Part shown: positions 1-64,000 of the stretch, piece by piece
Position numbering within the stretch: the first letter of the stretch is position 1
Layout of the letters: each line of letters opens with the position of its first letter
Source of the DNA: Escherichia phage RB16
Sequence record: NC_014467.1
Length of the DNA: 64,000 bases
Direction: 5' to 3' (one strand)
Program-made: the position numbers and the translations under genes
Notes under the pieces: model-generated
Databases searched by the model: none
What the model saw: the letters and a program-made list of their open reading frames with translations, nothing else
What the model was told of the DNA's origin: nothing

Positions 1-146
1 AGTTGCAGAACGTAGGGGTTCCGGTTATTATCGACCCTACTGATGTACGAGATCCAGACTTTGCTATAGAAAGCGGACGACTGGACTATGTAATAAATGC
101 CGAAACAATGATCATGGAGATCACTTACTATGACCGAGCAGCATGA
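1..146 (+). CDS. 3' end of an upstream gene (partial, C-terminal ~48 codons)
   Basis: Frame open from window edge to TGA at 144-146; no start codon in window. Confidence 0.35.
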   Translation, partial: LQNVGVPVIIDPTDVRDPDFAIESGRLDYVINAETMIMEITYYDRAA

Positions 147-477
147 AGTATTAGACGAAGTGGCGCACGAGAAAACAGCAACAGAACTTCGTGAAGAAGA
201 ACTGGAATCCCTGAAAGGTACGCGTGTTGAACAGGAAGCGCTAAGCAAAGCACAGAAGTATATGCGAAAGAACCGCGCTGAATGGAAACGACTTCACAAA
301 CACGCAGAAAATGCCCTGTTTGATGGTAACAAAGCACAGTATGTGTACGCTATCAAAAAGATGCGTGATATGCTTAAACAGCCATACAACGATGAACTGA
401 TTGAAACGATGTGGATCACTTCAAATCAACAGCTTAAAGATCTATTCGTAATGGCTTCCGAAAAATACGGCAAATAA
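130..477 (+). CDS. hypothetical protein (115 aa)
   Basis: ORF track; followed by GC hairpin with UUCG loop. Confidence 0.55.
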   Translation: MTEQHEVLDEVAHEKTATELREEELESLKGTRVEQEALSKAQKYMRKNRAEWKRLHKHAENALFDGNKAQYVYAIKKMRDMLKQPYNDELIETMWITSNQQLKDLFVMASEKYGK

Positions 478-496
478 ACCCCTTCGGGGGTTTTGA
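478..496 (+). terminator. rho-independent terminator-like hairpin (ACCCC-TTCG-GGGGT + T-run)
   Basis: Read directly: aaccccttcgggggtttt. Confidence 0.55.
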
Positions 497-503
497 GGTA
501 TAT

Positions 504-1523
504 ATGAATTATGTGTTAATTGGCGATACACATGCAGGTCTTCGCCAGGATAACCCCTGGAACGAAGATAACCTGTATGAAGTATTCAAACAGATAGTAG
601 CGTATTGCAAAGAACATGGGATCACTCGCGGTTTCCATGCGGGTGATTTCTTTGATGTTCGAAAAGCAACCACGCAGACAACGATGAATTTCGTTCGTGA
701 AAAGCTGGTTCCTCTTCTGACTGAGGCTGGGATCGTTATCGATACTTTGGTTGGCAACCACGATTGCCAATTTAAAGACAAAATCCGGCCCAACGCGCCG
801 CGCGAGATACTCAGTCAGTATGAATGCTTTAATGTCATCGACGAACCGACCACAGTCGATTTAGGCGGTGGAAAATCGATTGACCTGATCCCGTGGATTT
901 GTCAGGAAAACAGTCATAGGATTTTCGAGTTTATCAAACAGTCAAAATCAAATTTCTGTCTGGGACACTTCGAACTTTCTGGTTACTATTTCTACAAAAA
1001 CAGTAAAGCGGATCACGGGCTTGAACCGGACTTCTTGAAAAAGTATGAACGCGTTTACTCTGGACACTATCACCATGCAAACGAAGGTGATAACGTGTTT
1101 TACATCGGTACACCGCTTACTATGAGCGCCAACGATGAAGACGAAACACGCGGGTTTTATGTGTTCACTGGTACGCCTGAATTAACGTTCATCGCTAACC
1201 CTGTCTGTCATCATCGCCGGATTTCATACCCAGCGCAGAAAGATGTTGATCTTGAACAATTCCGTAACTGTGCGGTACGTCTGATCGTCAGTGAGGTTGA
1301 TTCAAACCTTGCCAAGTTCCAAACCAAAATTGAAGAAATCGCCTACGAAATCAGTATCATTGACAACGTGAAAACTGATTCTGATGTGGATACCGATTTC
1401 GAAATTAAAACGGTTCGTGGGCTTATGGGTGAGTATGTCGCAAACATGCAGATCACCGATGACGAAAAAGAAGACGTTAATCGTATGATTAGCGAACTTT
1501 ACGCCGAGGTGTCTGGTGCATAG
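504..1523 (+). CDS. 47: recombination endonuclease subunit gp47 (Mre11-like metallophosphatase)
   Basis: 339 aa, same length as T4 gp47; GDTHAG and GNHD phosphoesterase motifs; aligns by eye to T4 gp47. Confidence 0.9.
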   Translation: MNYVLIGDTHAGLRQDNPWNEDNLYEVFKQIVAYCKEHGITRGFHAGDFFDVRKATTQTTMNFVREKLVPLLTEAGIVIDTLVGNHDCQFKDKIRPNAPREILSQYECFNVIDEPTTVDLGGGKSIDLIPWICQENSHRIFEFIKQSKSNFCLGHFELSGYYFYKNSKADHGLEPDFLKKYERVYSGHYHHANEGDNVFYIGTPLTMSANDEDETRGFYVFTGTPELTFIANPVCHHRRISYPAQKDVDLEQFRNCAVRLIVSEVDSNLAKFQTKIEEIAYEISIIDNVKTDSDVDTDFEIKTVRGLMGEYVANMQITDDEKEDVNRMISELYAEVSGA

Positions 1524-1797
1524 CAGATATGAAAAATATTTCGGTGAGAACCCCCGATATTCTCACCTGTTGCGTATGCTGGGAATGAAACATATCATTG
1601 CCACTTCTGACGAAGCAGGGGAAACCAGCGCAGTTTGTTTGACCATCATGAAGGGTGCATGGCATTCATCACGAACATGGTCAATCTTCATGCTTGATAC
1701 ACTGGACGACGATACGCTATCATATACTATTGATTCATCGGTTGTTCAATTGATCACTGAATTATGTGAACGGATTTTAAATGAAACTAAAAACTAA
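1516..1797 (+). CDS. hypothetical protein (93 aa)
   Basis: ORF between gp47 and homing endonuclease; no recognisable motif. Confidence 0.35.
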   Translation: MHSRYEKYFGENPRYSHLLRMLGMKHIIATSDEAGETSAVCLTIMKGAWHSSRTWSIFMLDTLDDDTLSYTIDSSVVQLITELCERILNETKN

Positions 1798-2311
1798 ATC
1801 ACATGGAGGTGGAAACCGAACAATTGATGATGAAATTTCTTCAATAAATGAACTACTTCCTATGTTGGATGTTGATGTTGTATTAGGAAAGATATACTGG
1901 AAAAACTCACCTCGTAAGAGCGTCCCTGCTGGAACTGAAGCAGGGAGTAAGACAAAACATGGTTACGTTGCTATCGGGTATAAAAAGACGTATTATAGAC
2001 GACATCGAATAATATTTTACGTCGCTAATGGTTATCTTCCTCTCGTAGTAGATCACAAACACGGTGTTGAATCTGGTGATGGAATAGATAACCTGCAAGA
2101 CATCACGCAACAACAAAACTCCGTTAAAATGAGAATGAGTAGAAGGAATTCTTCTGGGTTTAGAGGGGTTTCCTTTCACCAAAAATCAGGAAAATGGCAA
2201 TCATGTATTGTGTATAATAGAAAAACAATATATCTTGGTTTGTATGAAACACCAGAACTTGCACATAGTGCATATACAGACAAGCGAAAAGAATTATTTG
2301 GTGAAATATGA
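1781..2311 (+). CDS. HNH-AP2 homing endonuclease (paralog 1 of 6)
   Basis: HNH_3-type motif (VDHKHGV...DNLQ...QQQN) followed by AP2-like DNA-binding domain (SGFRGVSF...GKWQ...LGLY). Confidence 0.8.
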   Translation: MKLKTKSHGGGNRTIDDEISSINELLPMLDVDVVLGKIYWKNSPRKSVPAGTEAGSKTKHGYVAIGYKKTYYRRHRIIFYVANGYLPLVVDHKHGVESGDGIDNLQDITQQQNSVKMRMSRRNSSGFRGVSFHQKSGKWQSCIVYNRKTIYLGLYETPELAHSAYTDKRKELFGEI

Positions 2312-4005
2312 AATTAAATTTCCGTAAAATTAAGTATCAAAACATCTTATCAGTGGGTAATACCCCGATCGAACTTGAATTCGATACTGCAAAGAAAACC
2401 CTGATCACGGGTAAAAATGGTGGTGGTAAATCCACACTGATCGAAGCGTTGACGTATGCTCTTTTTGGTAAATCATTTCGTGATTTAAAAGTCGGGCAAC
2501 TGGTAAACAGTGTCAACAAAAAGAAATGTCTGGTTGAACTGGATATTGAATACGGGAAAGATTCGTACAAAGTCGTTCGCGGACAAAAGCCGAAAGTATT
2601 CGAGATCTGGAAAAACGGTGATAAGTTAGCAGAAGATTCAGCAGCGGGTGATTATCAATCTCAGCTTGAATCCATGCTCAATATTAACCTGGTTGGATTC
2701 AAACAGGTAATCGTGTTGGGTACTGCTGGCTATACTCCATTCATGGAACTGAAAACACCGGATCGCCGTAAACTGGTTGAAGACCTGTTGTCGCTATCGG
2801 TTATCAGTGAAATGGATAAGCTGAACAAATCATATGTCCGTGGTGTTAATCAGCAGTTGGATACCCTGTCAATGCAGGTTAACCACATCCAGCAGCAGAT
2901 CGCTACACACCAGCGCTTCATTGATGAACAGCGAGCTAAAGCGAACCAGAACAACGCACGATACAAAGAGATCTACGATAGCCACGTTGAAACCGCTAAG
3001 AACATCAAAGCACAGCTTATGCAGTTGCAAGCGGAGATCGCAGAAACGGTGATCACTGGTGCAGACCGAACGGAAGATATAAACAAACTCCGTGATGGCT
3101 ATACGCGCCTCTCTATGACTGTAGAACAGTTTAAAAAGCTGGAAGTGATGTATCAGAAAGGTGGTGAGTGTCCGGCCTGTAAACAGGCGATTAAGCCCAC
3201 TCCTGAACGCATGGAAGAGATCGCAAACAACATCAAAGCGGGTACGCAACGATTAACGCTGATCAAAACCAAACAGGACGAGTTGCAAGGCATTATGAAC
3301 GAGTTGCTTCAACAGCAACGCGCACTGAATGCTATGAAAACGAAATACGAAGCCCTGAAAGGTACGCTGCAAAATGAAGTTGCCAACGCTAAACGCGCAC
3401 AAGCGATCATGGAACAGGCAAGCGCGGAAGTTGTTATTGATGAAGAACCTGTTAAGCAGTTACAACAACAGGAAGCAGATCTGAACGATAAACGTCAAGG
3501 ATATGTGAAAGAAAAATATATCCGTGGTATCGTTACAGATATGTTAAAAGATTCTGGTGTAAAAGCCAGCATCGTAAAACGTTATATCCCGTACTTCAAC
3601 AAGCAGATCGCATACTATCTGGATCTGTTGGGCGCTGACTACCAGTTCACTTTAGATGATGAATTCAACGAATCAATCAAATCACTGGGGCGCGATGATT
3701 TTAGTTACGCATCATTTAGCCAGGGTGAACGCGCACGAATCAACCTTGCGTTGCTTATGACCTGGCGTGATGTAACAAGTAAAGTTTCTGGTGTTGATTT
3801 ATCGCTTCTGGTACTAGATGAAATCTTTGATGGTGCAATGGATAAAGAAGGTGGATTTGCAGTCAGAGCATTACTGGATGATATTGAAGGTAATGTTATT
3901 GTAATCAGTCATCAGGATTTAGATCCACAAGAATTTCATCGACATATTGTTATGTCTAAAGTAGGGAGATTCACCAAATGCAAGATAGTAAACAATGATT
4001 ACTAA
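2308..4005 (+). CDS. 46: recombination endonuclease subunit gp46 (Rad50/SbcC-like ATPase)
   Basis: 565 aa; Walker A GKNGGGKST; long coiled-coil middle; aligns by eye to T4 gp46 N-terminus. Confidence 0.9.
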   Translation: MKLNFRKIKYQNILSVGNTPIELEFDTAKKTLITGKNGGGKSTLIEALTYALFGKSFRDLKVGQLVNSVNKKKCLVELDIEYGKDSYKVVRGQKPKVFEIWKNGDKLAEDSAAGDYQSQLESMLNINLVGFKQVIVLGTAGYTPFMELKTPDRRKLVEDLLSLSVISEMDKLNKSYVRGVNQQLDTLSMQVNHIQQQIATHQRFIDEQRAKANQNNARYKEIYDSHVETAKNIKAQLMQLQAEIAETVITGADRTEDINKLRDGYTRLSMTVEQFKKLEVMYQKGGECPACKQAIKPTPERMEEIANNIKAGTQRLTLIKTKQDELQGIMNELLQQQRALNAMKTKYEALKGTLQNEVANAKRAQAIMEQASAEVVIDEEPVKQLQQQEADLNDKRQGYVKEKYIRGIVTDMLKDSGVKASIVKRYIPYFNKQIAYYLDLLGADYQFTLDDEFNESIKSLGRDDFSYASFSQGERARINLALLMTWRDVTSKVSGVDLSLLVLDEIFDGAMDKEGGFAVRALLDDIEGNVIVISHQDLDPQEFHRHIVMSKVGRFTKCKIVNNDY

Positions 4006-4570
4006 AAACTGGGACGACGAATTTCAAGCCGAGATTCGTCGTCGGTTTTACCATGTAAACGGGGTTTTGTATCACAAGACGGAGAGTAAACAAACTGCTT
4101 TTTCTCCGGCGGGATACTATTTCAAACCTGGTGATATGGTGAAATGTCACAAAACTAGGAAAAAGACTCCATATTTACAGATTTGTATGCGATATGAAGG
4201 GAAGTCTAACTATCTATACGTACATAGGGTTGTGTGGTTTCTTGAATATGGGTATCAGGTTGATACGATCGACCATATCGATCTAAATCCTTTAAATAAT
4301 GATCCATCGAATCTTAGAGAAGCAAGCACACAGCAGAACCATTACAACAAAAATGGAAAACCTAACACTTCCTCCACTTACAAGGGTGTATCATGGGATA
4401 AATCAACTTGCAAATGGAAAGTGGGTATTCAGCATAATAAGAAAAAGATTCATTTAGGATATTTTGATGATGAAGTCGAAGCGGCTAAGGCATACGATGC
4501 AAAGGCAATTGAAATTGGTGGACAATATGCGAGGTTAAACTTCCATGATTATGTTAGAACGAGAATTTGA
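3995..4570 (+). CDS. HNH-AP2 homing endonuclease (paralog 2)
   Basis: HNH motif (IDHIDLNPLNNDPSNL) plus AP2-like domain (YKGVSWDKSTCKWKV...LGYF). Confidence 0.8.
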   Translation: MITKNWDDEFQAEIRRRFYHVNGVLYHKTESKQTAFSPAGYYFKPGDMVKCHKTRKKTPYLQICMRYEGKSNYLYVHRVVWFLEYGYQVDTIDHIDLNPLNNDPSNLREASTQQNHYNKNGKPNTSSTYKGVSWDKSTCKWKVGIQHNKKKIHLGYFDDEVEAAKAYDAKAIEIGGQYARLNFHDYVRTRI

Positions 4571-4742
4571 ATTGATGACCTCTCCAGAAGCGGAGAGGTT
4601 TTATCTTCATAACGAACTGTTGGAAGAAAAACACGTTGTCTCTATGGAAGATGTCAAAGAAGCCTTTAAAGACAATCAGTTAGAGCTAACGCGAATACTG
4701 AATAATAAATCGTCTATGTGGTTTCTCGAAAAAATCTATTGA
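4545..4742 (+). CDS. hypothetical protein (65 aa)
   Basis: ORF track only. Confidence 0.35.
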   Translation: MIMLEREFELMTSPEAERFYLHNELLEEKHVVSMEDVKEAFKDNQLELTRILNNKSSMWFLEKIY

Positions 4743-4768
4743 CATCAGAACATAAATACCTTAAAGTT

Positions 4769-4800
4769 GCCCGTGTACTGAGATGCACGGGCTTTTATTT
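4769..4800 (+). terminator. rho-independent terminator-like hairpin (GCCCGTG...CACGGGC + TTTTATTTT)
   Basis: Read directly; sits inside the N-terminal extension of the ORF-track call 4718..6511, arguing for the internal start at 4814. Confidence 0.6.
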
Positions 4801-4813
4801 TGAGGAACGGAAA

Positions 4814-6511
4814 ATGATTAACGAAAAAATGACACACCGCGAAGCGTTGGAAATCTTAGGGGCCACGGGTACTGAATCCAAAGCTGAAATGTCCAAACTC
4901 TTCAAACGTGCTTCTCTGCGTAATCACCCCGATCGTGGTGGTAGCACAGAACTCATGCAAAAAATTAACCAGGCATATGACGTAGTAACGAGAACAAACA
5001 GTTCTGGTGAAACTATGATGGATATGCGAGCGCGTCACGCAGCGAATAAAAAAGCGTGGGAAGAAAAACTGGATGCGTATTTTGTTGTTGCTAAGAACTA
5101 TTTCAGCACGAAATTTAACGCACAGGAATTCGCTGAATACTTCACCAAATACACCGGACAGCCGACGACCTTCACACAGGTAGTCAAGAAAGATACAATT
5201 TCCGTATCTGCTGTGTTCCGTTTCACTTCTGGTGATGCTCACTTTGATTTCGCTTTCTACTGCAAGCCAGAAGAAGGTAAAGGTTTGATGTCTCCTGATG
5301 CAAGCGCATTGGGTAGTGTTTCTGTCAATACTCTGGTACTGGTTGGAACCAAAAAACATAAAATGGCAAGCCGTGAATATCAATGGGGCAAAAACCCAGA
5401 TAAGATCACACCGGAAAGCCTGTTCCCGTCCAAGAAACTTGCATCAATTTTCAGCCCGACACAAAAGAACCTCAAGTTCAAACGTGCTGACTATATGACT
5501 TCTTTCCGCAAGCACTTAGACGCAGAAATCAGCGGCAATGATATCTATGTTCCTGTAGGCGACCTGAAAGTTCGTTTCTATCGTCATGTAATGATGCGTA
5601 AAGGTGCGTATGTGTTTAGTGCGGTATACGACCCAGCGGTAAGTAAATTCCGTTCTGCTGCAAACCTTCGCGGTACTATGTTTGAAGACGAAGACGGCGC
5701 ATGTTTGGATATGATTATCGACACTTTCAAAGAAATGCAGAAAGCAAAACCGAACGTTAACGGTATTGTCAGTATCATTGACAAGATGAACGCAGAATTC
5801 GCAGCGGGACACCGTTCAGCATCTTTCGTCAAACGTATGGCACAGCAAGCAGCAGCACCGAAGCCGGAAGAAAAGCCGAAACGCACTGTTAACCGTATCA
5901 GCAAAGATGATTATTTCAACGCATTGAAACAAGCGGGTGCAACATTCCGTAGCAACTACGGTGAGTTTGATAACGGCGCTGGATTGACGTTCCACTTCAA
6001 ACGCGAGATCAGCAACCGTAAAGGCTTCTGGAGTTTCAGCAGTTTTAATTTCATGCACTCCGGTCAAAGTCATGTTGAATGGTTGAAAGATATCGACATT
6101 GACGAAGACAGCAAAGGTGCAAGTATCGGTCTGATGGTTGATACTCTGAAACAGTTGCGTGGTGTTGCTGATTGGTATACTGCAAGAAAGATCCTGGAAG
6201 CGATGCGCGATAACTTCAAAGCTGGTAAGTTCTCCGCACCACACGTTAAGAAAGAAGCCGAACAGAAACGCACTGAGGCGCAAGCTAAGGACGAGTTAGG
6301 CGCACAGCCTACCAAACCCCAGGGAGCGAAGAAAGAAGCCCCAGCAGTTGATAAGGCTCACGAGGCACAGATGGATCGTGAGAAGTCACAGATGAATGCA
6401 ACCATTCGTTCTATGCTCTCTGCCCTGGTTAAAGCCGGACGCAAAGACACGCCGGAAGAAATTAAAAAAGCAGTCGATGAAGCAATCGCTCTTTGGCGCT
6501 TGAAACACTAA
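4814..6511 (+). CDS. J-domain (DnaJ-like, HPD motif) protein, ~565 aa, C-terminal region unassigned
   Basis: N-terminal ~65 aa match J-domain consensus (ALEILG...LRNHPDRGG...INQAYDVV); start chosen at MINEKM with GAGGA RBS. Confidence 0.75.
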   Translation: MINEKMTHREALEILGATGTESKAEMSKLFKRASLRNHPDRGGSTELMQKINQAYDVVTRTNSSGETMMDMRARHAANKKAWEEKLDAYFVVAKNYFSTKFNAQEFAEYFTKYTGQPTTFTQVVKKDTISVSAVFRFTSGDAHFDFAFYCKPEEGKGLMSPDASALGSVSVNTLVLVGTKKHKMASREYQWGKNPDKITPESLFPSKKLASIFSPTQKNLKFKRADYMTSFRKHLDAEISGNDIYVPVGDLKVRFYRHVMMRKGAYVFSAVYDPAVSKFRSAANLRGTMFEDEDGACLDMIIDTFKEMQKAKPNVNGIVSIIDKMNAEFAAGHRSASFVKRMAQQAAAPKPEEKPKRTVNRISKDDYFNALKQAGATFRSNYGEFDNGAGLTFHFKREISNRKGFWSFSSFNFMHSGQSHVEWLKDIDIDEDSKGASIGLMVDTLKQLRGVADWYTARKILEAMRDNFKAGKFSAPHVKKEAEQKRTEAQAKDELGAQPTKPQGAKKEAPAVDKAHEAQMDREKSQMNATIRSMLSALVKAGRKDTPEEIKKAVDEAIALWRLKH

Positions 6512-6527
6512 CTGGTTATGCTATAAT

Positions 6528-6557
6528 GGGAACTGTTGAAAAGCAGTTCCCTTTTTT
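6528..6557 (+). terminator. rho-independent terminator-like hairpin (GGGAACTG...CAGTTCCC + T6)
   Basis: Read directly downstream of J-domain gene. Confidence 0.6.
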
Positions 6558-6568
6558 ATGAGGTGAGT

Positions 6569-6796
6569 ATGATTATTCAGGTATCGGTTCAGGGCAATAC
6601 CCTGACAGTAACAAATTCCATTATGACCGCTATGGCTGCATGTCGTGATCATGTCATGTCAAACCCTCCGGTAACGGAAATTCTGGAAATTGATGTATGG
6701 GAAGATGGTGTGATCGAAGAATCCTTTGGTTTCACTCCGTTAGAGGAAGATTTACGCAAAATGGAACAATGGCTATGGCAAACTGTACCCCAATGA
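6569..6796 (+). CDS. hypothetical protein (~75 aa)
   Basis: ORF with GAGGTGAG RBS; start trimmed from ORF track 6536. Confidence 0.45.
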   Translation: MIIQVSVQGNTLTVTNSIMTAMAACRDHVMSNPPVTEILEIDVWEDGVIEESFGFTPLEEDLRKMEQWLWQTVPQ

Positions 6797-7050
6797 AACT
6801 ACCAAAACACACAACCCTGTTAACCCGCGAAAAACTTCATTCTGTTGAATGGAGTCCGTTAGATGTGATGGTGTTCGATCTGGAATCCAAAATCATTAAC
6901 GCTCATGTTAACGGATTGAGTATCTTTTCTGTTGAATTTGAAAAGATTCGCGGGTACAATGAAGCCTGTAAAGACAAATTGCGCGTCATGGTTGAAGCTA
7001 TGGGCTACATCGTGACTATTGAAGACAACAAAATGTGGATCGCGCTATGA
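6793..7050 (+). CDS. hypothetical protein (~85 aa)
   Basis: ATGA start/stop overlap with upstream ORF and with frd (translational coupling). Confidence 0.45.
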   Translation: MKLPKHTTLLTREKLHSVEWSPLDVMVFDLESKIINAHVNGLSIFSVEFEKIRGYNEACKDKLRVMVEAMGYIVTIEDNKMWIAL

Positions 7051-7628
7051 GCAAAGTAAAAGCAGTTTTCGCCGTTGGTCATGATATGTACGAAGTGGAC
7101 TATGCTTTCGGTTATGAACAGGGTTTGCCGTGGGGCCACTGCAAAGAGGATTTGCAGAACTTCAAAGCAGAAACCGCAAATAGCGTCCTGATCATGGGTG
7201 CGAACACTTTTACTTCTCTGCCTGGTAAATTGCCAGGGCGAGTGCATTGCGTTCTGTCTGCGTCCGGTCAACGTCTGGTAACGAAGAACGGGAATACCGC
7301 TGATTACATCATCCACGGCGGCGGGTTGTCTGCTGCAATCGACGTGATGAAAGCAACGCATCCAGATAGTGATGTGTGTATCATTGGCGGTAAGGGGTTG
7401 CTTCTGGAAGCAATCAATAATAAACTGGTTGATGAAGTGGTTGTGACCCACATTTACGGACATCATGCATATAATGCACCCGCGTTTAAACGTGATGTTT
7501 CGTTCACTGTTCCTGAATTCTGCGAAGCGGTTCTGAAATATGAACTGACCGATTTCAAAATTCAACAGATCGAATCAAACGAACGCGTCAGAAAAATTAT
7601 CGTCGATCGACATACGAAAAAGGCATAA
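7047..7628 (+). CDS. frd: dihydrofolate reductase
   Basis: 193 aa (T4 Frd length); LPWG motif; position immediately upstream of td as in T4. Confidence 0.85.
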   Translation: MSKVKAVFAVGHDMYEVDYAFGYEQGLPWGHCKEDLQNFKAETANSVLIMGANTFTSLPGKLPGRVHCVLSASGQRLVTKNGNTADYIIHGGGLSAAIDVMKATHPDSDVCIIGGKGLLLEAINNKLVDEVVVTHIYGHHAYNAPAFKRDVSFTVPEFCEAVLKYELTDFKIQQIESNERVRKIIVDRHTKKA

Positions 7629-7629
7629 A

Positions 7630-8484
7630 ATGAAACAATATCTTGATATCGTCAACACCGTTCTAACACACGGTACTGAATCAACCGATCGTACTGGTGT
7701 TGGTACATTGCGCATCTTCGGGATGCAAGCACGTTGGAACCTCGCAGAAGGTTTCCCAGCGACTACCAGCAAACAGCTATTCTTCAAACCGTGTAAGCAT
7801 GAATTACAATGGTTCCTCGAAGGTTCTACCAACGTGGAAACACTGCGTAAAATGACGTGGGGTGAAGATAGCGATAAGCGGACGATCTGGGACGATAACT
7901 ACGAAAATCAGGCTAAAGCGCTGGGTTATACGCATGGTTATCTGGGACCGATCTACGGGCATCAATGGCGCTCATTTGGTGCGGAAGGTTCATTCAGTGG
8001 TGTTGACCAGATTGCTCGAATCGTCAAAGAACTGAAAGAAAAACCAGACGATCGCGGGATCATCGTTTCCGCCTGGAACCCTGTTGATCTTGATGATATG
8101 GCTTTGCGTCCGTGTCACTGTTTCTTCCAGTTCGTCGTAATCAACGGTAAACTGTCTCTACAGTGGTATCAGCGTTCAGTTGATGTCTTCTTAGGGTTGC
8201 CGTTCAATATCGCCTCCTACGCTCTCCTGACGCATATTATCGCTGATATTTGCGGGTATGAAGTGGGTGATCTGGTTTGGACTGGTGGCGATGTCCATAT
8301 CTACAAAAACGCAGTAGAACAAGCGAAAGAGTTGTTGAAGCCGGAACGCGCACCGCTTCCACTTCCGACCCTTTATATGCCGAAGGTAAATAGCTTACTT
8401 GATTTGGATCAAGAATTCTTTGACTCCATCCATTTGAAAGACTATAATCACCACGGCTCGCTAAAAGCAGCTATGGCAGTATAA
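7630..8484 (+). CDS. td: thymidylate synthase (uninterrupted, no intron)
   Basis: 284 aa; conserved TS motifs (DRTGVGT, WNPVD, PCH, SVDVFLGLPFNIASYALL); continuous ORF. Confidence 0.9.
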   Translation: MKQYLDIVNTVLTHGTESTDRTGVGTLRIFGMQARWNLAEGFPATTSKQLFFKPCKHELQWFLEGSTNVETLRKMTWGEDSDKRTIWDDNYENQAKALGYTHGYLGPIYGHQWRSFGAEGSFSGVDQIARIVKELKEKPDDRGIIVSAWNPVDLDDMALRPCHCFFQFVVINGKLSLQWYQRSVDVFLGLPFNIASYALLTHIIADICGYEVGDLVWTGGDVHIYKNAVEQAKELLKPERAPLPLPTLYMPKVNSLLDLDQEFFDSIHLKDYNHHGSLKAAMAV

Positions 8485-8486
8485 AC

Positions 8487-8510
8487 AAAGGGGGCGAAAG
8501 CCCCTTTCTT
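8487..8510 (+). terminator. hairpin GGGGGC-GAAA-GCCCC between td and nrdA
   Basis: Read directly. Confidence 0.5.
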
Positions 8511-8524
8511 AACAAGGTAAGATA

Positions 8525-10777
8525 ATGAGTGATATTAAAACAGTAGTAAAATCTTCTGGCGTAAGTCAGACATTTGAAAAAGAAAAACTGTTCAAAGTCC
8601 TTAATTGGGCGAGTGCTGGAAAGAATATTGATGTTAACGCATTCCTTGAAAATGTTGTTGACCTGCTTCGTGATGGTATGACTACCAAACAGATCCAGGC
8701 TGTAGCAATCAAGTATGCAGCGGATCGAATCTCCGTTAAAGAACCTGACTGGCAGTATGTAGCGGCTAACCTCGAAATGTTCGCCCTTCGTAAAACCGTT
8801 TACGGGCAGTTTGACCCGATCCCGTTCTACGAACACATCACTAAGCTGGTTGAGGCAGGAAAATACGATAAAGAAATCCTGACCAAATGGACTAAATCCG
8901 ATATCGAATATTTCGAAGAGAATATTAATCACGATAAAGATTTTGAATTCTCTTATGCTGGCGTTCAACAGTTGATCGGGAAATATCTGTTGCAGGATCG
9001 CACCAACGGCGATATCTACGAAACACCACAGTATGCATTCATGCTGATTGCGATGTGTTTACACCAGGATGAACCGCGCACCCTGTCGGCGTTTAATCAT
9101 GTGGTTGACTTCTATAACGCAATTTCGGATCGTAAACTGTCATTACCTACGCCTATTATGGCGGGTGTGCGTACTCCTACGCGTCAGTTCTCCAGTTGTG
9201 TTGTAATCGAATCTGGTGATTCTCTGGGTTCTCTGAACGCTGTTACGTCCGCGATCGTGAAATATATCTCTCAACGTGCGGGTATCGGTGTCAACGCCGG
9301 ACACATTCGCGCTATGGGTTCAAAAATCCGTGGTGGTGAAGCAGTCCATACAGGCGTTATCCCGTTCTGGAAACACATTCAGACGGCGGTTAAATCTTGT
9401 TCCCAGGGTGGCGTTCGTGGTGGTGCAGCAACCCTGTATTATCCGATCTGGCATCTTGAAGTTGAAAACCTGCTGGTTCTGAAAAATAACCGTGGCGTTG
9501 AAGAAAACCGTATTCGTCACCTGGACTATGGCGTACAGCTTAACGATTTGATGTATAAGCGTTTAATCAATAACGATTACATCACTCTGTTCAGCCCTGA
9601 CGTTGCGAATGATCGCCTCTATGACGCGTTCTATCAAGCGGATCAGACTGAGTTTGAAGAACTCTATACCAGTCTGGAAAAAGACCCAGCGGTACGCAAG
9701 AAACGTATTAAAGCGGTAGATCTGTTCCAGTTGCTTGTTCAGGAACGCGCACAGACCGGACGCAAATACATTTTCAACAGTCACCATGTAAACCAGCAGG
9801 GTAGTTTCTCTGTTCCGATTCGTATGTCGAACCTGTGCTGTGAAATCGCGATCCCAACTTCACCGCTGGATGATGATGATAAACTGGCTGGCGAAATTGG
9901 ACTGTGTACGCTTATGGCGATCGTTCTCGATAATGCCGATATAAGCGAATTCCCAGCCCTTACACGCATCGCAGTACGCGCACTGGATAACTTGCTGGAT
10001 TACCAGAACTACCCTGTTGCGGCGGCTCTGAAAGCCAAACAGCGTCGTTCTCTGGGTGTGGGTATCACCAACTATGCATCATGGCTGGCAAGCAACTATT
10101 GCGACTACTCCGAAGCATACGCCGGAAACGTTCATGAGTTGATGGAAGCGTTTCAATTTAACCTGCTGGTTGCCTCTATGGAACTCGCACAGGAACGCGG
10201 TGCATGTGGACTGTTCCACGAAACGAAATATGCACAAGGGCTGTTGCCTATTGACTGGTACTGCAAAAACGTTGATGAACTGGCATCACCTGTGTATAAC
10301 TGCGACTGGGAATGGTTACGCGGTGAAATCAAAAAACATGGCTTGCGTAACTCAACACTTTCTGCTTTAATGCCTTGTGAAAGTAGCTCACAGGTGAGTA
10401 ACTCAACCAACGGGATCGAACCTCCACGCGGCCCTGTGAGTGTGAAATCTTCTAAGGAAGGTTCATTCAATCAGGTAGTACCGAACCAGAATAATCAGAT
10501 TGACTTCTATGATTATCTCTGGACAATGGCAAAACGCGGAAATAAAGGTTATCTGGCTCACGTAGCGGTTATGCAGAAGTTTGTTGATCAGGCTATCTCT
10601 GCAAACACCAACTATGATCCGGCTAACTTCCCAGATGGTAAAGTGAAATCTGAAATCATCCTTGAAGATCTGCTGTATGCAAACTATTTCGGCATCAAAA
10701 CGCTGTACTACCACAACACCCGCGACGGTGCAGGTGAGGAAGAAGCGGAAGATTCATGTGAGGGATGCAAAATTTAA
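8525..10777 (+). CDS. nrdA: aerobic ribonucleotide reductase large subunit
   Basis: 750 aa; N-terminal ATP-cone-like region, class Ia catalytic motifs (SNLCCEI, PCESSSQ); T4 synteny td-nrdA-nrdB. Confidence 0.9.
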   Translation: MSDIKTVVKSSGVSQTFEKEKLFKVLNWASAGKNIDVNAFLENVVDLLRDGMTTKQIQAVAIKYAADRISVKEPDWQYVAANLEMFALRKTVYGQFDPIPFYEHITKLVEAGKYDKEILTKWTKSDIEYFEENINHDKDFEFSYAGVQQLIGKYLLQDRTNGDIYETPQYAFMLIAMCLHQDEPRTLSAFNHVVDFYNAISDRKLSLPTPIMAGVRTPTRQFSSCVVIESGDSLGSLNAVTSAIVKYISQRAGIGVNAGHIRAMGSKIRGGEAVHTGVIPFWKHIQTAVKSCSQGGVRGGAATLYYPIWHLEVENLLVLKNNRGVEENRIRHLDYGVQLNDLMYKRLINNDYITLFSPDVANDRLYDAFYQADQTEFEELYTSLEKDPAVRKKRIKAVDLFQLLVQERAQTGRKYIFNSHHVNQQGSFSVPIRMSNLCCEIAIPTSPLDDDDKLAGEIGLCTLMAIVLDNADISEFPALTRIAVRALDNLLDYQNYPVAAALKAKQRRSLGVGITNYASWLASNYCDYSEAYAGNVHELMEAFQFNLLVASMELAQERGACGLFHETKYAQGLLPIDWYCKNVDELASPVYNCDWEWLRGEIKKHGLRNSTLSALMPCESSSQVSNSTNGIEPPRGPVSVKSSKEGSFNQVVPNQNNQIDFYDYLWTMAKRGNKGYLAHVAVMQKFVDQAISANTNYDPANFPDGKVKSEIILEDLLYANYFGIKTLYYHNTRDGAGEEEAEDSCEGCKI

Positions 10778-10781
10778 CGGA

Positions 10782-10803
10782 GAAGCCCCGAAAGGGGCTT
10801 TTT
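10782..10803 (+). terminator. hairpin AGCCCC-GAAA-GGGGCT + T-run
   Basis: Read directly after nrdA stop. Confidence 0.5.
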
Positions 10804-10806
10804 GAT

Positions 10807-11295
10807 ATGATAACACAATCGCGATTGAAAGAATTATTGACGTATGACAAAGAAACTGGTATTTTTCACTGGAAAGTAAAACTGAATAACAACCATGACA
10901 TAACAAAACCTGCTGGCGTTGTGTATGATGGATATGTTAGGATACAGGTAGACGGTAAAAAATATCGAGCGCACCGATTAGCGTGGTTGTATGTATATGG
11001 CTATATGCCAGAACTTATCGACCACAAAAACGGAATAACTACCGATAATTGGATAGATAATTTGCGGATTGCTTCATGCACTCAAAATCAATACAACAGC
11101 AAGATTCGAAAAGATAACACGTCTGGAATCAAAGGCGTTTCTTTTCATAAAAGAACTGGAAAATGGCAAGCAAAATGCCGTGTTGATGGAATAGTTCATT
11201 ATTTGGGATTATTCCACACAACAACCGAAGCCGAATCCGCTGTAATTGCGTTTCGACATAAACACCATCAAGAATATAGTAACGACGGGAAATAA
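10807..11295 (+). CDS. HNH-AP2 homing endonuclease (paralog 3) at the nrdA/nrdB junction (position of mobE in T4)
   Basis: HNH motif (IDHKNGITTDNWIDNL) + AP2-like domain (IKGVSFHKRTGKWQA); start taken after the hairpin. Confidence 0.75.
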   Translation: MITQSRLKELLTYDKETGIFHWKVKLNNNHDITKPAGVVYDGYVRIQVDGKKYRAHRLAWLYVYGYMPELIDHKNGITTDNWIDNLRIASCTQNQYNSKIRKDNTSGIKGVSFHKRTGKWQAKCRVDGIVHYLGLFHTTTEAESAVIAFRHKHHQEYSNDGK

Positions 11296-11296
11296 T

Positions 11297-12472
11297 ATGC
11301 TTACAGTAATGAATACAAACCCAGATCACAAACACTTAGAACAGCCTATGTTCTTTGGCGAAGATACTGGGGTTGCGCGATACGAAGAACAAAAGCATCG
11401 TGTGTTTGAAAATCTTACGGAAAAACAGTTATCCTTCTTTTGGCGTCCAGAAGAAATTGACTTATCGATCGACCGTATGCAGTACGCGAAAATGCCGGAA
11501 CACGAAAAAATCATTTTCGATTCGAACCTGCAATATCAAACCCTGTTGGATACCATTCAGGGGCGCGGCCCTAACCTGGCTTTCCTCCCTATCGCTTCCG
11601 ATGTCTCGATGGAAACGTGGATCGAAACATGGGCGTTCAGTGAAACAATCCATAGCCGCAGTTATACGCACATTCAGCGCAACCTACACATCGACCCGTC
11701 AAAAGAGTTCGATAAAATTCTGCGCAACGAAGCGATCATGAAACGTTCGGCTTCCATGACAAAATACTACGATGACCTGATCGCAGAATGTCACGAACTG
11801 AAAAACATTGTGCTCAAAATCGAAATGTTAACGTCCCACGGATACCCAGACGAATCGATCGCAGAGTACGAAAAGAAACGCAAAGAGCAAATGCGTAAAT
11901 GTAAGATTGCTCTGTACCTGTGTATGCACGCTGTCAACGCTCTGGAAGCGATCCGCTTCTACGTGTCGTTTACCTTCACGTTCAACTTTGCCGAACAAGG
12001 TAAGATGGAAGGTAACGCGAAGATCATGCGTCTGATTGCCCGTGATGAAGCACTTCATCAGAAAGGTACTCAAAGCAAGATCCGACTCTGGCAAATGGGT
12101 AAAGACGACCCAGAAATGGCAGAAATCGCATTCCAGTATGAAGAGGAAGCGACACAGATTTTCCTTGAAGTATACGAACAGGAAAAAGAATGGGCTGAAC
12201 ACCTGTTCTCTATCGGTGACGTAGACGGCGTATCCCTGAAAAGTACGATCGCCTATATCGAACACCTGACGGATCAGCGTATGCGAGCGGTTGGCCTACA
12301 GTCTCCATTTAAACCTTCACCGAACCCGTATCCGTGGATGAATAAATGGTTGAAGTCAGACAACGTACAGGTAGCCCCGCAAGAGGTAGAAGTAAGTTCT
12401 TACCTGGTTGGCAACCTTAACACTGAGATCAGCGACGAAGCCTATGCAAAATGGCGACAAAAATACGCGTAA
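11297..12472 (+). CDS. nrdB: aerobic ribonucleotide reductase small subunit (uninterrupted)
   Basis: ~391 aa from MLTVMNTNPD; diiron-tyrosyl radical protein motifs; continuous ORF. Confidence 0.9.
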   Translation: MLTVMNTNPDHKHLEQPMFFGEDTGVARYEEQKHRVFENLTEKQLSFFWRPEEIDLSIDRMQYAKMPEHEKIIFDSNLQYQTLLDTIQGRGPNLAFLPIASDVSMETWIETWAFSETIHSRSYTHIQRNLHIDPSKEFDKILRNEAIMKRSASMTKYYDDLIAECHELKNIVLKIEMLTSHGYPDESIAEYEKKRKEQMRKCKIALYLCMHAVNALEAIRFYVSFTFTFNFAEQGKMEGNAKIMRLIARDEALHQKGTQSKIRLWQMGKDDPEMAEIAFQYEEEATQIFLEVYEQEKEWAEHLFSIGDVDGVSLKSTIAYIEHLTDQRMRAVGLQSPFKPSPNPYPWMNKWLKSDNVQVAPQEVEVSSYLVGNLNTEISDEAYAKWRQKYA

Positions 12473-12481
12473 GGACATAAC

Positions 12482-13039
12482 ATGATTGATGCGATTCCCG
12501 TTTATACGGGAGTCCATCACAATCTATACGCATACCTGGCGGGTTGTGTTGATTGTGATGGATGGATTAGTGAAAAAGGAAAGAATGGTTATCTGGTTGG
12601 GCTTACACAGCATATTCAACTATGGGATGATATGGTTAGCATTCAATCTGATTTGATTAACGATGGTGTTGATGCAAAATTATATGAAAGAACCAGTAGA
12701 ACAGGATTAGGTAATACGTTGATGTGCAACCTAATTATTCAAAAATCATCGGATCTCTTGATTCTGTTACCGAGAATCATTCCATACCTTCGATTTAAAA
12801 AGCAAAAAGCAGTTGACGCATATTTTAATTTGTGTAAACATTCAGATCTTAATGCAAGTTCATCCGATAATGATATGAAAGGAAGTAAACGAAAGTATTG
12901 GAAGCCGGAAGAAATATCCGAACTAATTCGTTTACATTCGGAGGGTTACAACAACCCAGCGATAGGGATTAAAATGAATCGTTCTACCGATTCAATAAGT
13001 CATAAGTTGCATCGGTTGGGTATCATGAGAAACGAATGA
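12482..13039 (+). CDS. putative LAGLIDADG-type homing endonuclease with C-terminal HTH-like region
   Basis: Single LAGLIDADG-like motif YLAGCVDCDGWIS near N-terminus; inserted between nrdB and denA. Confidence 0.45.
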   Translation: MIDAIPVYTGVHHNLYAYLAGCVDCDGWISEKGKNGYLVGLTQHIQLWDDMVSIQSDLINDGVDAKLYERTSRTGLGNTLMCNLIIQKSSDLLILLPRIIPYLRFKKQKAVDAYFNLCKHSDLNASSSDNDMKGSKRKYWKPEEISELIRLHSEGYNNPAIGIKMNRSTDSISHKLHRLGIMRNE

Positions 13040-13446
13040 TGGAATCGAAAGTTTATAGAATGTCTCTTGACAAATGCGGTCGAATAGACCGCAGTTTTAT
13101 CAAGTGTGGTGAGTTAAGAAATTGCGTTTACTGTATTGAAATCGACGGCGTGATCGTGTATGTTGGTAAAGCAAAAGACATGTGGAAGCGATTAGATACG
13201 TACAGGAATTCAAAATACTGGAGGGAAGCAAACCCCAGCAACATTTTGAAAACCGCACGTCTGGAAATGGCAATCAAAAAACGTAAGCGTGTGAATCTCA
13301 TTGTGACAACACACGACGAAAACACATATCATAATTTTGAAATAAACATGATCCGAAAAATTAATCCTGAATGGAATAAACAGCACTATGACAAAGCTAA
13401 CCAAAAACCAGAAAACACTCTTCAACCAATTAATGAAGTTGTGTAA
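13036..13446 (+). CDS. denA: endonuclease II (GIY-YIG family)
   Basis: 136 aa = T4 DenA length; GIY-YIG-like VYCIEIDGVIVYVGKA...R; T4 synteny nrdB-denA-rnlA. Confidence 0.75.
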   Translation: MMESKVYRMSLDKCGRIDRSFIKCGELRNCVYCIEIDGVIVYVGKAKDMWKRLDTYRNSKYWREANPSNILKTARLEMAIKKRKRVNLIVTTHDENTYHNFEINMIRKINPEWNKQHYDKANQKPENTLQPINEVV

Positions 13447-14545
13447 CGAAACCGAATGCTTTTACTTTATTGACCAAAAAACCGTAATGCAAACCCACGT
13501 TCGCATTTTCAACTATCGTATGGCAAGTTACAGCGATTGGTTGAAACCTGGTGCGCTGGAGTGTCGCGGTATTATGTTTGCGATGGATGGAGACACCCCC
13601 GTAAAACTCGTCAGCCGTCCTATGGAGAAGTTTTTCAACTATGCTGAGGTAAAGGCATGGGAAGCACTTAAAGAGGCTCCTGTGACGATTGGCGACACCG
13701 TAGTTGATGTGATGATCAAAGAAGATGGTTCCTTAATCTCAACCTTCTGCGATTCCGGCTATCTGGGCGTTAAATCTAAAGCGTCAGTTCAGTCTGAACA
13801 GGCTATGGATGCTATGAGCGTGATCCAATCTAACCGCGCATTGTTCGATCGCCTGACCGAACTGGTGGTTGATGGGTTCACCGTTAACATGGAATACGTC
13901 GCACCGACTAACCGCATTGTAATTGGTTATCAAGACCCCGCTGTTGTGATCCTGAACATCCGTAATAACGACACGGGCGAATACGTCGATTATCAGGACA
14001 TCTTCGCAGATAGTGTATTACGTCCGTTCCTTGTTGAGCGTGAGAAAATCGAAGTCACCGATCTGGATGCATTCATTACCGAAGCCTACACGAAAGAAGG
14101 TTTTGAGGGTTACGTAATCAAAACTGATAAAGGGTTCGTGAAAGCGAAAACTAACTGGTACGTAAACCTACACCGCACGAAAGATAGCATCAACAATAAT
14201 AAGGATCTGTTCTTAAATATTGTTGAAAATACCGTCGATGACCTGAAACAAATGTTCCTCGATGATATGTACGCACTCAAGAAAATTGACGCATTCGAAA
14301 CGTTATTCCTTGATAGTCTGAATCGTCTGACTGCAAAAGCATTCCAGTCAATCGAAGACACGAAAGGCAAATCACGCAAAGATTACGCGATCGCCCTGAG
14401 TTCTGACTTAACCCCTGACGGTCGTATCATCTTCGGGCCTATGATGCGTTATTTTGATGATACCGATAAGCAAAAGCTGGTCGATAACATCGTTGCATTA
14501 ATGGCGAAGAACTACGAACAGTTTATACCGGAAGAATATAAATGA
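13388..14545 (+). CDS. rnlA: RNA ligase 1
   Basis: N-terminal region aligns by eye with T4 gp63 (LFNQLMKLC...ASYSDWLKPGALECRGIMFAMDG). Confidence 0.85.
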   Translation: MTKLTKNQKTLFNQLMKLCNETECFYFIDQKTVMQTHVRIFNYRMASYSDWLKPGALECRGIMFAMDGDTPVKLVSRPMEKFFNYAEVKAWEALKEAPVTIGDTVVDVMIKEDGSLISTFCDSGYLGVKSKASVQSEQAMDAMSVIQSNRALFDRLTELVVDGFTVNMEYVAPTNRIVIGYQDPAVVILNIRNNDTGEYVDYQDIFADSVLRPFLVEREKIEVTDLDAFITEAYTKEGFEGYVIKTDKGFVKAKTNWYVNLHRTKDSINNNKDLFLNIVENTVDDLKQMFLDDMYALKKIDAFETLFLDSLNRLTAKAFQSIEDTKGKSRKDYAIALSSDLTPDGRIIFGPMMRYFDDTDKQKLVDNIVALMAKNYEQFIPEEYK

Positions 14546-14868
14546 CATTACCCGCCTTTCCAAAGTTAACTTCTTTGGTGTGGCCTGTACTTGTTGCCCT
14601 GTCTCTGGCAGGGCTTTTGTACATGACAATCACGCTGAAAAGTGAAAACGATCAATTGGCTAAAGATATCAAAGAGTTACGCGATGATGTCAAAAAAGTC
14701 AAAGAGACAAACAACACCAATACGGTGATCTACGTCGAACAAAAAGCGAAGGATCAGCAGTTGGTCAAGGATGCCGGACGTAAAGACCTGCTGTTCAAGA
14801 AACCAGGACTGATCGAAATCAAGATCAATAAATCCTTCGAAGAGTATATGAGAGATTTCGAAAAATGA
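14542..14868 (+). CDS. small membrane-anchored protein (108 aa)
   Basis: N-terminal hydrophobic helix then charged coiled-coil-like region. Confidence 0.5.
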   Translation: MTLPAFPKLTSLVWPVLVALSLAGLLYMTITLKSENDQLAKDIKELRDDVKKVKETNNTNTVIYVEQKAKDQQLVKDAGRKDLLFKKPGLIEIKINKSFEEYMRDFEK

Positions 14869-15191
14869 AAATAACGACATTAGCCCTTGTTCTGGGCGTT
14901 CTGTTGGTCGGGTGTGCTGAGAAGCCCCCTGAAAAGATTTTGCCGACTTTACCCGCTAAGGTAAACCCTGTTGATGTGAAATGGAAAGTAATAGCGGAAG
15001 TAAGGGAAATCGACGGGAAGAAATATCTCGTTATGCCGTTTGACGGCAACCCATACGTTGCGCTATCATATCCAGACTCATTGATTTTTCGTAGCTGGAT
15101 GAATGACGTTAAGCGACAGAAAGATCAAACCGATAATATCCTATGTGCCGTGGGATATTCTGAAAAATGTAAATTGAGAGATTCTAAATGA
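14865..15191 (+). CDS. putative lipoprotein (108 aa)
   Basis: Signal peptide with lipobox-like LLVGC. Confidence 0.5.
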   Translation: MKITTLALVLGVLLVGCAEKPPEKILPTLPAKVNPVDVKWKVIAEVREIDGKKYLVMPFDGNPYVALSYPDSLIFRSWMNDVKRQKDQTDNILCAVGYSEKCKLRDSK

Positions 15192-16075
15192 ACTTGTTTA
15201 TTACTGTAGGCGTACCAGGTAGCGGGAAAACTACATGGGCGAAAGAAAAAGCGCGTCAACTGGGGAACACTCTGACTGTTTCCCGTGACGATATCCGTCG
15301 AACCCTTTATTGTGCTGGCGGTGATCTAACTGGCTACCGCTTCACCGAAGAGAAAGAAAAACTGGTAACTCAGATGCAAACCAATATTGTTCTTAGTGCT
15401 CTGGGGCATGGAAAGAACGTTATTGTACACAATACGCATCTTAAACCAGGCGACCATATCTTCTGGAAAGAACTCGCGAAAGGAACAGGCGCGGAGTTGC
15501 ATTTCGAATACTTTGATGTTGATATCGTCGAACTGCTGAAGCGCAACCATAAACGCGGTGTAAATGCTTTGCCTGTCTCCCGTGTATGGGAAATGTTTAC
15601 ACAGTATCGTAAATTGCGTGGTTGGGTTCCGGCTATACAGTACGCAGATCCAAACAAACCAAAATGCGTTATCTTCGACGTTGACGGAACGTTAACCAAA
15701 GTTGGACAGCGTAGCCCGTATGACTTCACGAAGGTAATCGACGATCCTGCTAACCCTCCGGTTCAGGAACTGTTCAGGATGTATAAAGCCGCTGGTTATG
15801 CCTGTGTTGTTGTATCGGGGCGTGAGGGTACTGTACAGTGCGCACATGATACCGCTGCAAGCCTGATCGGGTATGATGTTGACCTGAGTGATGGTATTTT
15901 CATGCGTGAAGAAGGTGATCACCGTCACGATTTTCACGTAAAAGAGCAAATACTTGTTGAAAAGATTCTCGATAAGTATTATCCTGTTCTTGCAGTGGAC
16001 GACCGAGACACCCCTACCGGAATGTGGCGAATGAACGGTATCCCATGTTTCCAGGTTGATTACGGCGACTTCTAA
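15188..16075 (+). CDS. pseT: polynucleotide 5'-kinase/3'-phosphatase
   Basis: P-loop GVPGSGKTTWA at N-terminus, HAD-type phosphatase motif DVDGT in C-half; T4 synteny. Confidence 0.85.
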   Translation: MNLFITVGVPGSGKTTWAKEKARQLGNTLTVSRDDIRRTLYCAGGDLTGYRFTEEKEKLVTQMQTNIVLSALGHGKNVIVHNTHLKPGDHIFWKELAKGTGAELHFEYFDVDIVELLKRNHKRGVNALPVSRVWEMFTQYRKLRGWVPAIQYADPNKPKCVIFDVDGTLTKVGQRSPYDFTKVIDDPANPPVQELFRMYKAAGYACVVVSGREGTVQCAHDTAASLIGYDVDLSDGIFMREEGDHRHDFHVKEQILVEKILDKYYPVLAVDDRDTPTGMWRMNGIPCFQVDYGDF

Positions 16076-16134
16076 AAACAGTTGACAGTGATTGCTGGTA
16101 TGATAAGATACCCGCACACAAAAGGAGATATATT

Positions 16135-16401
16135 ATGATCGAACGTGAAAATGTAAATGTAATGGTTGAACTGGGTGATCGTGTTAATGTTGATAATCCG
16201 GTTGATTTACAACTGAAACTGAACCAGTTAGGCCAGCGTCTTGTTGATCGGCTTCCTGCTGGTTACAACGTGAAACTTGTCCGTGACGGTCAGTTCTCCT
16301 TCCTGCTGGGGATTATTAGTCAACGTGGTATCGTTGAACAACAGTTCGGAATCCAATGGAATCCGGTTTCTAAATTCGTAACGTGGGCTGGTGTATTATG
16401 A
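16135..16401 (+). CDS. hypothetical protein (88 aa)
   Basis: ORF track. Confidence 0.45.
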   Translation: MIERENVNVMVELGDRVNVDNPVDLQLKLNQLGQRLVDRLPAGYNVKLVRDGQFSFLLGIISQRGIVEQQFGIQWNPVSKFVTWAGVL

Positions 16402-16649
16402 ACGAAGCTAAAAAGATCCATCAAGCATGGTTGTTGATGGATACCCGAATGGTTCGATATGGTTGTGTTTTTGGTTTGGTTGACAACGATCCGAAATTGG
16501 ATATTGTAACAAGTCCGGTTGTTGAATACGAAATTCCTAGTGATAATTCGTATGTGATCGTGAAAACTCGTTCTGGTAGTACATATCATATTGTCGAACC
16601 AGACAACAATTTTCTGAAAGACCTTCTGAAATACATGGGCGACCGATGA
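16383..16649 (+). CDS. hypothetical protein (88 aa)
   Basis: ORF track. Confidence 0.45.
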   Translation: MGWCIMNEAKKIHQAWLLMDTRMVRYGCVFGLVDNDPKLDIVTSPVVEYEIPSDNSYVIVKTRSGSTYHIVEPDNNFLKDLLKYMGDR

Positions 16650-17170
16650 AATTACTTCATATGATCCGCGCCATACAACACAGCCAGGGTTCTCGATGTA
16701 TATCGACCCGTGTTGGTGCGGTTATTGTAATGAATGGGCGCGTGGTGTCCCAGGGTTCGAATAATACGGTTGATTCTGATTGTCGTTGTGCTGATCATAA
16801 CGAGCACATGCTGAATGATGAAGGTAAGCTGAAAGCTGTTCACCGTCCAGAACATTCAGCATGGTCGAACGACAACGAGATCCACGCCGAAATGAAAGCG
16901 TTGCTAAGTGCTCATACTAATGGTATCATGCTTAACAACGCAGAGTTGTACACAACCGCTTCACCGTGTCCGAATTGTGCAAAACACATCGAATGGTATG
17001 TTGCGATTGGTGCAATAACTGCTGTATACTACCTCGATAAATACGATCGTGGTAATGACGAATGGATTTCACGTTTGCAAAAATATGGTTGCAGAGTGGA
17101 ACAAATTAAACGGGAAGAGTTGGAACCTCATATCAACTTTTCTAATTTAGTGTTTAACAACAATGAGTAA
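16646..17170 (+). CDS. cd: dCMP deaminase
   Basis: Zinc-binding deaminase motifs HAEMKAL ... SPCPNCAKHI. Confidence 0.85.
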   Translation: MKLLHMIRAIQHSQGSRCISTRVGAVIVMNGRVVSQGSNNTVDSDCRCADHNEHMLNDEGKLKAVHRPEHSAWSNDNEIHAEMKALLSAHTNGIMLNNAELYTTASPCPNCAKHIEWYVAIGAITAVYYLDKYDRGNDEWISRLQKYGCRVEQIKREELEPHINFSNLVFNNNE

Positions 17171-17174
17171 CAAA

Positions 17175-17519
17175 ATGTCTGAATTGAAAGTAAAAGCATC
17201 TTTTGAATACGTGATTATCGAAGCAACTGCTCGACCGCAGGGTTCCGAAATCGTATCATCAACTGGCATTGTAGTAGGTGTGCGTCAACACGGGGAACAA
17301 CCGTATTTTGGTAAAGTTGTTTCTGTAGGGCCGGAAGTACCGGAAGAAAACGCAAAAGCCCTGCTGGGTAAAATGGTTCCGCTTCCACATGCTCAAATGG
17401 CGAATGTTCCAGATCCAGACCTGGTTGCTGGCTACATTTCCGAAAAAGAAGCAAAAGAGAAAGAAACGAAATACGTTTCCGCACATTACAAAGCAATCCA
17501 GGCAATCTACGAGATCTAA
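17175..17519 (+). CDS. 31: GroES-like co-chaperonin gp31
   Basis: ~114 aa; resembles T4 gp31 (EYVII...VGPEVPE...VSAHYKAIQAIYEI); downstream of cd as in T4. Confidence 0.7.
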   Translation: MSELKVKASFEYVIIEATARPQGSEIVSSTGIVVGVRQHGEQPYFGKVVSVGPEVPEENAKALLGKMVPLPHAQMANVPDPDLVAGYISEKEAKEKETKYVSAHYKAIQAIYEI

Positions 17520-17521
17520 AA

Positions 17522-17773
17522 ATGGCTAAATCAATTCAAGCAATTATCGCTGATACCGTCAGCAAATCCAAAAAGCTGTTCGACAAAGGCGAAATTCTGG
17601 AAGCCCCAGCGCGTATTGACGTAATGACAGCAATGATCATTGATGCGCATCAGGGTAAACTTAAATCCCGTACCGATGAAGTCATGGCGTACATCGTCCA
17701 GTTCGAAGACGTATGTAAGTACGCGAAAGATGTTGATCCGCTGGTTCGCGAAATCTATCGCAAACAGTTCTAA
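17522..17773 (+). CDS. rIII-like lysis-inhibition accessory protein (by size and position only)
   Basis: 83 aa ORF immediately after gp31, the T4 position of rIII; sequence not independently recognised. Confidence 0.35.
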   Translation: MAKSIQAIIADTVSKSKKLFDKGEILEAPARIDVMTAMIIDAHQGKLKSRTDEVMAYIVQFEDVCKYAKDVDPLVREIYRKQF

Positions 17774-17780
17774 AAATTCC

Positions 17781-17857
17781 GGCCCTTTAGCTTAATTGGT
17801 TAGAGCGGGTGACTCATAATCGCGCGGTTGCTGGTTCGAATCCAGCAGGGGCCACCA
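17781..17857 (+). tRNA. tRNA with CAU anticodon (Met or lysidine-Ile)
   Basis: Cloverleaf folded by hand: acceptor GGCCCTT/AGGGGCC, D-arm, anticodon loop CTCATAA, T-arm GCTGG-TTCGAAT-CCAGC, encoded CCA. Confidence 0.75.
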
Positions 17858-17862
17858 AATAC

Positions 17863-17938
17863 GCAGGTGTAGTTCAATTGGTAGAATATCTGGTTTCCAT
17901 CCAGATTGTTGAGGGTTCGAGTCCCTTCACCTGCTCCA
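17863..17938 (+). tRNA. tRNA-Gly (UCC anticodon)
   Basis: Acceptor GCAGGTG/CACCTGC, anticodon stem TCTGG/CCAGA with loop TTTCCAT, T-loop TTCGAGT, encoded CCA. Confidence 0.8.
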
Positions 17939-18087
17939 ATTCGGGTGCGTAGCGCAATGCCGTTAAATGGTTCGGAATATGCAACCTTATCGTATGCGAT
18001 AGGCTCTGTTGGTATCCGGTAATAGGTTCCCCGGAATGCGGGGTGAAGTAAAGAAACTTCCAGCCCACAAATTTAAAAGAGAAAAAT

Positions 18088-18510
18088 ATGAAAGGTCTTC
18101 AAAAGCTGTTTGATTTAACCCCACAAATTCGCGAAATCACTACCTCTGGTAAAAGCGACAATGAAATCAATAATGCATTGATGAAGTTTTTCACCGAAGA
18201 AATTGATGATTTCGAAACTCTGTTCCGTCACGCGTTAGAAGCGTATTCCGTGAACGGGTTCTTTGCATCACCACAGGTGAACAGCAAGAAACAATGCCAT
18301 CGTCGATTCTTCGACTGGTCGATCGTAAACGTGGTTCGCCGTACTGACATCGAACCAACAAATCACCAGTTGATGTCTGTTGATTCTGCTGTGTTTATCA
18401 TCCAGTATCTTATCAGCGGCGGTTTCAAATCGAACGATATTCCGTTCACAAATGAAGCTCTTATGGAAGAGTTTGCAGAAGCCCATAAGTACATCAAAGC
18501 AATTCGTTAA
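18088..18510 (+). CDS. hypothetical protein (140 aa)
   Basis: ORF track; terminator-like hairpin downstream. Confidence 0.5.
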   Translation: MKGLQKLFDLTPQIREITTSGKSDNEINNALMKFFTEEIDDFETLFRHALEAYSVNGFFASPQVNSKKQCHRRFFDWSIVNVVRRTDIEPTNHQLMSVDSAVFIIQYLISGGFKSNDIPFTNEALMEEFAEAHKYIKAIR

Positions 18511-18552
18511 TCATCAGGCTATCTTCGGATAGCCTTTTTTCTGGAGAAGCAC

Positions 18553-19122
18553 ATGCGCTTTTTAAAATACGCAAGCTGGCTTGTACTGGTTCCACTGGAT
18601 ATTCTTTCTGGTGTTCTGGCTATTCTGCTGGCTCCTTTCGTGGTTCCGTTCTATAGTGAAGAAACCGGACACTTACCTAAAGGGTTCCGTTGGATGGAAA
18701 CATTCGATAACCCGATCGATGGTGATGGTGGACATATCCGGCGTTGGGCTAACATCCGGTATCACTTAGGCGCTCTGGGTGTGTATACGCAACGTGTAGG
18801 CTGGTTGTGGCGTAACAAGGCGTACAACTTCGCTTATCACGTCTTAGGGCGTGAAGCACAATCAGACTTCGCCTGGAAGGGCAACCCGAAAACAGAAGGT
18901 GGTTCCGATCCATCACGTCACGGTTATCTGTTGATGTGGAATGATTCGGCATGGGGGCTTTATGTCTTCAAACCGTGGCTTAAAGTCGGAAAGGTTCAGT
19001 TCTGCTTACGCGTGTATTGCGGGTGGAAACTGAAACAGGAAGTAACTGACCCGAACGGGCTGGATCGTGCAATGCTGGCGTTCCATATCAACCCGTTGCG
19101 TTATTATGTCGTAGAAAGGTAA
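18553..19122 (+). CDS. membrane-anchored hypothetical protein (189 aa)
   Basis: N-terminal transmembrane helix ([25 protein letters not shown]). Confidence 0.5.
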
Positions 19123-19126
19123 TACA

Positions 19127-19489
19127 ATGAAAGCATATCAGATTTTAGAAGGTTTACACACTGGCACAATCTACATGGAAGAAGGTAATGATGTTCGTGT
19201 GGTGGTATCCAAAACCCTCGAAATGGATTCAGTGATCGGTAAAGCTCGCGTTGCTCCATTCGCAAAACGTGAAGTCGATATTGAATTTCAACCCACTGTT
19301 AAAGTGGAAGGTGGACAACACTTAAACGTAAACGTGTTGCGCCGCGAAACTCTGGAAGATGCTGTGAAGCATCCAGAAAAATACCCACAGTTAACGATCC
19401 GTGTGTCCGGCTATGCAGTGCGTTTCAATTCACTGACTCCTGAACAACAGCGCGACGTTATCGCCCGAACCTTTACAGAGAGTCTATAA
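19127..19489 (+). CDS. autonomous glycyl radical cofactor (GrcA/YfiD-like; T4 Y06I-type)
   Basis: C-terminal ~60 aa match the E. coli GrcA/PflB glycyl-radical domain as recalled ([61 protein letters not shown]). Confidence 0.85.
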
Positions 19490-19770
19490 TGGCGATTGAA
19501 GACGTACAGGGCTATAAGCCCCATTCAAAAGAAAAGATCGACAAAGTAAACCGCATCAAGGCCGCTGAAATTGCCCTGGGCGAAATCTTCAAAGAACTGG
19601 ATGAAGAGTATTCAAGCGATTACGCGGTATCAGATACCGATTCATTCACCACAGAAGAACTCGATGCGATGCTTGAACGTGTCCATCAAATCCAACTGGC
19701 GAAAGACCGACTGAAAGAAGCCTCTATGTGGGCGTGTCGTGCGGTGTTCCAGCCAGAAGAAAAGTATTAA
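19489..19770 (+). CDS. hypothetical acidic protein (93 aa)
   Basis: ORF track. Confidence 0.45.
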   Translation: MAIEDVQGYKPHSKEKIDKVNRIKAAEIALGEIFKELDEEYSSDYAVSDTDSFTTEELDAMLERVHQIQLAKDRLKEASMWACRAVFQPEEKY

Positions 19771-19820
19771 AATCCAGCCGTTGCCGAAAGGTAGCGGCTT
19801 TTTTCGTTTTTATGCAAAAT

Positions 19821-19856
19821 AATGCTTGCACTGAATCAGGCTTTCTTGTATCTTTA
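19821..19856 (+). promoter_or_regulatory. candidate promoter (MotA-box-like aaTGCTTgc / TTGCAC-17-TATCTT)
   Basis: Read directly upstream of 19896 ORF; weak -10. Confidence 0.3.
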
Positions 19857-19895
19857 ACCACGTAGGCAAGACAACTTAACTTTGAGGATGACATT

Positions 19896-20189
19896 ATGAA
19901 AACTTACAACATGAAAGACCTGGTTTGCTTCAAAACTCGCCGTGAAGCCCGTGCGTATGTTTTGGCGGCTGGTAAGAATACCTCTGCTGTAATCGACCTG
20001 GGTACTGATAAAGAGGTTGGTGCTCGTTGGGCTGCTGTTGTGGTTATCGCTGCTCCTGTGACTCCTGTTAAAACTCTGGTTCTGGGTGCGCGTAAAGCCG
20101 AAACTCTGAAAACCAGCACTTGCGGGGCGGGTGGTGTTCATAATGTTACGGTCATTCGAAAAAGATCTTTTAATCGAGTCGGTGTATGA
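19896..20189 (+). CDS. hypothetical protein (97 aa)
   Basis: ORF with GAGGA RBS. Confidence 0.4.
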   Translation: MKTYNMKDLVCFKTRREARAYVLAAGKNTSAVIDLGTDKEVGARWAAVVVIAAPVTPVKTLVLGARKAETLKTSTCGAGGVHNVTVIRKRSFNRVGV

Positions 20190-20279
20190 AGGTATACGGG
20201 GAAAACAGAAAGAACAATCTCCGAAGAGATTGATGTAATCAATGAATTTCTATGTAGACCATACGTTAAGAGAGTTATT

Positions 20280-20720
20280 ATGAATATTGGTAGTGGTGAT
20301 TCATACCCATCATGCGCATTGAGCAACTTCGCCCCGCATCCGTTTACGTTTGACGGGGTAGAATGTGCATCAATGGAGGGCTTTTTACAAAGTCTGAAAT
20401 TCAGCAATCCAGATATGCAAGCGCATGTGTGTACGCTGGTTGGTAAAGCCGCCAAGTTCAAAGGCAAGAAAAAGAAATGGTATCGCGATCAGACCCTATA
20501 CTGGAAGGGTATGCCGATTCACCGTGAATCAGAAGCATATCAAATTCTGATTGAAAACGCATATAATGCGTTATTCCTTAATGAAGGGTTTCGCCGTGCG
20601 CTGGCAGCAACCGGAAAAAGTACCTTGACACATTCAATGGGAAAGAATAAGATGAATGAAACGGTACTCACTGAACGTGAGTTTGTCCGAAATTTAACCC
20701 GATTGAGAGATCTGTTATGA
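20280..20720 (+). CDS. NADAR-domain (YbiA/DUF1768-like) protein
   Basis: LSNFAPHPFTFDGVECASMEGFLQSLKF resembles the NADAR core of E. coli YbiA (FSNFAAWPIKVDGKTWPTSEHYFQAQKF). Confidence 0.7.
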   Translation: MNIGSGDSYPSCALSNFAPHPFTFDGVECASMEGFLQSLKFSNPDMQAHVCTLVGKAAKFKGKKKKWYRDQTLYWKGMPIHRESEAYQILIENAYNALFLNEGFRRALAATGKSTLTHSMGKNKMNETVLTEREFVRNLTRLRDLL

Positions 20721-20995
20721 TAGGTTATAAAGATTATGATGAAAGAGTAGAATGCGCGTTCCTGTTCAAAGGCGCGATTAACCCGTTGGCATTACTCCAC
20801 GCACAGGGCGCTTTGAGTTCTACCCTGATTATGGGTGTTATCTACAAAGCGGGTGTGTATTACGTCACCATCGGCGCGAACAACATTAACGTGATCAACA
20901 GCTACGTTGAAAAATGTAAGCTGAAAGATATCGTGTTCGATAAAGTCGAAATGGATGTTCCTGGCTTCGACGCTGTTTATATGTACAAGGGTTGA
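20717..20995 (+). CDS. hypothetical protein (92 aa)
   Basis: ORF track. Confidence 0.4.
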   Translation: MIGYKDYDERVECAFLFKGAINPLALLHAQGALSSTLIMGVIYKAGVYYVTIGANNINVINSYVEKCKLKDIVFDKVEMDVPGFDAVYMYKG

Positions 20996-21219
20996 TGATG
21001 GGTTACGTGGTTTATTTCGATTGTTCGGATCTTGATCCGTTCGTTCTGCAACAGGCAAAGAAATATCATCAAGATATCACTGGTATCAGTGTCACGAACG
21101 ATGATATGCTGTGTATCGAATTTGATTATTATCGTACATTTGAGCGTGACAAATTCCTTGCGGATATTGAAGCGTTTAAGAGTACCCTTTTCTTTGATCG
21201 TTATGAGGTTAAATCTTGA
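20992..21219 (+). CDS. hypothetical protein (75 aa)
   Basis: ORF track. Confidence 0.4.
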   Translation: MMMGYVVYFDCSDLDPFVLQQAKKYHQDITGISVTNDDMLCIEFDYYRTFERDKFLADIEAFKSTLFFDRYEVKS

Positions 21220-21821
21220 AACCAGTTATTCTTACCGACATTGACGGGATCGCCGTAAAATGGCAGTCGGGGTTGCCGTTCTTTTTGTCTAAACACAACA
21301 TGCCGACCGATATCGCGCTGGATATGGTTACGGATGAAAAGTTCCGCGATATGACCGAAATCTTCGGGTGTGATCACCAACTGGCGAAAATTCTCATGGA
21401 AGAATACAACAACAGTTCGTTTATTCGCTATCTAAGCGCGTATGACGATGCGTTGATTGTGATCAACCGTCTGAAAGCAAAGTATGATTTCGTGGCTGTC
21501 ACGGCGCTGGGAACTACTCCTACGGCAAGCCTGAACCGTATTGCGAACCTGAACACGCTGTTCCCTTCTGCATTCAAAGAGGTTTGTGTTGTCGGTCACG
21601 GCGAAACGAAAGTACATCGTTACCTGGAAGCCAAAGCAAAATATGGCGATCGTTTAGTATGTTTCATTGATGACCTTGCAGTAAACTTGAATGAGTGTCA
21701 TAACGTCATCAGTCAGTTGCCGTTATTCCATATGTTGCGTGGCGAACGTAGTGAACCGAGTGTACCTCATACTAAAGTGAATAACTGGCATGAAATTGAA
21801 AAAGCAATTGAGAACTCTTGA
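21216..21821 (+). CDS. HAD-superfamily hydrolase (possible 5'-nucleotidase)
   Basis: N-terminal DxDG motif (ILTDIDGIAV) and later FIDD motif. Confidence 0.5.
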   Translation: MKPVILTDIDGIAVKWQSGLPFFLSKHNMPTDIALDMVTDEKFRDMTEIFGCDHQLAKILMEEYNNSSFIRYLSAYDDALIVINRLKAKYDFVAVTALGTTPTASLNRIANLNTLFPSAFKEVCVVGHGETKVHRYLEAKAKYGDRLVCFIDDLAVNLNECHNVISQLPLFHMLRGERSEPSVPHTKVNNWHEIEKAIENS

Positions 21822-22341
21822 TGAAGAAACGCAAGGTATAGAAAACCTACTACAATGTATTCGAGTAGAACCAGAAACCGGAAAATGTTTCTGGTTGGAA
21901 AAGAGAAGTAATAAAATTCCTGCTGGAAGTGAAGCAGGTTCTTTTCATAAATCAAGTGGATATACGCGAATAAAATTCGAAAATGCGATGTACATCCGGT
22001 CAAGGGTGATATTTTATTACGTTAATGGTTATCTTCCAGTGATGGTTGACCATGTTCACGGTGTTGAATGCGGTGATATGATTTCTAATCTAAGGGAGTC
22101 CAATCAGGTAACAAATCAACAAAACCGCACACGGAATAAAAATAATACCGTTGGGTTTAAGGGCGTGTCATTCAACAAGAAATCGCAAAAATATAGCGCC
22201 AAAATCACTTTACATGGAGTGACTAAGTGGTTAGGATTTTATGATTCTGCCGAGGAAGCAAGTGAAGCATATAAGGCCAAAGCACTCGTTTCCTTTACAC
22301 ATAATGAAAGGTACTTAAATGATCTTACAGATTCTGAATGA
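21790..22341 (+). CDS. HNH-AP2 homing endonuclease (paralog 4)
   Basis: HNH motif (VDHVHGVECGDMISNL...NQQN) + AP2-like domain (FKGVSFNKKSQKYSAKI). Confidence 0.8.
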   Translation: MKLKKQLRTLDEETQGIENLLQCIRVEPETGKCFWLEKRSNKIPAGSEAGSFHKSSGYTRIKFENAMYIRSRVIFYYVNGYLPVMVDHVHGVECGDMISNLRESNQVTNQQNRTRNKNNTVGFKGVSFNKKSQKYSAKITLHGVTKWLGFYDSAEEASEAYKAKALVSFTHNERYLNDLTDSE

Positions 22342-23842
22342 ACTTGCTTCGACTCTGAAAACATCAGAGAAAGAAGCGATCCTTAAACGTAATGCAGGTA
22401 ATGACCTGCTGAAAGAGATTTTCCGCATTACGTACACGAAACAGATTATGTTTCACATCAAGAAGTTCCCGCAGGTTGACGGGAAGCCAGGCACAACACC
22501 GCTATCGAATGCTATCGCGGATTTAATGTCTGATCTGGCAACGCGGAAGTATACAGGCAATGCAGCCCGTGATCGTCTTCTGGATATCGTTTCATCGGTA
22601 AACGAAAACGACCGCGAAGTGTTACGCCGTATCATTAATCGCGATCTGGAATGTGGTGCTGGTACAACGTTACCGAACCGAGTATGGAAGAAACTCATTC
22701 CAGAACAGCCCCAGTGCCTCGCTACGCCGTTCAGTGAGAAAGCCTTAAAACGTATTCGCTTCCCTGCTTACTCTCAGCTTAAAGCCGATGGTGCGCGTTG
22801 TATGTCCGATCTGTTAGAAGACAAGATCCGCAAAGCATCCCGCGCGGGGAATGAGTATGAAGGTTTATTGAATCTGGACAAGGGTCTGAAAAAGATTCGT
22901 GAATATCTGGGTTATGATGTTGTACTTGATGGAGAACTGATTTATGTCCCTGCTGAAAAAACTGCTGTCGTTCCTTCAAACAGCGTTCCATTTAGTCTTG
23001 CTGGGTTTATGGGCGATGACGACGATTCTGTTTCTGACCTTGTGGCAGATGTTAGGCGGGAAGCTACCGAGAACGAGACACAAGCGGAAGCGAAACGCGA
23101 AGAGGGCAACGGGATTGTAAACAAATCCCTGAAAGGTACTATCAGCGACGAAGAACAGCGCAATATCGTTTATGTTGTCTGGGATATCGTACCGTATGAA
23201 GTATACTATGGTGATGCTCCGAGTGTTCAGCCATATTGCGATCGTTTCTCTATTCTGGAAGGTGCGCTGGCTGGCTCTGGTGTAACGTCAGTTAAGCTGA
23301 TCCCTTCTATCCTGGTGCAGAACTACGCGGAAGCGAAAAAGGATTACAACAATTACCGAAATGAAGGTAAAGAGGGTTCAATCCTGAAAAACGTTGATTT
23401 CAAATGGAAAGATTCACGCGTTGCGGATCAGGTGAAGTTGAAGAACAAAACCCCGATTGAACTGCGAATCATCGACGTGTACGAACACACCAAAGAAGCT
23501 CATAAGGTCGGAGGGTTCGTGGTTGAGGACTTATCAGGAGAAGCCAGAACAAACACAGGTTCCGGTCTGACTGATACGGACTACCGATACGATGAAGACG
23601 GTATTAACCGCGTGTACATCCCGTTAGAAGAACGTGGTGAACTGGATCGCGAATACATCATGGCGAACAAAGATGACTATATCGGCGCTATCGTCGAAAT
23701 GGAAGTTGACGGACTCCAGAAGTCTAAAACGCGTAAGAAGGGCGAACCTGAGTTCAGTTTCTTCTTGCCAATCATCAAGAAGATCCGACGCGATAAGACC
23801 GAACCGGATGATATTCACGTTATCTTCGCTGATCTGTTTTAA
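22319..23842 (+). CDS. 30: ATP-dependent DNA ligase gp30
   Basis: Aligns by eye to T4 ligase N-terminus (MILQILNELA...), active-site KADGARC, LRRIINRDLECGAG; 507 aa. Confidence 0.9.
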   Translation: MILQILNELASTLKTSEKEAILKRNAGNDLLKEIFRITYTKQIMFHIKKFPQVDGKPGTTPLSNAIADLMSDLATRKYTGNAARDRLLDIVSSVNENDREVLRRIINRDLECGAGTTLPNRVWKKLIPEQPQCLATPFSEKALKRIRFPAYSQLKADGARCMSDLLEDKIRKASRAGNEYEGLLNLDKGLKKIREYLGYDVVLDGELIYVPAEKTAVVPSNSVPFSLAGFMGDDDDSVSDLVADVRREATENETQAEAKREEGNGIVNKSLKGTISDEEQRNIVYVVWDIVPYEVYYGDAPSVQPYCDRFSILEGALAGSGVTSVKLIPSILVQNYAEAKKDYNNYRNEGKEGSILKNVDFKWKDSRVADQVKLKNKTPIELRIIDVYEHTKEAHKVGGFVVEDLSGEARTNTGSGLTDTDYRYDEDGINRVYIPLEERGELDREYIMANKDDYIGAIVEMEVDGLQKSKTRKKGEPEFSFFLPIIKKIRRDKTEPDDIHVIFADLF

Positions 23843-23858
23843 ATAGCACTTTTTGCTA

Positions 23859-23933
23859 AAAAGCCCCTTGCATGAGTAAGGGGCTTTTGTTATATTACAA
23901 ACATCGAAACGAAACAGACAAAAGGAACATCCC
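23859..23933 (+). promoter_or_regulatory. promoter/stem-loop cassette (PeSL-like): hairpin AGCCCCTTGCATGAGTAAGGGGCT with -35 TTGCAT, 17-bp spacer, -10 TATATT, leader CATCGAAACGAAACAG
   Basis: Read directly; same architecture recurs at least 6 more times. Confidence 0.6.
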
Positions 23934-24206
23934 ATGCAAATCACTAAAGAACTCGAAGGCAAAGTAATCGTTCTGGTAAATGAAGACCGTTTGGCACAAC
24001 TGGGTAACGGTGGTGAAAAACTGCCAGCGGACGCACTCGAAAGCCTTTCTAAAATGCGCGTGATGCGTGTTACTGACGGTTGGGTTACTTGTCTGCCTCT
24101 GAACGACGAAGACAAAGCCGTATACGATGCACAAGCGGATTCATGGGATATCGAAGTACCTCTGGTAAACATCGAAGTTGAAGAGTGCTACGAAATCGAA
24201 AAATAA
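23934..24206 (+). CDS. hypothetical acidic protein (90 aa)
   Basis: ORF downstream of promoter cassette. Confidence 0.45.
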   Translation: MQITKELEGKVIVLVNEDRLAQLGNGGEKLPADALESLSKMRVMRVTDGWVTCLPLNDEDKAVYDAQADSWDIEVPLVNIEVEECYEIEK

Positions 24207-24267
24207 TGCTTGCTTCCTGGGTAATGTAGTGGTACATTACCCATATCGAAACGAAAGGAGAAACATC
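24205..24267 (+). promoter_or_regulatory. promoter/stem-loop cassette variant (TTGCTT-17-TACATT with hairpin GGGTAATGTA...TACATTACCC and CGAAACGAAAGGAG leader)
   Basis: Read directly. Confidence 0.45.
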
Positions 24268-24447
24268 ATGAAAATTATGCACACTGCAAATCAACTTCAA
24301 AACGGCAACTACGCTATCCACGATGCTATCGGTGCGCTGGTTGGGGTTTATCTTCATGGTATCAAACTCCTTGAAGTAAGTGGGAATACCTTTTATGGTG
24401 TTGAAAACATCGAAGCAGCGATGGAAATTATCGGTGACCTGAAATGA
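24268..24447 (+). CDS. hypothetical protein (~59 aa)
   Basis: Start after AGGAGA RBS; ORF-track N-terminal extension overlaps the hairpin. Confidence 0.4.
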   Translation: MKIMHTANQLQNGNYAIHDAIGALVGVYLHGIKLLEVSGNTFYGVENIEAAMEIIGDLK

Positions 24448-24635
24448 GTAAGAAACTCGAAATATTCGAAACTATCAGCGAAGACCCTAATCATCGCTGG
24501 TGCTGTGCGAAAACTGGTTTTGATGCTGCATGGGGTGATACTCCAGAACAGGCGCGTAAAAACTGGGAACACCAACAATTGTTTTTTGCCTGTCGGGTTC
24601 CTACCAATTATGAGGGGAGTCAATTGTTAGCATGA
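24444..24635 (+). CDS. hypothetical protein (63 aa)
   Basis: ORF track, 4-nt overlap chain. Confidence 0.4.
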   Translation: MSKKLEIFETISEDPNHRWCCAKTGFDAAWGDTPEQARKNWEHQQLFFACRVPTNYEGSQLLA

Positions 24636-24928
24636 AAAATAAAGAATATGACCCAATAGAAGTTAAAGAGCGGTTATCGGTAGCAAGAAGATTCCTTGAA
24701 TCTATCGACCCTGATAAACTTGGAAAATGCCCTGATACGATTTGCCTTAATTGTGGGCGATCCGTAATGGTTGGAAAGTGCTGTGATAATCAGAATATCG
24801 TTATCATGGACAGGAAAGAAGTTTCACCGGAAGTGTGGGATCGGATTCAAGAGATCATCAAAAACCCACCTGAACCGACGAAACGTTTACGCGAACTTAT
24901 GAGCAGGAAACCACGTTATGAAAAATGA
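24632..24928 (+). CDS. hypothetical Cys-containing protein (98 aa)
   Basis: ORF track; CPDTICLNCG...CC motif. Confidence 0.45.
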   Translation: MKNKEYDPIEVKERLSVARRFLESIDPDKLGKCPDTICLNCGRSVMVGKCCDNQNIVIMDRKEVSPEVWDRIQEIIKNPPEPTKRLRELMSRKPRYEK

Positions 24929-25292
24929 ACCAAGTAAGACTGTGCGCCTTATCCGTTGGGAAGGCAACGAACTCCGTTATGAAGACGGCGACCGCGAATT
25001 CGTCCATGAAATGCTTGCGCATAATCTGGGATTCAAAAACGCCGCACTGGTGATGATGCAACAAACCAGCGATGAAGACACCTGGCAATGCGTCATTCTC
25101 GATCTGGACAAAAACAAGGAATACACCGAAGATGAACTGTTTGCGCTCACAGAGAACGCTACAGCGCGTCAGAAGTGCTTCATGATCGATATGCCTCGCG
25201 AGAACTACGAGAATATCAAGAAAGCCCGTAAACAGAACAAGAACAACGTGTTCGACCTGTTCATGGGCTATCATGAAGAAACTACGGCCTAA
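24918..25292 (+). CDS. hypothetical protein (124 aa)
   Basis: ORF track. Confidence 0.45.
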   Translation: MKNEPSKTVRLIRWEGNELRYEDGDREFVHEMLAHNLGFKNAALVMMQQTSDEDTWQCVILDLDKNKEYTEDELFALTENATARQKCFMIDMPRENYENIKKARKQNKNNVFDLFMGYHEETTA

Positions 25293-26392
25293 GCCTCACT
25301 TGTTTTGCTGGTGTCGTTAGTAGCCGCTGCCACCTGTACACATTCCAATGTTTGCAGGTGGAAATCTTTTGATACGTCGCGGACACATTCAACGATCAGA
25401 TACTTCCCTGAATATTCATCCCCTAACACCTCAATCAATGCCCCCACTTTAACATCCATTCGACCCTGATTGATATCAAACTTAATCCTTTTCTCATAGC
25501 TGGATAACAGTTGACACTTCACTGCCTGGAACGGTTGCCCCTGTTTGTCTGGGTTCTGGAAGTTGTTCTCATATACCGCGTTCCGGTTCATGGTGATCCA
25601 TGCGTTTTCAATATCGGTACTCGCCAGGATATCACTATACAGCTTTTTATCCGTCATTGAGAAACTAAAGAAACTTGCATCCACTAACAGGGTAGTGTTA
25701 TCCTTATGCGTAATGTATTCCGCTTTAGTGAATACCAAAGTGTCACCTAAAAACGGGTTACTAACGTTGAACTTGTAAGCCTTTATCGGGGTTTGTGCGA
25801 GGATCTCCGTATTGCTTTTCATAAAGATACCGGAACCATCTTCCCACAGATAACAGAAGTCAGACGAGTCTACGCTCTGCCCGTTGTCACGGATGTAATC
25901 AAACACGGTTTCATACGTCCCGCTTAGGCAAGCCGGAGGAATACGCACGTTTGATGCGTCGATCGGCGGCGTGATTAACTTCATATCATTATACAGTGCC
26001 GTCATACACTCTGTAATCGTCTGCACGGCGTTGTTACTGAACGAACGGGAAAACTTACGACGAAACACCGTATGCACCGGAGAAAGGTTTAGGCGCAGTA
26101 TAGAACGGTTCATATCATCGGTTTCGACGTTTGAGTACAGAACACCGTAGTAATGTTGTTCTAACGTCTGATTATACTGGAAGGATACCTGAATAATCGG
26201 TTTCTCTGTCAACTGATAGATTAACTGGTTATCATAGATCTGCATCAATGTTTCAGAAGTACCGTTAATGATGGTTTTCTCACTCATTGAGACAAGGGCA
26301 GGTAACAATTCAAGATAGACGTTATCAGCGAACTTTTCATATGTTGGATATAATTTAACCGACACGACGCGGTTTATAACTTTACTGGACAT
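25289..26392 (-). CDS. 27: baseplate hub subunit gp27-like
   Basis: 367 aa; patchy similarity by eye to recalled T4 gp27 segments; divergent from gp28-29 cluster. Confidence 0.6.
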   Translation of the reverse strand: MSSKVINRVVSVKLYPTYEKFADNVYLELLPALVSMSEKTIINGTSETLMQIYDNQLIYQLTEKPIIQVSFQYNQTLEQHYYGVLYSNVETDDMNRSILRLNLSPVHTVFRRKFSRSFSNNAVQTITECMTALYNDMKLITPPIDASNVRIPPACLSGTYETVFDYIRDNGQSVDSSDFCYLWEDGSGIFMKSNTEILAQTPIKAYKFNVSNPFLGDTLVFTKAEYITHKDNTTLLVDASFFSFSMTDKKLYSDILASTDIENAWITMNRNAVYENNFQNPDKQGQPFQAVKCQLLSSYEKRIKFDINQGRMDVKVGALIEVLGDEYSGKYLIVECVRDVSKDFHLQTLECVQVAAATNDTSKTSEA

Positions 26393-26454
26393 TAGACATC
26401 CTCCCTTTATATTCTATTTACTAAATAGTAAATATCGGGATACTTGAGGCGATC
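26393..26454. promoter_or_regulatory. AT-rich divergent late-promoter-like region (TATAAAG on minus, TAAATA on plus; palindromic TATTTACTAAATAGTAAATA)
   Basis: Read directly between divergently oriented baseplate genes. Confidence 0.4.
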
Positions 26455-27033
26455 ATGAAAGAGAAGAAAAACACACTTGATAAATTTATGGTTACGCGTT
26501 TAAACATCAAGAACAGCAAAAATAAAGTAGTCACGTTGCCTACTGGTGAACAGGTTACGATCCCCCGTCTGGGCTATCGTCATTTCACCCAGATTAAAGC
26601 AATGAAAGACCCAATGCAGTTGCTTGAGTATATCATCAAAGAGATTCAACCGCGCGAATTAACCGCAGCAGAAACCGAATTCCTTTTGATTCACCTGCAT
26701 TATCATAATGACGATAAAGCAATGGCGATATTGAAAGAGATCGGCATTAATCTGGATGATATGAAAATCAGCGAAGCTAAGTATGAACATACTTTTGATA
26801 ACCTTCGATTGGTATTCAACAAACCGACCCTAATGCTGGATGATCTGGCATTACTGCTTAAAGAAGCGTATGACAACGGAAAGCCGATCGAACTGACGGA
26901 CGAAACCCGTATTCAATTAATTAACTGCCTGTATCGTTATGAATATGACGATGTAAAACGTGGTGTACTCCAGGAAGTTTATATTGTGCATGAGGGGAAA
27001 ACCATCAAAGGGCTTAACATCATCGGTGAATGA
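26455..27033 (+). CDS. baseplate hub protein, gp28-like (by size and position)
   Basis: 192 aa ORF preceding gp29-like gene. Confidence 0.45.
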   Translation: MKEKKNTLDKFMVTRLNIKNSKNKVVTLPTGEQVTIPRLGYRHFTQIKAMKDPMQLLEYIIKEIQPRELTAAETEFLLIHLHYHNDDKAMAILKEIGINLDDMKISEAKYEHTFDNLRLVFNKPTLMLDDLALLLKEAYDNGKPIELTDETRIQLINCLYRYEYDDVKRGVLQEVYIVHEGKTIKGLNIIGE

Positions 27034-28781
27034 TAATGGCTAACAATCCATATTACAGCGACGAACAACGCCGCAGGATGCAAAATCCAAAACCACAGCC
27101 ACAACCCACCGTTCGTAAGATTAACGCAACGTTGGATAAGGCTTCGATGCAGGAATTGAAGGACATCAACGACAACACTCTCGAAACCGCGTTGAATACG
27201 CTGGATATCAAAGACAGTGTGAAGTCCTTCGAAGACCGTTTTAAAGAGAAATTTGCAGGGTTCCAGGAACAGTACGAACAGGATCAACAACCGTTAGCCG
27301 ACCAGTTACCGGATTTTGTTGGTCCTTCTCGTCCTTCTGTTCTGACTGATAACAGCACGAATAGTGTTGATAATTCTGTTAGCGTATCAAATCAGAACAA
27401 TCCGTTTAGTAAGCTGGAAGCACACACCAGCACTATCGCAGACGCTATCACGAAGTTTATTGAACTGGCAAGCAAAAAGCCCGAACCAGCGCCGGAACCT
27501 GAACCCGTACCGGAAGAAGAACCAGAAGTTGATAAGAAGAAAAAGAAAATACGCGATAAAGACAAAGACGAAAAGAAATTCAGTAAGAAAGTTCTGTTTC
27601 TTCTGGATGCGATCAAAAGCAATACGTCATCTCTGTTGTCTCGTTTCATTGGTTATTCTCTGGAAACGATAGCGAAGTTTGCAAAGTGGACGTTGATTAT
27701 CGGCAGTATCGTATTCGCGATCGAGGTGTTGGGTAAAGTTATTGCCTCGTGGTTTAATGATTTACTTAATGATGGGGAAGCATCCAAACAACTTTTTGGA
27801 TCATATTTCAACAATATAAAGGCGTTGGCAAAAAGTATAGATGAAGGATTAGATAAATTAGGTGATAAAGATGCAACATTAGCAGAAAAATTAAAAGCTC
27901 TGTTAGTAGAACCATTTAAGATTCTGGGTAATACCATTAAAACCGCAATCACGGAAGGTATCGGTAATCTGATTTACGCTCTGGGTGAATATACCGGATC
28001 TGAAACGATTACCAACGCCGGACGCGGAATGAAAGTATCAGCACTGCGCGACAAACAAAAATACGGACTTGAAATTGATCCAGATGACCTGATTATGCTG
28101 AAAGAGCAAGAGATTCAGGATCAGAAAGATAAAATCACACAGGCCCGTGAAAAGGTTGTTGAGCAAGTCAAAGCAACACAAGGCATGTTTAGTTATGGTT
28201 TCGGGCAACAGACAGAAGCACAACAGGTTCAGTCTAAGCACCTTGAAGAACTCCGTAACCAGGTTGATCTTGAAGAACAGATCACGAAGGAGAAAGAGAA
28301 AGAACTCCAGATGCTGAAAGATAACCCTAACCTGCTTAAAGAGCAAGTGTTGAAGGAAAACACCGCGAACGCTAAACGTGTTGATGATGCTAAACAGGTG
28401 GAAGCAGCGCAAAAGGCTACCAAACCAAAAGCAGAAAATGAATTCGATCGGGGTGATGCTATTCTGGATAAAGACGAGATCACTGGCAAAGACAAAGAGT
28501 TAATGGAAAAGATCCTTGAATCTCTGGAAGAGAAGAACAATTCCAAAAAGCTCGATGAAGATGACAGCGAACGATATCGTTCTATGCTCGACCAATGGCA
28601 GAACAAAATTGCTGTTGTGCCGGAAAGCAGCGCATCAATCGACAAACAACCGGAACCTGTACGCGCACCTGTTGAAGCAACCGCATCAAACAATGTTCAG
28701 GTAAACAACAAAACAGTAAATAACACGGTTCAACATTCTGTTCAACGAACCGAACGTAAACCGTTGATTGCATTAGCATAA
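27030..28781 (+). CDS. 29: baseplate hub/tail-length protein gp29-like
   Basis: 583 aa (T4 gp29 ~590); low-complexity charged linker, internal hydrophobic segment; position before gp48. Confidence 0.55.
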   Translation: MIMANNPYYSDEQRRRMQNPKPQPQPTVRKINATLDKASMQELKDINDNTLETALNTLDIKDSVKSFEDRFKEKFAGFQEQYEQDQQPLADQLPDFVGPSRPSVLTDNSTNSVDNSVSVSNQNNPFSKLEAHTSTIADAITKFIELASKKPEPAPEPEPVPEEEPEVDKKKKKIRDKDKDEKKFSKKVLFLLDAIKSNTSSLLSRFIGYSLETIAKFAKWTLIIGSIVFAIEVLGKVIASWFNDLLNDGEASKQLFGSYFNNIKALAKSIDEGLDKLGDKDATLAEKLKALLVEPFKILGNTIKTAITEGIGNLIYALGEYTGSETITNAGRGMKVSALRDKQKYGLEIDPDDLIMLKEQEIQDQKDKITQAREKVVEQVKATQGMFSYGFGQQTEAQQVQSKHLEELRNQVDLEEQITKEKEKELQMLKDNPNLLKEQVLKENTANAKRVDDAKQVEAAQKATKPKAENEFDRGDAILDKDEITGKDKELMEKILESLEEKNNSKKLDEDDSERYRSMLDQWQNKIAVVPESSASIDKQPEPVRAPVEATASNNVQVNNKTVNNTVQHSVQRTERKPLIALA

Positions 28782-28792
28782 GGGAAATTTAC

Positions 28793-29887
28793 ATGAAAAT
28801 CAAAGTTTTACAAGATACTGTGCAATCATTTGCAGAAATCAAAAATGCTGGCATCCCCTCTGGGGGTGCTACAACAACTAAAAACGCGTTGACACAACCA
28901 ATAGTAACAGCGGAATTTCCTTCCCAACGTGCAGCAGGTATTGATAACGCTTATAACGCATCAAGCCTGTATAATAACGGCTTGCTGTTCACTGCATATG
29001 AATTCACTGGTGGATTTGCACCAGGCAGTAAAGATAACTACCGTTCACTACGTCAAGCAGCACAGAACGCACAACAGATCCTGAGCGCGAATACAGGCAA
29101 CGTTCGATATAAACAAGTTTTGAATACCCGTACTATGGGTACGCTCAACCCCATTTGTCAAATACTTTTACCGCGAAGCCTGAACGATAACGAGGTTAAC
29201 AGCCACCGTTACCAGGATGCAACCGATAGTATCGTTGCTAAAGGACCGTCAAGAGTTGTGTCTAACGTTATCTGGGGCGTTATTGAGTCTGCTAGTGGTG
29301 GTATTTTGGCAGACCGTAGAGAAGCAGTTGATGTTGGTACGAAAGCAGCGTTTCAAGGTTCTGATAAGCGCACAAAGATGTATTACAATACATTCGTTAT
29401 CGAAAGTCGTTATGACCTGCTGGAACTTATTAAAATCTATTATCTGTTCACGGTGCTGGGATATGGTACGACATCAGGAGGAACTGCCGCTGAAATAGCA
29501 GAATTAGCTAAACAAACAATTAATAAATCATCAACAACAGGGGCAAAACTTATTAATAATGCAGTTGCGGGAAATGGCCCTACACCTACTGTATCTAATG
29601 GTTCGATTATAAGTGATCAGATGGTTGATTTTGTAATTAACATTGAAGTTATTAAATCACCTCCTGTATGGTTTATACGTGATTTCCAGACGGGCGACAG
29701 TTTACGGTTCCCGCATTCGACTTTCGGGCCAGCAGGTATTACTAGCGTTCGTTTTGGGCGTACTATGGATAATATCGTAAATACATTAAGAGAGTCACCC
29801 AATACACCAATATCCGTTGAAATCGAAATTCAGTTTATGGAATTGATCGACATGCGTCAAGATTCTATTTTCGATGTTCAATACTAG
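28793..29887 (+). CDS. 48: baseplate tail-tube junction protein gp48-like
   Basis: 364 aa = T4 gp48 length; immediately upstream of gp54. Confidence 0.6.
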   Translation: MKIKVLQDTVQSFAEIKNAGIPSGGATTTKNALTQPIVTAEFPSQRAAGIDNAYNASSLYNNGLLFTAYEFTGGFAPGSKDNYRSLRQAAQNAQQILSANTGNVRYKQVLNTRTMGTLNPICQILLPRSLNDNEVNSHRYQDATDSIVAKGPSRVVSNVIWGVIESASGGILADRREAVDVGTKAAFQGSDKRTKMYYNTFVIESRYDLLELIKIYYLFTVLGYGTTSGGTAAEIAELAKQTINKSSTTGAKLINNAVAGNGPTPTVSNGSIISDQMVDFVINIEVIKSPPVWFIRDFQTGDSLRFPHSTFGPAGITSVRFGRTMDNIVNTLRESPNTPISVEIEIQFMELIDMRQDSIFDVQY

Positions 29888-29895
29888 GGGGAATA

Positions 29896-30759
29896 ATGTT
29901 TTATAGCGTAGATGAATTCTTATCTGGAATGGCTAACAATGATTTTCAACGCAGCAACTTGTTTAGCGTTGTGTTTGCCACGAGTCCAGCATCACGCATT
30001 CTTGATAGCACGATCGGGAGTATTCGAGATACGTTAATTGATGGTACAATGAGTTCCATTAACGCGAACAACCCGAACGAGTTCATGAACGCTATCACGG
30101 GGGGTGTACGCAAATTATTCAGCTATACAGTTGATAAAGCGATTATGTCCCTCAACAAAACAGGATTCAGTAAAATTATGGGGGCGTTAAGCCCTCGCCT
30201 TGTTACTTCCCTGTTTGGTGATAGCGTTTACGGACAACTGTTGACAGAATTCCGTGATAAAATGATGTACAATATGGGGTTGAGTATCGTCGGTGTTCAG
30301 TTGCCCGGTAAAACACTGGGATATGAATATGTTTATAACGGCGGTGTACCCCAGATCCGATTTACCCGACCGGAGAATGGAGAGCTATCTCTTACATTCC
30401 GTGTTGATTCAGAAGCACGTAACCTGAAAGTGTTTAACGAATGGATATCCGCTATTCGTGATGACATTACAGGGCAGTTTGCTTTCATTGATGAAGTATC
30501 CAGCGCGATCCAGGTTAACTTACATAACCGTGATGGTGTTCCGCATAGCACATACATATTCCAGAAGTGTTTACCTGTTAAGGTCAGCAGCCCTGAATTA
30601 AGCTATGAAACAAACAACGAAATCTGGACATTTACGGTTGACTTCGCATATAAAACTGCGTGGATCGTAGAAGCAGACAAAGAAGGTTGGGACGGATTCA
30701 AACAATCAATGATTGAAGGTGCAGCGGTTGCCCTTCGTGGTGTGGTATCAGGACAATAA
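29896..30759 (+). CDS. 54: baseplate tail-tube initiator gp54
   Basis: Aligns by eye with T4 gp54 (FQRSNLFSVVFATSP; IQVNLHNRDGVPHSTYIFQKCLPVKVSSPELSYETNNEIWTFTVDFAYK). Confidence 0.8.
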   Translation: MFYSVDEFLSGMANNDFQRSNLFSVVFATSPASRILDSTIGSIRDTLIDGTMSSINANNPNEFMNAITGGVRKLFSYTVDKAIMSLNKTGFSKIMGALSPRLVTSLFGDSVYGQLLTEFRDKMMYNMGLSIVGVQLPGKTLGYEYVYNGGVPQIRFTRPENGELSLTFRVDSEARNLKVFNEWISAIRDDITGQFAFIDEVSSAIQVNLHNRDGVPHSTYIFQKCLPVKVSSPELSYETNNEIWTFTVDFAYKTAWIVEADKEGWDGFKQSMIEGAAVALRGVVSGQ

Positions 30760-30778
30760 GGGGCGTAAGCCCCTTTTG
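30757..30778 (+). terminator. hairpin AAGGGGC-GTAA-GCCCCTT + T-run
   Basis: Read directly. Confidence 0.45.
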
Positions 30779-30786
30779 AGGTTAAT

Positions 30787-31530
30787 ATGATTGATGTAAT
30801 TCGCGTCAAACTCCCTTGTGGGGTAAAACGTTTTCCGATGTTCACTGTACGCGATCAGTTGAGTTTCTTGCTCACCAGCGCGGATATGGAAGGGAAAACA
30901 TTAACAGAACAGCAGCAGATCCTTGATGAAATTTTAGATATTCTTTATCCGGGTTATTCAAAAACCGAACAGGAAAATATATTCACTAAGGTTTATTGTG
31001 TATCGTTTGGTAAGAACGTCATTAAGATCCGAATCAAAAACAAAGACAGTTACACAGAAACATTCATGCAGGTCAAAGACTATGAATTGCAGAATGAATA
31101 TGCTCTTGATGATTCTCTGACCCTGGGGTTCCGGTTCCCAAAACACAGAAAGAGCAGTGAAGAATTGTTCCTTGAATGTATCCAGTATGTCAAGCAAAAT
31201 GATACCCGTTATGAATGGGAAGCACTCGACGAAGACACGAAGAATGCTATACTTGATTTGGTATCTATCACCGATATGGAAAACATTGTGAAGATGTTAC
31301 GTAAATCCTGTCATGTTGTCGTTCGCGACCTTGAATTCAGTGATTTGCTTACCCTTTACAAGATCCTGTTTAACAAATCAGAATTGAATGAGTTCTTCAA
31401 GACAAACTATTTGTTAAATAAGAATGAAGTACATATTGAACCTATCATGAATGCAAGCCCGATGGAACGGTCAATTTACGTTGCAATACTGGCAGAAGAT
31501 TTAAAACAGAGACAAAATACAAATGCGTAA
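30787..31530 (+). CDS. baseplate hub assembly protein, gp51-like (by size and position)
   Basis: 247 aa (T4 gp51 249), precedes gp26-like and gp25. Confidence 0.45.
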   Translation: MIDVIRVKLPCGVKRFPMFTVRDQLSFLLTSADMEGKTLTEQQQILDEILDILYPGYSKTEQENIFTKVYCVSFGKNVIKIRIKNKDSYTETFMQVKDYELQNEYALDDSLTLGFRFPKHRKSSEELFLECIQYVKQNDTRYEWEALDEDTKNAILDLVSITDMENIVKMLRKSCHVVVRDLEFSDLLTLYKILFNKSELNEFFKTNYLLNKNEVHIEPIMNASPMERSIYVAILAEDLKQRQNTNA

Positions 31531-32080
31531 ACATACTCCAAAGCATATCCAAAAATATAATGTGACTTATCGCCCGTTGACTATTGGTGATGTGAATGAC
31601 ACGGATAACTTCATTTTAGAAGGGAAGGTGTTTAAGCATCAACGCGATTATGTGTATCTTATGGCCTTGTTTGATTCAATCAATACAGATACTGTCGACC
31701 TACAAATCAAGTGTCCTGATTGCGGTGAACTGATTAAGTTCACGTTAAACCGTCATCATATCATGATTGACGAGTTCGAAGAAAAACTCTTCGGTAATGA
31801 AATTAAAATTGCGGTCAGCCCGTATGTTACCGGAAAAGAAGAATTACCGGATCTGATTAAGTTTGTTGTCATCGACGGCGAACAAATCTTATGGGAAGAC
31901 TGCAAAGAGTCAGAAAAGGAAGCGGTGTTAGATAGCATCGACTATCCGGTCTTTAAATCGATAAATACCGCGCTGGAAGCCCCAGCAATGGTCGCAAACA
32001 TTCCGGTCGGGTGTTCGTGTGGCTATAAACACATAGTCTCTCTGCGTGGCTTAGAGGCGTTTTTAAAGGTGGTTGGATAA
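31523..32080 (+). CDS. baseplate hub subunit, gp26-like (by size and position)
   Basis: 185 aa ORF directly upstream of gp25. Confidence 0.45.
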   Translation: MRKHTPKHIQKYNVTYRPLTIGDVNDTDNFILEGKVFKHQRDYVYLMALFDSINTDTVDLQIKCPDCGELIKFTLNRHHIMIDEFEEKLFGNEIKIAVSPYVTGKEELPDLIKFVVIDGEQILWEDCKESEKEAVLDSIDYPVFKSINTALEAPAMVANIPVGCSCGYKHIVSLRGLEAFLKVVG

Positions 32081-32473
32081 ATGGCTGTTAACCTTCGCTT
32101 ACTATACAGCGATATCGATCCGAACCTTACGAAAGATTGGAATAAAGATGTTGCCGCCTCGAAAGGGGCGGCAGCAGTAAAGAACAGTCTGATCGGTATC
32201 GTTACTACCCAGAAAGGCACACGTCCTTTCGATAGCAATTTTGGATGTGAGATCGGGGAACAGATATTCGAAAACATGAACCCGCTAACAGCGGAATCAG
32301 TACGAACTTCGATTACCTCCGCAATACGAACCTACGAACCCCGCGTTTATAACCTTAATGTTGAAGTGATCCCGCAGTATGACGAAAACGCGATTACTGT
32401 TACGATTTACTACAGCATCATTGATGAACCGGAAGAAGTAGAAAAAATCAAACTCCAGCTTTCATCCTCATAA
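32081..32473 (+). CDS. 25: baseplate wedge subunit gp25
   Basis: 130 aa; aligns by eye with T4 gp25 (LYSDIDP...DWNKDV...RPFD..FGC...YEPR...IKLQL). Confidence 0.9.
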   Translation: MAVNLRLLYSDIDPNLTKDWNKDVAASKGAAAVKNSLIGIVTTQKGTRPFDSNFGCEIGEQIFENMNPLTAESVRTSITSAIRTYEPRVYNLNVEVIPQYDENAITVTIYYSIIDEPEEVEKIKLQLSSS

Positions 32474-32475
32474 CA

Positions 32476-32497
32476 AAAAGCCCCTTTCGGGGCTTTT
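32476..32497. terminator. bidirectional hairpin AAGCCCC-TTTC-GGGGCTT between convergent genes
   Basis: Read directly. Confidence 0.55.
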
Positions 32498-32498
32498 C

Positions 32499-32996
32499 TT
32501 ATTCCATCACGATCCAGCCCATTAGCTGTTGATATCGCAATTCGAACGGGGTGATGAAAGAGCGGTTATTGATAACCTTCGTCCCGTTGTAGGACTTAAT
32601 CACTTCCTCACCACGAAGCACATATTCGTATACTTCGTCCATAGTGTCGTAACGCACTTCTTCGACTTCGAAGCAGAAGTTGGAATACTCAATCATCCCA
32701 ATCTTGTTCGCGTAACGGCGTTCGATACAACCCTGTTTTTCAACCAGAGTGATCGCAGTATCAATGAACTGCGCAAGTGCTTGCATGAAATTACCACATT
32801 CGACTTCACGCCCCCCGCTTGAGATAGCCAGGTAAACGCGGCTCAATCCATCATTGCCGATGTAACCGATGCAATCACCACCAATGTTAACAGACCACAC
32901 TTTGCCAATCGGCCCCATACCCATTCTGTTTTCACTGCGAGAAACACCTTTCAGTAACAGTGCCATGATGCCGCCGCGAACGTAATTCATTTTCAT
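32499..32996 (-). CDS. hypothetical protein (165 aa)
   Basis: ORF track. Confidence 0.5.
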   Translation of the reverse strand: MKMNYVRGGIMALLLKGVSRSENRMGMGPIGKVWSVNIGGDCIGYIGNDGLSRVYLAISSGGREVECGNFMQALAQFIDTAITLVEKQGCIERRYANKIGMIEYSNFCFEVEEVRYDTMDEVYEYVLRGEEVIKSYNGTKVINNRSFITPFELRYQQLMGWIVME

Positions 32997-33006
32997 GATA
33001 AGCCCC

Positions 33007-33237
33007 TTATTTTTTCAGGTTGATTAACCAAGACGGTTGGGTTTCTAAACTAACCTCTTTCCAAGCATATGCAACACTATAACCGGAATACGTCTGACAT
33101 ACAACAGCATTTTCATTTAAATATTTCACTTTGTGATCTGCCTCTTGTTCATTCAGGGCAGCACATACGATATTCTTTTCATACACTCCGCCGTTTGGCT
33201 GGATAATTGTTTCTTCAATCAGATAAACGCTGTTCAT
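33007..33237 (-). CDS. hypothetical protein (76 aa)
   Basis: ORF track. Confidence 0.4.
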   Translation of the reverse strand: MNSVYLIEETIIQPNGGVYEKNIVCAALNEQEADHKVKYLNENAVVCQTYSGYSVAYAWKEVSLETQPSWLINLKK

Positions 33238-33446
33238 GCTAATTCCTTCTCGATTGCTTCGATGATGTGGAGAACATAACCATTCAATCTTTCGGCTTGT
33301 TCAGCGGCTTCGATCATACCGTAACGAGGAACTTCTAAAACGTCGAAACCTTCGATCGGGTTGCTTTCGATATCAACGATGATATAGCTTTCACCGATTA
33401 CCGCACCTTTTCTCCAGTCTTTTACGAATTTCATTTTAGCGTTCAT
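33234..33446 (-). CDS. hypothetical protein (70 aa)
   Basis: ORF downstream of promoter cassette. Confidence 0.45.
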   Translation of the reverse strand: MNAKMKFVKDWRKGAVIGESYIIVDIESNPIEGFDVLEVPRYGMIEAAEQAERLNGYVLHIIEAIEKELA

Positions 33447-33530
33447 TTTCTCGTTCCTTTTGTCTGTTCCGTTTCAACACCCCTAATATACAAAAACCCC
33501 TCGCGATATGCAAGGGGTTTTCGATTAATT
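33447..33530 (-). promoter_or_regulatory. promoter/stem-loop cassette (TTGCAT in hairpin AACCCCTTGCATATCGCGAGGGGTT, 17-bp spacer, TATATT)
   Basis: Read on minus strand. Confidence 0.55.
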
Positions 33531-34169
33531 AAACTTATTGTACAGCATGAAGTTTACACCGATTGAACTTAGGGAGGTACAAGCTCGTTCCAGGTCGTCC
33601 GCTTCAATTTCGATAACGAATTTCGTTCGTATTAAAGCTGGCGCGACTTCTTCGACAGAAGGTGTAGTGACTTCTACGACAGGTTTATATACGTTCTTAT
33701 CATGATCAGGAACATCATCGAGATACTTCAACATTTGATTGATGTATCGTTTATCTGAGTATACAAACCGCTTCGCATTCGTCAGAAGAGAACGCATTTT
33801 AGAGCGGGTTGTAACTTTTGTACTTTCTTTGTATCCGCTACTTTCGGTGTTAAGAAAGTTTGGATTGCTATCCAGCATAATGATAGACGCTAGATTGTTT
33901 TTGTGGAAGTATCCCACGAGTTCATTACGAGACTGAGAGAAAACAAGCACATAAGCCTCTTCACCTACCAGATACATTTGTATATGTACTGGCGCTGTAA
34001 ACATTTTGTTTATGATTTTATGGAATCGAGTGTTTTCCGATAAACTGCGTTGTCTTGTATAACTTTTGAAAATGTTATCTTTGACAATGGTCGCCATCGT
34101 TTCGATGTGGTTTAGCGATTTCCCAAGTAACGGGTTCAGAAAAACTTCTTTTTTCGGTACATAAGCCAT
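33525..34169 (-). CDS. hypothetical protein (214 aa)
   Basis: ORF track. Confidence 0.5.
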   Translation of the reverse strand: MAYVPKKEVFLNPLLGKSLNHIETMATIVKDNIFKSYTRQRSLSENTRFHKIINKMFTAPVHIQMYLVGEEAYVLVFSQSRNELVGYFHKNNLASIIMLDSNPNFLNTESSGYKESTKVTTRSKMRSLLTNAKRFVYSDKRYINQMLKYLDDVPDHDKNVYKPVVEVTTPSVEEVAPALIRTKFVIEIEADDLERACTSLSSIGVNFMLYNKFN

Positions 34170-34185
34170 ATTTCAAATTCTCTTT

Positions 34186-34476
34186 TTAGTGCATGAAAGA
34201 TTTAACGTACTTCAATATTTCTTCACGACATGTGTCAACGCTTGTGTTTTCGGCAATCATAGCATGACAAAGTATCTCACCGTCAAGCCAAAACGTCAGC
34301 ATGTATTGAATATCACGACCTTCTGTTGCTTCCTGATGATACTTGATTTTCGCGAAAGCAGTTTCGATACTTTCGGTTACTGTCAACATTTCGGAATCAC
34401 CATCTACAGCAGCCATTTCCCCAGCTTCTTCGCTGAATTCGCTTTCCAGTTCTTCCCAGTATACTATCGTTATCAT
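34186..34476 (-). CDS. hypothetical acidic protein (96 aa)
   Basis: ORF track. Confidence 0.45.
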   Translation of the reverse strand: MITIVYWEELESEFSEEAGEMAAVDGDSEMLTVTESIETAFAKIKYHQEATEGRDIQYMLTFWLDGEILCHAMIAENTSVDTCREEILKYVKSFMH

Positions 34477-34609
34477 TGATTACCCCAAACATACTTTACA
34501 TTTGCATAAAGGGCATTCAGCCTCTTTGATGCGTAGACGTTTCGTTGTTGTCTTCTTCTCCGTATTGTGATCATATACATGAAGACAACGGAAGCAGATC
34601 ACCCAACGT

Positions 34610-35077
34610 TTATCCGTCATAACCGCCACCGCACTTAACCTCACCTTCAATGAACAGTTCGCGGTTGTCTCTCAAAAGATTGTATTTCTTTTCGAGTTCC
34701 GGCCCGAATGCGTCAGCGTCTTCATAATAGCTATAATTATAACAACCGCATTCATCATCCCATTCAGGTTCATCACCGCGTTCGTTGAAGTGTACGACTT
34801 TGAGATCGTCAACTCCAGACTCTTTCATTTTATCCCAGATATACCGGATGTCAACGCTATGGTAACTGAATGCTTCAAGGGTGATGTTATCACCATCGAT
34901 TTGAGGGATACCCCATTTAGGACGTTGGTCATCGGTGATGATATCAAGCAAAGATTCTACGTTTTCGTGTCCGTAAATCTTCGCGACCTCTTCCTCTTTA
35001 CCAGGACGAACAAGCCCGATCCCGATAATAAAGCTACTGCTTGAACTGTTACTTACAAAACCAGAACGGATCTTCAT
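34610..35077 (-). CDS. hypothetical protein with conserved N-terminal leader MKIRSGFVSNSSSSSF (paralog A)
   Basis: First 16 residues identical to the 38488..39000 product; the rest is unrelated. Confidence 0.55.
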   Translation of the reverse strand: MKIRSGFVSNSSSSSFIIGIGLVRPGKEEEVAKIYGHENVESLLDIITDDQRPKWGIPQIDGDNITLEAFSYHSVDIRYIWDKMKESGVDDLKVVHFNERGDEPEWDDECGCYNYSYYEDADAFGPELEKKYNLLRDNRELFIEGEVKCGGGYDG

Positions 35078-35265
35078 CGTCTTGCCTCATATTTCGCGTT
35101 CTCAGCGATTTTTTCTTGATAGATGTTATATGACATTACCAGAGGCGCAACCGCCACGATAAGCCCTATAAAGCACACAGAGAACTCACGTTTATTGAAA
35201 GCCAGGAACGCAATTGCGCTCCCGACCACGAACACACCCAGCGCTAATAAGAAGAATAACGTCAT
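35074..35265 (-). CDS. small two-helix membrane protein (63 aa)
   Basis: Two hydrophobic segments; 4-nt overlaps with neighbours. Confidence 0.45.
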   Translation of the reverse strand: MTLFFLLALGVFVVGSAIAFLAFNKREFSVCFIGLIVAVAPLVMSYNIYQEKIAENAKYEARR

Positions 35266-35879
35266 TTTGTGAGGGTGTCCATTTGTTTTGATTTTTCCAA
35301 CAGGGTTTTGATTACCGTATCCATCGCCTGTTCTGTATCACCATCATGATAGATGATCGCGGTTTGATGCAAACCTTTCACCAGACGATTGATAATGTAC
35401 GCCATTTCGGTCGGTAACAGTTTACCCGTTTTGTTGAATTTTTCAAACAGATTGAACAGTTCTTCGTTATTCCCTTTCTTACGGAAATTGAAGTTGTGCA
35501 TCCCAGACAGAAGACTATCCAGATACAGAACTGTTTTGTTATCAGAGCGGAGGTGTCCACCGATTTTGTAGTAGTTGCTGAAAACGTATGGTGCTTCACG
35601 AACATCATCGATGTCGAAACCAGCATCATCGATATTGCCTACGTGGGAGAAGAAATCCGCATCGTTATCGAACAGATTGATCGCGCCTTTCTTGTATGGG
35701 AATCCAGCCAGGTTAATGACTCCCTTTTCATACGCATCATCGTTATCAACGACAACGTATTCAGGAAGCATAGGGGCATATGGTTTGTTTTTGTCGTGGT
35801 TTTCGCGATACGCTAAAGGTTCAGCCAGATAGAGGATATCGCCTTGTTTGACTTCATCCCAAAAGATATTACGTGACAT
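35262..35879 (-). CDS. hypothetical acidic protein (~205 aa)
   Basis: Start set at MSRNIF with GAGGAA RBS; the longer ORF-track start would run through the upstream hairpin. Confidence 0.5.
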   Translation of the reverse strand: MSRNIFWDEVKQGDILYLAEPLAYRENHDKNKPYAPMLPEYVVVDNDDAYEKGVINLAGFPYKKGAINLFDNDADFFSHVGNIDDAGFDIDDVREAPYVFSNYYKIGGHLRSDNKTVLYLDSLLSGMHNFNFRKKGNNEELFNLFEKFNKTGKLLPTEMAYIINRLVKGLHQTAIIYHDGDTEQAMDTVIKTLLEKSKQMDTLTK

Positions 35880-35919
35880 ATTAAATTCCTCAACATGCCC
35901 CCTTTCGGGGGCTATATCA

Positions 35920-38139
35920 TTACAGTTTAACTTCTTTTTCTTCCAGGACGATTTCGCAATCGAATGTTGCACCTTCCCAGAACTTATGCGGGATAATGTC
36001 AGTCGCTTTAACCGATACTTTGGTTTCTTCAAAATCCATATCCGCAAACCAGGCGTGGCCTACAACGATACCGTACATTACACGGCTCAGGCGCTTGTTC
36101 AGTGCGCGTACTTCGTTGATGGTTGCCTTTGTTTCTTTATCAAGGTACTCGATTACCTTATCCTTGTCAAGCGCTGCGAGTTCAGCTTTAACAGCATCGT
36201 AAGCCCACAGGATGATCAGGTCGCCGTTGTTCAGTTTCTTCTTACCTTCGGCACGTTTCGCAACGGTTGCCGCTACAGCAGGAAGGGAGGAAACACCCTT
36301 GATTTTCAGATTCAGTTCTTTCGACATATAAACATCAGTCGAATCGGTACGGGTTACTTTCGGGGAGAATCCATAATCACGAATACCCTGTTCAGATAAC
36401 CATTCACCAGCGGCTTCACCGTATTTCTGTTTCAGACCTTCGGCATTACGTAAACCGATCGCGTCGTCACGGAAGAACTTCATCACCTTCTGGCGACCTT
36501 TCAGGATTTCCAGACGGATAGAGTCGTTTACATACTCTTTACCGGAGATCCCGCGAGTCATCGCACGGTTAACCAGAGGCAGACTTGTAAAGTCAACCAG
36601 AACCGACATACGGTCTTCACCGATTTTTGCCAGCGGCTTGATGGTCAAACCAGAAGCGCGGAGGTTTTTCAGTGTCGGAATATCAGTTTCCAGAGGCAGA
36701 ACTTTAACGTTTACGATACCGTCTTTAACGATGGTAAAGTTACGCACCTGCTTAGTTTCGATCTGTTCAGGCAGTCCCAGTTCTTTCTGTTTGCTTTCTG
36801 GGATAGTTACGTAACCTTGCAGATCCGTGTTAATGGAAATGTTAGGACGTGAACTGTTGCCGACCAGATGTTTAACCGATACTTTGGTTGTTGTCTGGGT
36901 AAATTTCGGTGTCCAGATTTCGTGCGTTACCATTTGTGCGGCTAATGCTTTGCGTTCTTCCGGTGTTTTCGCATTTGCGATCTGTTCTGACAGTTGATCC
37001 AGAGTATCATCTTCTTTCTGTACTGTCTGACGGCCTGTACGGTTGTACGCCCAGTGTTCAGAAGACAGGTCGATCACTGTGTCAGTTTCTGCCAGCAGTT
37101 CTAGAGCATCAACCAGAGTGAATGCGTTTTCGTCTGGAACCATGTTGTAATCAACACCTTCAATCAGACGTTTACCCGCATCAACTACCGCTTCCGCGAT
37201 CAGGTCTTTGGCGTTGGAATAATCCTGCTTAGTAAAGCAGTTATCGTAAGCCTTAATCAGACGAACGTCACCGACTTTTTTCAGCACTTTCCATGCCAGA
37301 TCAGGGTTCATGGTATGAAGTGCATGATACAGAACCACGTACAGAACCTGTTCACCTTCCATCGTAGCTGGATCAAATCCGTCGATATCGTTGATTGCGT
37401 TATCACCCAGCGCCCAGATGTTTTTGATATGCTCAGGAACCAGCACAACACCGTTTGCAGCGTTCAGGACATACACGCGCCCTTCGTCAATGTAGATCGC
37501 ATGGGTAGCATCACCTACTTTAACTTCAATACGCGCTGATGTTTGAGCGGTAATGATTTCAGCAAATGCTGGCTCGTATGCGTCGAAACCTTCAACGAAT
37601 TTATGCAATGCGTTGGTTGCTTCTGCCATTTTTTCCAGCAGAGGACGGTTAACATAGTAACCATATTCCAGGAACGCAATGCTGTTAAACGTCAGAGGGA
37701 GAACCGCACACGCTTTCAGGATGTCATCGGTACGCCAGCAGTTATCATAACCATCCGTCAGGAAGATCAGGCTGTTCAGGTTGCCGTTTTCGGATTGCAG
37801 GTCAGTTGCAATCTCAGCAGCCAGATTCAGAGGTTCGACGAAACCAGTACAACCAGTAGGTTTCAGATAACGGTCGATCGCGGTGCAGATATTGGTCAGA
37901 TCCGATACGTTGCTAACCTTCTCACCACGGAACACAGTACCGTAATCGCCTTTGCTGGAGAAGTACAGGATCGAAACAGTATCATCCTGTTTAACCAGGC
38001 TTGCCAGATTCGCTTTCAGGTGCTTACGAATTTTCGGCAATTCGCTGTACATTGAACCGGAAACGTCGCAAACGAAAACGTGGTTGGTCGGAGTCGGTTT
38101 AGATACTGCATTTTTGAATTCGATATTTGTAATTGACAT
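35920..38139 (-). CDS. von Willebrand factor A (vWA) domain protein, 739 aa
   Basis: N-terminal MIDAS motif DVSGSM with downstream FLTDGYDN; C-terminal ~500 aa unassigned. Confidence 0.7.
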   Translation of the reverse strand: MSITNIEFKNAVSKPTPTNHVFVCDVSGSMYSELPKIRKHLKANLASLVKQDDTVSILYFSSKGDYGTVFRGEKVSNVSDLTNICTAIDRYLKPTGCTGFVEPLNLAAEIATDLQSENGNLNSLIFLTDGYDNCWRTDDILKACAVLPLTFNSIAFLEYGYYVNRPLLEKMAEATNALHKFVEGFDAYEPAFAEIITAQTSARIEVKVGDATHAIYIDEGRVYVLNAANGVVLVPEHIKNIWALGDNAINDIDGFDPATMEGEQVLYVVLYHALHTMNPDLAWKVLKKVGDVRLIKAYDNCFTKQDYSNAKDLIAEAVVDAGKRLIEGVDYNMVPDENAFTLVDALELLAETDTVIDLSSEHWAYNRTGRQTVQKEDDTLDQLSEQIANAKTPEERKALAAQMVTHEIWTPKFTQTTTKVSVKHLVGNSSRPNISINTDLQGYVTIPESKQKELGLPEQIETKQVRNFTIVKDGIVNVKVLPLETDIPTLKNLRASGLTIKPLAKIGEDRMSVLVDFTSLPLVNRAMTRGISGKEYVNDSIRLEILKGRQKVMKFFRDDAIGLRNAEGLKQKYGEAAGEWLSEQGIRDYGFSPKVTRTDSTDVYMSKELNLKIKGVSSLPAVAATVAKRAEGKKKLNNGDLIILWAYDAVKAELAALDKDKVIEYLDKETKATINEVRALNKRLSRVMYGIVVGHAWFADMDFEETKVSVKATDIIPHKFWEGATFDCEIVLEEKEVKL

Positions 38140-38149
38140 TTAAATTTTC

Positions 38150-38488
38150 TCAGTATTTGGTTGTTTTATGTGCGTTTAAAATGCTTTGGATTTTTTCGGA
38201 AATCGTTTGCTGGTCTGGTTCACATCCCAACTTACCGCCAATCGCCTTATAAAAATCTTCAACAGAGTTTACGTTAAAATCCTGCATATTGAAACCTAAA
38301 GAGTACATGTGTGGATTTTTGAATTCGTAAACATCTACATCATACTCGTTAAGGTCGAAACGTTCAATATATTTCTTCAAAGAAAATAAATCGAACGGTA
38401 GCGGGAGGTGCTGTTCAATCGTTACAGGTTCCCCCAGCTTATGCGCTTTTAGCGTTGCCGCTTTCGTGTACATCATTTCTTCTTTCAT
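38150..38488 (-). CDS. hypothetical protein (112 aa)
   Basis: ORF track. Confidence 0.45.
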   Translation of the reverse strand: MKEEMMYTKAATLKAHKLGEPVTIEQHLPLPFDLFSLKKYIERFDLNEYDVDVYEFKNPHMYSLGFNMQDFNVNSVEDFYKAIGGKLGCEPDQQTISEKIQSILNAHKTTKY

Positions 38489-39000
38489 CAGTGGTGACTC
38501 TTTGATGTATGTTCAAGGTTGCGGAAAATGTTACCATGTTCCAGTTGGGTTCCAATCGGGCCGCACTCGTCAGAGTACGTAAACTCGTAGATAAACACGC
38601 CGTTTTGATTCCCGTACTTCGTGTTGTATTCTTCATACAGCCACATCTTGATCAGAGCGTCTTTCTCTTCGGTTTCTAAATCGTACCAATCCCGACCATC
38701 ATATGCAAGTGCAATTTGCGGATTTGAACGATAACGGGTTTCCGCGCTGTCTTCGGTTTCCCAATCATAGCGCTTATCATCGTAATACGATTCAAAACTA
38801 TTACCCATATGACCGCCTAAGTCACGGTGAACGTGTTGAACAACTTCTTCGGATGTCAGCGGGGGATTGTAGTAACCGCAATTAGGGGAACATTCACCCA
38901 TCATTTCACGAAGGTTGTTGATATCAGTCGGATCTTTCGGGAACCGGACGATGAAACTACTTGATGAACTATTGCTTACAAAACCAGAACGAATTTTCAT
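38488..39000 (-). CDS. hypothetical protein with conserved N-terminal leader MKIRSGFVSNSSSSSF (paralog B)
   Basis: Leader identical to paralog A with 9 synonymous nucleotide differences in 48 nt. Confidence 0.55.
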   Translation of the reverse strand: MKIRSGFVSNSSSSSFIVRFPKDPTDINNLREMMGECSPNCGYYNPPLTSEEVVQHVHRDLGGHMGNSFESYYDDKRYDWETEDSAETRYRSNPQIALAYDGRDWYDLETEEKDALIKMWLYEEYNTKYGNQNGVFIYEFTYSDECGPIGTQLEHGNIFRNLEHTSKSHH

Positions 39001-39242
39001 TTCAACGCCTCGAATTTGATTTCTTTCAGTGATTGTGTGTGATTATAACAAACCACTCCGCGATGTGTTTTCTTTCCGGTAAATCCGTCGAATATGGTGA
39101 CATAATAATGATAGCAACAATCATCAAGAGGATTGTTTCTGATATAGTCTAACACAACGTCTAACGATACGGTAGAGCATACACAGTCAGATTCATTGTC
39201 ACGACCATCATAGAAATCTTTTTCAATACTATAAATTTTCAC
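38997..39242 (-). CDS. hypothetical protein (81 aa)
   Basis: ORF track. Confidence 0.4.
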   Translation of the reverse strand: MKIYSIEKDFYDGRDNESDCVCSTVSLDVVLDYIRNNPLDDCCYHYYVTIFDGFTGKKTHRGVVCYNHTQSLKEIKFEALK

Positions 39243-39481
39243 GATATTTTGCCTTTTCTTTCAGATTTGAGAACGATGTTACTGTAAGGATCCTTTGCTA
39301 CCAGTTCCCACAGGTCGCCAGGATGTTCCCCGCTACGGTAAACAGATGAACGAATGATTTCGTTAAACTTGATCAATGCTTCGTCGATGTCATCATAGCC
39401 ACGTTTCAGAGGCTTACGGTTGCGACGGATGAAGAACATTTCTTTGGTCTTCTCCCAGCGTTCAGAGTTTTTAACCTTCAT
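39239..39481 (-). CDS. hypothetical protein (80 aa)
   Basis: ORF track. Confidence 0.4.
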   Translation of the reverse strand: MKVKNSERWEKTKEMFFIRRNRKPLKRGYDDIDEALIKFNEIIRSSVYRSGEHPGDLWELVAKDPYSNIVLKSERKGKIS

Positions 39482-39770
39482 TGACCTGCCTCATGTTAGC
39501 CATGATTTCTTCAAAAGTCACGGGAATTTCTTTATACTGTTGTGATTCTTCATCCCATACATCGCGATACCCGTATGTTGAACTTTTTGCAATACGTTTT
39601 TCATTTTCCCAAACATCAATAGTAATGTTGTCACCAAGATAAGGAAAATTGTCAACTTTGTTTAAAGCGTCAATACAATTTTGTAACGATTCAGAAACAT
39701 GAACAATTTCAGTGAATTCATAATCGGCACTATAAGAAGAAACGTAAATCATAAAACCCGCACCCACCAA
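39471..39770 (-). CDS. hypothetical protein (99 aa)
   Basis: ORF track. Confidence 0.4.
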   Translation of the reverse strand: MVGAGFMIYVSSYSADYEFTEIVHVSESLQNCIDALNKVDNFPYLGDNITIDVWENEKRIAKSSTYGYRDVWDEESQQYKEIPVTFEEIMANMRQVNEG

Positions 39771-39940
39771 ATAAGGTCAGTAATTACGTCATAGATCATG
39801 AGTGGGAACACTGTAAGAATAATACCCATAACGAACACGGTTCCCCACAACCCCAAACTTTTACGAATAGATAACGCGTATCCAAAAACAACAATCATTC
39901 CTACTACTGCAATGATCAACATAATGATAGATGCAACCAT
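39749..39940 (-). CDS. small membrane protein (63 aa)
   Basis: Two hydrophobic helices. Confidence 0.45.
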   Translation of the reverse strand: MVASIIMLIIAVVGMIVVFGYALSIRKSLGLWGTVFVMGIILTVFPLMIYDVITDLIWWVRVL

Positions 39941-39981
39941 AATATAACCCTCACGAAAAGCCCCTTTCGGGGCTTGATTAA

Positions 39982-40269
39982 TCAGTGTCCGAAGATGTGT
40001 TTAACAGACTCAGCGAAAGCGTAGAACACTGGATTGTTTTCTTTCAACATCGCTTCCGATTTCAGAAGGTAATCGCTTTTGAACTTAGTACCGAACAGGC
40101 AGTAAGAAAACGATTTGTCCCAGTAAAAGCAGTTATAACCACCATCAACAAATCTCACTTCAACCAACAAATAACCCACATCTTCCGGTTTGGTATTTGA
40201 ATAATCTTTCAGAAGGTTAGCACTTGCTACTTTGTATGCGTTACCAGCAACCAAATCGTTATAAGTCAT
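39982..40269 (-). CDS. hypothetical protein (95 aa)
   Basis: ORF track; hairpin upstream. Confidence 0.45.
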   Translation of the reverse strand: MTYNDLVAGNAYKVASANLLKDYSNTKPEDVGYLLVEVRFVDGGYNCFYWDKSFSYCLFGTKFKSDYLLKSEAMLKENNPVFYAFAESVKHIFGH

Positions 40270-40319
40270 GATGTGTTCCTTTTCAGTTTCGTTTCGATAA
40301 AGCTAAGGTATCACTGTTC

Positions 40320-40751
40320 TTACGAAGATGCAAACACTTTTTTGAAGAATTTTGTTTCCGGTCTTTCTTTGTATGGACGCATGGTCAATTCTTTACCATC
40401 CAACACAATTGGTTCTCCGTTCAGTTCGATCAGGATAAAGTTGCCTTTGCGATACTTCAACACACCCTGGCTTGCCGACCATTCATCATTATCCCAGTGG
40501 TTATAATGCCACTCAACAACGGTATCGATTGGTATTTCTGGTTGATTTCTCATAGCTTTCCTTCGTTCTGATGCTTCTTTCAATTGTCGTATTTGTGGGA
40601 TCAACTGTTGTGGTGGAACAGTATCTGCTTGTTTCAGTGCCTTTCGAGCTTGTTCAACAAACCATTCATATTTCGGACGGTGTTTAAGTTGTTCACGCAG
40701 TCGGGCATTCTCTTGTTCGGCAATACTTGCACGTTTTCTATAATCAGTCAT
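40320..40751 (-). CDS. hypothetical protein (~143 aa)
   Basis: Start at MTDYRK after GAGG RBS. Confidence 0.45.
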   Translation of the reverse strand: MTDYRKRASIAEQENARLREQLKHRPKYEWFVEQARKALKQADTVPPQQLIPQIRQLKEASERRKAMRNQPEIPIDTVVEWHYNHWDNDEWSASQGVLKYRKGNFILIELNGEPIVLDGKELTMRPYKERPETKFFKKVFASS

Positions 40752-40758
40752 ATAAACC

Positions 40759-41013
40759 TCAAAAAATATGCGTAAGGTTTCCGGCGTTGTTCGGGTATTC
40801 CACGTAATCGCCACGGAATATGTTTAGATCGGAATCGAACTTAAATCCTTGACCCCTGACATCCTCATGACGGGAAATATAAGAACATCCGTACTTTTGT
40901 AGATCTTCCATGTACATTTCAGTGATGCGTTTTGCTTTGTCCATTCCCCGACCTTCAAATCGGGAACGGCGATAATGTTCCAGCAAAAACGCATATAACT
41001 TTTCGTATGTCAC
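40759..41013 (-). CDS. hypothetical protein (84 aa)
   Basis: ORF track. Confidence 0.4.
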   Translation of the reverse strand: MTYEKLYAFLLEHYRRSRFEGRGMDKAKRITEMYMEDLQKYGCSYISRHEDVRGQGFKFDSDLNIFRGDYVEYPNNAGNLTHIF

Positions 41014-41918
41014 AGAACTTTCCTTATCTGTTTGGCTATTGCCTCGATAACTGGCACGGAAACGGAGTTACCCGCTTGCTTGTATGCTTGTTTTTTACTC
41101 GATGGAATAATAAACGAATCTGGGAAGCCTTGCAAGCGAAAACATTCACGCGGGGTTAATCGTCGTGGGTTCTTCCCGTCCTGCAACACCAGACATTGAA
41201 CGCCGTCCTTGTAATATTGCGCGGTGATGGTTCCTGTGTGCGTAGAATCGGCTGTGACGGCCTGATAACCAAAGCCCTTACCGTTTGCCTTATTTCGTTC
41301 CTTACGCTCTCTAAAGCCTTTCCACGCGTTATCTGATAGAGTGTACGAATCATCAGCATCTTCGAGGATATCACCTACGCGCGTAGGGGTACGCGGGGGA
41401 ACCGGAAACGAAAAGAATACATCATCCAGGAAGCAGACAATGAACACGCGTTCACGTCGCTGGGGTAGTCCGAAATCTTTTGTATTCAGTCGCTGATAGA
41501 ATACGTTGTATCCTTCGGCCTCAAGAAGCCCGTAAATCGTTTTAAACGTCTTTCCCTTGTCATGGGTTAGCAATTCAGGCACGTTCTCAAAGAACAGCAC
41601 ACGGGGCTTTTTAGCGCGTATGATGCGGAGGATTTCAAAGAACACCGTACCGCGAGCATCATCAAATCCCAGTTTCAATCCGGCTTTACTGAATGCCTGA
41701 CACGGGAACCCAGCCAACAGGATATCGTGATCGGGTACTTTGTTTTCATCAATGGCAAACAGATCACCCTGTAGGTTATCGTCGCCCCAGTTTTCAATAT
41801 AGGTTTGCTGTGCGTGTTTGTCGATCTCAGACGTTAAAAGGCATTCGACCCCGCCGAATGCATTATCAAATCCAAATCGAACTCCACCAACGCCAGCGCA
41901 GAGGTCAATTATTTTCAT
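41010..41918 (-). CDS. DNA (cytosine-5)-methyltransferase
   Basis: Motif I DLCAGVGG, motif IV GFPCQAFS, ENV motif. Confidence 0.85.
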   Translation of the reverse strand: MKIIDLCAGVGGVRFGFDNAFGGVECLLTSEIDKHAQQTYIENWGDDNLQGDLFAIDENKVPDHDILLAGFPCQAFSKAGLKLGFDDARGTVFFEILRIIRAKKPRVLFFENVPELLTHDKGKTFKTIYGLLEAEGYNVFYQRLNTKDFGLPQRRERVFIVCFLDDVFFSFPVPPRTPTRVGDILEDADDSYTLSDNAWKGFRERKERNKANGKGFGYQAVTADSTHTGTITAQYYKDGVQCLVLQDGKNPRRLTPRECFRLQGFPDSFIIPSSKKQAYKQAGNSVSVPVIEAIAKQIRKVL

Positions 41919-42178
41919 GCGTCGAAATCTATCTCGTCAATTTTGTAAGACTGTTCATCGATATCAGCCCACAGGGTGACTTTAACCGTTTTGCGGTCTT
42001 CGTACATGTCACGACCATCATAGCCGCCTACGTATTCGCTGTGCGTCTGTTCATCCACTTCCAAACGCAGACTATCGCGCATGATTTGGACAACAGCCTG
42101 TTCCATCGTAACAGAATCTGGGTGTTGTTCTGTGCCACCAACTCGAACATCTTTCAGGTGTAAAATAATATCAGACAT
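41915..42178 (-). CDS. hypothetical acidic protein (87 aa)
   Basis: ORF track. Confidence 0.4.
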   Translation of the reverse strand: MSDIILHLKDVRVGGTEQHPDSVTMEQAVVQIMRDSLRLEVDEQTHSEYVGGYDGRDMYEDRKTVKVTLWADIDEQSYKIDEIDFDA

Positions 42179-42447
42179 CAGTTGCTACCCCACGTATAAA
42201 AATCAAATTTTTCGGTTTGCGCTTCTTCAACACGGATCACGTAATCACTGGTATCGTATTTGTCAGCGGTACGGAATTCAACCGAATACACACGAGCAAA
42301 CACAGCATAAAGCGCTTCGCGGATTTTCTCTGCGATCTCTTCATCGGTCTTATCGATATGCAACGTAAGCATATCGGAAACCACATCTTCAACGCGACGA
42401 ACATCACGCTTATCAATGTAACCAGTGTATAAATTTACTTCTTTCAT
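42178..42447 (-). CDS. hypothetical protein (89 aa)
   Basis: ORF track. Confidence 0.4.
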   Translation of the reverse strand: MKEVNLYTGYIDKRDVRRVEDVVSDMLTLHIDKTDEEIAEKIREALYAVFARVYSVEFRTADKYDTSDYVIRVEEAQTEKFDFYTWGSN

Positions 42448-43442
42448 TTGTAATACCTCATAACATGATCTTTGTACACGAGTTCAATGAAGTTATCCCA
42501 GAACTCGCGATCGACTTCTTTCGGATAGGTAGAGATTGCAGCCAGGCGTTCAACTTCACCCATCACTTCCTCCAGTTTTTCCTGTACTTCGGCAAACGGG
42601 ACATTACCAGCTTTAACCGATTTCAACAGGTCACTCTCAGGAAGAGGATAAACGATATCACCGTGCTTGTAAATCTGTACCAACTGCATACCGCCGCGCA
42701 ATGCGTGACTTAATGCTTTCCAATCGATCCCATTGTTGGCTTCTGCTTGTCGTGCGCGTTCGCCATATTCATCCCAGAGCTTATACACGGATTTCTTCAT
42801 TTCCGCTACGGTGATTGTGAACTGGAATTTACGACCCAGAACTTCGTAGAAATTCTGCATACCACCTTTTTCGCTATAATGCAAAATAGAACGACAGAAT
42901 TCATTGGTCGGTAGTTGGTCTTTGATGTCGCCAACTTTGGTATTAACCAACGATGAAGCGTTTTCATCGTAATGTGCATTATCGGTGTCTTGCAACACGT
43001 CATACACTTCACGCAATGCAGCCAGGCGTGAACCCTTAACGCCATATTTCGCGGCTTGCTTACGAACATAACCGAACAGACCAGTTAACTCCGTGGTGTA
43101 GAAACGCCAGCGGTTAGCGCGGATATACTGCCAGATTTCAGAGTTAGCGATCAGCTTGCTATCATCAGCATGAAGCATATCGAGCGCTACGGTATCACCA
43201 TCACACGCAAGGCTGATGAACTTAGGCAGACTATACAACTGACGGTCTACGTCATCAACGGTGTTTTTAGAGTTCTTATCGCCCGTGCTCGTGTCGATGG
43301 TCTTTGGGGCTTTACCCAGTAAGATATCGCGTGGATGCGGGAGAAAGATCCCTTTATAATCTTTGTCGCTTGTCGGGGTGTTCAGTCCGTACAAAAAACT
43401 TCCAAACACCATTTCAACTACGGTTTTCATAAAATTCTCCAA
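42444..43442 (-). CDS. Pol-beta-superfamily nucleotidyltransferase (GS-x10-DxD), 332 aa
   Basis: N-terminal FGSFLYGLNTPTSDKDYKGIF matches the minimal nucleotidyltransferase signature. Confidence 0.6.
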   Translation of the reverse strand: MENFMKTVVEMVFGSFLYGLNTPTSDKDYKGIFLPHPRDILLGKAPKTIDTSTGDKNSKNTVDDVDRQLYSLPKFISLACDGDTVALDMLHADDSKLIANSEIWQYIRANRWRFYTTELTGLFGYVRKQAAKYGVKGSRLAALREVYDVLQDTDNAHYDENASSLVNTKVGDIKDQLPTNEFCRSILHYSEKGGMQNFYEVLGRKFQFTITVAEMKKSVYKLWDEYGERARQAEANNGIDWKALSHALRGGMQLVQIYKHGDIVYPLPESDLLKSVKAGNVPFAEVQEKLEEVMGEVERLAAISTYPKEVDREFWDNFIELVYKDHVMRYYK

Positions 43443-43947
43443 ATAATTCTTTCGCTTTCGCTTCGTATACTACACTAGCTTCTTCTGGCGTGGCAAACCT
43501 ACCCAAAAACATATCTTTGCGGTTATGTTTGATTTTAGCTATCCATTTATCACGAGCATTGTCGAAATAGACCCCCTTATAGCCAGATTTATTGGTTTTC
43601 GGAGTTTTTGCTTTCATCGTGTTCTGCTGTTGCGTTACTTCCTGTAGGTTATCTTTGCCATTACCGTTCCCGACCCCGCGTTTATGGTCAACGATAGCGG
43701 GAAGATACCCGTTAGCAACATAGAAAACAATTCGATGAACATAGTACGACTTGCCGTTATATCCTATTGCAGTGTATCCAAATGAATTCGTACTACCCGC
43801 AATACTTCCTACTGTAGCCCTACTACCCCTGTGAACTTTCCAATAACACAACCCTGTGTCAACATCAACCCGAAGAATTTCTAACAATGAATCTATTTCG
43901 CTGCGTTCATCTTCTAGCGTTCTTTTCCACCGTCCGTGGCATTTCAT
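43414..43947 (-). CDS. HNH-AP2 homing endonuclease (paralog 5)
   Basis: HNH motif (VDHKRGVGNGNGKDNL...QQQN) + AP2-like (YKGVYFDNARDKWIAKI). Confidence 0.8.
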   Translation of the reverse strand: MKCHGRWKRTLEDERSEIDSLLEILRVDVDTGLCYWKVHRGSRATVGSIAGSTNSFGYTAIGYNGKSYYVHRIVFYVANGYLPAIVDHKRGVGNGNGKDNLQEVTQQQNTMKAKTPKTNKSGYKGVYFDNARDKWIAKIKHNRKDMFLGRFATPEEASVVYEAKAKELFGEFYENRS

Positions 43948-44336
43948 TCTTCAATTCCCAAGATAGCAGCAATTGCTTTCAGGTTTTCGGTAGTGATTTC
44001 GGGAACATTCACAGTGTATGAATTACCGAACATAGGCTGAATTTTAGCACACAATTCTTTACGATACATCATTTCTTTATAATGTTCTTCACTGCGATAG
44101 ACAGTGTACCCCATCCATCCATCGGTTCGTCCAAATGTGCGGTCAATCTTTTCATTGGTGTACGATTTCGGATCGAAGGTTTCAGAAGTTGACGCATAGA
44201 TGTATTTTCTTGCTACTTTATGCACATACAGTGTGCGCGGTTTTCTGTTCTGTCTTGTATCAGAACGAATACCGCAATCATAAAGGGTATCGCCCACTTT
44301 CACATCAGATAAATTTCTCATTTCATTTTCCAACAC
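43944..44336 (-). CDS. hypothetical protein (130 aa)
   Basis: ORF track. Confidence 0.45.
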   Translation of the reverse strand: MLENEMRNLSDVKVGDTLYDCGIRSDTRQNRKPRTLYVHKVARKYIYASTSETFDPKSYTNEKIDRTFGRTDGWMGYTVYRSEEHYKEMMYRKELCAKIQPMFGNSYTVNVPEITTENLKAIAAILGIEE

Positions 44337-44569
44337 TTTTTCTTTTCACAATAAAACACAGGGAGTTTAGACAATACCGGAGTAATGACATTCTCACCAG
44401 TTTTCGTATTATGCACCAGTTCGATAGTAAGTGATTTACCCATCGCAGATTTGACAATATCCAGTTTCAGGATCTCACGATTACCCTTTGTATTGATTTC
44501 CGCAACATAATAATCATTACCGTTGATGTTAATAACATCACCCATCAAAACGCTTCTGGCATGTTTCAT
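44318..44569 (-). CDS. hypothetical protein (83 aa)
   Basis: ORF track. Confidence 0.4.
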   Translation of the reverse strand: MKHARSVLMGDVININGNDYYVAEINTKGNREILKLDIVKSAMGKSLTIELVHNTKTGENVITPVLSKLPVFYCEKKKCWKMK

Positions 44570-45141
44570 TTAAACGTCACCTTCGTATACAGCGAGGACA
44601 TCAAAGAACGGTCAACACCGTCAATAACAATCATACCCTGGTACGCGTCTTTGTCTTTGCGGGAGTACATACGACACAGCAGCGAACCATCTTTTGCGAT
44701 GTATTCAACCTGGTATGTGCGACGTTCTGTTTTCAGAATATCACCAATAGCAACCGGACGTTCTACCTTTTCCCGTTTGTTCAGTGAAAATGACAACACA
44801 TTATTTCCATCTACATCAACCGTTTTATCTTTTGCCGCACAATCACGGCTATCAATGCTATGGATGTTAACTGAATACACGCTATCAGAAAGCAGCCTAT
44901 GATCATCACCTGAACCAATTGTCGCGATGATGGTCGATCCAGTCGTGCTGCGATTGTCAGACACAAACACATACACAGTGAACGGTACACCGAGTTTAAT
45001 ATCTTTCGCAACAGATTGAACAGTGAACGGTTCTTTGAACCCGCGAGATAGTGAGTGATTAATAAAAACGCCATCACCAGGGATCAGAGCGCGACGAACA
45101 ATTTTGGTTTCTTCGGTTTTGATAAATGCAGTTTTGTTCAT
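44566..45141 (-). CDS. hypothetical protein (191 aa)
   Basis: ORF track. Confidence 0.5.
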   Translation of the reverse strand: MNKTAFIKTEETKIVRRALIPGDGVFINHSLSRGFKEPFTVQSVAKDIKLGVPFTVYVFVSDNRSTTGSTIIATIGSGDDHRLLSDSVYSVNIHSIDSRDCAAKDKTVDVDGNNVLSFSLNKREKVERPVAIGDILKTERRTYQVEYIAKDGSLLCRMYSRKDKDAYQGMIVIDGVDRSLMSSLYTKVTFK

Positions 45142-45410
45142 AATGATTTCCTCTCAAATTCTTCATCAGATTTCCAGTACACGTTAAAGTTACGGCAATC
45201 ATGATCAGAAGTCAATGTATATTTTTCACTTGTTTTTTCATCGGTGATAACCATCGTTTCATTTTCGATAGAGTCAACACCATACACAAACACTTTATCA
45301 CCGCGCGTATTCAGGAACGCGTCACCTTCTTCAATCAACTGCCAACAGTTCACTGGTAAACCGCCCGTGCTTATCGGACGGCTAACAAGACAGTAAGGGT
45401 GTTTAATCAT
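45138..45410 (-). CDS. hypothetical protein (90 aa)
   Basis: ORF track. Confidence 0.4.
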   Translation of the reverse strand: MIKHPYCLVSRPISTGGLPVNCWQLIEEGDAFLNTRGDKVFVYGVDSIENETMVITDEKTSEKYTLTSDHDCRNFNVYWKSDEEFERKSL

Positions 45411-45601
45411 TTAAATTCTTCCATTGCATAGGAAGTAAGATCTTTGAAATACCTTGCGGTGTTGCCTTCTGGGTTGTTTGTAATCTCCATCAGGATAACA
45501 GCACTATCAACTCCTGCTTTCTTAGCCATGAATGAAAGGGCTTCGGTAGCAATAATCGTTGCTTTCATAACATCAGCTTTAGAAACGTTGATTGTATTCA
45601 T
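45407..45601 (-). CDS. hypothetical protein (64 aa)
   Basis: ORF downstream of promoter cassette. Confidence 0.4.
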   Translation of the reverse strand: MNTINVSKADVMKATIIATEALSFMAKKAGVDSAVILMEITNNPEGNTARYFKDLTSYAMEEFK

Positions 45602-45690
45602 TTTTCTTCCTTTTCATTAATCACTTGGTATGTGTGTATAATACAAAAGCCCTCACGAGAACGCAAGGGCTTTTTATTAAATTCCGTATA
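45602..45690 (-). promoter_or_regulatory. promoter/stem-loop cassette (TTGCGT in hairpin AGCCCTTGCGTTCTCGTGAGGGCT, 17-bp spacer, TATTAT)
   Basis: Read on minus strand. Confidence 0.55.
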
Positions 45691-45774
45691 AATCTGGATT
45701 CACAATAACCGCACATAAAAGATCATCTATATGTGCGGCTTCTTGTTCTAAGGTTTGTTTAGATGAATGTGCTT

Positions 45775-46836
45775 TCAAGCAACCCCCGTAAAGGCGTTTA
45801 CTATCTGGAAATGATCATCGAAGAATTCCCCTTGTCGTTGTACGACCTCATGTAAGGGCATCCAGAACGCCTCTGCTGCATCGTCAGCGCCTCCCATAAT
45901 GCGGGGCAGACTTCCATCATTGTTAGGTTCTAACTTGATGTATTGCGCTACAGTCGGTTTTGAGAAGTGTACGGAACGCTTCGGATGATCAAACAACATC
46001 GAATTGCGAATTGAACCACGGATAACCTTTTCAGGAACCTTGATCCGAACCTCTTCGAGCAATTCACGGATCGCACAATCCAGGAATGTTTCGTTTGCGT
46101 TTTTGTGTCCACCTGGCAGGGCCAACGCGCCTTTACCCGGTGCAAACTTACGACGAATTACCAGAAGGTGATTGTTACACACAACCACGCTATCACCCGT
46201 ACAACAGTTTAACGCGTCGGGGTATGGGTACGCTTTGAACTTCTCCAGTTCATCTTCCCATTTCTCGAACTCGTAGTACAAGCGCCAGAACGTATCGGTC
46301 ATCATCCATCCGTTAAGAGAACCCACGACAGCAGCAGGAACATAACGGGCGATCTTCTCGTCCCATCCATTTTTATGTAAAAATATGGTTGGACGCAGGT
46401 CGGTAGCAGATAAATCTTTGCCGTCAACCTTAACCGGATCAACCGGAACATGAGTCCATCCGAACGCTTTAAGCCAGTACGAATCAGCATCTTTTTCGTA
46501 ACCGTAGATCGCGATGTTATCGCCTTTAGTTTCGTCGATTGCTGTACGAACAGAGGTTTTCCATTTTTCTTCATTGTAAAGGTAATCTGGAATCGGTTTG
46601 AATTGCACACGGGACACATCTTCATATTTGAACTCAGACAGTAACCAGCTTGTAATCATACGTTCCCGTTCGGTTGCTGTTAGCGGGTTTAAAACGTTAG
46701 GGTAAGCATAAGCGGAACCCAGGAGGATATAAACGGCCTTCGACTCTTCAAGTGCTTTACGCACCATTGCCGCATGACCATTATGGAAGGGTTGGAATCT
46801 GCCAATTACGACAGCTTTATCAAATTTGTATTTCAT
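45775..46836 (-). CDS. bifunctional NMN adenylyltransferase / Nudix hydrolase (NadM/NatV-like)
   Basis: N-terminal HxGH motif (GRFQPFHNGH); C-terminal Nudix box (GGHKNANETFLDCAIRELLEEVRI). Confidence 0.8.
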   Translation of the reverse strand: MKYKFDKAVVIGRFQPFHNGHAAMVRKALEESKAVYILLGSAYAYPNVLNPLTATERERMITSWLLSEFKYEDVSRVQFKPIPDYLYNEEKWKTSVRTAIDETKGDNIAIYGYEKDADSYWLKAFGWTHVPVDPVKVDGKDLSATDLRPTIFLHKNGWDEKIARYVPAAVVGSLNGWMMTDTFWRLYYEFEKWEDELEKFKAYPYPDALNCCTGDSVVVCNNHLLVIRRKFAPGKGALALPGGHKNANETFLDCAIRELLEEVRIKVPEKVIRGSIRNSMLFDHPKRSVHFSKPTVAQYIKLEPNNDGSLPRIMGGADDAAEAFWMPLHEVVQRQGEFFDDHFQIVNAFTGVA

Positions 46837-46861
46837 AACGTGCTCCACGTTTAAAGGGTAA

Positions 46862-46960
46862 TCATAAAACAGACGCAATAATCAATACACCAAGCAAACC
46901 GCCAATAAAGCCGAAGAATAGCGAAATGAAGATAGATAAGATGATCTGTTTTATGTTCAT
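46862..46960 (-). CDS. small hydrophobic peptide (32 aa), candidate membrane micro-protein
   Basis: Hand-translated MNIKQIILSIFISLFFGFIGGLLGVLIIASVL between SPFH and NMNAT genes; below ORF-track cut-off. Confidence 0.3.
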   Translation of the reverse strand: MNIKQIILSIFISLFFGFIGGLLGVLIIASVL

Positions 46961-46981
46961 TATAGTATTCTCGTTTTAAGA

Positions 46982-47010
46982 ATCAAGCCCCCAAGGAAAG
47001 GGGGCTTTAA
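46982..47010 (-). terminator. hairpin GCCCCC...GGGGGC
   Basis: Read directly downstream of SPFH gene. Confidence 0.4.
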
Positions 47011-47014
47011 AATC

Positions 47015-47941
47015 TTATTTACGAGAATCGAAAATCACTTTACCAGCGTAATCTGAACCCATGACAGTCTGAGGCACATCACCTTTATAACGGGTAGAGT
47101 AGTTCATCTGTACATCCAGTTCTTTCCAGCGGATCATTTCTGGTGTGATGGTACGTTGCAACACGGCGTTCGCTTCTGCTTCTTTCTTCGCTGCATACAG
47201 TTTAGCGTCTGCATCACGTTCGTTGGCGATCGCATCGTTTTCACGCGCCTGACGATTTGCTTCCGCTTGTTTTACCTGTTGCTGTGAAGTCTGTTCGACT
47301 TTTGCCAGTTCCGCACGAGCGGCGTTAACCTGTTCTTCACGAATTTTCGTGTTAGTTACCTGTTCCATGATAACATCCGGCAGGGTGATATCCTGCAAGA
47401 ATACCTGTTTCACGGTGTAACCGTAAGGACGCGCATACTCTTCGACTTCCTGTTGAATTGCGGTCTGCAACTGGTTCTGGATCTTAGCATCAAACAGATC
47501 CTGTGCTTTTGGAACCGATTTGCCGAACTCGCGAACGGTTGACAGCAGTTTTTCGGTTACATACTTATCCAGTGCCTGTTCCTGGTCTCCCGCGTTGATG
47601 CGGTTGATAGGCGCTTTGTTACCGTCAAATTGCAGCATAACGGTCATATCAACAGTGGATTTAAACTTATCCTGTGAAGGAACCTGCAATTTATCGAACT
47701 TCTTCGCAATGTCTTTCGTGCTGAAAGTATCGAAATCAGCCAGCGGGTTTACGATATGGAAACCAGGCAGTACAGGTTTCGGAGAAACCTTACCCATGAA
47801 GGTCTGAGTTTTGACCGTGCCGTCCTGTACTACTGTAAAGGAGTTCGGAACCAGCCACAGTGCGGCTACTACGCCCAGAGCGATCAGAGTGGTTTTCTTC
47901 GGGTTGTTCAGGATAGTATTCATATTCATAGTATGTCTCAT
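47015..47941 (-). CDS. SPFH/Band-7 (prohibitin/HflK-like) membrane protein
   Basis: N-terminal TM helix, SPFH-like core, Ala/Glu/Gln-rich coiled coil. Confidence 0.65.
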   Translation of the reverse strand: MRHTMNMNTILNNPKKTTLIALGVVAALWLVPNSFTVVQDGTVKTQTFMGKVSPKPVLPGFHIVNPLADFDTFSTKDIAKKFDKLQVPSQDKFKSTVDMTVMLQFDGNKAPINRINAGDQEQALDKYVTEKLLSTVREFGKSVPKAQDLFDAKIQNQLQTAIQQEVEEYARPYGYTVKQVFLQDITLPDVIMEQVTNTKIREEQVNAARAELAKVEQTSQQQVKQAEANRQARENDAIANERDADAKLYAAKKEAEANAVLQRTITPEMIRWKELDVQMNYSTRYKGDVPQTVMGSDYAGKVIFDSRK

Positions 47942-48003
47942 TTAAGTTTATGTTTCAATTCGATAGTTATTCTATCATCACCATTCAGCTTGTCAAATAC
48001 TTT

Positions 48004-48387
48004 TTAAGAAAGTTTTGTCAGCTTGTAAATCGTTTGATAGCACAAGCCTTTTATCTCGTCCATGATGTTCTTCAATGAACTATCAACTGCGTCGTAGATT
48101 TCTTCGGCTTCGGTGGCTATTTTACGGAGATACGCTACCGTGTCAAGCACATTTTCAACTTTTAATACGGGTTTGTACCTTCCGGTAATGCCTATATGGA
48201 TTTCGGTGAACTTATCGACCAGATCCTGCATATCTTCGTAAAACCCTTCATATGCTTTATGCTGTGAGTATGAACCAGTCGCGAAGTGTGCGCTGTGCAT
48301 ATACGTAACAGACATTAGGCAAGTGCCGATAAAGGCATCGATCTTACTTGTGGTATCGCGTTCTGTAATTTCGTTAAACGTCTGCAT
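48004..48387 (-). CDS. hypothetical protein (127 aa)
   Basis: ORF track. Confidence 0.45.
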   Translation of the reverse strand: MQTFNEITERDTTSKIDAFIGTCLMSVTYMHSAHFATGSYSQHKAYEGFYEDMQDLVDKFTEIHIGITGRYKPVLKVENVLDTVAYLRKIATEAEEIYDAVDSSLKNIMDEIKGLCYQTIYKLTKLS

Positions 48388-48397
48388 CTTTCATCCC

Positions 48398-48679
48398 TTA
48401 TGAACGATGAATAGAAGCGAATTCAGTTGCTACCCTAAGCCCTAAGCGTTTGCATTCAGGTTCAGATTTACACTGTTTCTGCTGCCATTTTCGTTCCATA
48501 TAATTATAGAAAAGTTCACTTGTATTTACGCTGGGAGGGATGGTGTCTAGATACACCTGTAGCGCTGCATTGATGTAGTAGTCGAATTCTTTCGGTACGA
48601 CTGAATCATCTGCGTGTGATGCTGGAGACAAGATTAACAAACCAAACATCAGCGCTTTGGATATGCGTTTAATGTTCAT
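48398..48679 (-). CDS. secreted/periplasmic small protein (~93 aa)
   Basis: Signal peptide MNIKRISKALMFGLLILSPASHA; start trimmed to second Met. Confidence 0.5.
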   Translation of the reverse strand: MNIKRISKALMFGLLILSPASHADDSVVPKEFDYYINAALQVYLDTIPPSVNTSELFYNYMERKWQQKQCKSEPECKRLGLRVATEFASIHRS

Positions 48680-48786
48680 AAGCAATTTCTCTACGTGCTT
48701 ACGGATCACCAATAGACCCGTTCCTGTATATATTTATAGCAAAAAAGGGGCAATAAACCCCTTATGTTAAATCAGTATAAAAATAA

Positions 48787-49179
48787 TCAGGTTATGTCAT
48801 ACCAGCATAAGCTACGCTCATATGCGCGGATCTTGTTGGCGTTTTCGATGTTTTCATCCCACCCAATTACACCAGCTTTCATCCGGCGCAATTCCTGACG
48901 CATCTTTTCACGAACTTTTGAATCTATGCGCTTCTTTGCAATTTCGAGCATAACGGAAATGTCACCATGTGCTTTGTTACCGTCGCGGTTCACGTTCTTA
49001 TCAAACCGGATATATGCGCAACCTGATTTGTGTTTCCAATTGGTTGTATACCAACGTAAACCATCAGGGCTTTCCCCGTGTTGTGCATAATACTGTGAAA
49101 ATGTTTTTGTCTCTTCGATCTGTTCGATAGAGGACTTATCACGGGCTGGAACATATTTGTTACGGTAAGTACGGCTCAT
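48787..49179 (-). CDS. hypothetical protein (130 aa)
   Basis: ORF track. Confidence 0.45.
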   Translation of the reverse strand: MSRTYRNKYVPARDKSSIEQIEETKTFSQYYAQHGESPDGLRWYTTNWKHKSGCAYIRFDKNVNRDGNKAHGDISVMLEIAKKRIDSKVREKMRQELRRMKAGVIGWDENIENANKIRAYERSLCWYDIT

Positions 49180-49209
49180 AATGACTCTCCTTTGTTGTCT
49201 GATTACACC

Positions 49210-49794
49210 TTAACAGTTCACACCGACTTTATCAAGCACTTTTTCATGATAATGTTTCCGGCATAACGAAACATATTTGTCTTCGGCTCCGATTTCGACT
49301 TGCGCCCCTTCTGTTACGAAGTTGCATTGTGCGTCGATACGGGCGACCGTAGTTGCTTTACGTCCACAGTGACACATTCCCCGCAGTTCGCGGATCTCGT
49401 CAGCCCATGCAAGCAACCAGTAAGAACCCTCGAACAGATTCAACTGAAAGTCGGTACGCAACCCGTAGCACATCACAGGAATTTCGAGTTCATCGACAAC
49501 ACGACACAGATCGAAAACGTTTTTCTTCGAGAGGAATTGCGCTTCATCAACGAAGATGCAAGAGATATTATTCTGGCGCTGGATATCCCAGAACAGATCC
49601 ATACTTGGTGCAATCAGTTCGCAATTTGCATTTAGCCCTACACGAGAAGAAACGGTGTGCGACGTGCGAGTGTCAAGCATAGGCTTGTAGATCACAACGT
49701 TCATACCGCGTTCTTTGTAGTTGTATGCGTCTGTTAACAGTCGCGCACTTTTACCAGCGTTCATTGATGCGTAGTGATAATACAGTTTAGCCAT
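49210..49794 (-). CDS. tk: thymidine kinase
   Basis: 194 aa; P-loop SMNAGKS; aligns by eye with T4 Tk (VDEAQF, YGLRTDF, CHCG...C..H zinc ribbon). Confidence 0.9.
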   Translation of the reverse strand: MAKLYYHYASMNAGKSARLLTDAYNYKERGMNVVIYKPMLDTRTSHTVSSRVGLNANCELIAPSMDLFWDIQRQNNISCIFVDEAQFLSKKNVFDLCRVVDELEIPVMCYGLRTDFQLNLFEGSYWLLAWADEIRELRGMCHCGRKATTVARIDAQCNFVTEGAQVEIGAEDKYVSLCRKHYHEKVLDKVGVNC

Positions 49795-49999
49795 GTTTAG
49801 CCCGTTCCTCTGCTACCGCATCAAACACCGCGTCTTCAACTTCTTTTTCGACGAATGAAATGATTTCATCAACCATGCGATCGATGTATAATTGATTGAC
49901 ATTGCGCGAATCTGGATCATCTTCTGCTGCATAATCCTGGTAAAGTTCTCCCAGTTCTTTCAGCTTGTGCTTTAACACTTTTTCTTCTTGAACTCTCAT
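49787..49999 (-). CDS. hypothetical acidic protein (70 aa)
   Basis: ORF track. Confidence 0.45.
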   Translation of the reverse strand: MRVQEEKVLKHKLKELGELYQDYAAEDDPDSRNVNQLYIDRMVDEIISFVEKEVEDAVFDAVAEERAKHG

Positions 50000-50091
50000 T
50001 CTTTATTACCCATTTTATAGCCGATCCCAATGACCAGCCCCATCAAAATAACCGCGCTTATCAAAAGCGCGAATTGTAGACCTATGCTCAT
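49996..50091 (-). CDS. small hydrophobic peptide (31 aa)
   Basis: Hand-translated MSIGLQFALLISAVILMGLVIGIGYKMGNKE; ATGA overlaps with both neighbours. Confidence 0.3.
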   Translation of the reverse strand: MSIGLQFALLISAVILMGLVIGIGYKMGNKE

Positions 50092-50231
50092 TTAAATTGA
50101 TCGTCCCATAGTTGCCACGCTTCCAGTTCATCATTGTATTCAGGGAGTGAACGTTCCCCTGGTTTCTTGACGTAATACCAGATAATGATAGCAACGGCGA
50201 TAACAGTACCGTAAAAGATAATTAATCCCAT
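50088..50231 (-). CDS. small membrane protein (47 aa)
   Basis: Hand-translated MGLIIFYGTVIAVAIIIWYYVKKPGERSLPEYNDELEAWQLWDDQFK; overlapping start/stop coupling. Confidence 0.3.
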   Translation of the reverse strand: MGLIIFYGTVIAVAIIIWYYVKKPGERSLPEYNDELEAWQLWDDQFK

Positions 50232-50557
50232 TAGTATAATCCTATTCCGGCGTTATATTCATCCACCAGATAGGTACGCAGTTTTTCGCAGCGTTCCTTA
50301 TTCGGTGCGCGGGTACAGAGTTTCATCATTGGTTCAGACTGCAAAAACTCACGCTGTTTAACCAGCTTCTGACGCTTATACAGGTGCGCATTTTCTTCGC
50401 CCCACACATAAGCCGCGTCGAGTTGTTCCGCGATCACCTGGTAACATACCGCAGTATCTTTAATGTCTCGATGGTCGCAGAGTTCAGACAGACGGTTGTC
50501 ATCAACAGCGAACACGGAACCAGAAACCAAAGTCAGCAACAGCGCAAGTTTTTTCAT
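50231..50557 (-). CDS. periplasmic Cys-containing protein (108 aa), possibly rI-like
   Basis: Signal peptide MKKLALLLTLVSGSVFA; sits upstream of tk as rI does in T4. Confidence 0.45.
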   Translation of the reverse strand: MKKLALLLTLVSGSVFAVDDNRLSELCDHRDIKDTAVCYQVIAEQLDAAYVWGEENAHLYKRQKLVKQREFLQSEPMMKLCTRAPNKERCEKLRTYLVDEYNAGIGLY

Positions 50558-50559
50558 TA

Positions 50560-50961
50560 TTACTCTCCCAGTACGTAAACAAAGCGGTCTTCGATTGAAT
50601 CGTTAACACATTCGTAAATTCCCCCAGCGCGTACAGCTTTACGAATGCCGGATTTTACGATTTCCATGATCTCTTTGTTGCTTCCCCATACATTCAAATT
50701 GAAGTATAGCGCACATTCGATTGGATAGTCTTCTACGTTGCGATACACATCATCACTTTCACATACAAACAGTATGCGCTTTTCTTCTCCATATTCGAAG
50801 TAAATGCTAAACGCGTTCATACTGTTTTTATCAACAGTGATTTGAGTGATTTTAACGTTCGGTTTGCTTTTGAGTTCAGCAAGAACACTCTGAATAATAG
50901 ATAACGCATTCAGTTTAATAAGTCCGCATTTTCCTACAATAACACGATGTGATGTACTCAT
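50560..50961 (-). CDS. hypothetical protein (133 aa)
   Basis: ORF downstream of promoter cassette. Confidence 0.5.
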   Translation of the reverse strand: MSTSHRVIVGKCGLIKLNALSIIQSVLAELKSKPNVKITQITVDKNSMNAFSIYFEYGEEKRILFVCESDDVYRNVEDYPIECALYFNLNVWGSNKEIMEIVKSGIRKAVRAGGIYECVNDSIEDRFVYVLGE

Positions 50962-51028
50962 AATTCAATCCTCAATAGTTGGTACACACATAATAAAAAA
51001 GCCCCTGCAAAAATGCAAGGGCTTTCGA
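50962..51028 (-). promoter_or_regulatory. promoter/stem-loop cassette (TTGCAT in hairpin AGCCCTTGCATTTTTGCAGGGGCT, 17-bp spacer, TATTAT)
   Basis: Read on minus strand. Confidence 0.55.
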
Positions 51029-51388
51029 TTAAATAATTTGCTTTTCTTCTAACAGTTTCGCGGTATGGTTAACCATGCGAGCATAATCACGGGCTTCTTT
51101 CTTCGTATACTTGAAGCCCGCGTTATAGCTTGCCAGCGCCTTTTTCAAGTCGCCTTTGTGGTAATCAAGCCAGTATTCCAGTTCATGAATGGCAAACTTA
51201 GAACCTCCCCGAAGGGATTCGAGCTTATTGATTACTACGCGTTTGGAATATGATTTATCCATCCGTGCGGAAGCACTGTTTACAGTGACTTGCCAACAGC
51301 CATAAGCATGATGACCTTTTTTGCCCTTTCCGGTGTTCTCACATGCGCGAGATTCGATCCAGGCGATAGCCGCTAAATGATATCCCAA
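51029..51388 (-). CDS. lytic transglycosylase (SLT) catalytic domain, possibly the 3' part of a frameshifted gene
   Basis: AIAWIESR...GCWQV...ASYNAGFKY motifs; ORF begins at TTG with no RBS and overlaps upstream ORF. Confidence 0.5.
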   Translation of the reverse strand: MGYHLAAIAWIESRACENTGKGKKGHHAYGCWQVTVNSASARMDKSYSKRVVINKLESLRGGSKFAIHELEYWLDYHKGDLKKALASYNAGFKYTKKEARDYARMVNHTAKLLEEKQII

Positions 51389-51677
51389 ACGTTTCGATTT
51401 TTCTTTTTTCAGCAGGTTTTGCAGTCGTTAGATCATAGTCGTTGCCAACTCTGAAAGCATACTCCAAAACCTTTTTCTGCTTTGGTGTAATTTCGTCCAA
51501 TTCCTTGACATATGCAGGGGCATTGGCTGGTGCTTTCTTGATCACTGTTGCCTGTTGAAGCGGAAGTGTTGACTGAACAGCAGGAAGTTTTTCGATGAAT
51601 TCTCCTAGCGGATCTGTCTTTGCGTGACCAGAAAAAGAGCATAAGAAAATGAAAGGTAGTATCCATTTGAATCTCAT
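51339..51677 (-). CDS. signal-peptide protein, possibly the 5' part of the SLT gene
   Basis: Signal peptide MRFKWILPFIFLCSFSGHA; ends in a poly-A tract where a 1-nt shift joins the SLT frame. Confidence 0.45.
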   Translation of the reverse strand: MRFKWILPFIFLCSFSGHAKTDPLGEFIEKLPAVQSTLPLQQATVIKKAPANAPAYVKELDEITPKQKKVLEYAFRVGNDYDLTTAKPAEKRKIETFGISFSGYRLDRISRM

Positions 51678-52234
51678 GGGCTTTCCTTATTATAAAAAGT
51701 TCCAAAATTTAACAACGCTGATTTTTTATAAGCGTTGCTTGCTTCTTCAGGATCATCAAAAGATCCCAAGTAGGTTGCTTTACCATTAATGGTTATTTGA
51801 GCAATCCACTTTTCATTTATAGTATTCCAAGTAACACCGATAAAACCAGAAGTATTAGTTTTCATCATACTTTTCTTTTGCTGATTTTGAGTATTAGTCA
51901 CTTCTTGCAAGTTGTCAATACCATCACCAAAAGAAACACCTTTCTTATGATCAATCATAACAGGAAGAGTACCTGTAGATACATAATACACGATGCGGTG
52001 TCTTCTAAACTGCTTTCCTTTGAAGTTTATAACGGTATATCCATCTTTCCGCAAGGTTCCTGCAAAAGAACCAACTTTAATTTTTCGGTTAGTTGATTTT
52101 ATCCATACACACGTACCGGAAACAACGTCAACGCTGATATATTCAAGTAATTCATCAATCAGTTGTTTTTCTTCTGATAGTGTACGCTCTCCCCATCCAT
52201 AAGATTTAGTCATGTTTAATACCTTTTGTAACAA
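51674..52234 (-). CDS. HNH-AP2 homing endonuclease (paralog 6)
   Basis: HNH motif (IDHKKGVSFGDGIDNL...NTQNQ) + AP2-like (FIGVTWNTINEKWIAQI). Confidence 0.8.
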   Translation of the reverse strand: MLQKVLNMTKSYGWGERTLSEEKQLIDELLEYISVDVVSGTCVWIKSTNRKIKVGSFAGTLRKDGYTVINFKGKQFRRHRIVYYVSTGTLPVMIDHKKGVSFGDGIDNLQEVTNTQNQQKKSMMKTNTSGFIGVTWNTINEKWIAQITINGKATYLGSFDDPEEASNAYKKSALLNFGTFYNKESP

Positions 52235-52272
52235 GAGAGGGCAATGATACCTTCACCTTATTATTTACGCAA

Positions 52273-52833
52273 CTAAAATTCTGGTTCTTCCGACTCACCC
52301 AGTTTATTGATGATGAATTCAGCAACGTTATAGTTTGAAATCGACTTATTGGGATCGTACAGGGAAACGAGTTCTTCGAAAGATACTTGTACGACTTTCT
52401 TAAAGTGGACACCCCAGTTAGTAAAAAAGATCTCACTATTATCGAAACAACAAACAGGACTGAATAAAGCGCGATACTTATATCCGCTATAACATTCCAG
52501 TCGGCTACTATGGTGTGCGTTACTGGTGATAAGGAAACGCCCCTGATGTGTTTCAACAACATAAAAGAAACCCAGACGTTCTTTATCATCAAATATACTG
52601 ACAAATTTACGATGTGATTCCTCGCGTTCAACACGGGTTTCAATGGCTTTCCATGTTGGTTCGTATTCAGGCCAATCGTGTTCGACAACAACAGCCTTTA
52701 ACGGTTCTTTACCATCACGGGAACGTTGACGTTCAACCCGTCGCGCAATAGCACGTAAACTCAGTTGATCTTCATATTTCAATTTGTCGAAATCAGACAT
52801 TTTGATCACAATATACTTTTGTTCGCGTTCCAT
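52273..52833 (-). CDS. hypothetical protein (186 aa)
   Basis: ORF track; preferred over overlapping 52206..52691 frame. Confidence 0.5.
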   Translation of the reverse strand: MEREQKYIVIKMSDFDKLKYEDQLSLRAIARRVERQRSRDGKEPLKAVVVEHDWPEYEPTWKAIETRVEREESHRKFVSIFDDKERLGFFYVVETHQGRFLITSNAHHSSRLECYSGYKYRALFSPVCCFDNSEIFFTNWGVHFKKVVQVSFEELVSLYDPNKSISNYNVAEFIINKLGESEEPEF

Positions 52834-53009
52834 TATTTCACCACGATTTTATTATGACAGATAGGACAGGTGATCATTCTGTAGGTATCACGACCACCAG
52901 TGTAATCAGTATGCGTTTCTTCGCGAACGTCAGTTGCCACGTAAGAAAGACGCGAATCACATTTACGACAATTTACTTCTTTCGGTTTCATTTCAACAAC
53001 TTGTACCAT
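52833..53009 (-). CDS. zinc-ribbon mini-protein (58 aa)
   Basis: Hand-translated MVQVVEMKPKEVNCRKCDSRL...CPICHNKIVVK; two CxxC pairs. Confidence 0.35.
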   Translation of the reverse strand: MVQVVEMKPKEVNCRKCDSRLSYVATDVREETHTDYTGGRDTYRMITCPICHNKIVVK

Positions 53010-53016
53010 AATAACC

Positions 53017-53214
53017 TCAGTTCAGATTTAAGTTGACTTTACTACCGCACTTAGGGCAGGTAATGAACTTCTTCACGATGTAGTCAGCAGGACTATAAAA
53101 CCCGTTGTAAATGGTTACTGTCTTGCTTTGAATGTCTTCCAGTTCGTATTCTAACCCAGTACGACAGGATTCGCAAACAGTAATTAATTTTGGCGAAACG
53201 ATAATTTTGATCAT
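53017..53214 (-). CDS. zinc-ribbon mini-protein (~65 aa)
   Basis: CESC...CPKC pairs; start trimmed to MIKIIV. Confidence 0.4.
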   Translation of the reverse strand: MIKIIVSPKLITVCESCRTGLEYELEDIQSKTVTIYNGFYSPADYIVKKFITCPKCGSKVNLNLN

Positions 53215-53224
53215 GTATACCTCA

Positions 53225-53250
53225 CGAAAAAAGGGGCCGAAGCCCCTTTG
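53225..53250. terminator. hairpin GGGGC-CGAA-GCCCC flanked by A/T runs
   Basis: Read directly. Confidence 0.45.
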
Positions 53251-53251
53251 A

Positions 53252-62499: not shown

Positions 62500-62672
62500 A
62501 TTTCGATATTTGGTGAGTAAGTAACGTTCACCATCGGCATAGTGCGGTATTTGTAAGCGGCTTTGTACGCGTCAAGTTCAGTCGGAACACAGAAAGAGAA
62601 ACCGTCGTCATAACGTTCTGCGTTAGAAACTTCACAACCAACTACAGCAGCAATATTTTTGTTCATGTTCAT
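62469..62672 (-). CDS. hypothetical protein (67 aa)
   Basis: ORF downstream of promoter cassette. Confidence 0.45.
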   Translation of the reverse strand: MNMNKNIAAVVGCEVSNAERYDDGFSFCVPTELDAYKAAYKYRTMPMVNVTYSPNIEMWVVQVYNKV

Positions 62673-62750
62673 GATGTTTTCCTTTCTGTGTTTCGTTTCG
62701 ATGTGTGTAATATAACAAAGCCCTTACAGTAATACAAGGGCTTTTTCAAT
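62673..62750 (-). promoter_or_regulatory. promoter/stem-loop cassette (TTGTAT in hairpin AGCCCTTGTATTACTGTAAGGGCT, 17-bp spacer, TATATT)
   Basis: Read on minus strand. Confidence 0.55.
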
Positions 62751-63059
62751 TTATTCGAATTTTTTTGGCAACTGGTCTACAAGTGTTTGAGTTTGATGAA
62801 GTTCTTCACTCAATTTATCACGATATTGAACCAGTTCGCGGGTTCGTGATGCGGAATAGCTAATGATTTTATCCGCGTTAGCCATGTAACCGTAACCAGC
62901 ACACGCGATTTCCAGTTTTGCGTTATCGCCGTTAGGTACGCGGATATGAGCATACGCCAGCAAGTTTTTAACCGCTTGTAACAGTTCATGATCTTCTTTA
63001 CCGATGATAAACTGGTTTGGTTCTACTGAATCAACATTCAGTTCTTCGTCTTTGTTCAT
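62751..63059 (-). CDS. hypothetical protein (102 aa)
   Basis: ORF track. Confidence 0.45.
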   Translation of the reverse strand: MNKDEELNVDSVEPNQFIIGKEDHELLQAVKNLLAYAHIRVPNGDNAKLEIACAGYGYMANADKIISYSASRTRELVQYRDKLSEELHQTQTLVDQLPKKFE

Positions 63060-63589
63060 TTTGCAGCCTTATACATTTCAATTACGCGTTTCATGTGCTC
63101 TTGTGATTGAGGCACACCAGCGAAATTCAATTTAATGAAGAATTCAAGACGATCCTTTTTATTACATTCATCCAACCCCAGGGCAGGTAATGACAGGTTT
63201 TCAAAGGCGCGTTGTTCGTGTCGCTGCATATCGTCCCAGAACAGACGGGAACCATCCGACATAGGAATCCCTATCTCACCTTCATAAACTTTGATAATCG
63301 TCGTCAGGCGTTGCTTGCCGTCGATTACTTCGACCCAGTGAGATTCGTTAAACTCGCTATCAACAGCGATCGCGATAATACCGCAAGGGAAACCCGTGAT
63401 CAACGTGGTCAGGAATTCATCTTGTTCTTTCTGCGTCCACACATAGGGGCGCTGATATGATGGATTCAGATCCAGATCCTTATTTTTCCACCAGTGGATA
63501 TAACTTCCAACCATGATCGCATGTTCACGACTTCTGAAAGTTATCCGTTCACGAATTCGGTTACGGGCTGGGATATCATCTTTAGACAT
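63056..63589 (-). CDS. DUF262 / ParB-like (sulfiredoxin-fold) domain protein, 177 aa
   Basis: Signature motifs QRPYVW and DGKQRLTT. Confidence 0.6.
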   Translation of the reverse strand: MSKDDIPARNRIRERITFRSREHAIMVGSYIHWWKNKDLDLNPSYQRPYVWTQKEQDEFLTTLITGFPCGIIAIAVDSEFNESHWVEVIDGKQRLTTIIKVYEGEIGIPMSDGSRLFWDDMQRHEQRAFENLSLPALGLDECNKKDRLEFFIKLNFAGVPQSQEHMKRVIEMYKAAK

Positions 63590-63911
63590 TATGGATCACC
63601 CACAGCAATAAACAAGAATTGATAACCGCGAAAGTGGTACAAATTGCAGCAAAAACACGCGCATTATGAACATCAGTTTTCAGTTCTGCGATCTCTTGAT
63701 CCTTTTCGCTTTCGAATTCGTCGCGGGTTCCGTAATAGCCAGGATCAGCAGGGGTAGAGATACGCACCGCATCTTTTTCTACAATAGTCGCATAACCATT
63801 GTTTACATTTGTTGCACCGTACCAATCACCACGGTCATTGTTAATGATCAGGTGTTGCCCCTTTTCATTGTGCTTTGCTTCACCAGTGACAACTACACGT
63901 TTACCGTTCAT
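63582..63911 (-). CDS. hypothetical protein with C-terminal membrane anchor (109 aa)
   Basis: ORF track; hydrophobic C-terminus. Confidence 0.45.
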   Translation of the reverse strand: MNGKRVVVTGEAKHNEKGQHLIINNDRGDWYGATNVNNGYATIVEKDAVRISTPADPGYYGTRDEFESEKDQEIAELKTDVHNARVFAAICTTFAVINSCLLLWVIHNV

Positions 63912-64000
63912 AATTTATTCCTTCACATGTTGTAACAGGAAGTCTAACAGATTTCCTTCCGCTTGCATAGCATAAACTTTATTAAGTTTTGCGATGTTTT

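What the first reader, a model, noticed from the sequence alone, without database searches (positions are those of the whole stretch)
1781..52234. Six paralogous HNH-AP2 homing endonuclease genes at core-gene junctions
Six free-standing ORFs (1781..2311, 3995..4570, 10807..11295, 21790..22341, 43414..43947, 51674..52234) share the same HNH nuclease plus AP2-type DNA-binding architecture. They sit between gp47 and gp46, after gp46, between nrdA and nrdB (the mobE position in T4), upstream of ligase, and in the accessory region. This is a high density for 64 kb and marks these junctions as homing hotspots; several overlap the stop or start of their neighbours.
Basis: seen in the sequence. Interest (0 to 1): 0.55.

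Follow-up and report, generated by a model that had tools for sequence, protein, structure and literature searches.

The report
Six known RB16 HNH-AP2 homing genes
The window is from coliphage RB16, and the six genes are its already annotated and published "HNH(AP2) 1-6" selfish homing-endonuclease genes; they are real and intact, at least two show signs of recent transfer between phages, but they are not a new discovery.

Summary
All six ORFs exist. Each has an I-HmuI-like HNH (D-H..N..N) nuclease half and an AP2 DNA-binding half, and there are exactly six in the window. The stated neighbours are right. One coordinate is wrong: copy 6 starts at ATG 52213, not TTG 52234.

The interpretation, free-standing homing endonuclease genes at core-gene junctions, is supported:
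- Every copy is present in some relatives and absent from others.
- Copy 1 is a clean 516-bp insertion between two near-isogenic phages. It lies in a 592-bp island of 100% identity inside 86%-identical flanks.
- Copy 4 lies in a 790-bp identity island.
- Copies 2, 3 and 6 are under strong purifying selection (dN/dS 0.02-0.10).
- All catalytic residues are kept in all six.

It is not new. All six proteins match GenBank ADJ55358/60/68/90, ADJ55427 and ADJ55445 of phage RB16 exactly. These are annotated "putative homing endonuclease RB16 1-6". Petrov et al. 2010 list RB16 with six HNH-AP2 HEGs.

New detail from this check:
- Junction anatomy: the cassettes take over or rewrite the ends of neighbouring genes.
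- Three junctions are occupied by different nuclease gene families in different phages.
- A probable seventh, LAGLIDADG-like, homing gene lies at 12482-13039.

No cleavage or homing experiment exists for these six genes.

The parts
1781..2311 (+). HEG1 = RB16 HNH(AP2) 1 (176 aa), between a small ORF (1516-1797) and gp46 (2308-4005)
   Evidence: Exact match to ADJ55358.1. HNH_3 plus AP2. It starts on the displaced gp46 start (ATGAAACTAAA), and its stop overlaps the new gp46 ATG as ATGA. It is a 516-bp clean insertion in UPEC03 relative to GAP161. A 592-bp 100% identity island spans 1751-2342.
3995..4570 (+). HEG2 = RB16 HNH(AP2) 2 (191 aa), between gp46 and gp45.2 (4551-4742)
   Evidence: Exact match to ADJ55360.1. 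It replaces 23 bp of the empty RB43 site and rewrites the last ~10 codons of gp46. Orthologues sit at the same junction in Slopekvirus. dN/dS is 0.02 with dS saturated.
10807..11295 (+). HEG3 = RB16 HNH(AP2) 3 (162 aa), between nrdA (8525-10777) and nrdB (11297-12472)
   Evidence: Exact match to ADJ55368.1. Present in GAP161 and leE only, absent from more than 40 relatives. It replaces 38 bp of Lw1. dN/dS is 0.05.
10780..10803 (+). Terminator-type hairpin after nrdA, ending 3 nt before the HEG3 ATG
   Evidence: 10-bp stem, GAAA loop, U-run, -16.5 kcal/mol, z -2.7. The HEG-less alleles have an equivalent hairpin. No free Shine-Dalgarno sequence lies between the hairpin and the ATG.
21790..22341 (+). 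HEG4 = RB16 HNH(AP2) 4 (183 aa), between gp30.2 (21216-21821) and DNA ligase gp30 (22319-23842)
   Evidence: Exact match to ADJ55390.1. Present in 12 of 171 records. A 790-bp identity island with SemperBestia spans 21546-22335. Its C-terminal DLTDSE* derives from the old gp30.2 end DLTDSK*.
43414..43947 (-). HEG5 = RB16 HNH(AP2) 5 (177 aa), between a ProQ_C-like ORF (43944-44336) and nrdC.11 (42444-43430)
   Evidence: Exact match to ADJ55427.1. No orthologue above 57% aa in 50,697 phage records. It starts on the displaced nrdC.11 start context, and nrdC.11 restarts at ATG 43430.
51674..52213 (-). HEG6 = RB16 HNH(AP2) 6 (179 aa; corrected start), between RB16p142 (52273-52833) and vs.1 (51029-51677)
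   Evidence: Exact match to ADJ55445.1 only with the ATG 52213 start. It uses the former vs.1 ribosome-binding site and start. Its stop overlaps the new vs.1 ATG as ATGA, and it replaces 26 bp of Lw1. dN/dS against EC-F2 is 0.10.
12482..13039 (+). Probable seventh free-standing homing gene of another family (RB16p066 = RB43ORF066w; LAGLIDADG-like plus HTH), between nrdB and denA
   Evidence: Pfam LAGLIDADG_3 E 0.0014 and HTH_38 E 9e-5, both below cut-off. Weak match to I-MsoI. Found in only 27 phage records. An 892-bp 100% identity island with RB43 spans 12425-13316, in 90-92% flanks.

Best explanation
The window is a stretch of coliphage RB16 (Pseudotevenvirus). The six ORFs are its annotated free-standing homing endonuclease genes of the HNH-AP2 (also called HNN-AP2) family.

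Protein: each is about 160-190 aa. It has an N-terminal I-HmuI-like beta-beta-alpha-metal nuclease and a C-terminal AP2 DNA-binding domain.

Proposed mechanism:
1. When RB16 co-infects a cell with a related phage that lacks a given copy, the enzyme recognises the uninterrupted gene junction of that phage. It nicks or cuts close by.
2. The phage's own recombination-dependent repair, which includes gp46/47, copies the cassette and a short stretch of flank from the HEG-carrying genome. This is intronless homing.
3. The carrier genome is immune because the insertion splits the target and the adjacent codons are recoded.

Expression: the cassettes have no recognisable promoter of their own. They appear to be read from upstream transcripts, and most are translationally coupled through overlapping start and stop codons.

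Shown here: family membership, intact catalytic motif, free-standing status, exact insertion boundaries, presence/absence polymorphism, recent horizontal transfer of copies 1 and 4, and purifying selection on copies 2, 3 and 6.

Inferred, not shown: nuclease activity, nick versus double-strand break, the actual target sequences, immunity of the carrier allele, and homing frequency.
For: Identity:
- All six proteins and gp46 match RB16 GenBank entries exactly.
- RB16 is listed with 6 HNH-AP2 HEGs in PMC2993671 Table 5.
- The genes were deposited as DQ023482-7 (PMC2248197).

Architecture:
- Searches support the two-domain structure.
- D-H..N..N is invariant.

Free-standing: no group I intron is found in the window.

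Polymorphism and boundaries:
- Presence/absence is seen at every site.

Recent transfer:
- UPEC03 (with copy 1) and GAP161 (without it) are 99.3% identical on the left and 97.1% on the right. They differ by a clean 516-bp insertion after the first 11 nt of gp46. gp46 then restarts with recoded codons 3-9.
- RB16 and UPEC03 share a 592-bp identical run over copy 1, inside 86% flanks.
- RB16 and SemperBestia share a 790-bp identical run over copy 4.

Selection: dN/dS is 0.05, 0.02 and 0.10 for copies 3, 2 and 6. That is as low as for nrdA, nrdB and gp46.

Expression:
- No late-promoter consensus lies near any copy, and sigma-70-like matches are not above chance.
- T4 Seg and Mob genes show the same promoter-less, overlapping arrangement, and MobA and MobE nick their targets (PMC2988022).
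Against: - No enzyme of this family from RB16 or a close relative has been assayed. I found no cleavage or homing experiment for them in the literature searched.
- AP2 scores are below Pfam's gathering threshold in all six, and HNH_3 is below it in copies 4 and 6.
- Copies 3 and 4 sit inside homogeneous segments with no step in relatedness. Copy 3 shows no identity island against GAP161, so recent movement of copy 3 is not shown.
- Strong purifying selection is not what simple selfish-element theory predicts for a fixed element. It leaves room for a benefit to the phage.
- Differences between HEG+ and HEG- flanks at copy 3 could be ordinary divergence rather than target recoding.
Confidence: 0.88

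Rival explanations
1. The genes persist mainly because they benefit the phage, not by selfish drive. On this view they act as weapons in phage-phage competition. They cut the homologous junctions of co-infecting relatives and so bias inheritance of the neighbouring RB16 core-gene alleles (marker exclusion). Homing of the gene itself would be a by-product. This overlaps with the main explanation rather than excluding it.
For: - dN/dS of 0.02-0.10 is as low as for the essential neighbours.
- The copies sit next to essential replication, recombination and nucleotide-metabolism genes.
- Copies 1, 5 and 6 lie at sharp steps in relatedness to other phages, in the top 0.2-2.8% of positions.
- T4 HEG nucleases take part in the partial exclusion of T2 (PMC2993671).
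- Nuclease genes mark exchange boundaries in ICP1 phages (PMC10448857).
Against: - Most relatives do well without each copy.
- The identity islands for copies 1 and 4 are hardly wider than the cassette, with about 30 bp of flank for copy 1. So little neighbouring sequence was carried along.
- The step test is not significant for copies 2, 3 and 4. The genome is mosaic everywhere, and 32% of random positions show a step of 10 points or more.
Confidence: 0.3
2. The six are a recent within-genome expansion. One element would have transposed repeatedly inside RB16, rather than six separate site-specific lineages being acquired.
For: - They share one architecture and some N-terminal similarity. Copies 1, 4, 5 and 6 are 40-51% identical and share an N-terminal helix.
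- All six of the genome's HNH-AP2 copies lie within this 64 kb.
Against: - Pairwise identity is only 28-51%. DNA repeats between copies are short and 70-76% identical.
- Copies 1, 2, 3, 4 and 6 each have much closer orthologues (76-100% nt) at the same junction in other phages.
- Relatives at 57% identity or less occupy other sites, for example GAP161_144 next to phoH and RB43ORF093w upstream of gp30.2.
Confidence: 0.07
3. The ORFs are immobile relics or have been converted to DNA-binding regulators that use only the AP2 domain, with no nuclease activity.
For: - Two copies fall below the Pfam HNH_3 threshold.
- Copy 4 has lost the His of the upstream 'HR' box.
- AP2 domains became transcription factors in plants (Magnani 2004, cited).
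Against: - The catalytic D-H and both Asn are invariant.
- Purifying selection is measured over whole proteins, not just the AP2 half.
- There are no truncated or AP2-only copies in the window.
- Identity islands and a clean insertion in a near-isogenic pair show recent movement of copies 1 and 4.
Confidence: 0.04

Closest known systems
RB16 'putative homing endonuclease RB16 1-6' / 'RB16 HNH(AP2) 1-6' (GenBank ADJ55358, 55360, 55368, 55390, 55427, 55445; UniProt Q4TZV2-Q4TZU7; Petrov et al. 2010, Virol J 7:292, Table 5)
   Same: Identical. All six proteins match exactly, as does gp46. The published count of six HNH-AP2 HEGs for RB16 equals the six found here.
   Different: Nothing differs in sequence. 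What this check adds is analysis: insertion boundaries, identity islands, selection, and occupancy in newer genomes.
HNH-AP2 / HNN-AP2 homing endonuclease family (Magnani, Sjolander and Hake 2004; also in RB43, RB49, JSE, KP15, Xanthomonas phages Xp10/OP1/Xop411, T5-like phages, Tetrahymena Tlr)
   Same: Same two-domain architecture, with the HNN variant of the motif (D-H..N..N and no Cys4 zinc site). The genes are free-standing and sporadic in phage genomes.
   Different: In the Xanthomonas phages many copies are truncated or degenerate, and their sites look random. Here all six are intact, under purifying selection and tied to specific junctions shared across phages.
I-HmuI (PDB 1u3e), intron-encoded HNH nicking endonuclease of Bacillus phage SPO1
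   Same: It is the best sequence and fold match for the N-terminal nuclease half, and the catalytic D-H and Asn residues align. This suggests a single active site that nicks one strand. The assignment of catalytic roles to those residues in I-HmuI is from my own knowledge of the literature.
   Different: I-HmuI is intron-encoded and its C-terminal DNA-binding part is not an AP2 domain. The whole-chain TM-score is only 0.42. No intron is present here.
T4 free-standing Mob genes, especially mobE (nrdA/nrdB junction) and mobD (nrdC.11 junction)
   Same: Same lifestyle: promoter-less cassettes that overlap their neighbours. Two junctions are literally the same, nrdA/nrdB for copy 3 and nrdC.11 for copy 5 (PMC2988022 Table 1).
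   Different: It is a different protein family. The mobE-like gene of Lw1, GAP161 and UPEC03 does not match the HNH-AP2 profile (E 0.24) and is 19-24% identical. At the gp46/gp45.2 junction it lies on the opposite strand.

Membership tests
HNH-AP2 (HNN-AP2) free-standing homing endonuclease genes | N-terminal I-HmuI-type beta-beta-alpha-metal nuclease motif with catalytic D-H and downstream Asn residues | tested here: met
   D91, H92, N104 and N113 are invariant in all six. They align to the I-HmuI DH...N...N. Pfam HNH_3 hits all six, but copies 4 and 6 are below the gathering score. I-HmuI is the top fold match.
HNH-AP2 (HNN-AP2) free-standing homing endonuclease genes | C-terminal AP2 DNA-binding domain | tested here: met
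   Pfam AP2 hits all six at E 2e-7 to 7e-4, all below the gathering score. The profile matches PDB WRI1, TEM1 and ERF AP2 domains down to E 3.5e-11. The model superposes on AP2 domains at 1.1-2.1 A over 52-55 residues.
HNH-AP2 (HNN-AP2) free-standing homing endonuclease genes | Free-standing ORF, not inside an intron or intein | tested here: met
   Rfam finds no group I or II intron in the window, only two tRNAs. Each ORF lies between intact neighbouring genes.
HNH-AP2 (HNN-AP2) free-standing homing endonuclease genes | Sporadic presence/absence at a defined site among close relatives | tested here: met
   Searches show polymorphism at all six sites. UPEC03 and GAP161 form a near-isogenic +/- pair.
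Homing endonuclease (functional definition) | Site-specific nicking or cleavage of the HEG-less allele | not testable with these tools
   This needs purified protein and the GAP161, Lw1 or RB43 junction DNA. Only the likely target regions can be inferred.
Homing endonuclease (functional definition) | Unidirectional, super-Mendelian transfer with co-conversion of flanks in mixed infection | tested here: inconclusive
   Only indirect evidence is available. There are 592-bp and 790-bp 100% identity islands over copies 1 and 4 in diverged flanks. No such island exists for copy 3. Copy 5 has no comparator. No cross was done.
T4 Mob family (MobA-E) | Sequence homology to Mob proteins beyond the bare HNH motif | tested here: not met
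   The mobE-like protein of Lw1 scores E 0.24 against the profile of the six and is 19-24% identical.
LAGLIDADG homing endonucleases (for the extra ORF 12482-13039 only) | LAGLIDADG core fold or motif | tested here: inconclusive
   Pfam LAGLIDADG_3 E 0.0014, 19.3 bits against a cut-off of 22.5. The I-MsoI match covers 35 residues only, with per-stretch E about 0.7. No structure was predicted.

The most novel reading that the evidence does not exclude
The least-known reading still open is that these cassettes are active now and shape the mosaic of Pseudotevenvirus and Slopekvirus genomes. On this view each cassette enters at the start codon or last codons of an essential or conserved gene. It takes over that gene's translation-initiation region and supplies a recoded replacement end. 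That recoding would both immunise the carrier and leave different protein termini in different phages. An example is the three gp46 C-termini that go with the empty, mobE-like and HNH-AP2 states. HEG sites would then be preferred boundaries of genetic exchange.
Probability: 0.4. Interest if true: 0.35.

Novelty: already known. Interest (0 to 1): 0.15.

Why it matters

For specialists, the added detail gives ready-made experiments on a family of phage homing endonucleases that has never been characterised biochemically in T4-like phages:
- A near-isogenic HEG+/HEG- pair (UPEC03 and GAP161) with a defined 516-bp cassette.
- A predicted target at the gp46 start.

The AP2 domain is also of wider interest as the proposed ancestor of plant AP2/ERF transcription factors.

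Tried and rejected
- RB16's own record (HM134276) is not in the phage collection. That is why no near-identical genome came up in the DNA searches. Identity was settled by exact protein look-up instead.
- MAFFT global alignment across the insertions placed the gaps badly. I replaced it with anchored ungapped comparisons.
- No T4 late-promoter consensus TATAAATA lies near any copy. There is one match in the whole window, fewer than expected by chance.
- Sigma-70-like sites are not enriched, so no promoter claim is made. One 10-of-12 match at 11253-11280, inside the 3' end of copy 3 and just upstream of nrdB, is noted only as a lead.
- RNA folding of the six start regions gave a significant structure only for copy 3, the terminator hairpin. 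I dropped the idea that ribosome-binding sites are generally sequestered.
- The test for HEGs at recombination boundaries was clear for copies 1, 5 and 6 but not for 2, 3 and 4. A simple binomial over all sites is not significant (p 0.09-0.15).
- I considered that the copies might be recent intragenomic duplicates. Identities and DNA repeats reject this.

Full report

Yes. ORFs exist at all six stated positions.

- Each protein matches PHROG 99 'HNH endonuclease' at E 1e-50 to 1e-67.
- Each matches Pfam HNH_3 followed by AP2. The AP2 scores are below Pfam's gathering cut-off in all six. The HNH_3 scores are below it in copies 4 and 6, so I looked for independent support.
- A profile built from the six matches the solved HNH homing endonuclease I-HmuI (1u3e, E 4.5e-7) over the N-terminal half. 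It matches plant AP2/ERF domains (WRI1, TEM1, ERF1; best E 3.5e-11) over the C-terminal half.
- An AlphaFold model of copy 1 (mean pLDDT 84.8) has I-HmuI as its best PDB fold match. It superposes on AP2 domains at 1.1-2.1 A over 52-55 residues.
- The residues that align with the I-HmuI D-H...N...N motif are invariant in all six: D91, H92, N104 and N113 in copy-1 numbering.
- A profile search of every reading frame of the window finds exactly these six and no fragments.
- The copies are 28-51% identical to each other. At DNA level they share only short 70-76% repeats.

**2. What is the window?**

- DNA searches placed it in Pseudotevenvirus, the RB16/RB43/GAP161/Lw1 group of T4-like phages, at about 90% identity to the best records.
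- Exact-sequence look-up then showed that all six proteins, the LAGLIDADG-like ORF and gp46 are identical to entries of Escherichia phage RB16. The six are ADJ55358.1, ADJ55360.1, ADJ55368.1, ADJ55390.1, ADJ55427.1 and ADJ55445.1.
- GenBank names them 'putative homing endonuclease RB16 1' to 'RB16 6'. UniProt names them 'RB16 HNH(AP2) 1-6'.
- The gp46 sequence occurs in RB16 only. RB16's record is missing from the phage collection used for DNA searches, which explains the lack of a near-identical hit.
- Petrov et al. 2010 list RB16 with six HNH-AP2 HEGs and state that RB16 and RB43 are rich in this class (PMC2993671).
- Nolan et al. 2006 noted the class in RB43 and RB49 (PMC1524935).
- Lee et al. 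2007 cite the six RB16 genes by accession, DQ023482-7 (PMC2248197).
- The finding is therefore already known, down to the individual genes.

**3. Positions and corrections**

Annotated relatives confirm the neighbours.

- Copy 1 lies between a 93-aa ORF (1516-1797) downstream of gp47 and gp46.
- Copy 2 lies between gp46 and gp45.2.
- Copy 3 lies between nrdA and nrdB, the junction occupied by mobE in T4 (PMC2988022 Table 1).
- Copy 4 lies between gp30.2 and DNA ligase.
- Copy 5 lies next to nrdC.11.
- Copy 6 lies upstream of vs.1.
- Copy 6 starts at ATG 52213, not TTG 52234. Only that start gives the exact database match, and it coincides with the vs.1 start codon and ribosome-binding site of the HEG-less Lw1 allele.
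- nrdB starts at 11297 and nrdC.11 at ATG 43430.
- Five of the six copies overlap a neighbour's start or stop. Copy 3 does not.

**4. Presence/absence**

I searched each copy with about 1 kb of flank against 50,697 phage records.

- Copy 1 is present in 3 of 82 matching records, including UPEC03 and phi5.
- Copy 2 is in none of the Pseudotevenvirus records in the collection. It is present at the same junction in about 20 Slopekvirus (Klebsiella) phages at 80-90% aa identity.
- Copy 3 is in 4 of 171 records, which are the GAP161 and leE entries.
- Copy 4 is in 12 of 171. It is present in SemperBestia and absent from leB, and both belong to one species.
- Copy 5 is in none of 118. The best protein identity anywhere is 57%.
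- Copy 6 is in EC-F2 only, at about 79% nt.
- Lw1 carries none of the six across the whole 64 kb.

**5. Anatomy of the insertions**

Local alignments to empty sites give these inserted segments:

| Copy | Window segment | What it replaces |
|---|---|---|
| 1 | 1792-2308 | – |
| 2 | 3979-4547 | 23 bp of RB43 |
| 3 | 10776-11296 | 38 bp of Lw1 |
| 4 | 21750-22314 | 57 bp of GAP161 |
| 6 | 51652-52212 | 26 bp of Lw1 |

A pattern appears.

- Copies 1, 5 and 6 begin exactly on the former start codon and initiation region of the downstream gene (gp46, nrdC.11, vs.1).
- That downstream gene then restarts on a new ATG that overlaps the end of the cassette. The overlap is ATGA for gp46 and vs.1, and 17 nt for nrdC.11.
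- Copy 2 rewrites the last ~10 codons of gp46. The gp46 C-terminus is ...FTKCKIVNNDY in RB16, ...FTKPSIKDMAVSC at the empty RB43 site, and ...FSKMEIKKS in Lw1, where a mobE-like gene sits.
- Copy 4 lies in the 3' end of gp30.2. Its last residues, DLTDSE, descend from the old gp30.2 end, DLTDSK.
- Copy 3 lies between the nrdA terminator hairpin (10780-10803, -16.5 kcal/mol) and the nrdB ATG. No free Shine-Dalgarno sequence precedes it. This recalls the terminators and restrained translation described for T4 mobE.

**6. Evidence of recent movement**

- UPEC03 (copy 1 present) and GAP161 (absent) are 99.3% identical over 1192 bp on the left and 97.1% over 3596 bp on the right. They differ by a clean 516-bp insertion after the first 11 nt of gp46. 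After it, gp46 restarts as ATGAAATTAAATTTCCGT... instead of ATGAAACTAAACTTTAAG....
- RB16 and UPEC03 share a 592-bp run without a single difference (1751-2342), which is the cassette plus about 30 bp on each side. It lies in flanks that are 86% identical. By my own calculation, not a tool result, 0.86^592 is about 1e-39, so this cannot be chance.
- RB16 and SemperBestia share a 790-bp identical run over copy 4 (21546-22335). The flanks are 97.8% and 93.2% identical.
- Copy 3 shows no such island against GAP161. There the whole nrdA-nrdB segment is about 97% identical.
- Copy 2 (vs Matisse) and copy 6 (vs EC-F2) also show no island; they are about 80% identical, close to or slightly above their flanks.

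**7. Selection**

- dN/dS between orthologues is 0.05 for copy 3 (against GAP161).
- It is 0.02 for copy 2 (against Matisse, with dS saturated).
- It is 0.10 for copy 6 (against EC-F2).
- For comparison it is 0.05-0.18 for nrdB, nrdA and gp46.
- These are maintained proteins, not decaying relics.

**8. Hotspots and mosaicism**

Three junctions hold different nuclease genes in different phages.

- gp46/gp45.2 is empty in RB43 and Miller. It holds HNH-AP2 on the plus strand in RB16 and Slopekvirus. It holds an unrelated mobE-like HNH on the minus strand in GAP161, Lw1 and UPEC03.
- nrdB/denA holds a LAGLIDADG-like ORF in RB16 and RB43, an HNH-AP2 gene in GAP161 (GAP161_066), and neither in Lw1.
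- In the gp30.3-gp30 region, RB43ORF093w lies upstream of gp30.2 and RB16 copy 4 lies downstream of it.

The window is a patchwork of segments that are 99-100% identical to Lw1, RB43 or GAP161 in turn.

- Copies 1, 5 and 6 sit at steps in relatedness that fall in the top 0.2%, 1.8% and 2.8% of positions.
- Copies 2, 3 and 4 do not. A simple binomial over all sites is not significant.
- This suggests the 'nuclease genes at exchange boundaries' picture of Barth et al. 2023, but does not prove it.

**9. Mechanism and its limits**

- The best reading is classical intronless homing, as worked out for T4 Seg and Mob genes. The enzyme would nick or cut the uninterrupted junction of a co-infecting relative. 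Recombinational repair would then copy in the cassette. Carriers would be protected by the split and recoded target.
- By analogy with I-HmuI, MobA and MobE, a single-strand nick is more likely than a double-strand break. This is inference.
- No promoter signal accompanies the cassettes. Expression probably depends on read-through and translational coupling. This is also inference.
- I found no experimental work on these six proteins.

**10. Verdict**

Novelty is nil, because the genes are annotated and counted in the literature. Interest is low. The junction anatomy, the near-isogenic pair and the candidate seventh HEG are useful leads for anyone wishing to characterise the HNH-AP2 family.

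Noticed in passing
window 12482-13039 (+): A 185-aa ORF sits directly after nrdB (RB16p066, 100% aa identical to RB43ORF066w). It has weak LAGLIDADG_3 and HTH_38 matches and a weak I-MsoI match. It occurs in only 27 phage records. It lies in an 892-bp run (12425-13316) that is 100% identical to RB43, while the flanks are 90-92%.
   Followed up: partly
window 51029-51677 (-), indel near 51409: vs.1 lies immediately downstream of copy 6. UPEC03's annotation of the homologue calls it an SLT-domain protein. In this window it is split into two ORFs by one extra A in a run: A6 here, A5 in Lw1, where it is a single 215-aa ORF. This could be a sequencing error or a real frameshift.
   Followed up: partly
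window 3972-4544 versus L001/L002/L003 (GAP161, Lw1, UPEC03): At the gp46/gp45.2 junction these relatives carry an unrelated 236-aa mobE-like HNH gene on the opposite strand, while RB43 and Miller have an empty site. gp46 has a different C-terminal tail in each of the three states.
   Followed up: yes
window 23891-23914, 24233-24256 (+); 60698-60721, 61226-61249, 62691-62714 (-); looser copies at 33459, 60036, 40268: A repeated intergenic motif, TGTTATATTAC..ACATCGAAACGAAA, always points in the local direction of transcription. There are 5 matches within 3 mismatches against 0 expected. It may be an early promoter -10 element plus leader. None lies next to a homing gene.
   Followed up: partly
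whole window: The window shows strong mosaicism. Kilobase segments are 99-100% identical in turn to Lw1 (about 14-17, 27-29 and 46-51.6 kb), RB43 (about 30-35 kb) and GAP161 (about 23-27 kb). Elsewhere identity falls to 70-90%.
   Followed up: partly
window 63056-63589 (-) and 62751-63059 (-): A 177-aa ORF carries only a GmrSD_N (DUF262) domain and covers just the first 178 positions of a 417-position PHROG profile. A separate 102-aa ORF follows it. This may be a split or shortened GmrSD-like nuclease gene.
   Followed up: no
window 19127-19489 (+): A 120-aa ORF has a glycyl-radical domain (Pfam Gly_radical, E 2.5e-18). It looks like a stand-alone 'spare part' of the GrcA/YfiD type. It corresponds to vs.6 in RB43 and is absent from Lw1 at this site.
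   Followed up: no
window 11253-11280 (+): A sigma-70-like match (TCGACA-16-TATAGT, 10 of 12) lies inside the 3' end of copy 3, 17 nt upstream of the nrdB ATG. This would parallel the T4 promoters embedded in HEG coding regions. It is a consensus match only.
   Followed up: no
L013 21675-22187 (RB43) and L015 41400-41924 (GAP161): Relatives carry HNH-AP2 genes at sites that are empty in RB16. RB43ORF093w lies upstream of gp30.2, and GAP161_144 lies between phoH and the endolysin region. They are 28-49% identical to the RB16 copies. Some Klebsiella relatives have up to 10 matching places per genome.
   Followed up: partly

Follow-up and report, generated by a model that had tools for sequence, protein, structure and literature searches.

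The gene between gp46 and frd of Escherichia phage RB16 is rki16, the gene for the long version of the phage class C J-domain protein Rki

Among the closest described relatives of the gene considered here is ORF057w of phage RB43, whose product, Rki, has a J-domain that can stand in for that of DnaJ in vivo (PMC3486835). Rki pulls down DnaK, its toxicity depends on DnaK and on the HPD motif, and the H38Q substitution abolishes its effects. It is not a generic co-chaperone; the shortened Rki(1-159), which is not toxic, does have weak activity of this generic kind, and residues past 159 are needed for toxicity. Toxicity is worse in the absence of DnaJ, and Rki and DnaJ compete genetically. Rki binds sigma32 only with DnaK present and stabilises it, and the growth defect of delta-rki phage is rescued by extra sigma32 in K-12 strains. 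Northern blots show early transcription of RB43 rki from a TTGACA/TAAAGT promoter. Co-expression of the downstream ORF058w with Rki has no effect, and RB42 too makes a short Rki (all PMC3486835).

The same study reports that in RB16 the TAA at position 238 is replaced by GAA, giving a 565-aa fusion (D9ICB9), and that the KP15 gene is fused too. The fusion, Rki16, was seen in RB16-infected cells by western blot as an anti-Rki band of ~64 kDa, and when expressed from a plasmid it stabilises sigma32 in a DnaK-dependent manner (PMC3486835, Figure S7). The short form is the more toxic and the more active on sigma32: Rki16 stabilises sigma32 more weakly than Rki, complements RB43 delta-rki 'considerably less efficiently' and is less toxic (PMC3486835). 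The domain architecture of Rki16, the internal duplication described below and the breadth of the family are not part of that work (Perrody et al. 2012). A 2026 review cites only Perrody et al. 2012 for 'Rki of RB16, RB42 and RB43', and our literature search found no later structural or mechanistic study of Rki.

The window analysed here is a stretch of 64,000 nucleotides of the RB16 genome (NC_014467.1). It contains an open reading frame at 4718..6511 (+), within which an internal ATG at 4814 begins a 565-codon gene ending at the stop codon 6509-6511; the rki16 coding sequence is thus 4814..6511 (+, stop included), and its product has a predicted mass of 63.7 kDa and a pI of 9.5. Reading the sequence places a Shine-Dalgarno GAGG at 4802-4805 (+), 8 nt 5' of this ATG, and the N-terminus MINE or MITE of all homologues in a 20-sequence alignment likewise favours ATG 4814. 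The GTG at 4718 was rejected as the start since the 5' extension would hold the promoter and hairpin described below, and the Shine-Dalgarno and ATG 4814 fit.

Letter for letter, the product is RB16p058 (YP_003858358.1; UniRef100_D9ICB9; UniProt D9ICB9), and it matches PHROG 7739 end to end, over positions 1-565 of 565. All 565 residues, Glu238, the locus and the promoter are the same as for Rki16 (D9ICB9; Perrody et al. 2012, PLoS Genet 8:e1003037). The gene at 4814-6511 is, beyond reasonable doubt, rki16, which encodes the phage class C (type III) J-domain protein Rki in its full-length form. A tblastn search of phage genomes returned 203 records, with Lw1 and Xman 98.8% identical; the combined 057w+058w reading frame of RB43 shows 98.6% identity to the RB16 protein. 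The J-domain of RB43 Rki is identical to that of RB16, and the early promoter, the locus and the DnaK/sigma32 biology are shared between the two phages.

A preliminary description made from the sequence alone had placed a J-domain ORF with an LRNHPDRGG motif between gp46 and frd, and the ORF list and the sequence agree with it exactly. Its suspicion of a protein akin to Rki and far longer than the 237-aa form was also correct, as the product has 565 aa and residues 1-122 are the same as in RB43 Rki. It erred in treating the protein as new and its last ~500 residues as unassigned: these correspond to the C-terminal domain of Rki plus ORF058w, and the protein is exactly D9ICB9, which was named Rki16, western-blotted and functionally tested in PMC3486835. 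Full-length homology to an already characterised protein, which that description had named as evidence against its own reading, is what we find, because the full-length match is the published Rki16. The protein, its length and the cause of its length are all in Perrody et al. 2012 (PMC3486835), and rki16 as a finding adds nothing to them; the value of the present analysis could lie in re-reading that work. The additions are modest and consist of a domain map, the B/C duplication, evidence that the RB43 form is truncated, and the breadth of the J-A-B family.

Upstream of rki16 lie gp46 (2308-4005) and gp45.2 (4545-4742), and frd (7035-7628) lies downstream. Between gp46 and gp45.2 is a homing-endonuclease-like ORF (3995-4570, +), one of three paralogous ORFs of 176-191 aa (1781-2311, 3995-4570 and 10765-11295, all +) that resemble free-standing homing endonuclease genes and sit at the gp47/gp46, gp46/gp45.2 and nrdA/nrdB junctions respectively. 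HNH-type (HxHxxxxDN) and AP2-like (GVSxxxxxxKWxA) motifs were recognised in them by eye. The ORF at 3995-4570 is missing from Lw1, RB43 and Miller, for which megablast of 4000-8000 aligns only from ~4544. Small ORFs occupy 6536-7050 (+) between rki16 and frd; their number and arrangement are unlike those of RB43 (ORF059w-061w), and the stretch is in two pieces in megablast alignments with close relatives.

A predicted early sigma70-type promoter lies at 4739..4767 (+), with TTGACA at 4739-4744, a 17-nt spacer and TAAAGT at 4762-4767 (10/12 matches in the scan); its boxes are those of the published RB43 rki early promoter (PMC3486835). The scan also found a terminator-like GC-rich hairpin at 4769..4802 (+), of 9 pairs including 6 GC, followed by the T-run TTTTATTTT. 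This hairpin starts 2 nt past the -10 box, and the expected transcription start therefore falls within its 5' arm. A second terminator-like hairpin, 3' of the stop codon at 6528..6561 (+), has 10 pairs and is followed by the T-run TTTTTTAT; it is abutted by a promoter-like site at 6500-6527 (+; 11/12 in the scan). The same arrangement, a sigma70-like promoter with a GC-rich hairpin and T-run 0-2 nt past the -10 box, is thus seen twice (4739-4802 and 6500-6561, +). Early transcription units may be insulated by such pairs, which would then be a recurring terminator/promoter module. The hairpins would stop transcripts arriving from upstream, such as read-through from gp46/45.2 at 4769, and transcripts from the adjacent promoter, starting within the 5' arm, would escape.

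The J-domain comprises aa 1-67 (4814..5014, +), as delimited by Pfam DnaJ, by a PDB profile search and by AlphaFold2 (AF2), which predicts helices at residues 8-15, 23-36 and 45-60. The LRNHPDRGG motif occupies residues 35-43, with H38-P39-D40 (4925-4933) in the loop that joins helices II and III. As a single sequence the protein matches Pfam DnaJ (PF00226) with E 1.9e-5 and 25.1 bits, under the gathering score of 27.8; all 40 sampled homologues match PF00226, the best with E 5.5e-11. Searched against the PDB, the family profile finds the J-domain of E. coli DnaJ (5nro_B, E 1.3e-8) and 35 further J-domain chains at E < 0.01. The 5nro_B alignment pairs FKR...HPDR and AYDV with their counterparts, so that F30-K31-R32 corresponds to DnaJ Y25-K26-R27 and A54-Y55-D56-V57 to DnaJ AYEV; the helix II/III residues whose loss would have spoken against a J-domain are thus kept. 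HPD is invariant both in the 20-sequence alignment and in 40 distant homologues. The profile match and this invariance indicate that the predicted J-domain is more than a chance motif. The expectation in the preliminary description that it would recruit DnaK is supported by RB43, where the same J-domain has been proven functional and engages DnaK (PMC3486835).

With E. coli DnaJ, CbpA and DjlA (PF00226) Rki16 shares the HPD motif, a basic helix II (FKR) and helix III (AYDV), but it lacks the G/F region, zinc finger and C-terminal domains of DnaJ. There is no CxxCxGxG motif in the rki16 ORF, the G+F fraction after the J-domain is 0.06, and the whole protein holds two Cys. Because it has only these two Cys and lacks the G/F region and zinc finger, the product is, judged from its sequence, a class C J-domain protein. 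The SV40 large and small T antigens are viral class C proteins in which a virus J-domain is likewise fused to virus-specific domains and redirects host Hsp70, and weak PDB sequence matches to T antigen were obtained (1faf_A, E 3.8e-4; 1gh6_A, E 0.021). The T antigens differ from Rki16 in that their non-J regions are unrelated and they act in another host on another target.

The remainder of the protein was divided using AF2 models; that of the full protein, built on the 20-sequence alignment, has a mean pLDDT of 78.9, and that of a J-less construct (aa 100-475) one of 86.1. A long connecting helix (aa 68-100; 5015..5113, +; pLDDT 75-86) is predicted to lead into domain A, an alpha+beta domain of aa 101-222 (5114..5479, +) that ends in the family-invariant motif ...GTKKHKM...NPDKITPESLFPSKKL. 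Family alignments show K181, K183, P200, F204 and P205 of domain A to be invariant, and its second half, which holds GTKKHKM...PESLFPSKKL, is the part missing from the non-toxic Rki(1-159) construct. Domain B (aa 223-335; 5480..5818, +) starts at the KRADY motif and is modelled as a helix, six strands and two helices; its residues D226, R257 and E291 are invariant across the wide family, and it is present in the homologues of ~345 aa that consist of J-domain, A and B (J-A-B). A basic linker of pI 11.1 follows (aa 336-362; 5819..5899, +), which is predicted to be disordered (pLDDT < 50 for aa 336-359).

Domain C (aa 363-474; 5900..6235, +) is an internal duplicate of domain B, because hhalign of aa 215-360 against aa 355-495 gives a probability of 99.4% (E 3.4e-21, 26% identity over 128 columns); the order of secondary-structure elements in the AF2 model is also the same in both. 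Domain A is not counted as a third repeat, as hhalign finds no sequence relationship to B/C (probability < 1%), though its helix/strand order is similar. The protein ends with a charged linker, predicted to be disordered (aa 475-513; pLDDT < 50 for aa 475-512), and a C-terminal helical hairpin (aa 514-565, with AF2 helices at 514-542 and 547-564), together encoded by 6236..6508 (+) and conserved in 17 full-length homologue clusters. Structure prediction, proposed earlier as a way into the C-terminal region, has thus resolved domains A, B, C and the tail and has given no convincing fold match for A, B or C. Foldseek of the predicted structure against the PDB gave no match at E 1e-3 or better, the BFVD structure search returned family members only, and the PDB profile search found J-domains only; Pfam, NCBIfam and PHROGs searched with the whole protein matched only the J-domain and PHROGs of unknown function. 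Weak fold resemblances were seen to protein-binding alpha+beta modules, namely capping protein, TIP41, PsiB and a type III secretion chaperone.

Comparison of RB16 and RB43 (AY967407) codon by codon shows that codon 238 (5525-5527, +) is GAA (Glu) in RB16 and TAA in RB43, where the same stretch is annotated as ORF057w (Rki, 237 aa, Q56BZ1) and ORF058w (305 aa). Apart from this codon there are seven residue differences, V123E within 1-237 and six within 239-565, residues 1-122 being identical. The RB43 stop lies just past the first helix of domain B (KRADYMTSFRKHLDA*) and so within that domain; as a result of the TAA, RB43 Rki retains very little of domain B and has neither domain C nor the tail. 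Met261, the annotated start of 058w, also falls inside domain B, and inspection of the 20 nt 5' of it revealed no GAGG/AGGA-type Shine-Dalgarno. A single CDS runs across codon 238 in 49 phage records, and two are annotated only in RB43 records. Among 21 homologue clusters, 17 are of 561-573 aa and three are of 349 aa (J-A-B only), and in the cluster at >= 90% identity the 237 + 305 aa pair occurs in RB43 records only. Lw1, IME-CF2 and GuL6 have the 565-aa form, as do seven Pseudotevenvirus entries, which share one 565-aa sequence. Between RB16 and RB43, dN/dS amounts to 0.03 over the first 237 residues and 0.12 over aa 239-565, values that rest on only 34 nucleotide differences.

Because its stop falls within domain B, the RB43 Rki that has been studied looks like a shortened, derived form. 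Most parsimoniously, the 237-aa protein arose by nonsense truncation of a J-A-B-C-tail protein and is not half of a two-gene module. We infer that the protein ancestrally included domains B and C and the helical tail as integral parts, which either modulate the J-A module or give it a further binding specificity.

Two further records bear observations of their own. In HE981739.1 (Pseudotevenvirus RB43) a 251-bp probe matched only from codon ~238 on, possibly because the record represents the Geneva laboratory's delta-rki::gfp construct. In Aeromonas phage 65 (NC_015251.1, ~2453-3467; locus L003) the Rki homologue ST65p124 has 244 aa, with a frameshift directly after KKADY: residues 1-234 of CC2_351 align in frame 3 and residues 205-334 in frame 1, placing the remainder of domain B in another frame. 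Phages CC2 and 65.2, related to phage 65, have an intact J-A-B protein of 337 aa. The break coincides with the A/B boundary at which the RB43 stop also lies, and reflects either a truncation that arose independently or an error in the sequence; if independent, it would hint at recurrent loss of domain B, perhaps in laboratory passage.

When a J-less profile was used in an exhaustive HMM search, 281 representative proteins scored E <= 1e-3, 144 of them <= 1e-10. Nearly all of the 281 are 330-370 aa long, most of them ~345 aa, and match profile positions 1-232 only (A + B) with their own residues ~100-340. No domain besides Pfam DnaJ was matched by more than one of 40 sampled members; 40 distant members all retain HPD, G43, P200, F204, P205, D226 and E291. 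Most cultured carriers are Pseudotevenvirus, Slopekvirus-type Klebsiella phages or Aeromonas T4-like phages, with a few others such as Desulfovibrio and Variovorax phages, and a search of IMG/VR with a 10-sequence alignment yielded further relatives on contigs of up to 166 kb. A J-A-B core of ~345 aa thus defines, at the level of sequence, a wide family in large phages. The duplication of B and the tail are thus a specialisation of the enterobacterial T4-like group.

The setting of the gene is less widely shared than the core. A metagenomic T4-like contig (L002; SRR25375751) encodes at 4341-5390 a 349-aa J-A-B variant without domain C or tail, in the order gp47, gp46, gp45.2, J protein, three small ORFs, frd, td, nrdA, the position being the same as that of rki16. 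The gp46-frd locus is common to close relatives only, including the metagenomic L002 and L007. Among the distant J-A-B genes tested for gp46-frd synteny only L007, a close relative, is syntenic, so there is no conserved neighbourhood among the distant genes. A search for related loci with a single protein query (P0041) found nothing.

The proposed course of events begins with early transcription of rki16 from its own sigma70-type promoter, after which the N-terminal J-domain would dock on host DnaK through HPD and helices II/III. The J-domain and domain A would then act on the DnaK-sigma32 complex such that sigma32 is no longer passed to FtsH; sigma32 would build up, the heat-shock regulon would be induced and phage growth would improve. 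These four steps are supported in general for RB43 Rki, for which early expression as well as early transcription is on record; for Rki16 the evidence comprises sigma32 stabilisation and complementation on plasmid over-expression and, in RB16 infection, the presence of the protein. That the J-domain acting on DnaK, with domain A blocking delivery of sigma32 to FtsH, is also the main role of the long form seems to us reasonably probable, and we hold this role and the identity of rki16, taken jointly, with considerable confidence. Over-expressed Rki16 is weaker than Rki on sigma32 and in complementation, and less toxic, so the principal task of the full-length protein may be something other than stabilising sigma32. 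A tentative alternative is a different primary client, in which the B (and C) modules would bring a specific host or phage protein or nucleic acid to DnaK, and the sigma32 effect would be a by-product of occupied DnaK that is exaggerated in the RB43 truncation. The conservation of domains B, C and the tail over long distances points in this direction, as do the poorer showing of full-length Rki16 in sigma32 assays and the weak resemblances to protein-binding folds, and the non-J part of class C J-domain proteins is established as normally setting client or location (PMC3486835, introduction); nonetheless, Rki16 still stabilises sigma32 and complements delta-rki. We would entertain, equally tentatively, the broader proposal that RB43 Rki is a lineage-specific truncation of a native J-A-B(-C-tail) adaptor, belonging to a family of at least 281 clusters, in which B/C selects the client and of which the sigma32 story is a partial or deregulated view.

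Action of Rki16 through DnaK and domain A on sigma32 has also to be weighed against simple capture of DnaK. The end of domain A (aa ~196-215, PESLFPSKKLASIF), invariant and basic-hydrophobic, could be a pseudo-substrate that the protein's own J-domain locks into the substrate-binding domain of DnaK, titrating DnaK away from sigma32 and from DnaJ-dependent processes. With its hydrophobic core between Lys the segment resembles DnaK-binding peptides under established motif rules, and P200, F204 and P205 are invariant in the 40 distant homologues; the published toxicity, which requires DnaK, an intact HPD and residues past 159, is missing from Rki(1-159) and is worse without DnaJ, would also fit. 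The AF2 model, however, shows short helices packed on domain A and not a free extended peptide, and the DnaK-dependent association with sigma32 (PMC3486835) suggests a ternary complex over simple titration, so that we consider such a trap improbable. Genetic competition between Rki and DnaJ (PMC3486835) might also be taken to mean that competition for DnaK blunts DnaJ-dependent immune sensing, for example by bNACHT25, given that PMC12619734 (ref 74) cites DnaJ-dependent sensing of phage by an NLR-related protein. A role in counter-defence is nevertheless very unlikely, as the delta-rki phenotype is rescued merely by more sigma32 in K-12 strains. It is just as hard to credit that split rki and 058w, as in RB43 and RB42, are the functional design and the RB16 fusion a tolerated mutation: RB42 does make a short protein as well, and short Rki is the more active, but all non-RB43 records and the metagenomic clusters have one ORF, the stop and the 058w start cut through a domain left unbroken in hundreds of homologues, and Met261 has no GAGG/AGGA-type Shine-Dalgarno in the 20 nt before it.

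Should the long form be the natural state, work on the short RB43 Rki may have exaggerated toxicity and sigma32 stabilisation and overlooked what the B/C module does. An entry point is also offered by the J-A-B core to a large, unannotated family of putative phage Hsp70 adaptors. Elsewhere in the window, a small ORF of up to 73 aa at 62278-62499 (-) contains two CxxCxGxG motifs (CVACNGSG...CSSCNGTG) resembling the DnaJ zinc-finger domain, a similarity also reported for RB43 ORF179c and ORF191c (Perrody et al., PMC3486835); the phage thus appears to encode DnaJ-like pieces as separate small proteins.

Follow-up and report, generated by a model that had tools for sequence, protein, structure and literature searches.

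A predicted free-standing LAGLIDADG homing endonuclease gene with a tethered HTH domain at the nrdB-denA junction of Escherichia phage RB16

LAGLIDADG enzymes with a single motif work as homodimers, in which each subunit provides one metal-binding acidic residue at the helix-helix interface. This is established for I-CreI, I-MsoI and I-CvuI, from group I introns in algal chloroplast rRNA genes, which cleave across the minor groove, in pseudo-palindromic sites about 22 bp long. Cleavage by LAGLIDADG homing endonucleases leaves 4-nt 3' overhangs. A nuclease-linker-HTH design, on the other side, is that of I-TevI and I-HmuI. A further described relative of the fold is WhiA, with two LAGLIDADG domains per chain and with both the acidic and the basic catalytic residues lost (PMC3384342). 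In phages at large, the general design places the nuclease and the DNA-binding domain at opposite ends of the protein, and at least 8 of 20 LAGLIDADG genes in the phage set of Barth et al. 2023 are intein-borne in nrdA (PMC10448857). For T4, the review of Edgell et al. 2010 describes GIY-YIG and HNH enzymes only, mentioning neither LAGLIDADG nor RB43; it reports several seg and mob genes as promoter-less and transcribed from upstream genes, and nrdB with its surroundings as known hot spots, with mobE, I-TevIII and hef (PMC2988022).

Below we report the analysis of a 185-aa ORF (12482-13039, plus strand, ATG to TGA) in Escherichia phage RB16. The window is the whole stretch of 64,000 nucleotides analysed (sequence record NC_014467.1), and all positions refer to it. 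The ORF is the counterpart of RB43ORF066w, which Nolan et al. 2006 listed among putative mobile DNA elements as a 'LAGLIDADG endonuclease' with a Pfam E value of 0.15 (PMC1524935). The recognition of LAGLIDADG is hence not new, having been weakly flagged in 2006. The KP27 genome paper reports two KP27-specific homing endonuclease genes, both HNH, and does not count the homologous KP27_075 (PMC5219037). What the present analysis adds is a statistically sound assignment to the family, the conservation of the active site in all 57 aligned members, an architecture with a tethered HTH, the series of alleles found at the junction and the mapped transfer patch. Compared with the I-CreI group, the RB16 gene keeps the equivalents of D20, Q47 and K98 but is free-standing in a phage rather than intron-encoded. 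Compared with the free-standing genes of T4-type phages such as MobE and SegA-G (HNH and GIY-YIG), it is likewise a promoter-less cassette between conserved genes of nucleotide metabolism, likewise modular with a nuclease domain and a separate DNA-binding domain, and likewise patchy among relatives, with flanking sequence that appears to be co-converted (Edgell et al. 2010, PMC2988022), while the catalytic family differs. Our preferred reading, to which we give a probability of roughly 0.68, is that this is an active free-standing homing endonuclease gene.

Fold, family and active site of the 185-aa protein

On the whole, the region of about 2.1 kb has 94.8% identity to coliphage RB43 (Pseudotevenvirus, Straboviridae), and the ORF product has 100% amino acid identity to the RB43ORF066w protein, labelled 'hypothetical protein' in GenBank. 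The KP27_075 protein, at the same genomic position, has 89.7% identity and is also annotated as hypothetical. Searching with the ORF, NCBIfam gives no match, and PHROGs gives phrog_16747 (E 1.7e-113), of unknown function. With the single sequence, Pfam reports LAGLIDADG_3 (E 1.4e-3; 19.3 bits, under the curated cut-off of 22.5) and HTH_38 (E 9e-5; 22.6 bits, under the curated cut-off of 27); on the relatives, LAGLIDADG_1 is matched by 4 of 14, with the best E value 2.8e-5. One homologue in a Pectobacterium phage is annotated as 'intron-encoded endonuclease I-CreI'.

A family profile was built from 14 sequences, namely the ORF and 13 relatives with 32-89% identity, in two rounds of homologue search. 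Against the PDB, it reaches wild-type I-CreI (1bp7, 1n3e) at E about 3e-6, aligning profile positions 3-118 with I-CreI 3-108 and thus covering the whole domain. LAGLIDADG proteins make up nearly all of the 60 matches listed, and the few remaining ones cover the C-terminal HTH only; engineered I-CreI entries with G19S are present among the matches too. In addition, the homing-endonuclease model of PADLOC matches residues 13-110 (E 9.4e-6); PADLOC returns this generic model only and no defence system. The AlphaFold (AF2) model on this alignment, with a mean pLDDT of 85, has the canonical topology: helix 13-26, strands 27-32 and 36-44, helix 45-60, strands 66-74 and 77-86, and helices 89-102 and 107-123. 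The best 50 Foldseek matches of the model are all LAGLIDADG proteins, and the nearest ones in structure are I-CreI, I-MsoI and I-CvuI. Since both the PDB profile search and the fold point to LAGLIDADG enzymes, the motif is not a chance match. The original prediction, made from the letters and the ORF list, had named a LAGLIDADG-like endonuclease, to be given up if a profile search assigned it to an unrelated family; the search made no such assignment, and we are nearly certain that the product is a LAGLIDADG-fold protein of the I-CreI type. The predicted coordinates of the ORF, as well as the motif near the N-terminus, are exact.

The motif, YLAGCVDCDGWIS, occupies residues 18-30 (12533-12571, plus strand) and can be written with residue numbers as Y18-LAGCVDCDGWIS-30. 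In the family consensus, W-YIAGFLDGDGWIT, the LAGLIDADG motif has its textbook form, close to the YLAGFVDGDGSI of I-CreI. When 1.84 billion cluster representatives are searched exhaustively with HMMER, 823 proteins match at E up to 1e-3, of which about 55 are full-length relatives that measure about 180 aa and repeat the two-domain layout. In the alignment of 57 relatives, each being one cluster at 50% identity, five residues are invariant: D26, Q43, K106, A20 and G27. D26 (codon 12557-12559, plus strand) aligns with the catalytic D20 of I-CreI; Q43 (12608-12610, plus strand), in a TQ motif aligned to VTQK of I-CreI, is the equivalent of the active-site Q47; and K106 (12797-12799, plus strand) is the equivalent of the active-site K98, its surrounding PYLRFKKQKA aligning with PFLKLKQKQA in I-CreI and PYLRIKKKQA in I-MsoI. 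Since there is one LAGLIDADG domain with one motif per chain, a homodimer is expected.

Besides these likenesses, the sub-clade of the RB16 protein differs from I-CreI in having Cys in place of F16 and G19. It was considered whether C22-x-x-C25 binds a metal or forms a disulphide where the two subunits would meet; this was rejected, as the pair is a sub-clade substitution and not family-wide: at these two positions of the motif helix, the 57 relatives have F/G in 26, C/C in 18, F/C in 9 and F/A in 4. C25 takes the position of I-CreI G19, where about 47% of family members have Cys. In I-CreI, substitutions at G19 disturb homodimer function. The RB43/KP27 subgroup has a shorter beta1-beta2 hairpin than I-CreI, and within the family this branch has the shortest one, with about 10 residues less than most relatives, which could weaken DNA binding.

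The C-terminal part is the other difference from I-CreI, which ends in helices and a loop. Here a low-confidence linker (about 121-140) leads to a modelled three-helix bundle (142-178), and the whole HTH, putatively of Myb/GcrA type, is placed at residues about 138-180 (12893-13021, plus strand). Together with the HTH_38 match, this bears out the HTH-like C-terminus that had been predicted. The domain resembles those of the transcription factors GcrA, Myb and RcsB.

The nrdB-denA junction and its alleles

The ORF lies between two genes on the same strand. Upstream is nrdB, for the ribonucleotide reductase small subunit (11297-12472, plus strand), which corresponds to the annotated RB43 nrdB, its start being deduced from the 1176 bp that the RB43 annotation gives; its stop codon TAA is at 12470-12472. 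The leader of the ORF (12471-12481, plus strand) begins inside this stop codon with the Shine-Dalgarno sequence AAGGA (12471-12475), and a 6-nt spacer is then followed by the ATG. At the other end, the TGA overlaps the ATG of denA (13036/13039). The ORF therefore fills the nrdB-denA junction exactly, bounded by the nrdB stop and the denA start; that it occupies this junction had been proposed. Downstream, denA (13036-13446, plus strand) encodes endonuclease II (GIY-YIG), as taken from the RB43 annotation and from phrog_1111, an endonuclease match with E 1.4e-43; the GIY-YIG match itself is weak. In T4, denA (137517-137951) and nrdB (from 137955) are separated by 3 bp, so the T4 junction is unoccupied, as had been stated.

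Residence in a group I intron or intein, which is usual but not obligatory for LAGLIDADG enzymes, was considered and rejected: both flanking ORFs are separate and intact, and a search of 10000-15000 against Rfam, at E up to 1, gives no family and so no group I intron. A promoter of its own was also considered and rejected: near the ORF there is no late-promoter motif TATAAATA, and directly upstream of it no convincing sigma-70 site. With both the promoter motifs and an Rfam match absent, the gene is a free-standing cassette without promoter. It is presumably read from nrdB transcripts, nrdB being the presumed source of transcription for the cassette, by analogy with several seg and mob genes of T4. 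The ORF, with a GC content of 33-38%, is poorer in GC than the core genes nrdB and rnlA, with 45-48%. Within the window, neither a second copy of the ORF nor a relocated DUF4326 gene was found.

Other nucleases are present nearby. The neighbouring ORF at 10765-11295 has Pfam matches to HNH_3 (E 1.2e-12) and AP2 (E 8e-4), and tblastn locates six HNH-AP2 loci in the window, none of them at 12482-13039, which agrees with the six genes counted previously. Since the 185-aa ORF has no HNH or AP2 match in Pfam, it belongs to a different nuclease family, also as predicted.

We surveyed about 173 Pseudotevenvirus and Slopekvirus records matching the flanks, and four states are seen at the junction: the LAGLIDADG gene, a DUF4326 gene, an HNH-AP2 gene and a deletion remnant. 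Most genomes have the DUF4326 gene (103-106 aa, Pfam E 1.4e-18), which tblastn finds in 302 phage records and whose T4-type homologue is annotated as NrdA.1. The HNH-AP2 gene, of 179 aa, is at the junction in 10 records. In Olmo and a few others the junction is seemingly empty, yet keeps the last 48 nt of the HNH-AP2 gene, a remnant left by a deletion between two AAAATGA repeats. The LAGLIDADG gene is found in 10 of the records, these being four RB43 entries and six Slopekvirus entries (KP27, R2_1, R6_1, CPRSA, CPRSB). Its reading frame is intact in the carriers, save one shorter match of 167 aa in CPRSB. Judged from these alleles, nrdB-denA is a three-way polymorphic hot spot holding a DUF4326, an HNH-AP2 or a LAGLIDADG gene.

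The borders of the exchange can be seen in both genera. In Slopekvirus the cassettes are exchanged exactly: between KP27 and Matisse, the divergent segment starts with the third base of the nrdB stop codon and ends with the last base ahead of the denA ATG, and on either side of it the two phages are identical, over 466 bp (left) and 196 bp (right). In Pseudotevenvirus, the leader TAAGGAYATAAMATGA is common to the LAGLIDADG and the HNH-AP2 alleles (e.g. Kp_GWPR59), and homology resumes at CGAAAGTTTATA, from 13048, inside the first denA codons. The first codons of denA fall within the swapped segment. The RB16-type insertion thus displaces a resident DUF4326 gene and not an empty spacer, which is another difference from the T4-type free-standing genes.

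Besides these two genera, homologues with 37-41% identity occur sporadically in the unrelated Certrevirus of Pectobacterium and Phapecoctavirus of E. coli. Among 71 matching Phapecoctavirus records, 13 have the gene, while others have an unrelated 122-aa gene or a deletion remnant at the same place; in phage DIJ07P2 there is a degenerate remnant of a related gene. Two metagenomic relatives sit among small phage genes, and the contig of one has a primase-helicase and an HNH gene within a few kb. The family of about 180 aa, with about 50 full-length clusters at 50% identity, is phage-like in all contexts examined.

A transfer patch and the search for a target site

In comparison with RB43, the tract 12425-13316 is 100% identical, with 0 mismatches in 892 bp, while divergence is about 10% on either side, at which level about 89 differences would be expected. 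It is a putative co-conversion or recombination patch. The surroundings are nearer to another phage, Buttiauxella phage GuL6, which has the DUF4326 allele: over positions 13181 to about 13896, the identity of the window is 98-100% with GuL6 and only about 90% with RB43, and upstream, at 12197-12396, it is 93-96% with GuL6 and 82-90% with RB43. From the RB43-identical tract within GuL6-like surroundings, it follows that a GuL6-like backbone received at least 12469-13180 from an RB43-like donor. In this minimal donor segment, with crossover zones at 12425-12468 and 13181-13316, the endonuclease gene is accompanied by no more than 57 bp from nrdB and no less than 140 bp from denA. The patch would be the pattern expected of double-strand-break repair with co-conversion; ordinary recombination could also yield it, because T4-like phages recombine frequently. 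That the gene came in independently of the HNH-AP2 genes had been put forward from the family difference, and is now favoured also by the close relatives, which hold DUF4326, HNH-AP2 or a remnant at this place, and by the RB43-identical patch in another backbone. On this comparative evidence, from its sporadic presence at a fixed site and its movement with flanking sequence, the gene looks mobile.

The search for a target site covered pseudo-palindromes of 20-24 bp in the gene-less alleles of Matisse, SemperBestia and GuL6, and nothing above chance was found there: the best palindromes score 8-10 of 12 pairs, about the chance level, and none is conserved between the genera. One 24-mer, CGACAAAAATACGCTTGATTGTCG, has 8 of 12 pairs with perfect outer arms of 6 bp; in GuL6 and SemperBestia it lies across the left junction, and carriers of the LAGLIDADG gene have lost its right half. 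As the probability of coincidence is estimated to be about 0.1, we take it as a candidate target. Self-immunity polymorphisms in the flanks of carriers were also considered, with none found, KP27 being equal to Matisse over the 466 bp and 196 bp given above. With identical flanks in carriers and non-carriers of Slopekvirus, the recognition site, if the enzyme homes, must lie within, or across the border of, the replaced DUF4326 segment.

Homing and the rival explanations

The homing cycle that we propose would run as follows. The gene would be co-transcribed, probably, with nrdB and translated from its own Shine-Dalgarno sequence. Two subunits would pair via their LAGLIDADG helices to form a homodimer, each giving one metal-binding Asp, D26, with Q43 and K106 in support. 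The Myb/GcrA-like HTH, tethered by the flexible linker, would probably touch flanking DNA beyond the core site and may make up for the short beta1-beta2 hairpin. In a mixed infection, the enzyme would cut a gene-less allele having the DUF4326/NrdA.1-like gene between nrdB and denA, and double-strand-break repair would copy the endonuclease gene and adjacent flank from the carrier, displacing the resident gene.

The divergence between the window and KP27 copies bears on the alternatives. Their dN/dS is 0.078, with 0.057 in the core domain and 0.10 in the C-terminal part, and the gene is under purifying selection. The dS between the two alleles is 0.69, which indicates long persistence, for which a purely selfish gene would need recurrent homing. 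Between the genera, the pS of the ORF is 0.45, against 0.60 in the last 300 nt of nrdB, 0.80 in denA and 0.73 in rnlA; this value below the flanking genes indicates that the gene was exchanged between the two genera after their divergence.

Such constraint, stronger than expected for a recently invaded selfish gene, speaks for the likeliest rival, which we nevertheless consider unlikely: an active site-specific nuclease kept for phage benefit instead of, or besides, homing, and moved by ordinary recombination. The possible benefits include excluding the markers of co-infecting relatives, attacking a competitor or satellite, and cutting host DNA. The gene adjoins denA, itself a host-DNA endonuclease gene, and homing-endonuclease-derived genes have been co-opted for phage defence, for example ICP1 odn (Barth et al. 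2023, PMC10448857). However, a useful function should be commoner than 10 of about 173 records. At the same site its place can also be taken by HNH-AP2, itself a gene of homing type; deletions have left remnants of family members; and the generic PADLOC result names no defence system.

Less probable still, and in our judgement improbable, is a domesticated DNA-binding protein that does not cut, such as a WhiA-like regulator or an autorepressor, for which the HTH and the LAGLIDADG scaffold would serve binding alone. A LAGLIDADG part with a C-terminal HTH is in fact the WhiA/DUF199 architecture, the DNA-reading hairpin is shortened, and the HTH is akin to those of the transcription factors named above. 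But WhiA has two LAGLIDADG domains per chain and is without catalytic residues (PMC3384342), while the RB16 protein has one domain only and keeps every catalytic position, D26, Q43 and K106 being invariant in 57 of 57; from these two features, it is not a WhiA. Homing enzymes outscore WhiA in the structure matches, and the patchy, cassette-like distribution of a gene sporadic in phages is ill-suited to a regulator, WhiA being a conserved chromosomal gene. The weakest alternative, similarly improbable, is an inactive relic of a homing endonuclease gene carried passively by recombination of the nrdB-denA region, which would accord with C25 at the G19 position, the short hairpin and the degenerate relatives (DIJ07P2 of Phapecoctavirus, the HNH-AP2 remnant of Olmo), but is disfavoured by the frame kept intact in 10 carriers save the 167-aa match of CPRSB, by the similar constraint on both domains and by the retention of every catalytic position.

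Current understanding of how homing endonucleases work is unchanged by the RB16 gene, which is a tidy example and not a surprise; perhaps the protein is a modest architectural variant of a known LAGLIDADG kind. The tentative further idea, to which we give a little less than an even chance, is that the family of about 180 aa forms a distinct architectural subclass of LAGLIDADG enzymes, in which the tethered HTH shares target recognition with a catalytically intact homodimeric core. In that case the family would parallel, with a LAGLIDADG nuclease, the design of I-TevI and I-HmuI, and might be a living representative of the catalytic state from which WhiA-type regulators arose. Among the free-standing homing enzymes of T4-related phages, the RB16 protein would then also be the first LAGLIDADG one to be described, invading by displacement of a resident DUF4326/NrdA.1-like gene. 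To meganuclease engineers, a compact HTH-tethered enzyme with a single motif would be of interest only if its activity and target are established. With its hot spot and with the boundaries of one recent transfer mapped to within tens of bases, the locus is a convenient natural system for intron-less homing and co-conversion. A well-supported predicted function can now be given to a gene that RB43, KP27 and PHROGs (phrog_16747) list as 'hypothetical', and the LAGLIDADG family would join the homing endonucleases of T4-related phages, which are described in reviews as GIY-YIG and HNH only.

Occupants of the nrdB-denA junction

The site between nrdB and denA is usually taken up by the gene for a DUF4326 protein. 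Pfam assigns the domain at E 1.4e-18, and homologues of the protein in T4-type phages carry the annotation NrdA.1. The gene is present, for example, in Matisse (locus L008, 737-1057), SemperBestia (L004, 2145-2456) and GuL6 (L009, 3578-3889), and its start overlaps the final 29 nt of nrdB. Among carriers of the LAGLIDADG gene, it is gone from this site, and a search for a further copy elsewhere in the 64-kb window finds none. In KP27, the LAGLIDADG gene KP27_075 (L007, 3074-3631) stands in place of the DUF4326 gene found in KP15, Matisse and Miro. The paper comparing KP27 with KP15 ascribes the differences of KP27 to 'two unique homing endonucleases' (PMC5219037), and KP27_075 is absent from the homing endonucleases listed there; it is a predicted third KP27-specific endonuclease gene.

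Another state of the junction, empty at first sight, is represented by Olmo (L002, ~2174-2250). When it is compared with the intact HNH-AP2 gene of Kp_GWPR59 (L003, 2183-2722), the final 48 nt of such a gene are found to be retained in Olmo-type phages, ATGAAAGCACAGGTTGTTCATGGTGAATACTACAACGAAAGTTTATAA. This remnant looks like the product of a deletion between two AAAATGA repeats, and the junction like a decayed homing endonuclease gene rather than a naive site.

The 5' region of denA

Within the 5' end of denA, the window has a hairpin with a 7-bp stem and a 5-nt loop, followed by a T-run (TGCGGTCGAATAGACCGCA GTTTTAT; 13075-13093, + strand). It is kept in the LAGLIDADG and HNH alleles of Pseudotevenvirus and not in Slopekvirus, and is reminiscent of the internal terminators described for T4 mobE and segF (PMC2988022). 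Where a Pseudotevenvirus genome has the DUF4326 allele, the 5' region of its denA has moved far from the RB43 type, with at most 78% identity. In GuL6 (L009, 3889-4308), the annotated denA has just 96 aa and a 128-bp stretch without annotation follows the DUF4326 gene; the denA start may be mis-called, or the gene damaged.

HNH-AP2 genes of the window

The original prediction of six HNH-AP2 genes is borne out by our count of six HNH-AP2-like loci in the 64-kb window, four on the + strand (1853-2272, 4220-4501, 10765-11292 and 21847-22323) and two on the - strand (43474-43887 and 51731-52153), with mutual identities of 33-37%. The third of them is the locus of a 176-aa HNH_3 + AP2 gene (10765-11295, +) between nrdA and nrdB, the position held by mobE in T4, and the 3' end of nrdA shares 13 nt with it. 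The nrdA-nrdB gap is only ~37 bp in RB43, GuL6, Olmo, Kp_GWPR59 and SemperBestia, so nrdB has a polymorphic gene of the homing type on this side as well, the second beside it.

The LAGLIDADG family elsewhere

The homologue search of the family also shows its C-terminal HTH module repeated in tandem, as many as 11 times, in long metagenome proteins (P0015 with 914 aa, P0035, P0047, P0052, P0056 and many others). In Phapecoctavirus, some genomes have a 37%-identical LAGLIDADG homologue (L006, 3980-4522) and others, at the same position, the unrelated 122-aa gene nieznany_160. In DIJ07P2 (L011, ~872-882), the homologue is cut down to its final ~105 bp by a 434-bp deletion with an 11-bp overlap, relative to L006 3980-4522. 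Such a reduction fits a cycle in which genes of the LAGLIDADG family would invade, decay and be lost.

Follow-up and report, generated by a model that had tools for sequence, protein, structure and literature searches.

Escherichia coli GrcA (YfiD; 6OWR; TIGR04365 / IPR011140) is a small stand-alone glycyl radical domain protein, and phage T4 encodes a counterpart, Vs.6 (Y06I). As summarised in PMC8683613, the Knappe group found that both YfiD and T4 Y06I are radicalised by the pyruvate formate-lyase activating enzyme (PFL-AE), form a complex with O2-cleaved pyruvate formate-lyase (PFL) and restore its activity in vitro (Wagner et al. 2001, pmid 11444864). According to the same account, the C-terminal half of YfiD (residues 61-127) sits in the PFL active site, and both attachment to cleaved PFL and efficient activation depend on the N-terminal half (residues 1-60) (PMC8683613). 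In vivo, a PflB-G734A strain regains formate production through GrcA, with the radical passing from G102 of GrcA to C419 of PflB (PMC12338860).

Here we analyse the vs.6 gene in a 64,000-nt stretch of the Escherichia phage RB16 genome (NC_014467.1), hereafter the window. The gene is already known and already annotated, and is a textbook phage auxiliary metabolic gene; a literature search on GrcA of phages in the role of auxiliary metabolic gene yielded no relevant paper. What is added here is a resolution of capture versus constraint for the RB16 gene, together with a contrast with the chimeric gene of T-even phages that could interest students of phage-host gene exchange.

The vs.6 locus and its protein

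The gene and its immediate surroundings comprise the following features.

18516..18535, plus strand: terminator-like hairpin and T-run at the 5′ edge of a three-gene block (8 pairs, 4 of them G-C, then TTTTTT)
18553..19122, plus strand: upstream co-oriented ORF of 189 aa, DUF7338 / phrog_2143, function unknown (ORF list and profile matches)
19114..19119, plus strand: Shine-Dalgarno-like GAAAGG, 7 nt before the vs.6 ATG (read from the sequence)
19127..19489, plus strand: vs.6 / Y06I-type autonomous glycyl radical cofactor gene (ORF list; 120 codons plus TAA, ATG start)
19127..19303, plus strand: N-terminal half of vs.6, codons 1-59, of phage type and diverged from host GrcA, with a predicted beta domain of five strands
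19304..19486, plus strand: C-terminal half of vs.6, codons 60-120, glycyl radical domain, protein identical to E. coli and Cronobacter GrcA
19409..19411, plus strand: codon of Gly95 in RVSGYAV, predicted radical site (read from the sequence)
19489..19770, plus strand: downstream ORF of 93 aa, homologue of T4 vs.4 (BLASTP against T4 Vs.4)
19776..19799, plus strand: terminator-like hairpin and T-run at the 3′ edge of the block (10 pairs, 6 of them G-C, then TTTTTT)

The DUF7338 ORF, vs.6 and the vs.4 homologue form a three-ORF block between the two terminator-like hairpins. The stop codon of the upstream ORF (19120-19122) leaves a gap of 4 nt to vs.6, and the stop of vs.6 and the start of the downstream ORF overlap as TAATG, as read from the sequence, with the product of the latter sharing 53% identity with T4 Vs.4 (BLASTP, E = 1e-30). 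The DUF7338 neighbour also lies upstream of vs.6 in phages EC-W2, RB43 and phiKp_4, so that the pairing is kept. A homology of the upstream ORF with T4 vs.7 was ruled out, as no similarity was found and T4 has the unrelated Vs.7 at that place. No sigma-70-like promoter was found in 17500-20500, and the T4 late-promoter motif TATAAATA has its sole occurrence in the window at 48731; these searches found no promoter for the vs.6 block.

A 3-kb stretch around vs.6 is 98% identical to Enterobacter phage EC-W2 and 93-97% identical to many Pseudotevenvirus phages of Enterobacter, Cronobacter, Klebsiella, Citrobacter and Escherichia. In addition, the window carries T4-type genes for an AAA/SMC-type ATPase (likely gp46), thymidylate synthase (td), NrdA, NrdB, RNA ligase 1 (rnlA), DNA ligase, baseplate proteins and tail-tube proteins; NrdD and NrdG were not found among the 20 large window ORFs scanned. 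By these comparisons the window is that of an RB43-like T4-type phage of the genus Pseudotevenvirus, in the RB43 group of Straboviridae. An enterobacterial host had been proposed in the first-pass annotation of this DNA, and the nearest genomes, phages of Enterobacter, Cronobacter, Klebsiella and E. coli, agree with it.

The same annotation had assigned the product to the T4 Y06I type, which our searches corroborate. The protein matches phrog_1209 end to end (E = 1.2e-59; protein 1-120, profile 1-121 of 121 positions) and T4 Vs.6 at 76.7% identity over 120 aa with no gaps. This full-length match, the orthology with T4 and the vs.4 synteny in a T4-type genome place it in the phage Vs.6/Y06I family, and the RB16 gene is, as judged from sequence, the orthologue of T4 vs.6. 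Both proteins belong to phrog_1209 and are 120 aa long and collinear, with 60 of 61 residues of the C-terminal half identical and the same start of the N-terminus, and both T4-type genomes carry the gene in the same early-gene neighbourhood. By contrast, the N-terminal halves agree at only 32 of 59 positions, the C-terminal half of the T4 gene is 97.3% identical to E. coli grcA in nucleotides against 83.6% for that of RB16, and the surroundings differ in that T4 has vs.7 where the window has the DUF7338 ORF, and in that the window lacks vs.5 between vs.6 and vs.4.

Closer relatives are found in Pseudotevenvirus and Slopekvirus, where the orthologues of EC-W2 (ECW2_0156; 99.2% amino acid identity, with the single difference M17L), RB43 (Vs.6; 94.2%) and phiKp_4 (GrcA; 91.7%, with the pair L77/E81 replacing E77/K81) occur in the same three-gene context and are already annotated as 'autonomous glycyl radical cofactor' or 'Vs.6'. 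Homologues were found in 1586 of 50,697 phage records, including T4-like and T5-like phages and a Yersinia jumbo phage, and "autonomous glycyl radical cofactor" is a frequent annotation among them.

At the domain level, the description of the product as a GrcA-like glycyl-radical protein is well founded. The Pfam Gly_radical profile (PF01228) is matched at 67 bits (cut-off 22.2), and phmmer returns E = 3e-42 for the YfiD NMR structure 6OWR and E = 1.6e-26 for PflB. Residues 60-120, beginning VEGGQHLNV, are identical to residues 67-127 of E. coli GrcA at 61 of 61 positions; these similarities far exceed what chance would give. The first-pass annotation had described the last ~60 residues as matching GrcA and PflB almost residue for residue, which is true for GrcA (100%); for PflB the identity is about 72% (51 of the last 71 residues). 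The GrcA HMM TIGR04365 aligns protein residues 18-120 with model positions 23-126 at 155.6 bits, under the curated equivalog cut-off of 170, because the N-terminal half is divergent. The protein is therefore best filed as a Vs.6/Y06I-type phage GrcA homologue, not as a strict GrcA equivalog, and would be expected to work in a GrcA-like manner.

The RVSGYAV radical loop, shared with E. coli GrcA, occupies residues 92-98, and its columns are invariant in both alignments of homologues, including that of Gly95, which is equivalent to G102 of GrcA and G734 of PflB (our alignments and PMC12338860). In Foldseek comparisons the modelled C-terminal half aligns with 6OWR over 60 columns at 100% identity and superposes on the C-terminal glycyl radical domain of PFL (PflB; 1H16, 2PFL) with an rmsd of 0.9 Å over 43 columns. 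Unlike PflB, the 120-aa protein lacks the ten-stranded barrel of glycyl radical enzymes (GREs) and the catalytic cysteines, and so it cannot be an enzyme alone; the PflB match is confined to the last 71 residues, and the full-length PFL model TIGR01255 is matched at positions 675-744 of 744 with 91 bits against a cut-off of 994, which shows that the protein is not a full-length PFL-type GRE. The gene further differs from E. coli grcA in being phage-borne, outside the ung/grcA chromosomal context. AlphaFold confidence for the C-terminal half is 45-77, as low as is expected of a domain that folds onto PflB.

The N-terminal half, already described as divergent in the first-pass annotation, is 7 residues shorter than that of E. 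coli GrcA and identical to it at 13 of 59 positions (22%, with 7 gap columns); its identity to the Karamvirus copy, like that to T4, is 32 of 59. Among the phage and bacterial homologues R24 never varies, and conservation is at least 90% at Q5, I6, K29, D34, R48, E49, P56 and V58. AlphaFold predicts an ordered domain (pLDDT about 90) with strands at residues 3-6, 15-19, 22-27, 36-38 and 47-50, and a control prediction for E. coli GrcA gave the same five-strand topology with the same confidence, so that a folded N-terminal half special to the phage was rejected; the predicted C-terminal elements are likewise shared with GrcA. Given the conserved positions, the GrcA HMM alignment starting at residue 18 and the beta topology shared between the models, the N-terminal half, while divergent, appears to be homologous to that of GrcA. 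The ordered prediction disagrees with the NMR disorder of YfiD residues 1-60 reported in PMC8683613, and the N-terminal half may therefore fold only on binding. Weak Foldseek matches suggest a KOW/SH3-like fold for the N-terminal half.

Nucleotide divergence of the C-terminal half

The first-pass annotation had left two explanations for the host-like C-terminus, recent capture or strong constraint, and had proposed alignment with host genes. We compared positions 19304-19486 of the window with the last 183 nt of grcA from 80 bacterial species plus E. coli and Cronobacter sakazakii (82 in all), a set with Escherichia, Cronobacter, Klebsiella, Salmonella, Citrobacter and several species of Enterobacter among its members. 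None of the 82 hosts exceeded a nucleotide identity of 83.6%, a value reached by E. coli, a Buttiauxella and a Serratia; Cronobacter stood at 80.3% and the median over hosts at 79.8%. The median identity between hosts was 83.6% as well, equal to the best value between phage and host. Against E. coli grcA, the C-terminal half has 30 synonymous and 0 non-synonymous differences, spread evenly along its length; pS is 0.70 and dS about 1.6, close to saturation, and under neutrality the chance that all 30 differences would be synonymous is about 1e-19.

Composition and the closest phages give a similar picture. GC3 is 0.322 in the N-terminal half and 0.459 in the C-terminal half, against a phage background of 0.446 ± 0.084 for 61-codon segments, and in grcA of Enterobacter, Klebsiella and Cronobacter the C-terminal half has a GC3 of 0.49-0.64. 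Within the phage clade, C-terminal halves are separated by a dS of 0.5-1.1, with 2 amino acid changes relative to RB43 and 2 relative to phiKp_4. Megablast with grcA of Cronobacter, Enterobacter, Klebsiella and Salmonella as queries gave no full-length C-half match above 90% in the phage collection, and an exact 26-mer of the C-terminal half, scanned against metagenome contigs for a bacterial donor, gave 0 matches. Because the differences from E. coli grcA are exclusively synonymous, synonymous sites are near saturation against all 82 hosts, GC3 is typical of the phage and no close donor exists in the hosts sampled, recent capture is rejected and purifying selection is required; the identity of the C-terminal half points to long-term purifying selection, not recent import. 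Of the two explanations left by the first-pass annotation, strong constraint is thus the one that stands for RB16.

The vs.6 genes of T-even phages differ in this respect. In T4, the last ~185 nt of vs.6 are 97.3% identical to E. coli grcA, with 5 differences, and a sharp breakpoint at the (V/I)EGG codons separates them from upstream sequence with no detectable nucleotide similarity, GC3 changing from 0.19 to 0.41. For RB69 vs.6 the C-terminal half reaches 96.7%, and in total a C-terminal half 95-99% identical to E. coli grcA, with the same sharp breakpoint and GC3 shift, is carried by 622 phage records, mainly Tequatrovirus and Mosigvirus. By sequence, T-even vs.6 is a chimeric gene produced by recent host-to-phage gene conversion, and the lineage of the window does not share the chimera; the direction is read from the E. 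coli sequence, which fits the enterobacterial pattern (91% to Citrobacter), and from the N-terminal half of the T4 gene, which is phage-like in composition. T4 and RB69 are 89.8% identical in their N-terminal halves and 97.3% in their C-terminal halves, and they have three differences from E. coli grcA in common, suggesting that the conversion happened once, in their common ancestor. Recent capture is, on this comparison, true of T-even phages and not of the window gene. Literature searches found no paper describing the T-even vs.6/grcA chimera.

The 61-residue sequence of the RB16 C-terminal half is the commonest host haplotype, present in 14 of the 82 species. Elsewhere among phages the identity to it is lower, at 52/61 in Karamvirus, 48/61 in T5-like phages and 47/61 in a Proteus phage (9-14 substitutions), and over the Karamvirus, Krischvirus, Bragavirus, Proteus-phage, T5-like and jumbo-phage copies the number of differing positions is 4-14 out of 61. 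As these lineages keep the gene with substitutions, function does not strictly depend on perfect identity, and there is room for an earlier conversion from a host gene.

At codons 77-81 (19355-19369) the window protein reads LEDAVKH, with E77/K81 like GrcA of E. coli and Cronobacter, and that of Klebsiella phage phiKp_4 reads LLDAVEH, with L77/E81 like GrcA of Klebsiella and Salmonella; the residues form an i/i+4 pair, and each phage allele corresponds to one of the two main haplotypes of the hosts. Host tracking of this pair as a general rule was rejected, as EC-W2 grows on Enterobacter (GrcA M/E) yet carries E/K, and RB49 grows on E. coli yet carries L/E.

Proposed mechanism and competing explanations

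Taking the protein and nucleotide comparisons together, we consider it highly probable that RB16 vs.6 encodes an autonomous glycyl radical cofactor that serves as a spare part for host PflB, with a C-terminal half kept by purifying selection and not recently imported. By analogy with the work on T4 Y06I and E. coli YfiD, from which activation by PflA and rescue of PflB are carried over to the RB16 protein, the 120-aa protein would be made when the phage infects an enterobacterial host that is fermenting or microaerobic, and the host pyruvate formate-lyase activating enzyme (PflA) would place a radical on Gly95. The C-terminal domain would then dock into PflB that has lost its own radical domain to oxygen cleavage at Gly734, or that is inactive for another reason, and hand the radical to Cys419 of PflB, which would restore the flux that turns pyruvate into acetyl-CoA plus formate and hence the ATP supply for phage production. 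The divergent N-terminal half probably helps the protein to bind damaged PflB and to be activated, as has been found for E. coli YfiD. Long-term purifying selection on the C-terminal half would follow from the need of this domain to fit both PflA and the PflB core, host proteins that are highly conserved. A fitness benefit of vs.6 during infection is, for any phage, a proposal.

The origin of the C-terminal half can be read in other ways. Events in which the C-terminal half or the whole gene is lately copied from grcA of the current host do occur in this gene family (T4, RB69 and some 620 further records of E. coli phages), but for RB16 we give such a recent horizontal capture almost no credence, considering that no host species among the 82 exceeds 83.6% nucleotide identity, that the 30 synonymous differences are scattered evenly, that megablast of grcA from Cronobacter, Enterobacter, Klebsiella and Salmonella against phages gave no full-length C-half match above 90%, and that GC3 is phage-typical and sister phages already stand at a dS of 0.5-1.1 in the C-terminal half. 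An ancient replacement, in which the protein has the same function but the C-terminal half of the Pseudotevenvirus/Slopekvirus gene was exchanged long ago by gene conversion from host grcA and has drifted synonymously since, is a possibility to be taken seriously, albeit an unlikely one. It would account for a phage-type N-terminal half (32/59 to T4 and Karamvirus, 13/59 to the host) joined to the commonest host haplotype (14/82) when the Karamvirus, Krischvirus, Bragavirus and T5-like copies carry 4-14 replacements; the higher GC3 of the C-terminal half (0.459 versus 0.322) recalls the proven T4 chimera, and the E77L and K81E differences between the window and phiKp_4 coincide with the two main host haplotypes. 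However, in GC3 the C-terminal half is just an average phage segment, matching of the E/K versus L/E pair to the host is inconsistent (EC-W2, RB49), no donor is identifiable, and at saturated synonymous sites such a replacement looks the same as vertical descent under strong constraint. An older conversion would still need long purifying selection. A broader version, in which phage vs.6 and host grcA exchange C-terminal halves repeatedly by homologous recombination and the C-terminal half of the window gene is a worn-down older conversion, comparable to the fresh one of T4, RB69 and other T-even phages, strikes us as rather doubtful; if true, a gene of a lytic phage and its homologue in the host would be evolving in concert to this day, with the breakpoint conserved at the boundary of the domains, a situation of which few cases are documented.

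Other functions than the rescue of PflB have also to be weighed. A role in nucleotide metabolism of the NrdD type was suggested for vs.6 by Nolan et al. 2006 (PMC1524935), in which the protein would be a spare radical domain for the phage anaerobic ribonucleotide reductase NrdD. The Gly_radical domain is indeed also that of NrdD, and T4-type phages are rich in nucleotide-metabolism genes, with td, nrdA and nrdB present in the window, but the sequence is GrcA/PflB-specific (61/61 to GrcA, 51/71 to PflB). T4 NrdD has been crystallised, and no class III ribonucleotide reductase or NrdD chain is among the 34 PDB matches at E <= 10; likewise, all NCBIfam matches are PFL-type GREs or GrcA, with no NrdD family at E <= 0.01. 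Given in addition that T4 Y06I acts on PFL (Wagner 2001, as cited in PMC8683613), we regard the NrdD role as very improbable. Hardly more probable is a decoy or regulator that would compete for PflA with PflB and host GrcA, or block PflB unproductively, and thereby redirect host fermentation instead of repairing it. Phages often encode mimics of host proteins, and the N-terminal half is unlike that of the host, where it controls binding and activation in YfiD according to PMC8683613. Against this, the RB16 protein keeps all residues of the catalytic domain, including the radical glycine and its surroundings, as in functional GrcA; a 61/61 identity under purifying selection is not needed by a decoy, and T4 Y06I restores activity in vitro (as reported in PMC8683613).

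For a spare part of host PflB, which we favour, a C-terminal half unchanged through saturating synonymous divergence means that the interface with host PflA and PflB would be extremely constrained. The presence of vs.6 also supports an enterobacterial, facultatively anaerobic host and suggests that the phage invests in keeping host fermentation going.

Other features of the window

Two tRNA genes on the plus strand, tRNA-Met(CAT) at 17781-17857 and tRNA-Gly(TCC) at 17863-17938, stand in tandem 1.2 kb upstream of vs.6; at the matching position the EC-W2 annotation gives tRNA-Gly alone. The two tRNAs were the sole Rfam matches, and the 149-nt spacer between tRNA-Gly and the next ORF had no Rfam match and folded no better than shuffled sequence (z = -1.15).

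Directly after the ORF of the AAA/SMC-type ATPase (likely gp46), an HNH_3 endonuclease with an AP2 DNA-binding domain is encoded on the plus strand (3995-4570) and is probably a homing endonuclease. Four further ORFs were observed on the minus strand. A full-length C-5 cytosine DNA methyltransferase (41010-41918; PF00145 at 315 bits) is present in this T4-type phage genome, and an RlaP-family nucleotidyltransferase-like protein is encoded at 42444-43442. A 739-aa protein (35920-38139) carries a von Willebrand factor A domain at its N-terminus, and a 467-aa protein (53252-54655) joins an N-terminal PIN domain to a PhoH-like ATPase domain.

Follow-up and report, generated by a model that had tools for sequence, protein, structure and literature searches.

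Whether a small gene of Escherichia phage RB16 encodes an enzyme that strips ADP-ribose from DNA, and against which host defence such an enzyme would act, is the question raised by this locus. The window, meaning the whole 64,000-nucleotide stretch of record NC_014467.1 analysed here, contains an open reading frame (ORF) at 20280..20720 that the original prediction, made from the sequence alone, had read as a 146-aa NADAR-domain protein reversing DNA ADP-ribosylation. The ORF and its product were confirmed exactly, with an ATG start and a TGA stop on the + strand. The T4 counterpart, gp30.3, was named AdfN (anti-DarT factor NADAR) in 2025 (Nat Commun 16:1598, PMC11825919). We consider it very likely that the window gene encodes an AdfN-type phage NADAR, an ADP-ribosylglycohydrolase countering DarTG1. 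The ORF, family, fold, catalytic residues, intact C-terminal helix, and synteny come from this analysis, and the chemistry and the anti-DarTG1 phenotype would carry over from the published T4 orthologue. The idea itself is published and not new: function and mechanism are known for the T4 protein, and the gene is an ordinary one for a T4-like phage.

Orthology and gene neighbourhood

The window protein and T4 gp30.3 align over their full length (BLASTP 42% identity, residues 1-146 versus 4-152, E 1e-35). Homologues of pseT, cd, and 31 lie upstream of the 30.3 homologue in the window, and the gene stands, like T4 30.3, upstream of a 30.2 homologue and the ligase gene 30. These shared neighbours (pseT, cd, 31, 30.2, and ligase 30) identify it as the positional orthologue of T4 30.3. 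The features of the locus are as follows.

19489..19770, + strand: T4 Vs.4 homologue (Acb2 anti-CBASS cyclic-nucleotide sponge), 93 aa; PF24729 and PDB 7UQ2
20267..20274, + strand: Shine-Dalgarno-like purine-rich stretch TAAGAGAG, ending 5 nt before the ATG; read from the sequence
20280..20720 (TGA stop included), + strand: adfN/gene 30.3 orthologue, phage NADAR protein, 146 aa; ORF list and sequence
20717..20720, + strand: ATGA stop/start overlap of the adfN orthologue with the next ORF (20717..20995); ORF list and sequence
20717..20995 and 20992..21219, + strand: two small ORFs of 92 and 75 aa, phrog_7604 and phrog_6222; ORF list and PHROGs
21216..21821, + strand: gp30.2 homologue, 47% identical to the first 195 residues of T4 gp30.2
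21790..22341, + strand: HNH/AP2-type homing endonuclease ORF, 183 aa; weak Pfam matches and annotation of relatives
22319..23842: DNA ligase gp30 homologue, 40% identical to T4

In T4, 30.3 directly overlaps 30.2, whereas in the window two small ORFs and the HNH endonuclease are inserted among 30.3, 30.2, and 30. The small ORFs part the 30.3 homologue from the 30.2 homologue, and their start and stop codons overlap those of their neighbours. The endonuclease ORF separates the gp30.2 homologue from the ligase gene, overlapping each of them; its Pfam matches fell below threshold (AP2 21.9 bits, HNH_3 19.2 bits), but it carries the annotation HNH homing endonuclease in related phages.

Local signals. 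The ATGA overlap, similar to that of 30.3 with 30.2 in T4, suggests that the adfN orthologue is co-transcribed and translationally coupled with the downstream genes. The stretch TAAGAGAG at 20267..20274 is a putative ribosome-binding stretch of the gene. A promoter consensus scan gave 8 matches against 5.5 ± 2.4 in shuffled sequence, about the shuffled level, and we therefore claim no promoter. ORFs on the opposite strand or in other frames within 20280..20720 had no support in the family scans and are treated as by-products. A 41-aa ORF at 20425..20550 has the same offset and frame as the T4 internal out-of-frame ORF 30.3' (75 aa). It was rejected as a 30.3' gene, being far shorter than the T4 ORF, and is taken as a by-product of homology.

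Distribution. Across the region, identity is 98% to Escherichia phage UPEC03 (MW250785; Straboviridae, Pseudotevenvirus) and 90-97% to many ~178-kb phages of Klebsiella, Enterobacter, Cronobacter, and Citrobacter. Public proteins 99% identical to the window protein already exist, and the gp30.3 family as a whole spans 1506 phage records and 4495 clusters in the protein collection. The window protein is ~70% identical to gp30.3 of Aeromonas phage 31 and only 42% identical to that of T4. By these identities it sits in a large non-Tequatrovirus gp30.3 branch, with the T4 enzyme on a divergent branch. Many Tequatrovirus gp30.3 entries are shortened (86-126 aa) or bear Pfam domains of neighbouring genes (PF11097, PF06919, PF06019), which points to frequent disruption or mis-calling of adfN among T4-like phages, not confined to the published frameshift of RB69. 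Family representatives at 50% identity include many longer proteins (200-560 aa) with the NADAR core fused to other regions, and one representative of 480 aa has three matched stretches.

NADAR fold, active site, and C-terminal helix

Family and fold. The window protein scored 189 bits with Pfam PF08010 (Bacteriophage protein GP30.3 / Phage_30_3), where the cut-off is 36 (E 4.4e-56), the match spanning positions 2-138 of the 138-position profile; it also matched phrog_652 in the PHROGs scan. The earlier statement that it matches the NADAR core did not hold for a simple domain scan, in which PF08719 (NADAR) scored 15.3 bits against a gathering threshold of 35.1 (E 0.025) and TIGR02464 (YbiA family, NCBIfam) 18.5 bits against a cut-off of 73.7 (E 0.0018), but it was borne out by profile comparison and the predicted fold. 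The gp30.3 clade has its own Pfam model, PF08010, separate from PF08719, and some T4 gp30.3 relatives have precomputed matches to both. We built a family alignment and profile from 111 gp30.3-family members with <80% mutual identity. E. coli YbiA aligned to this profile with an hhalign probability of 93.4% (E 2.4e-7), and the AlphaFold2 model made from the same alignment had a mean pLDDT of 96.1, with YbiA (2b3w) among its best structural matches in Foldseek. The protein is thus predicted by the model to adopt the YbiA/NADAR three-dimensional fold. As a core-only NADAR without extensions, it aligns to NADAR structures over 126-127 of its 146 residues, in agreement with the published description of phage NADARs as core-only (PMC12945103). 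The placing of gp30.3 proteins among the phage NADARs goes back to De Souza and Aravind (as cited in PMC11543638, PMC11125620).

Catalytic residues. Absence of the catalytic residues on alignment had been named as grounds for rejecting the NADAR reading; E33, K40, and H118 are all present. The positions concerned, together with the C-terminal helix, are these.

20376..20378, + strand: E33 codon GAG, catalytic glutamate; T4 pairwise alignment and hhalign to YbiA
20397..20399, + strand: K40 codon AAA, phosphate-coordinating lysine; T4 pairwise alignment and hhalign to YbiA
20631..20633, + strand: H118 codon CAT, last-strand histidine marking phage NADARs; T4 alignment and hhalign
20673..20714, + strand: C-terminal alpha-helix, residues 132-145; AlphaFold2 model and T4 alignment

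E33 corresponds to E36 of T4 AdfN, E48 of YbiA, and E43 of the Phytophthora nicotianae NADAR and is conserved in all family members (111/111); the functional role of its equivalents has been described (PMC11825919, PMC11543638). K40 corresponds to T4 AdfN K43, YbiA K55, and P. nicotianae NADAR K50, a residue whose role has likewise been described (PMC11543638), and is a lysine in 109/111 members. H118 aligns with T4 H123 in the pairwise alignment and is found in 111/111 members. The hhalign alignment stops at T117 of the window protein and V124 of YbiA, which puts H118 opposite YbiA E125, at the position occupied by Glu in YbiA-family proteins, by Asp in DarG1, and by His in phage NADARs (PMC11125620, PMC11543638). 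With the catalytic residues intact in a full-length, syntenic orthologue, the alignment does not refute the reading.

C-terminal helix. Full activity of T4 AdfN depends on this helix, which is missing from the frameshifted RB69 allele (PMC11825919). In the window protein residues 132-145 are modelled with a block pLDDT of ~97 and align with the T4 C-terminus to its last residue, and the helix is present in all 111 of the 111 aligned members. Since it is present and confidently modelled, the window gene is not a defective allele of the RB69 type.

Comparison with other NADARs. The window protein shares with T4 gp30.3/AdfN its Pfam family, size, core-only architecture, E/K/H active site, and C-terminal helix. 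DarG1 (the BC4488-family NADAR antitoxin, e.g. the Geobacter lovleyi NADAR, PDB 8BAT) differs in having a last-strand Asp where the window protein has His, in an N-terminal beta1-beta2-alpha1 extension that the window protein lacks, and in being encoded in a toxin-antitoxin operon rather than by a lytic phage. No DarT-family match was found in the ten neighbouring ORFs scanned. PADLOC returned no match to its DarG models at E <= 1 and only a marginal uncharacterised candidate, PDC-M42C (E 0.0038), so a host-type DarG1 assignment was rejected. E. coli YbiA (PDB 2B3W) and stand-alone NADARs such as that of P. nicotianae (PDB 8BAU) are ~20-23% identical to the window protein and carry the family-defining Glu, in contrast to its His and its scores under the Pfam NADAR and TIGR02464 cut-offs. 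AdfN(Bas32) and AdfN(Bas60), of T5-like and Vequintavirinae phages, are also phage NADARs that counter DarTG1; they were acquired independently, from other branches of NADAR, and can neutralise DarT1 in cells that no phage has infected (PMC11825919). The window protein, in contrast, falls within the gp30.3 clade of T4 type.

Proposed removal of ADP-ribose from guanine and competing substrates

Published work. DarT1 ADP-ribosylates the guanine amino group, and NADARs hydrolyse the adduct (Schuller et al. 2023, PMC11543638); in the P. nicotianae enzyme coordination of the distal ribose falls to E43 and E125, that of the pyrophosphate to K50 (PMC11543638). Johannesman et al. (Nat Commun 2025) traced the ability of T2 and T4 to resist DarTG1 to gene 30.3, which they renamed adfN (PMC11825919). 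Deletion of adfN made T4 sensitive to DarTG1; RB69, which is sensitive because of a frameshift that cuts the last 15 residues of its AdfN, was rescued by ectopic AdfN; and function was reduced by E36A, K43A, and C-terminal truncation (PMC11825919). Purified T4 AdfN takes ADP-ribose off DarT1-modified DNA, and a two-hybrid assay gave no association between AdfN and DarT1 (PMC11825919). In vitro, T4 gp30.3 hydrolysed guanosine-ADPr and not thymidine-ADPr (2024 Toxins paper, PMC11125620). In a transposon screen, insertions in 30.3/adfN disappeared on DarTG1 hosts, making the gene conditionally essential there (bioRxiv 10.1101/2025.11.20.689424). Protection from DarTG1 by AdfN has been demonstrated for T4 and T2 (PMC11825919; 10.1101/2025.11.20.689424), and hydrolysis of guanine-N2 ADP-ribose on DNA within the gp30.3 clade for T4 gp30.3 only (PMC11125620, PMC11825919, PMC12945103). 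Methods 4.2 of PMC11125620 gives the T4 gp30.3 construct as residues 1-208; T4 gp30.3 has 152 aa and gp61.2 (AdfA) 208 aa. The range is probably a typographical slip or a different gene model, and the conclusion on the window gene is unaffected.

Proposed mechanism. On this model, DarT1 of a host DarTG1 defence would put ADP-ribose on the N2 of guanine in replicating phage DNA. The AdfN-type enzyme would bind the ADP-ribose, with K40 on the pyrophosphate and E33 and H118 at the distal ribose, and would hydrolyse the N-glycosidic bond to yield free ADP-ribose and unmodified guanine, so that phage replication and transcription could go on. It would in this way substitute for the host DarG1 antitoxin catalytically, without binding the toxin.

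Guanine de-ADP-ribosylation, as originally predicted, is thus supported by homology to the experimentally tested T4 AdfN. The accompanying suggestion of counter-defence against DarT-type systems stands for DarTG1, which acts on guanine and for which the effect is shown with the T4 orthologue, and not for DarTG2, which acts on thymine. The description of NADARs as antitoxins does not extend to the T4 enzyme: AdfN is no free-standing antitoxin in uninfected cells (PMC11825919, PMC11125620), where gp30.3 did not rescue DarT1 toxicity (PMC11125620). We also judge it likely that the 42%-identical orthologue behaves as T4 AdfN does in its own Enterobacteriaceae hosts. T4 AdfN is fully functional only in T-even infections (PMC11825919), and not in uninfected cells; context therefore matters and could differ for the window protein. 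Because RNA carrying guanosine-ADPr is also cleared by the T4 NADAR in vitro (PMC12945103), the enzyme may act on more than DNA.

Alternatives. The substrate could be another ADP-ribosylated nucleic acid, either guanosine-ADPr RNA or adducts from an ADP-ribosyltransferase toxin that is not DarT1 (pierisin/ScARP-like, YarT-like). All NADAR families tested, T4 included, remove guanosine-ADPr from both RNA and DNA in vitro (PMC12945103), the toxin neutralised in vivo varies among NADARs (PMC11125620), and the window clade is only 42% identical to the T4 protein. We nevertheless regard this as unlikely, given that the sole known in vivo phenotype of the family is anti-DarTG1 and that the list in PMC12945103 gives cytidine-ADPr reversal for the NADAR and YbiA families but not for phage NADAR; as an additional role of the window protein, action on other nucleic-acid adducts is possible. 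Iyer, Burroughs, Anantharaman and Aravind proposed in 2022, before experiments, that phage NADARs act on soluble ADP-ribose derivatives such as NAD-derived immune signals or RNA-repair by-products (PMC9503650). DNA adducts would then not be the main substrate. In its favour, the window protein consists of the core domain alone and lacks the basic N-terminal extension with which DarG1 binds DNA (PMC12945103), and 500 bp upstream lies the gene for the Acb2/Vs.4 homologue, a cyclic-nucleotide sponge acting on immune signals, so that the neighbourhood of adfN does handle soluble signals. The T4 orthologue, however, works on ADP-ribosylated DNA in vitro, genetic evidence shows that the phage needs it against DarTG1 (PMC11825919, PMC11125620), and no member of the gp30.3 clade has a demonstrated soluble substrate, which leaves this proposal quite improbable for the window protein.

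Two further readings concern the identity of the protein rather than its substrate. A YbiA-type housekeeping N-glycosidase that destroys reactive riboflavin-pathway intermediates would fit the weak TIGR02464 match (E 0.0018) and the structural similarity to YbiA (2b3w), but the 18.5 bits lie far under the cut-off of 73.7, the family-defining Glu is replaced by the invariant His118, and no riboflavin-pathway context was seen among the neighbouring ORFs; we hold it to be very improbable. The UPEC03 copy (MW250785, 4281..4721) is annotated 'putative homing endonuclease', and the other records inspected have 'hypothetical protein'. That product name in the 98%-identical genome is the sole support for a nuclease, and such an identity is hardly credible: it is refuted by the NADAR fold, and Pfam, PHROGs, and NCBIfam gave no nuclease family match. 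The nearby HNH/AP2 homing endonuclease at 21790..22341 probably accounts for the misplaced UPEC03 label. These public annotations of the adfN orthologue are out of date or wrong.

Neighbouring counter-defence genes and meaning for the phages

An AdfN-type gene at this position would stand close to another anti-defence factor. The ORF at 19489..19770 matched the PF24729 Acb2/Tad1 hairpin (E 2e-17) and PDB 7UQ2 'Vs.4' (E 2.3e-23), and a strong terminator-like hairpin (19776-19799) follows it. It lies ~500 bp upstream of the adfN orthologue, which brings two counter-defence genes within ~1.2 kb, whereas in T4 the vs genes and 30.3 are in different regions. Just upstream of the Acb2 homologue are two + strand ORFs: 18553..19122 encodes a DUF7338 protein, labelled 'holin' in UPEC03, and 19127..19489 a 120-aa glycyl-radical domain protein, a GrcA-like 'autonomous glycyl radical cofactor' (PF01228, E 2.5e-18). 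Homologues of AdfA (gp61.2) and AdfM (the Tk.4 macrodomain) were not found by tblastn in the 64-kb window, nor was a 155-aa Tk.4-sized ORF between the vs and tk homologues (~49.2-50.6 kb, minus strand), where only small ORFs occur; AdfA and AdfM homologues may lie outside the window.

The gp30.2 homologue had no Pfam match. Its AlphaFold2 model (pLDDT 95.8) has a HAD fold, with the deoxyribonucleotidase-like protein 3bwv as best Foldseek match. The motif set of HAD phosphatases (DxD...K...DD) is there as well, with D8, D10, D152, and D153 invariant and K132 almost invariant. It is, on this model, a HAD-fold hydrolase with its predicted active site intact. The gene is near adfN in both T4 and this phage, being adjacent in T4. 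The unexplained dependence of T4 AdfN on T-even infection (PMC11825919) invites the speculation that gp30.2 is the missing phage partner; one task it might have is to act on the freed ADP-ribose or on a phosphorylated intermediate. Gene adjacency is the basis for this. That gp30.2 is the partner of T4 AdfN, or that the non-Tequatrovirus gp30.3 branch departs from T4 AdfN in the substrates it accepts or in whether it needs a partner, we rate as distinctly unlikely.

As mechanism and biological role were published in 2023-2025, the finding opens no new question. It lets a function be assigned firmly to a gene that the public phage records compared here, among them those of many Klebsiella, Enterobacter, and E. 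coli phages, still list as 'hypothetical protein', or in the closest record as 'putative homing endonuclease'. An intact adfN in a phage would predict whether DarTG1-bearing strains restrict that phage, which is useful in the choice of therapeutic phages.
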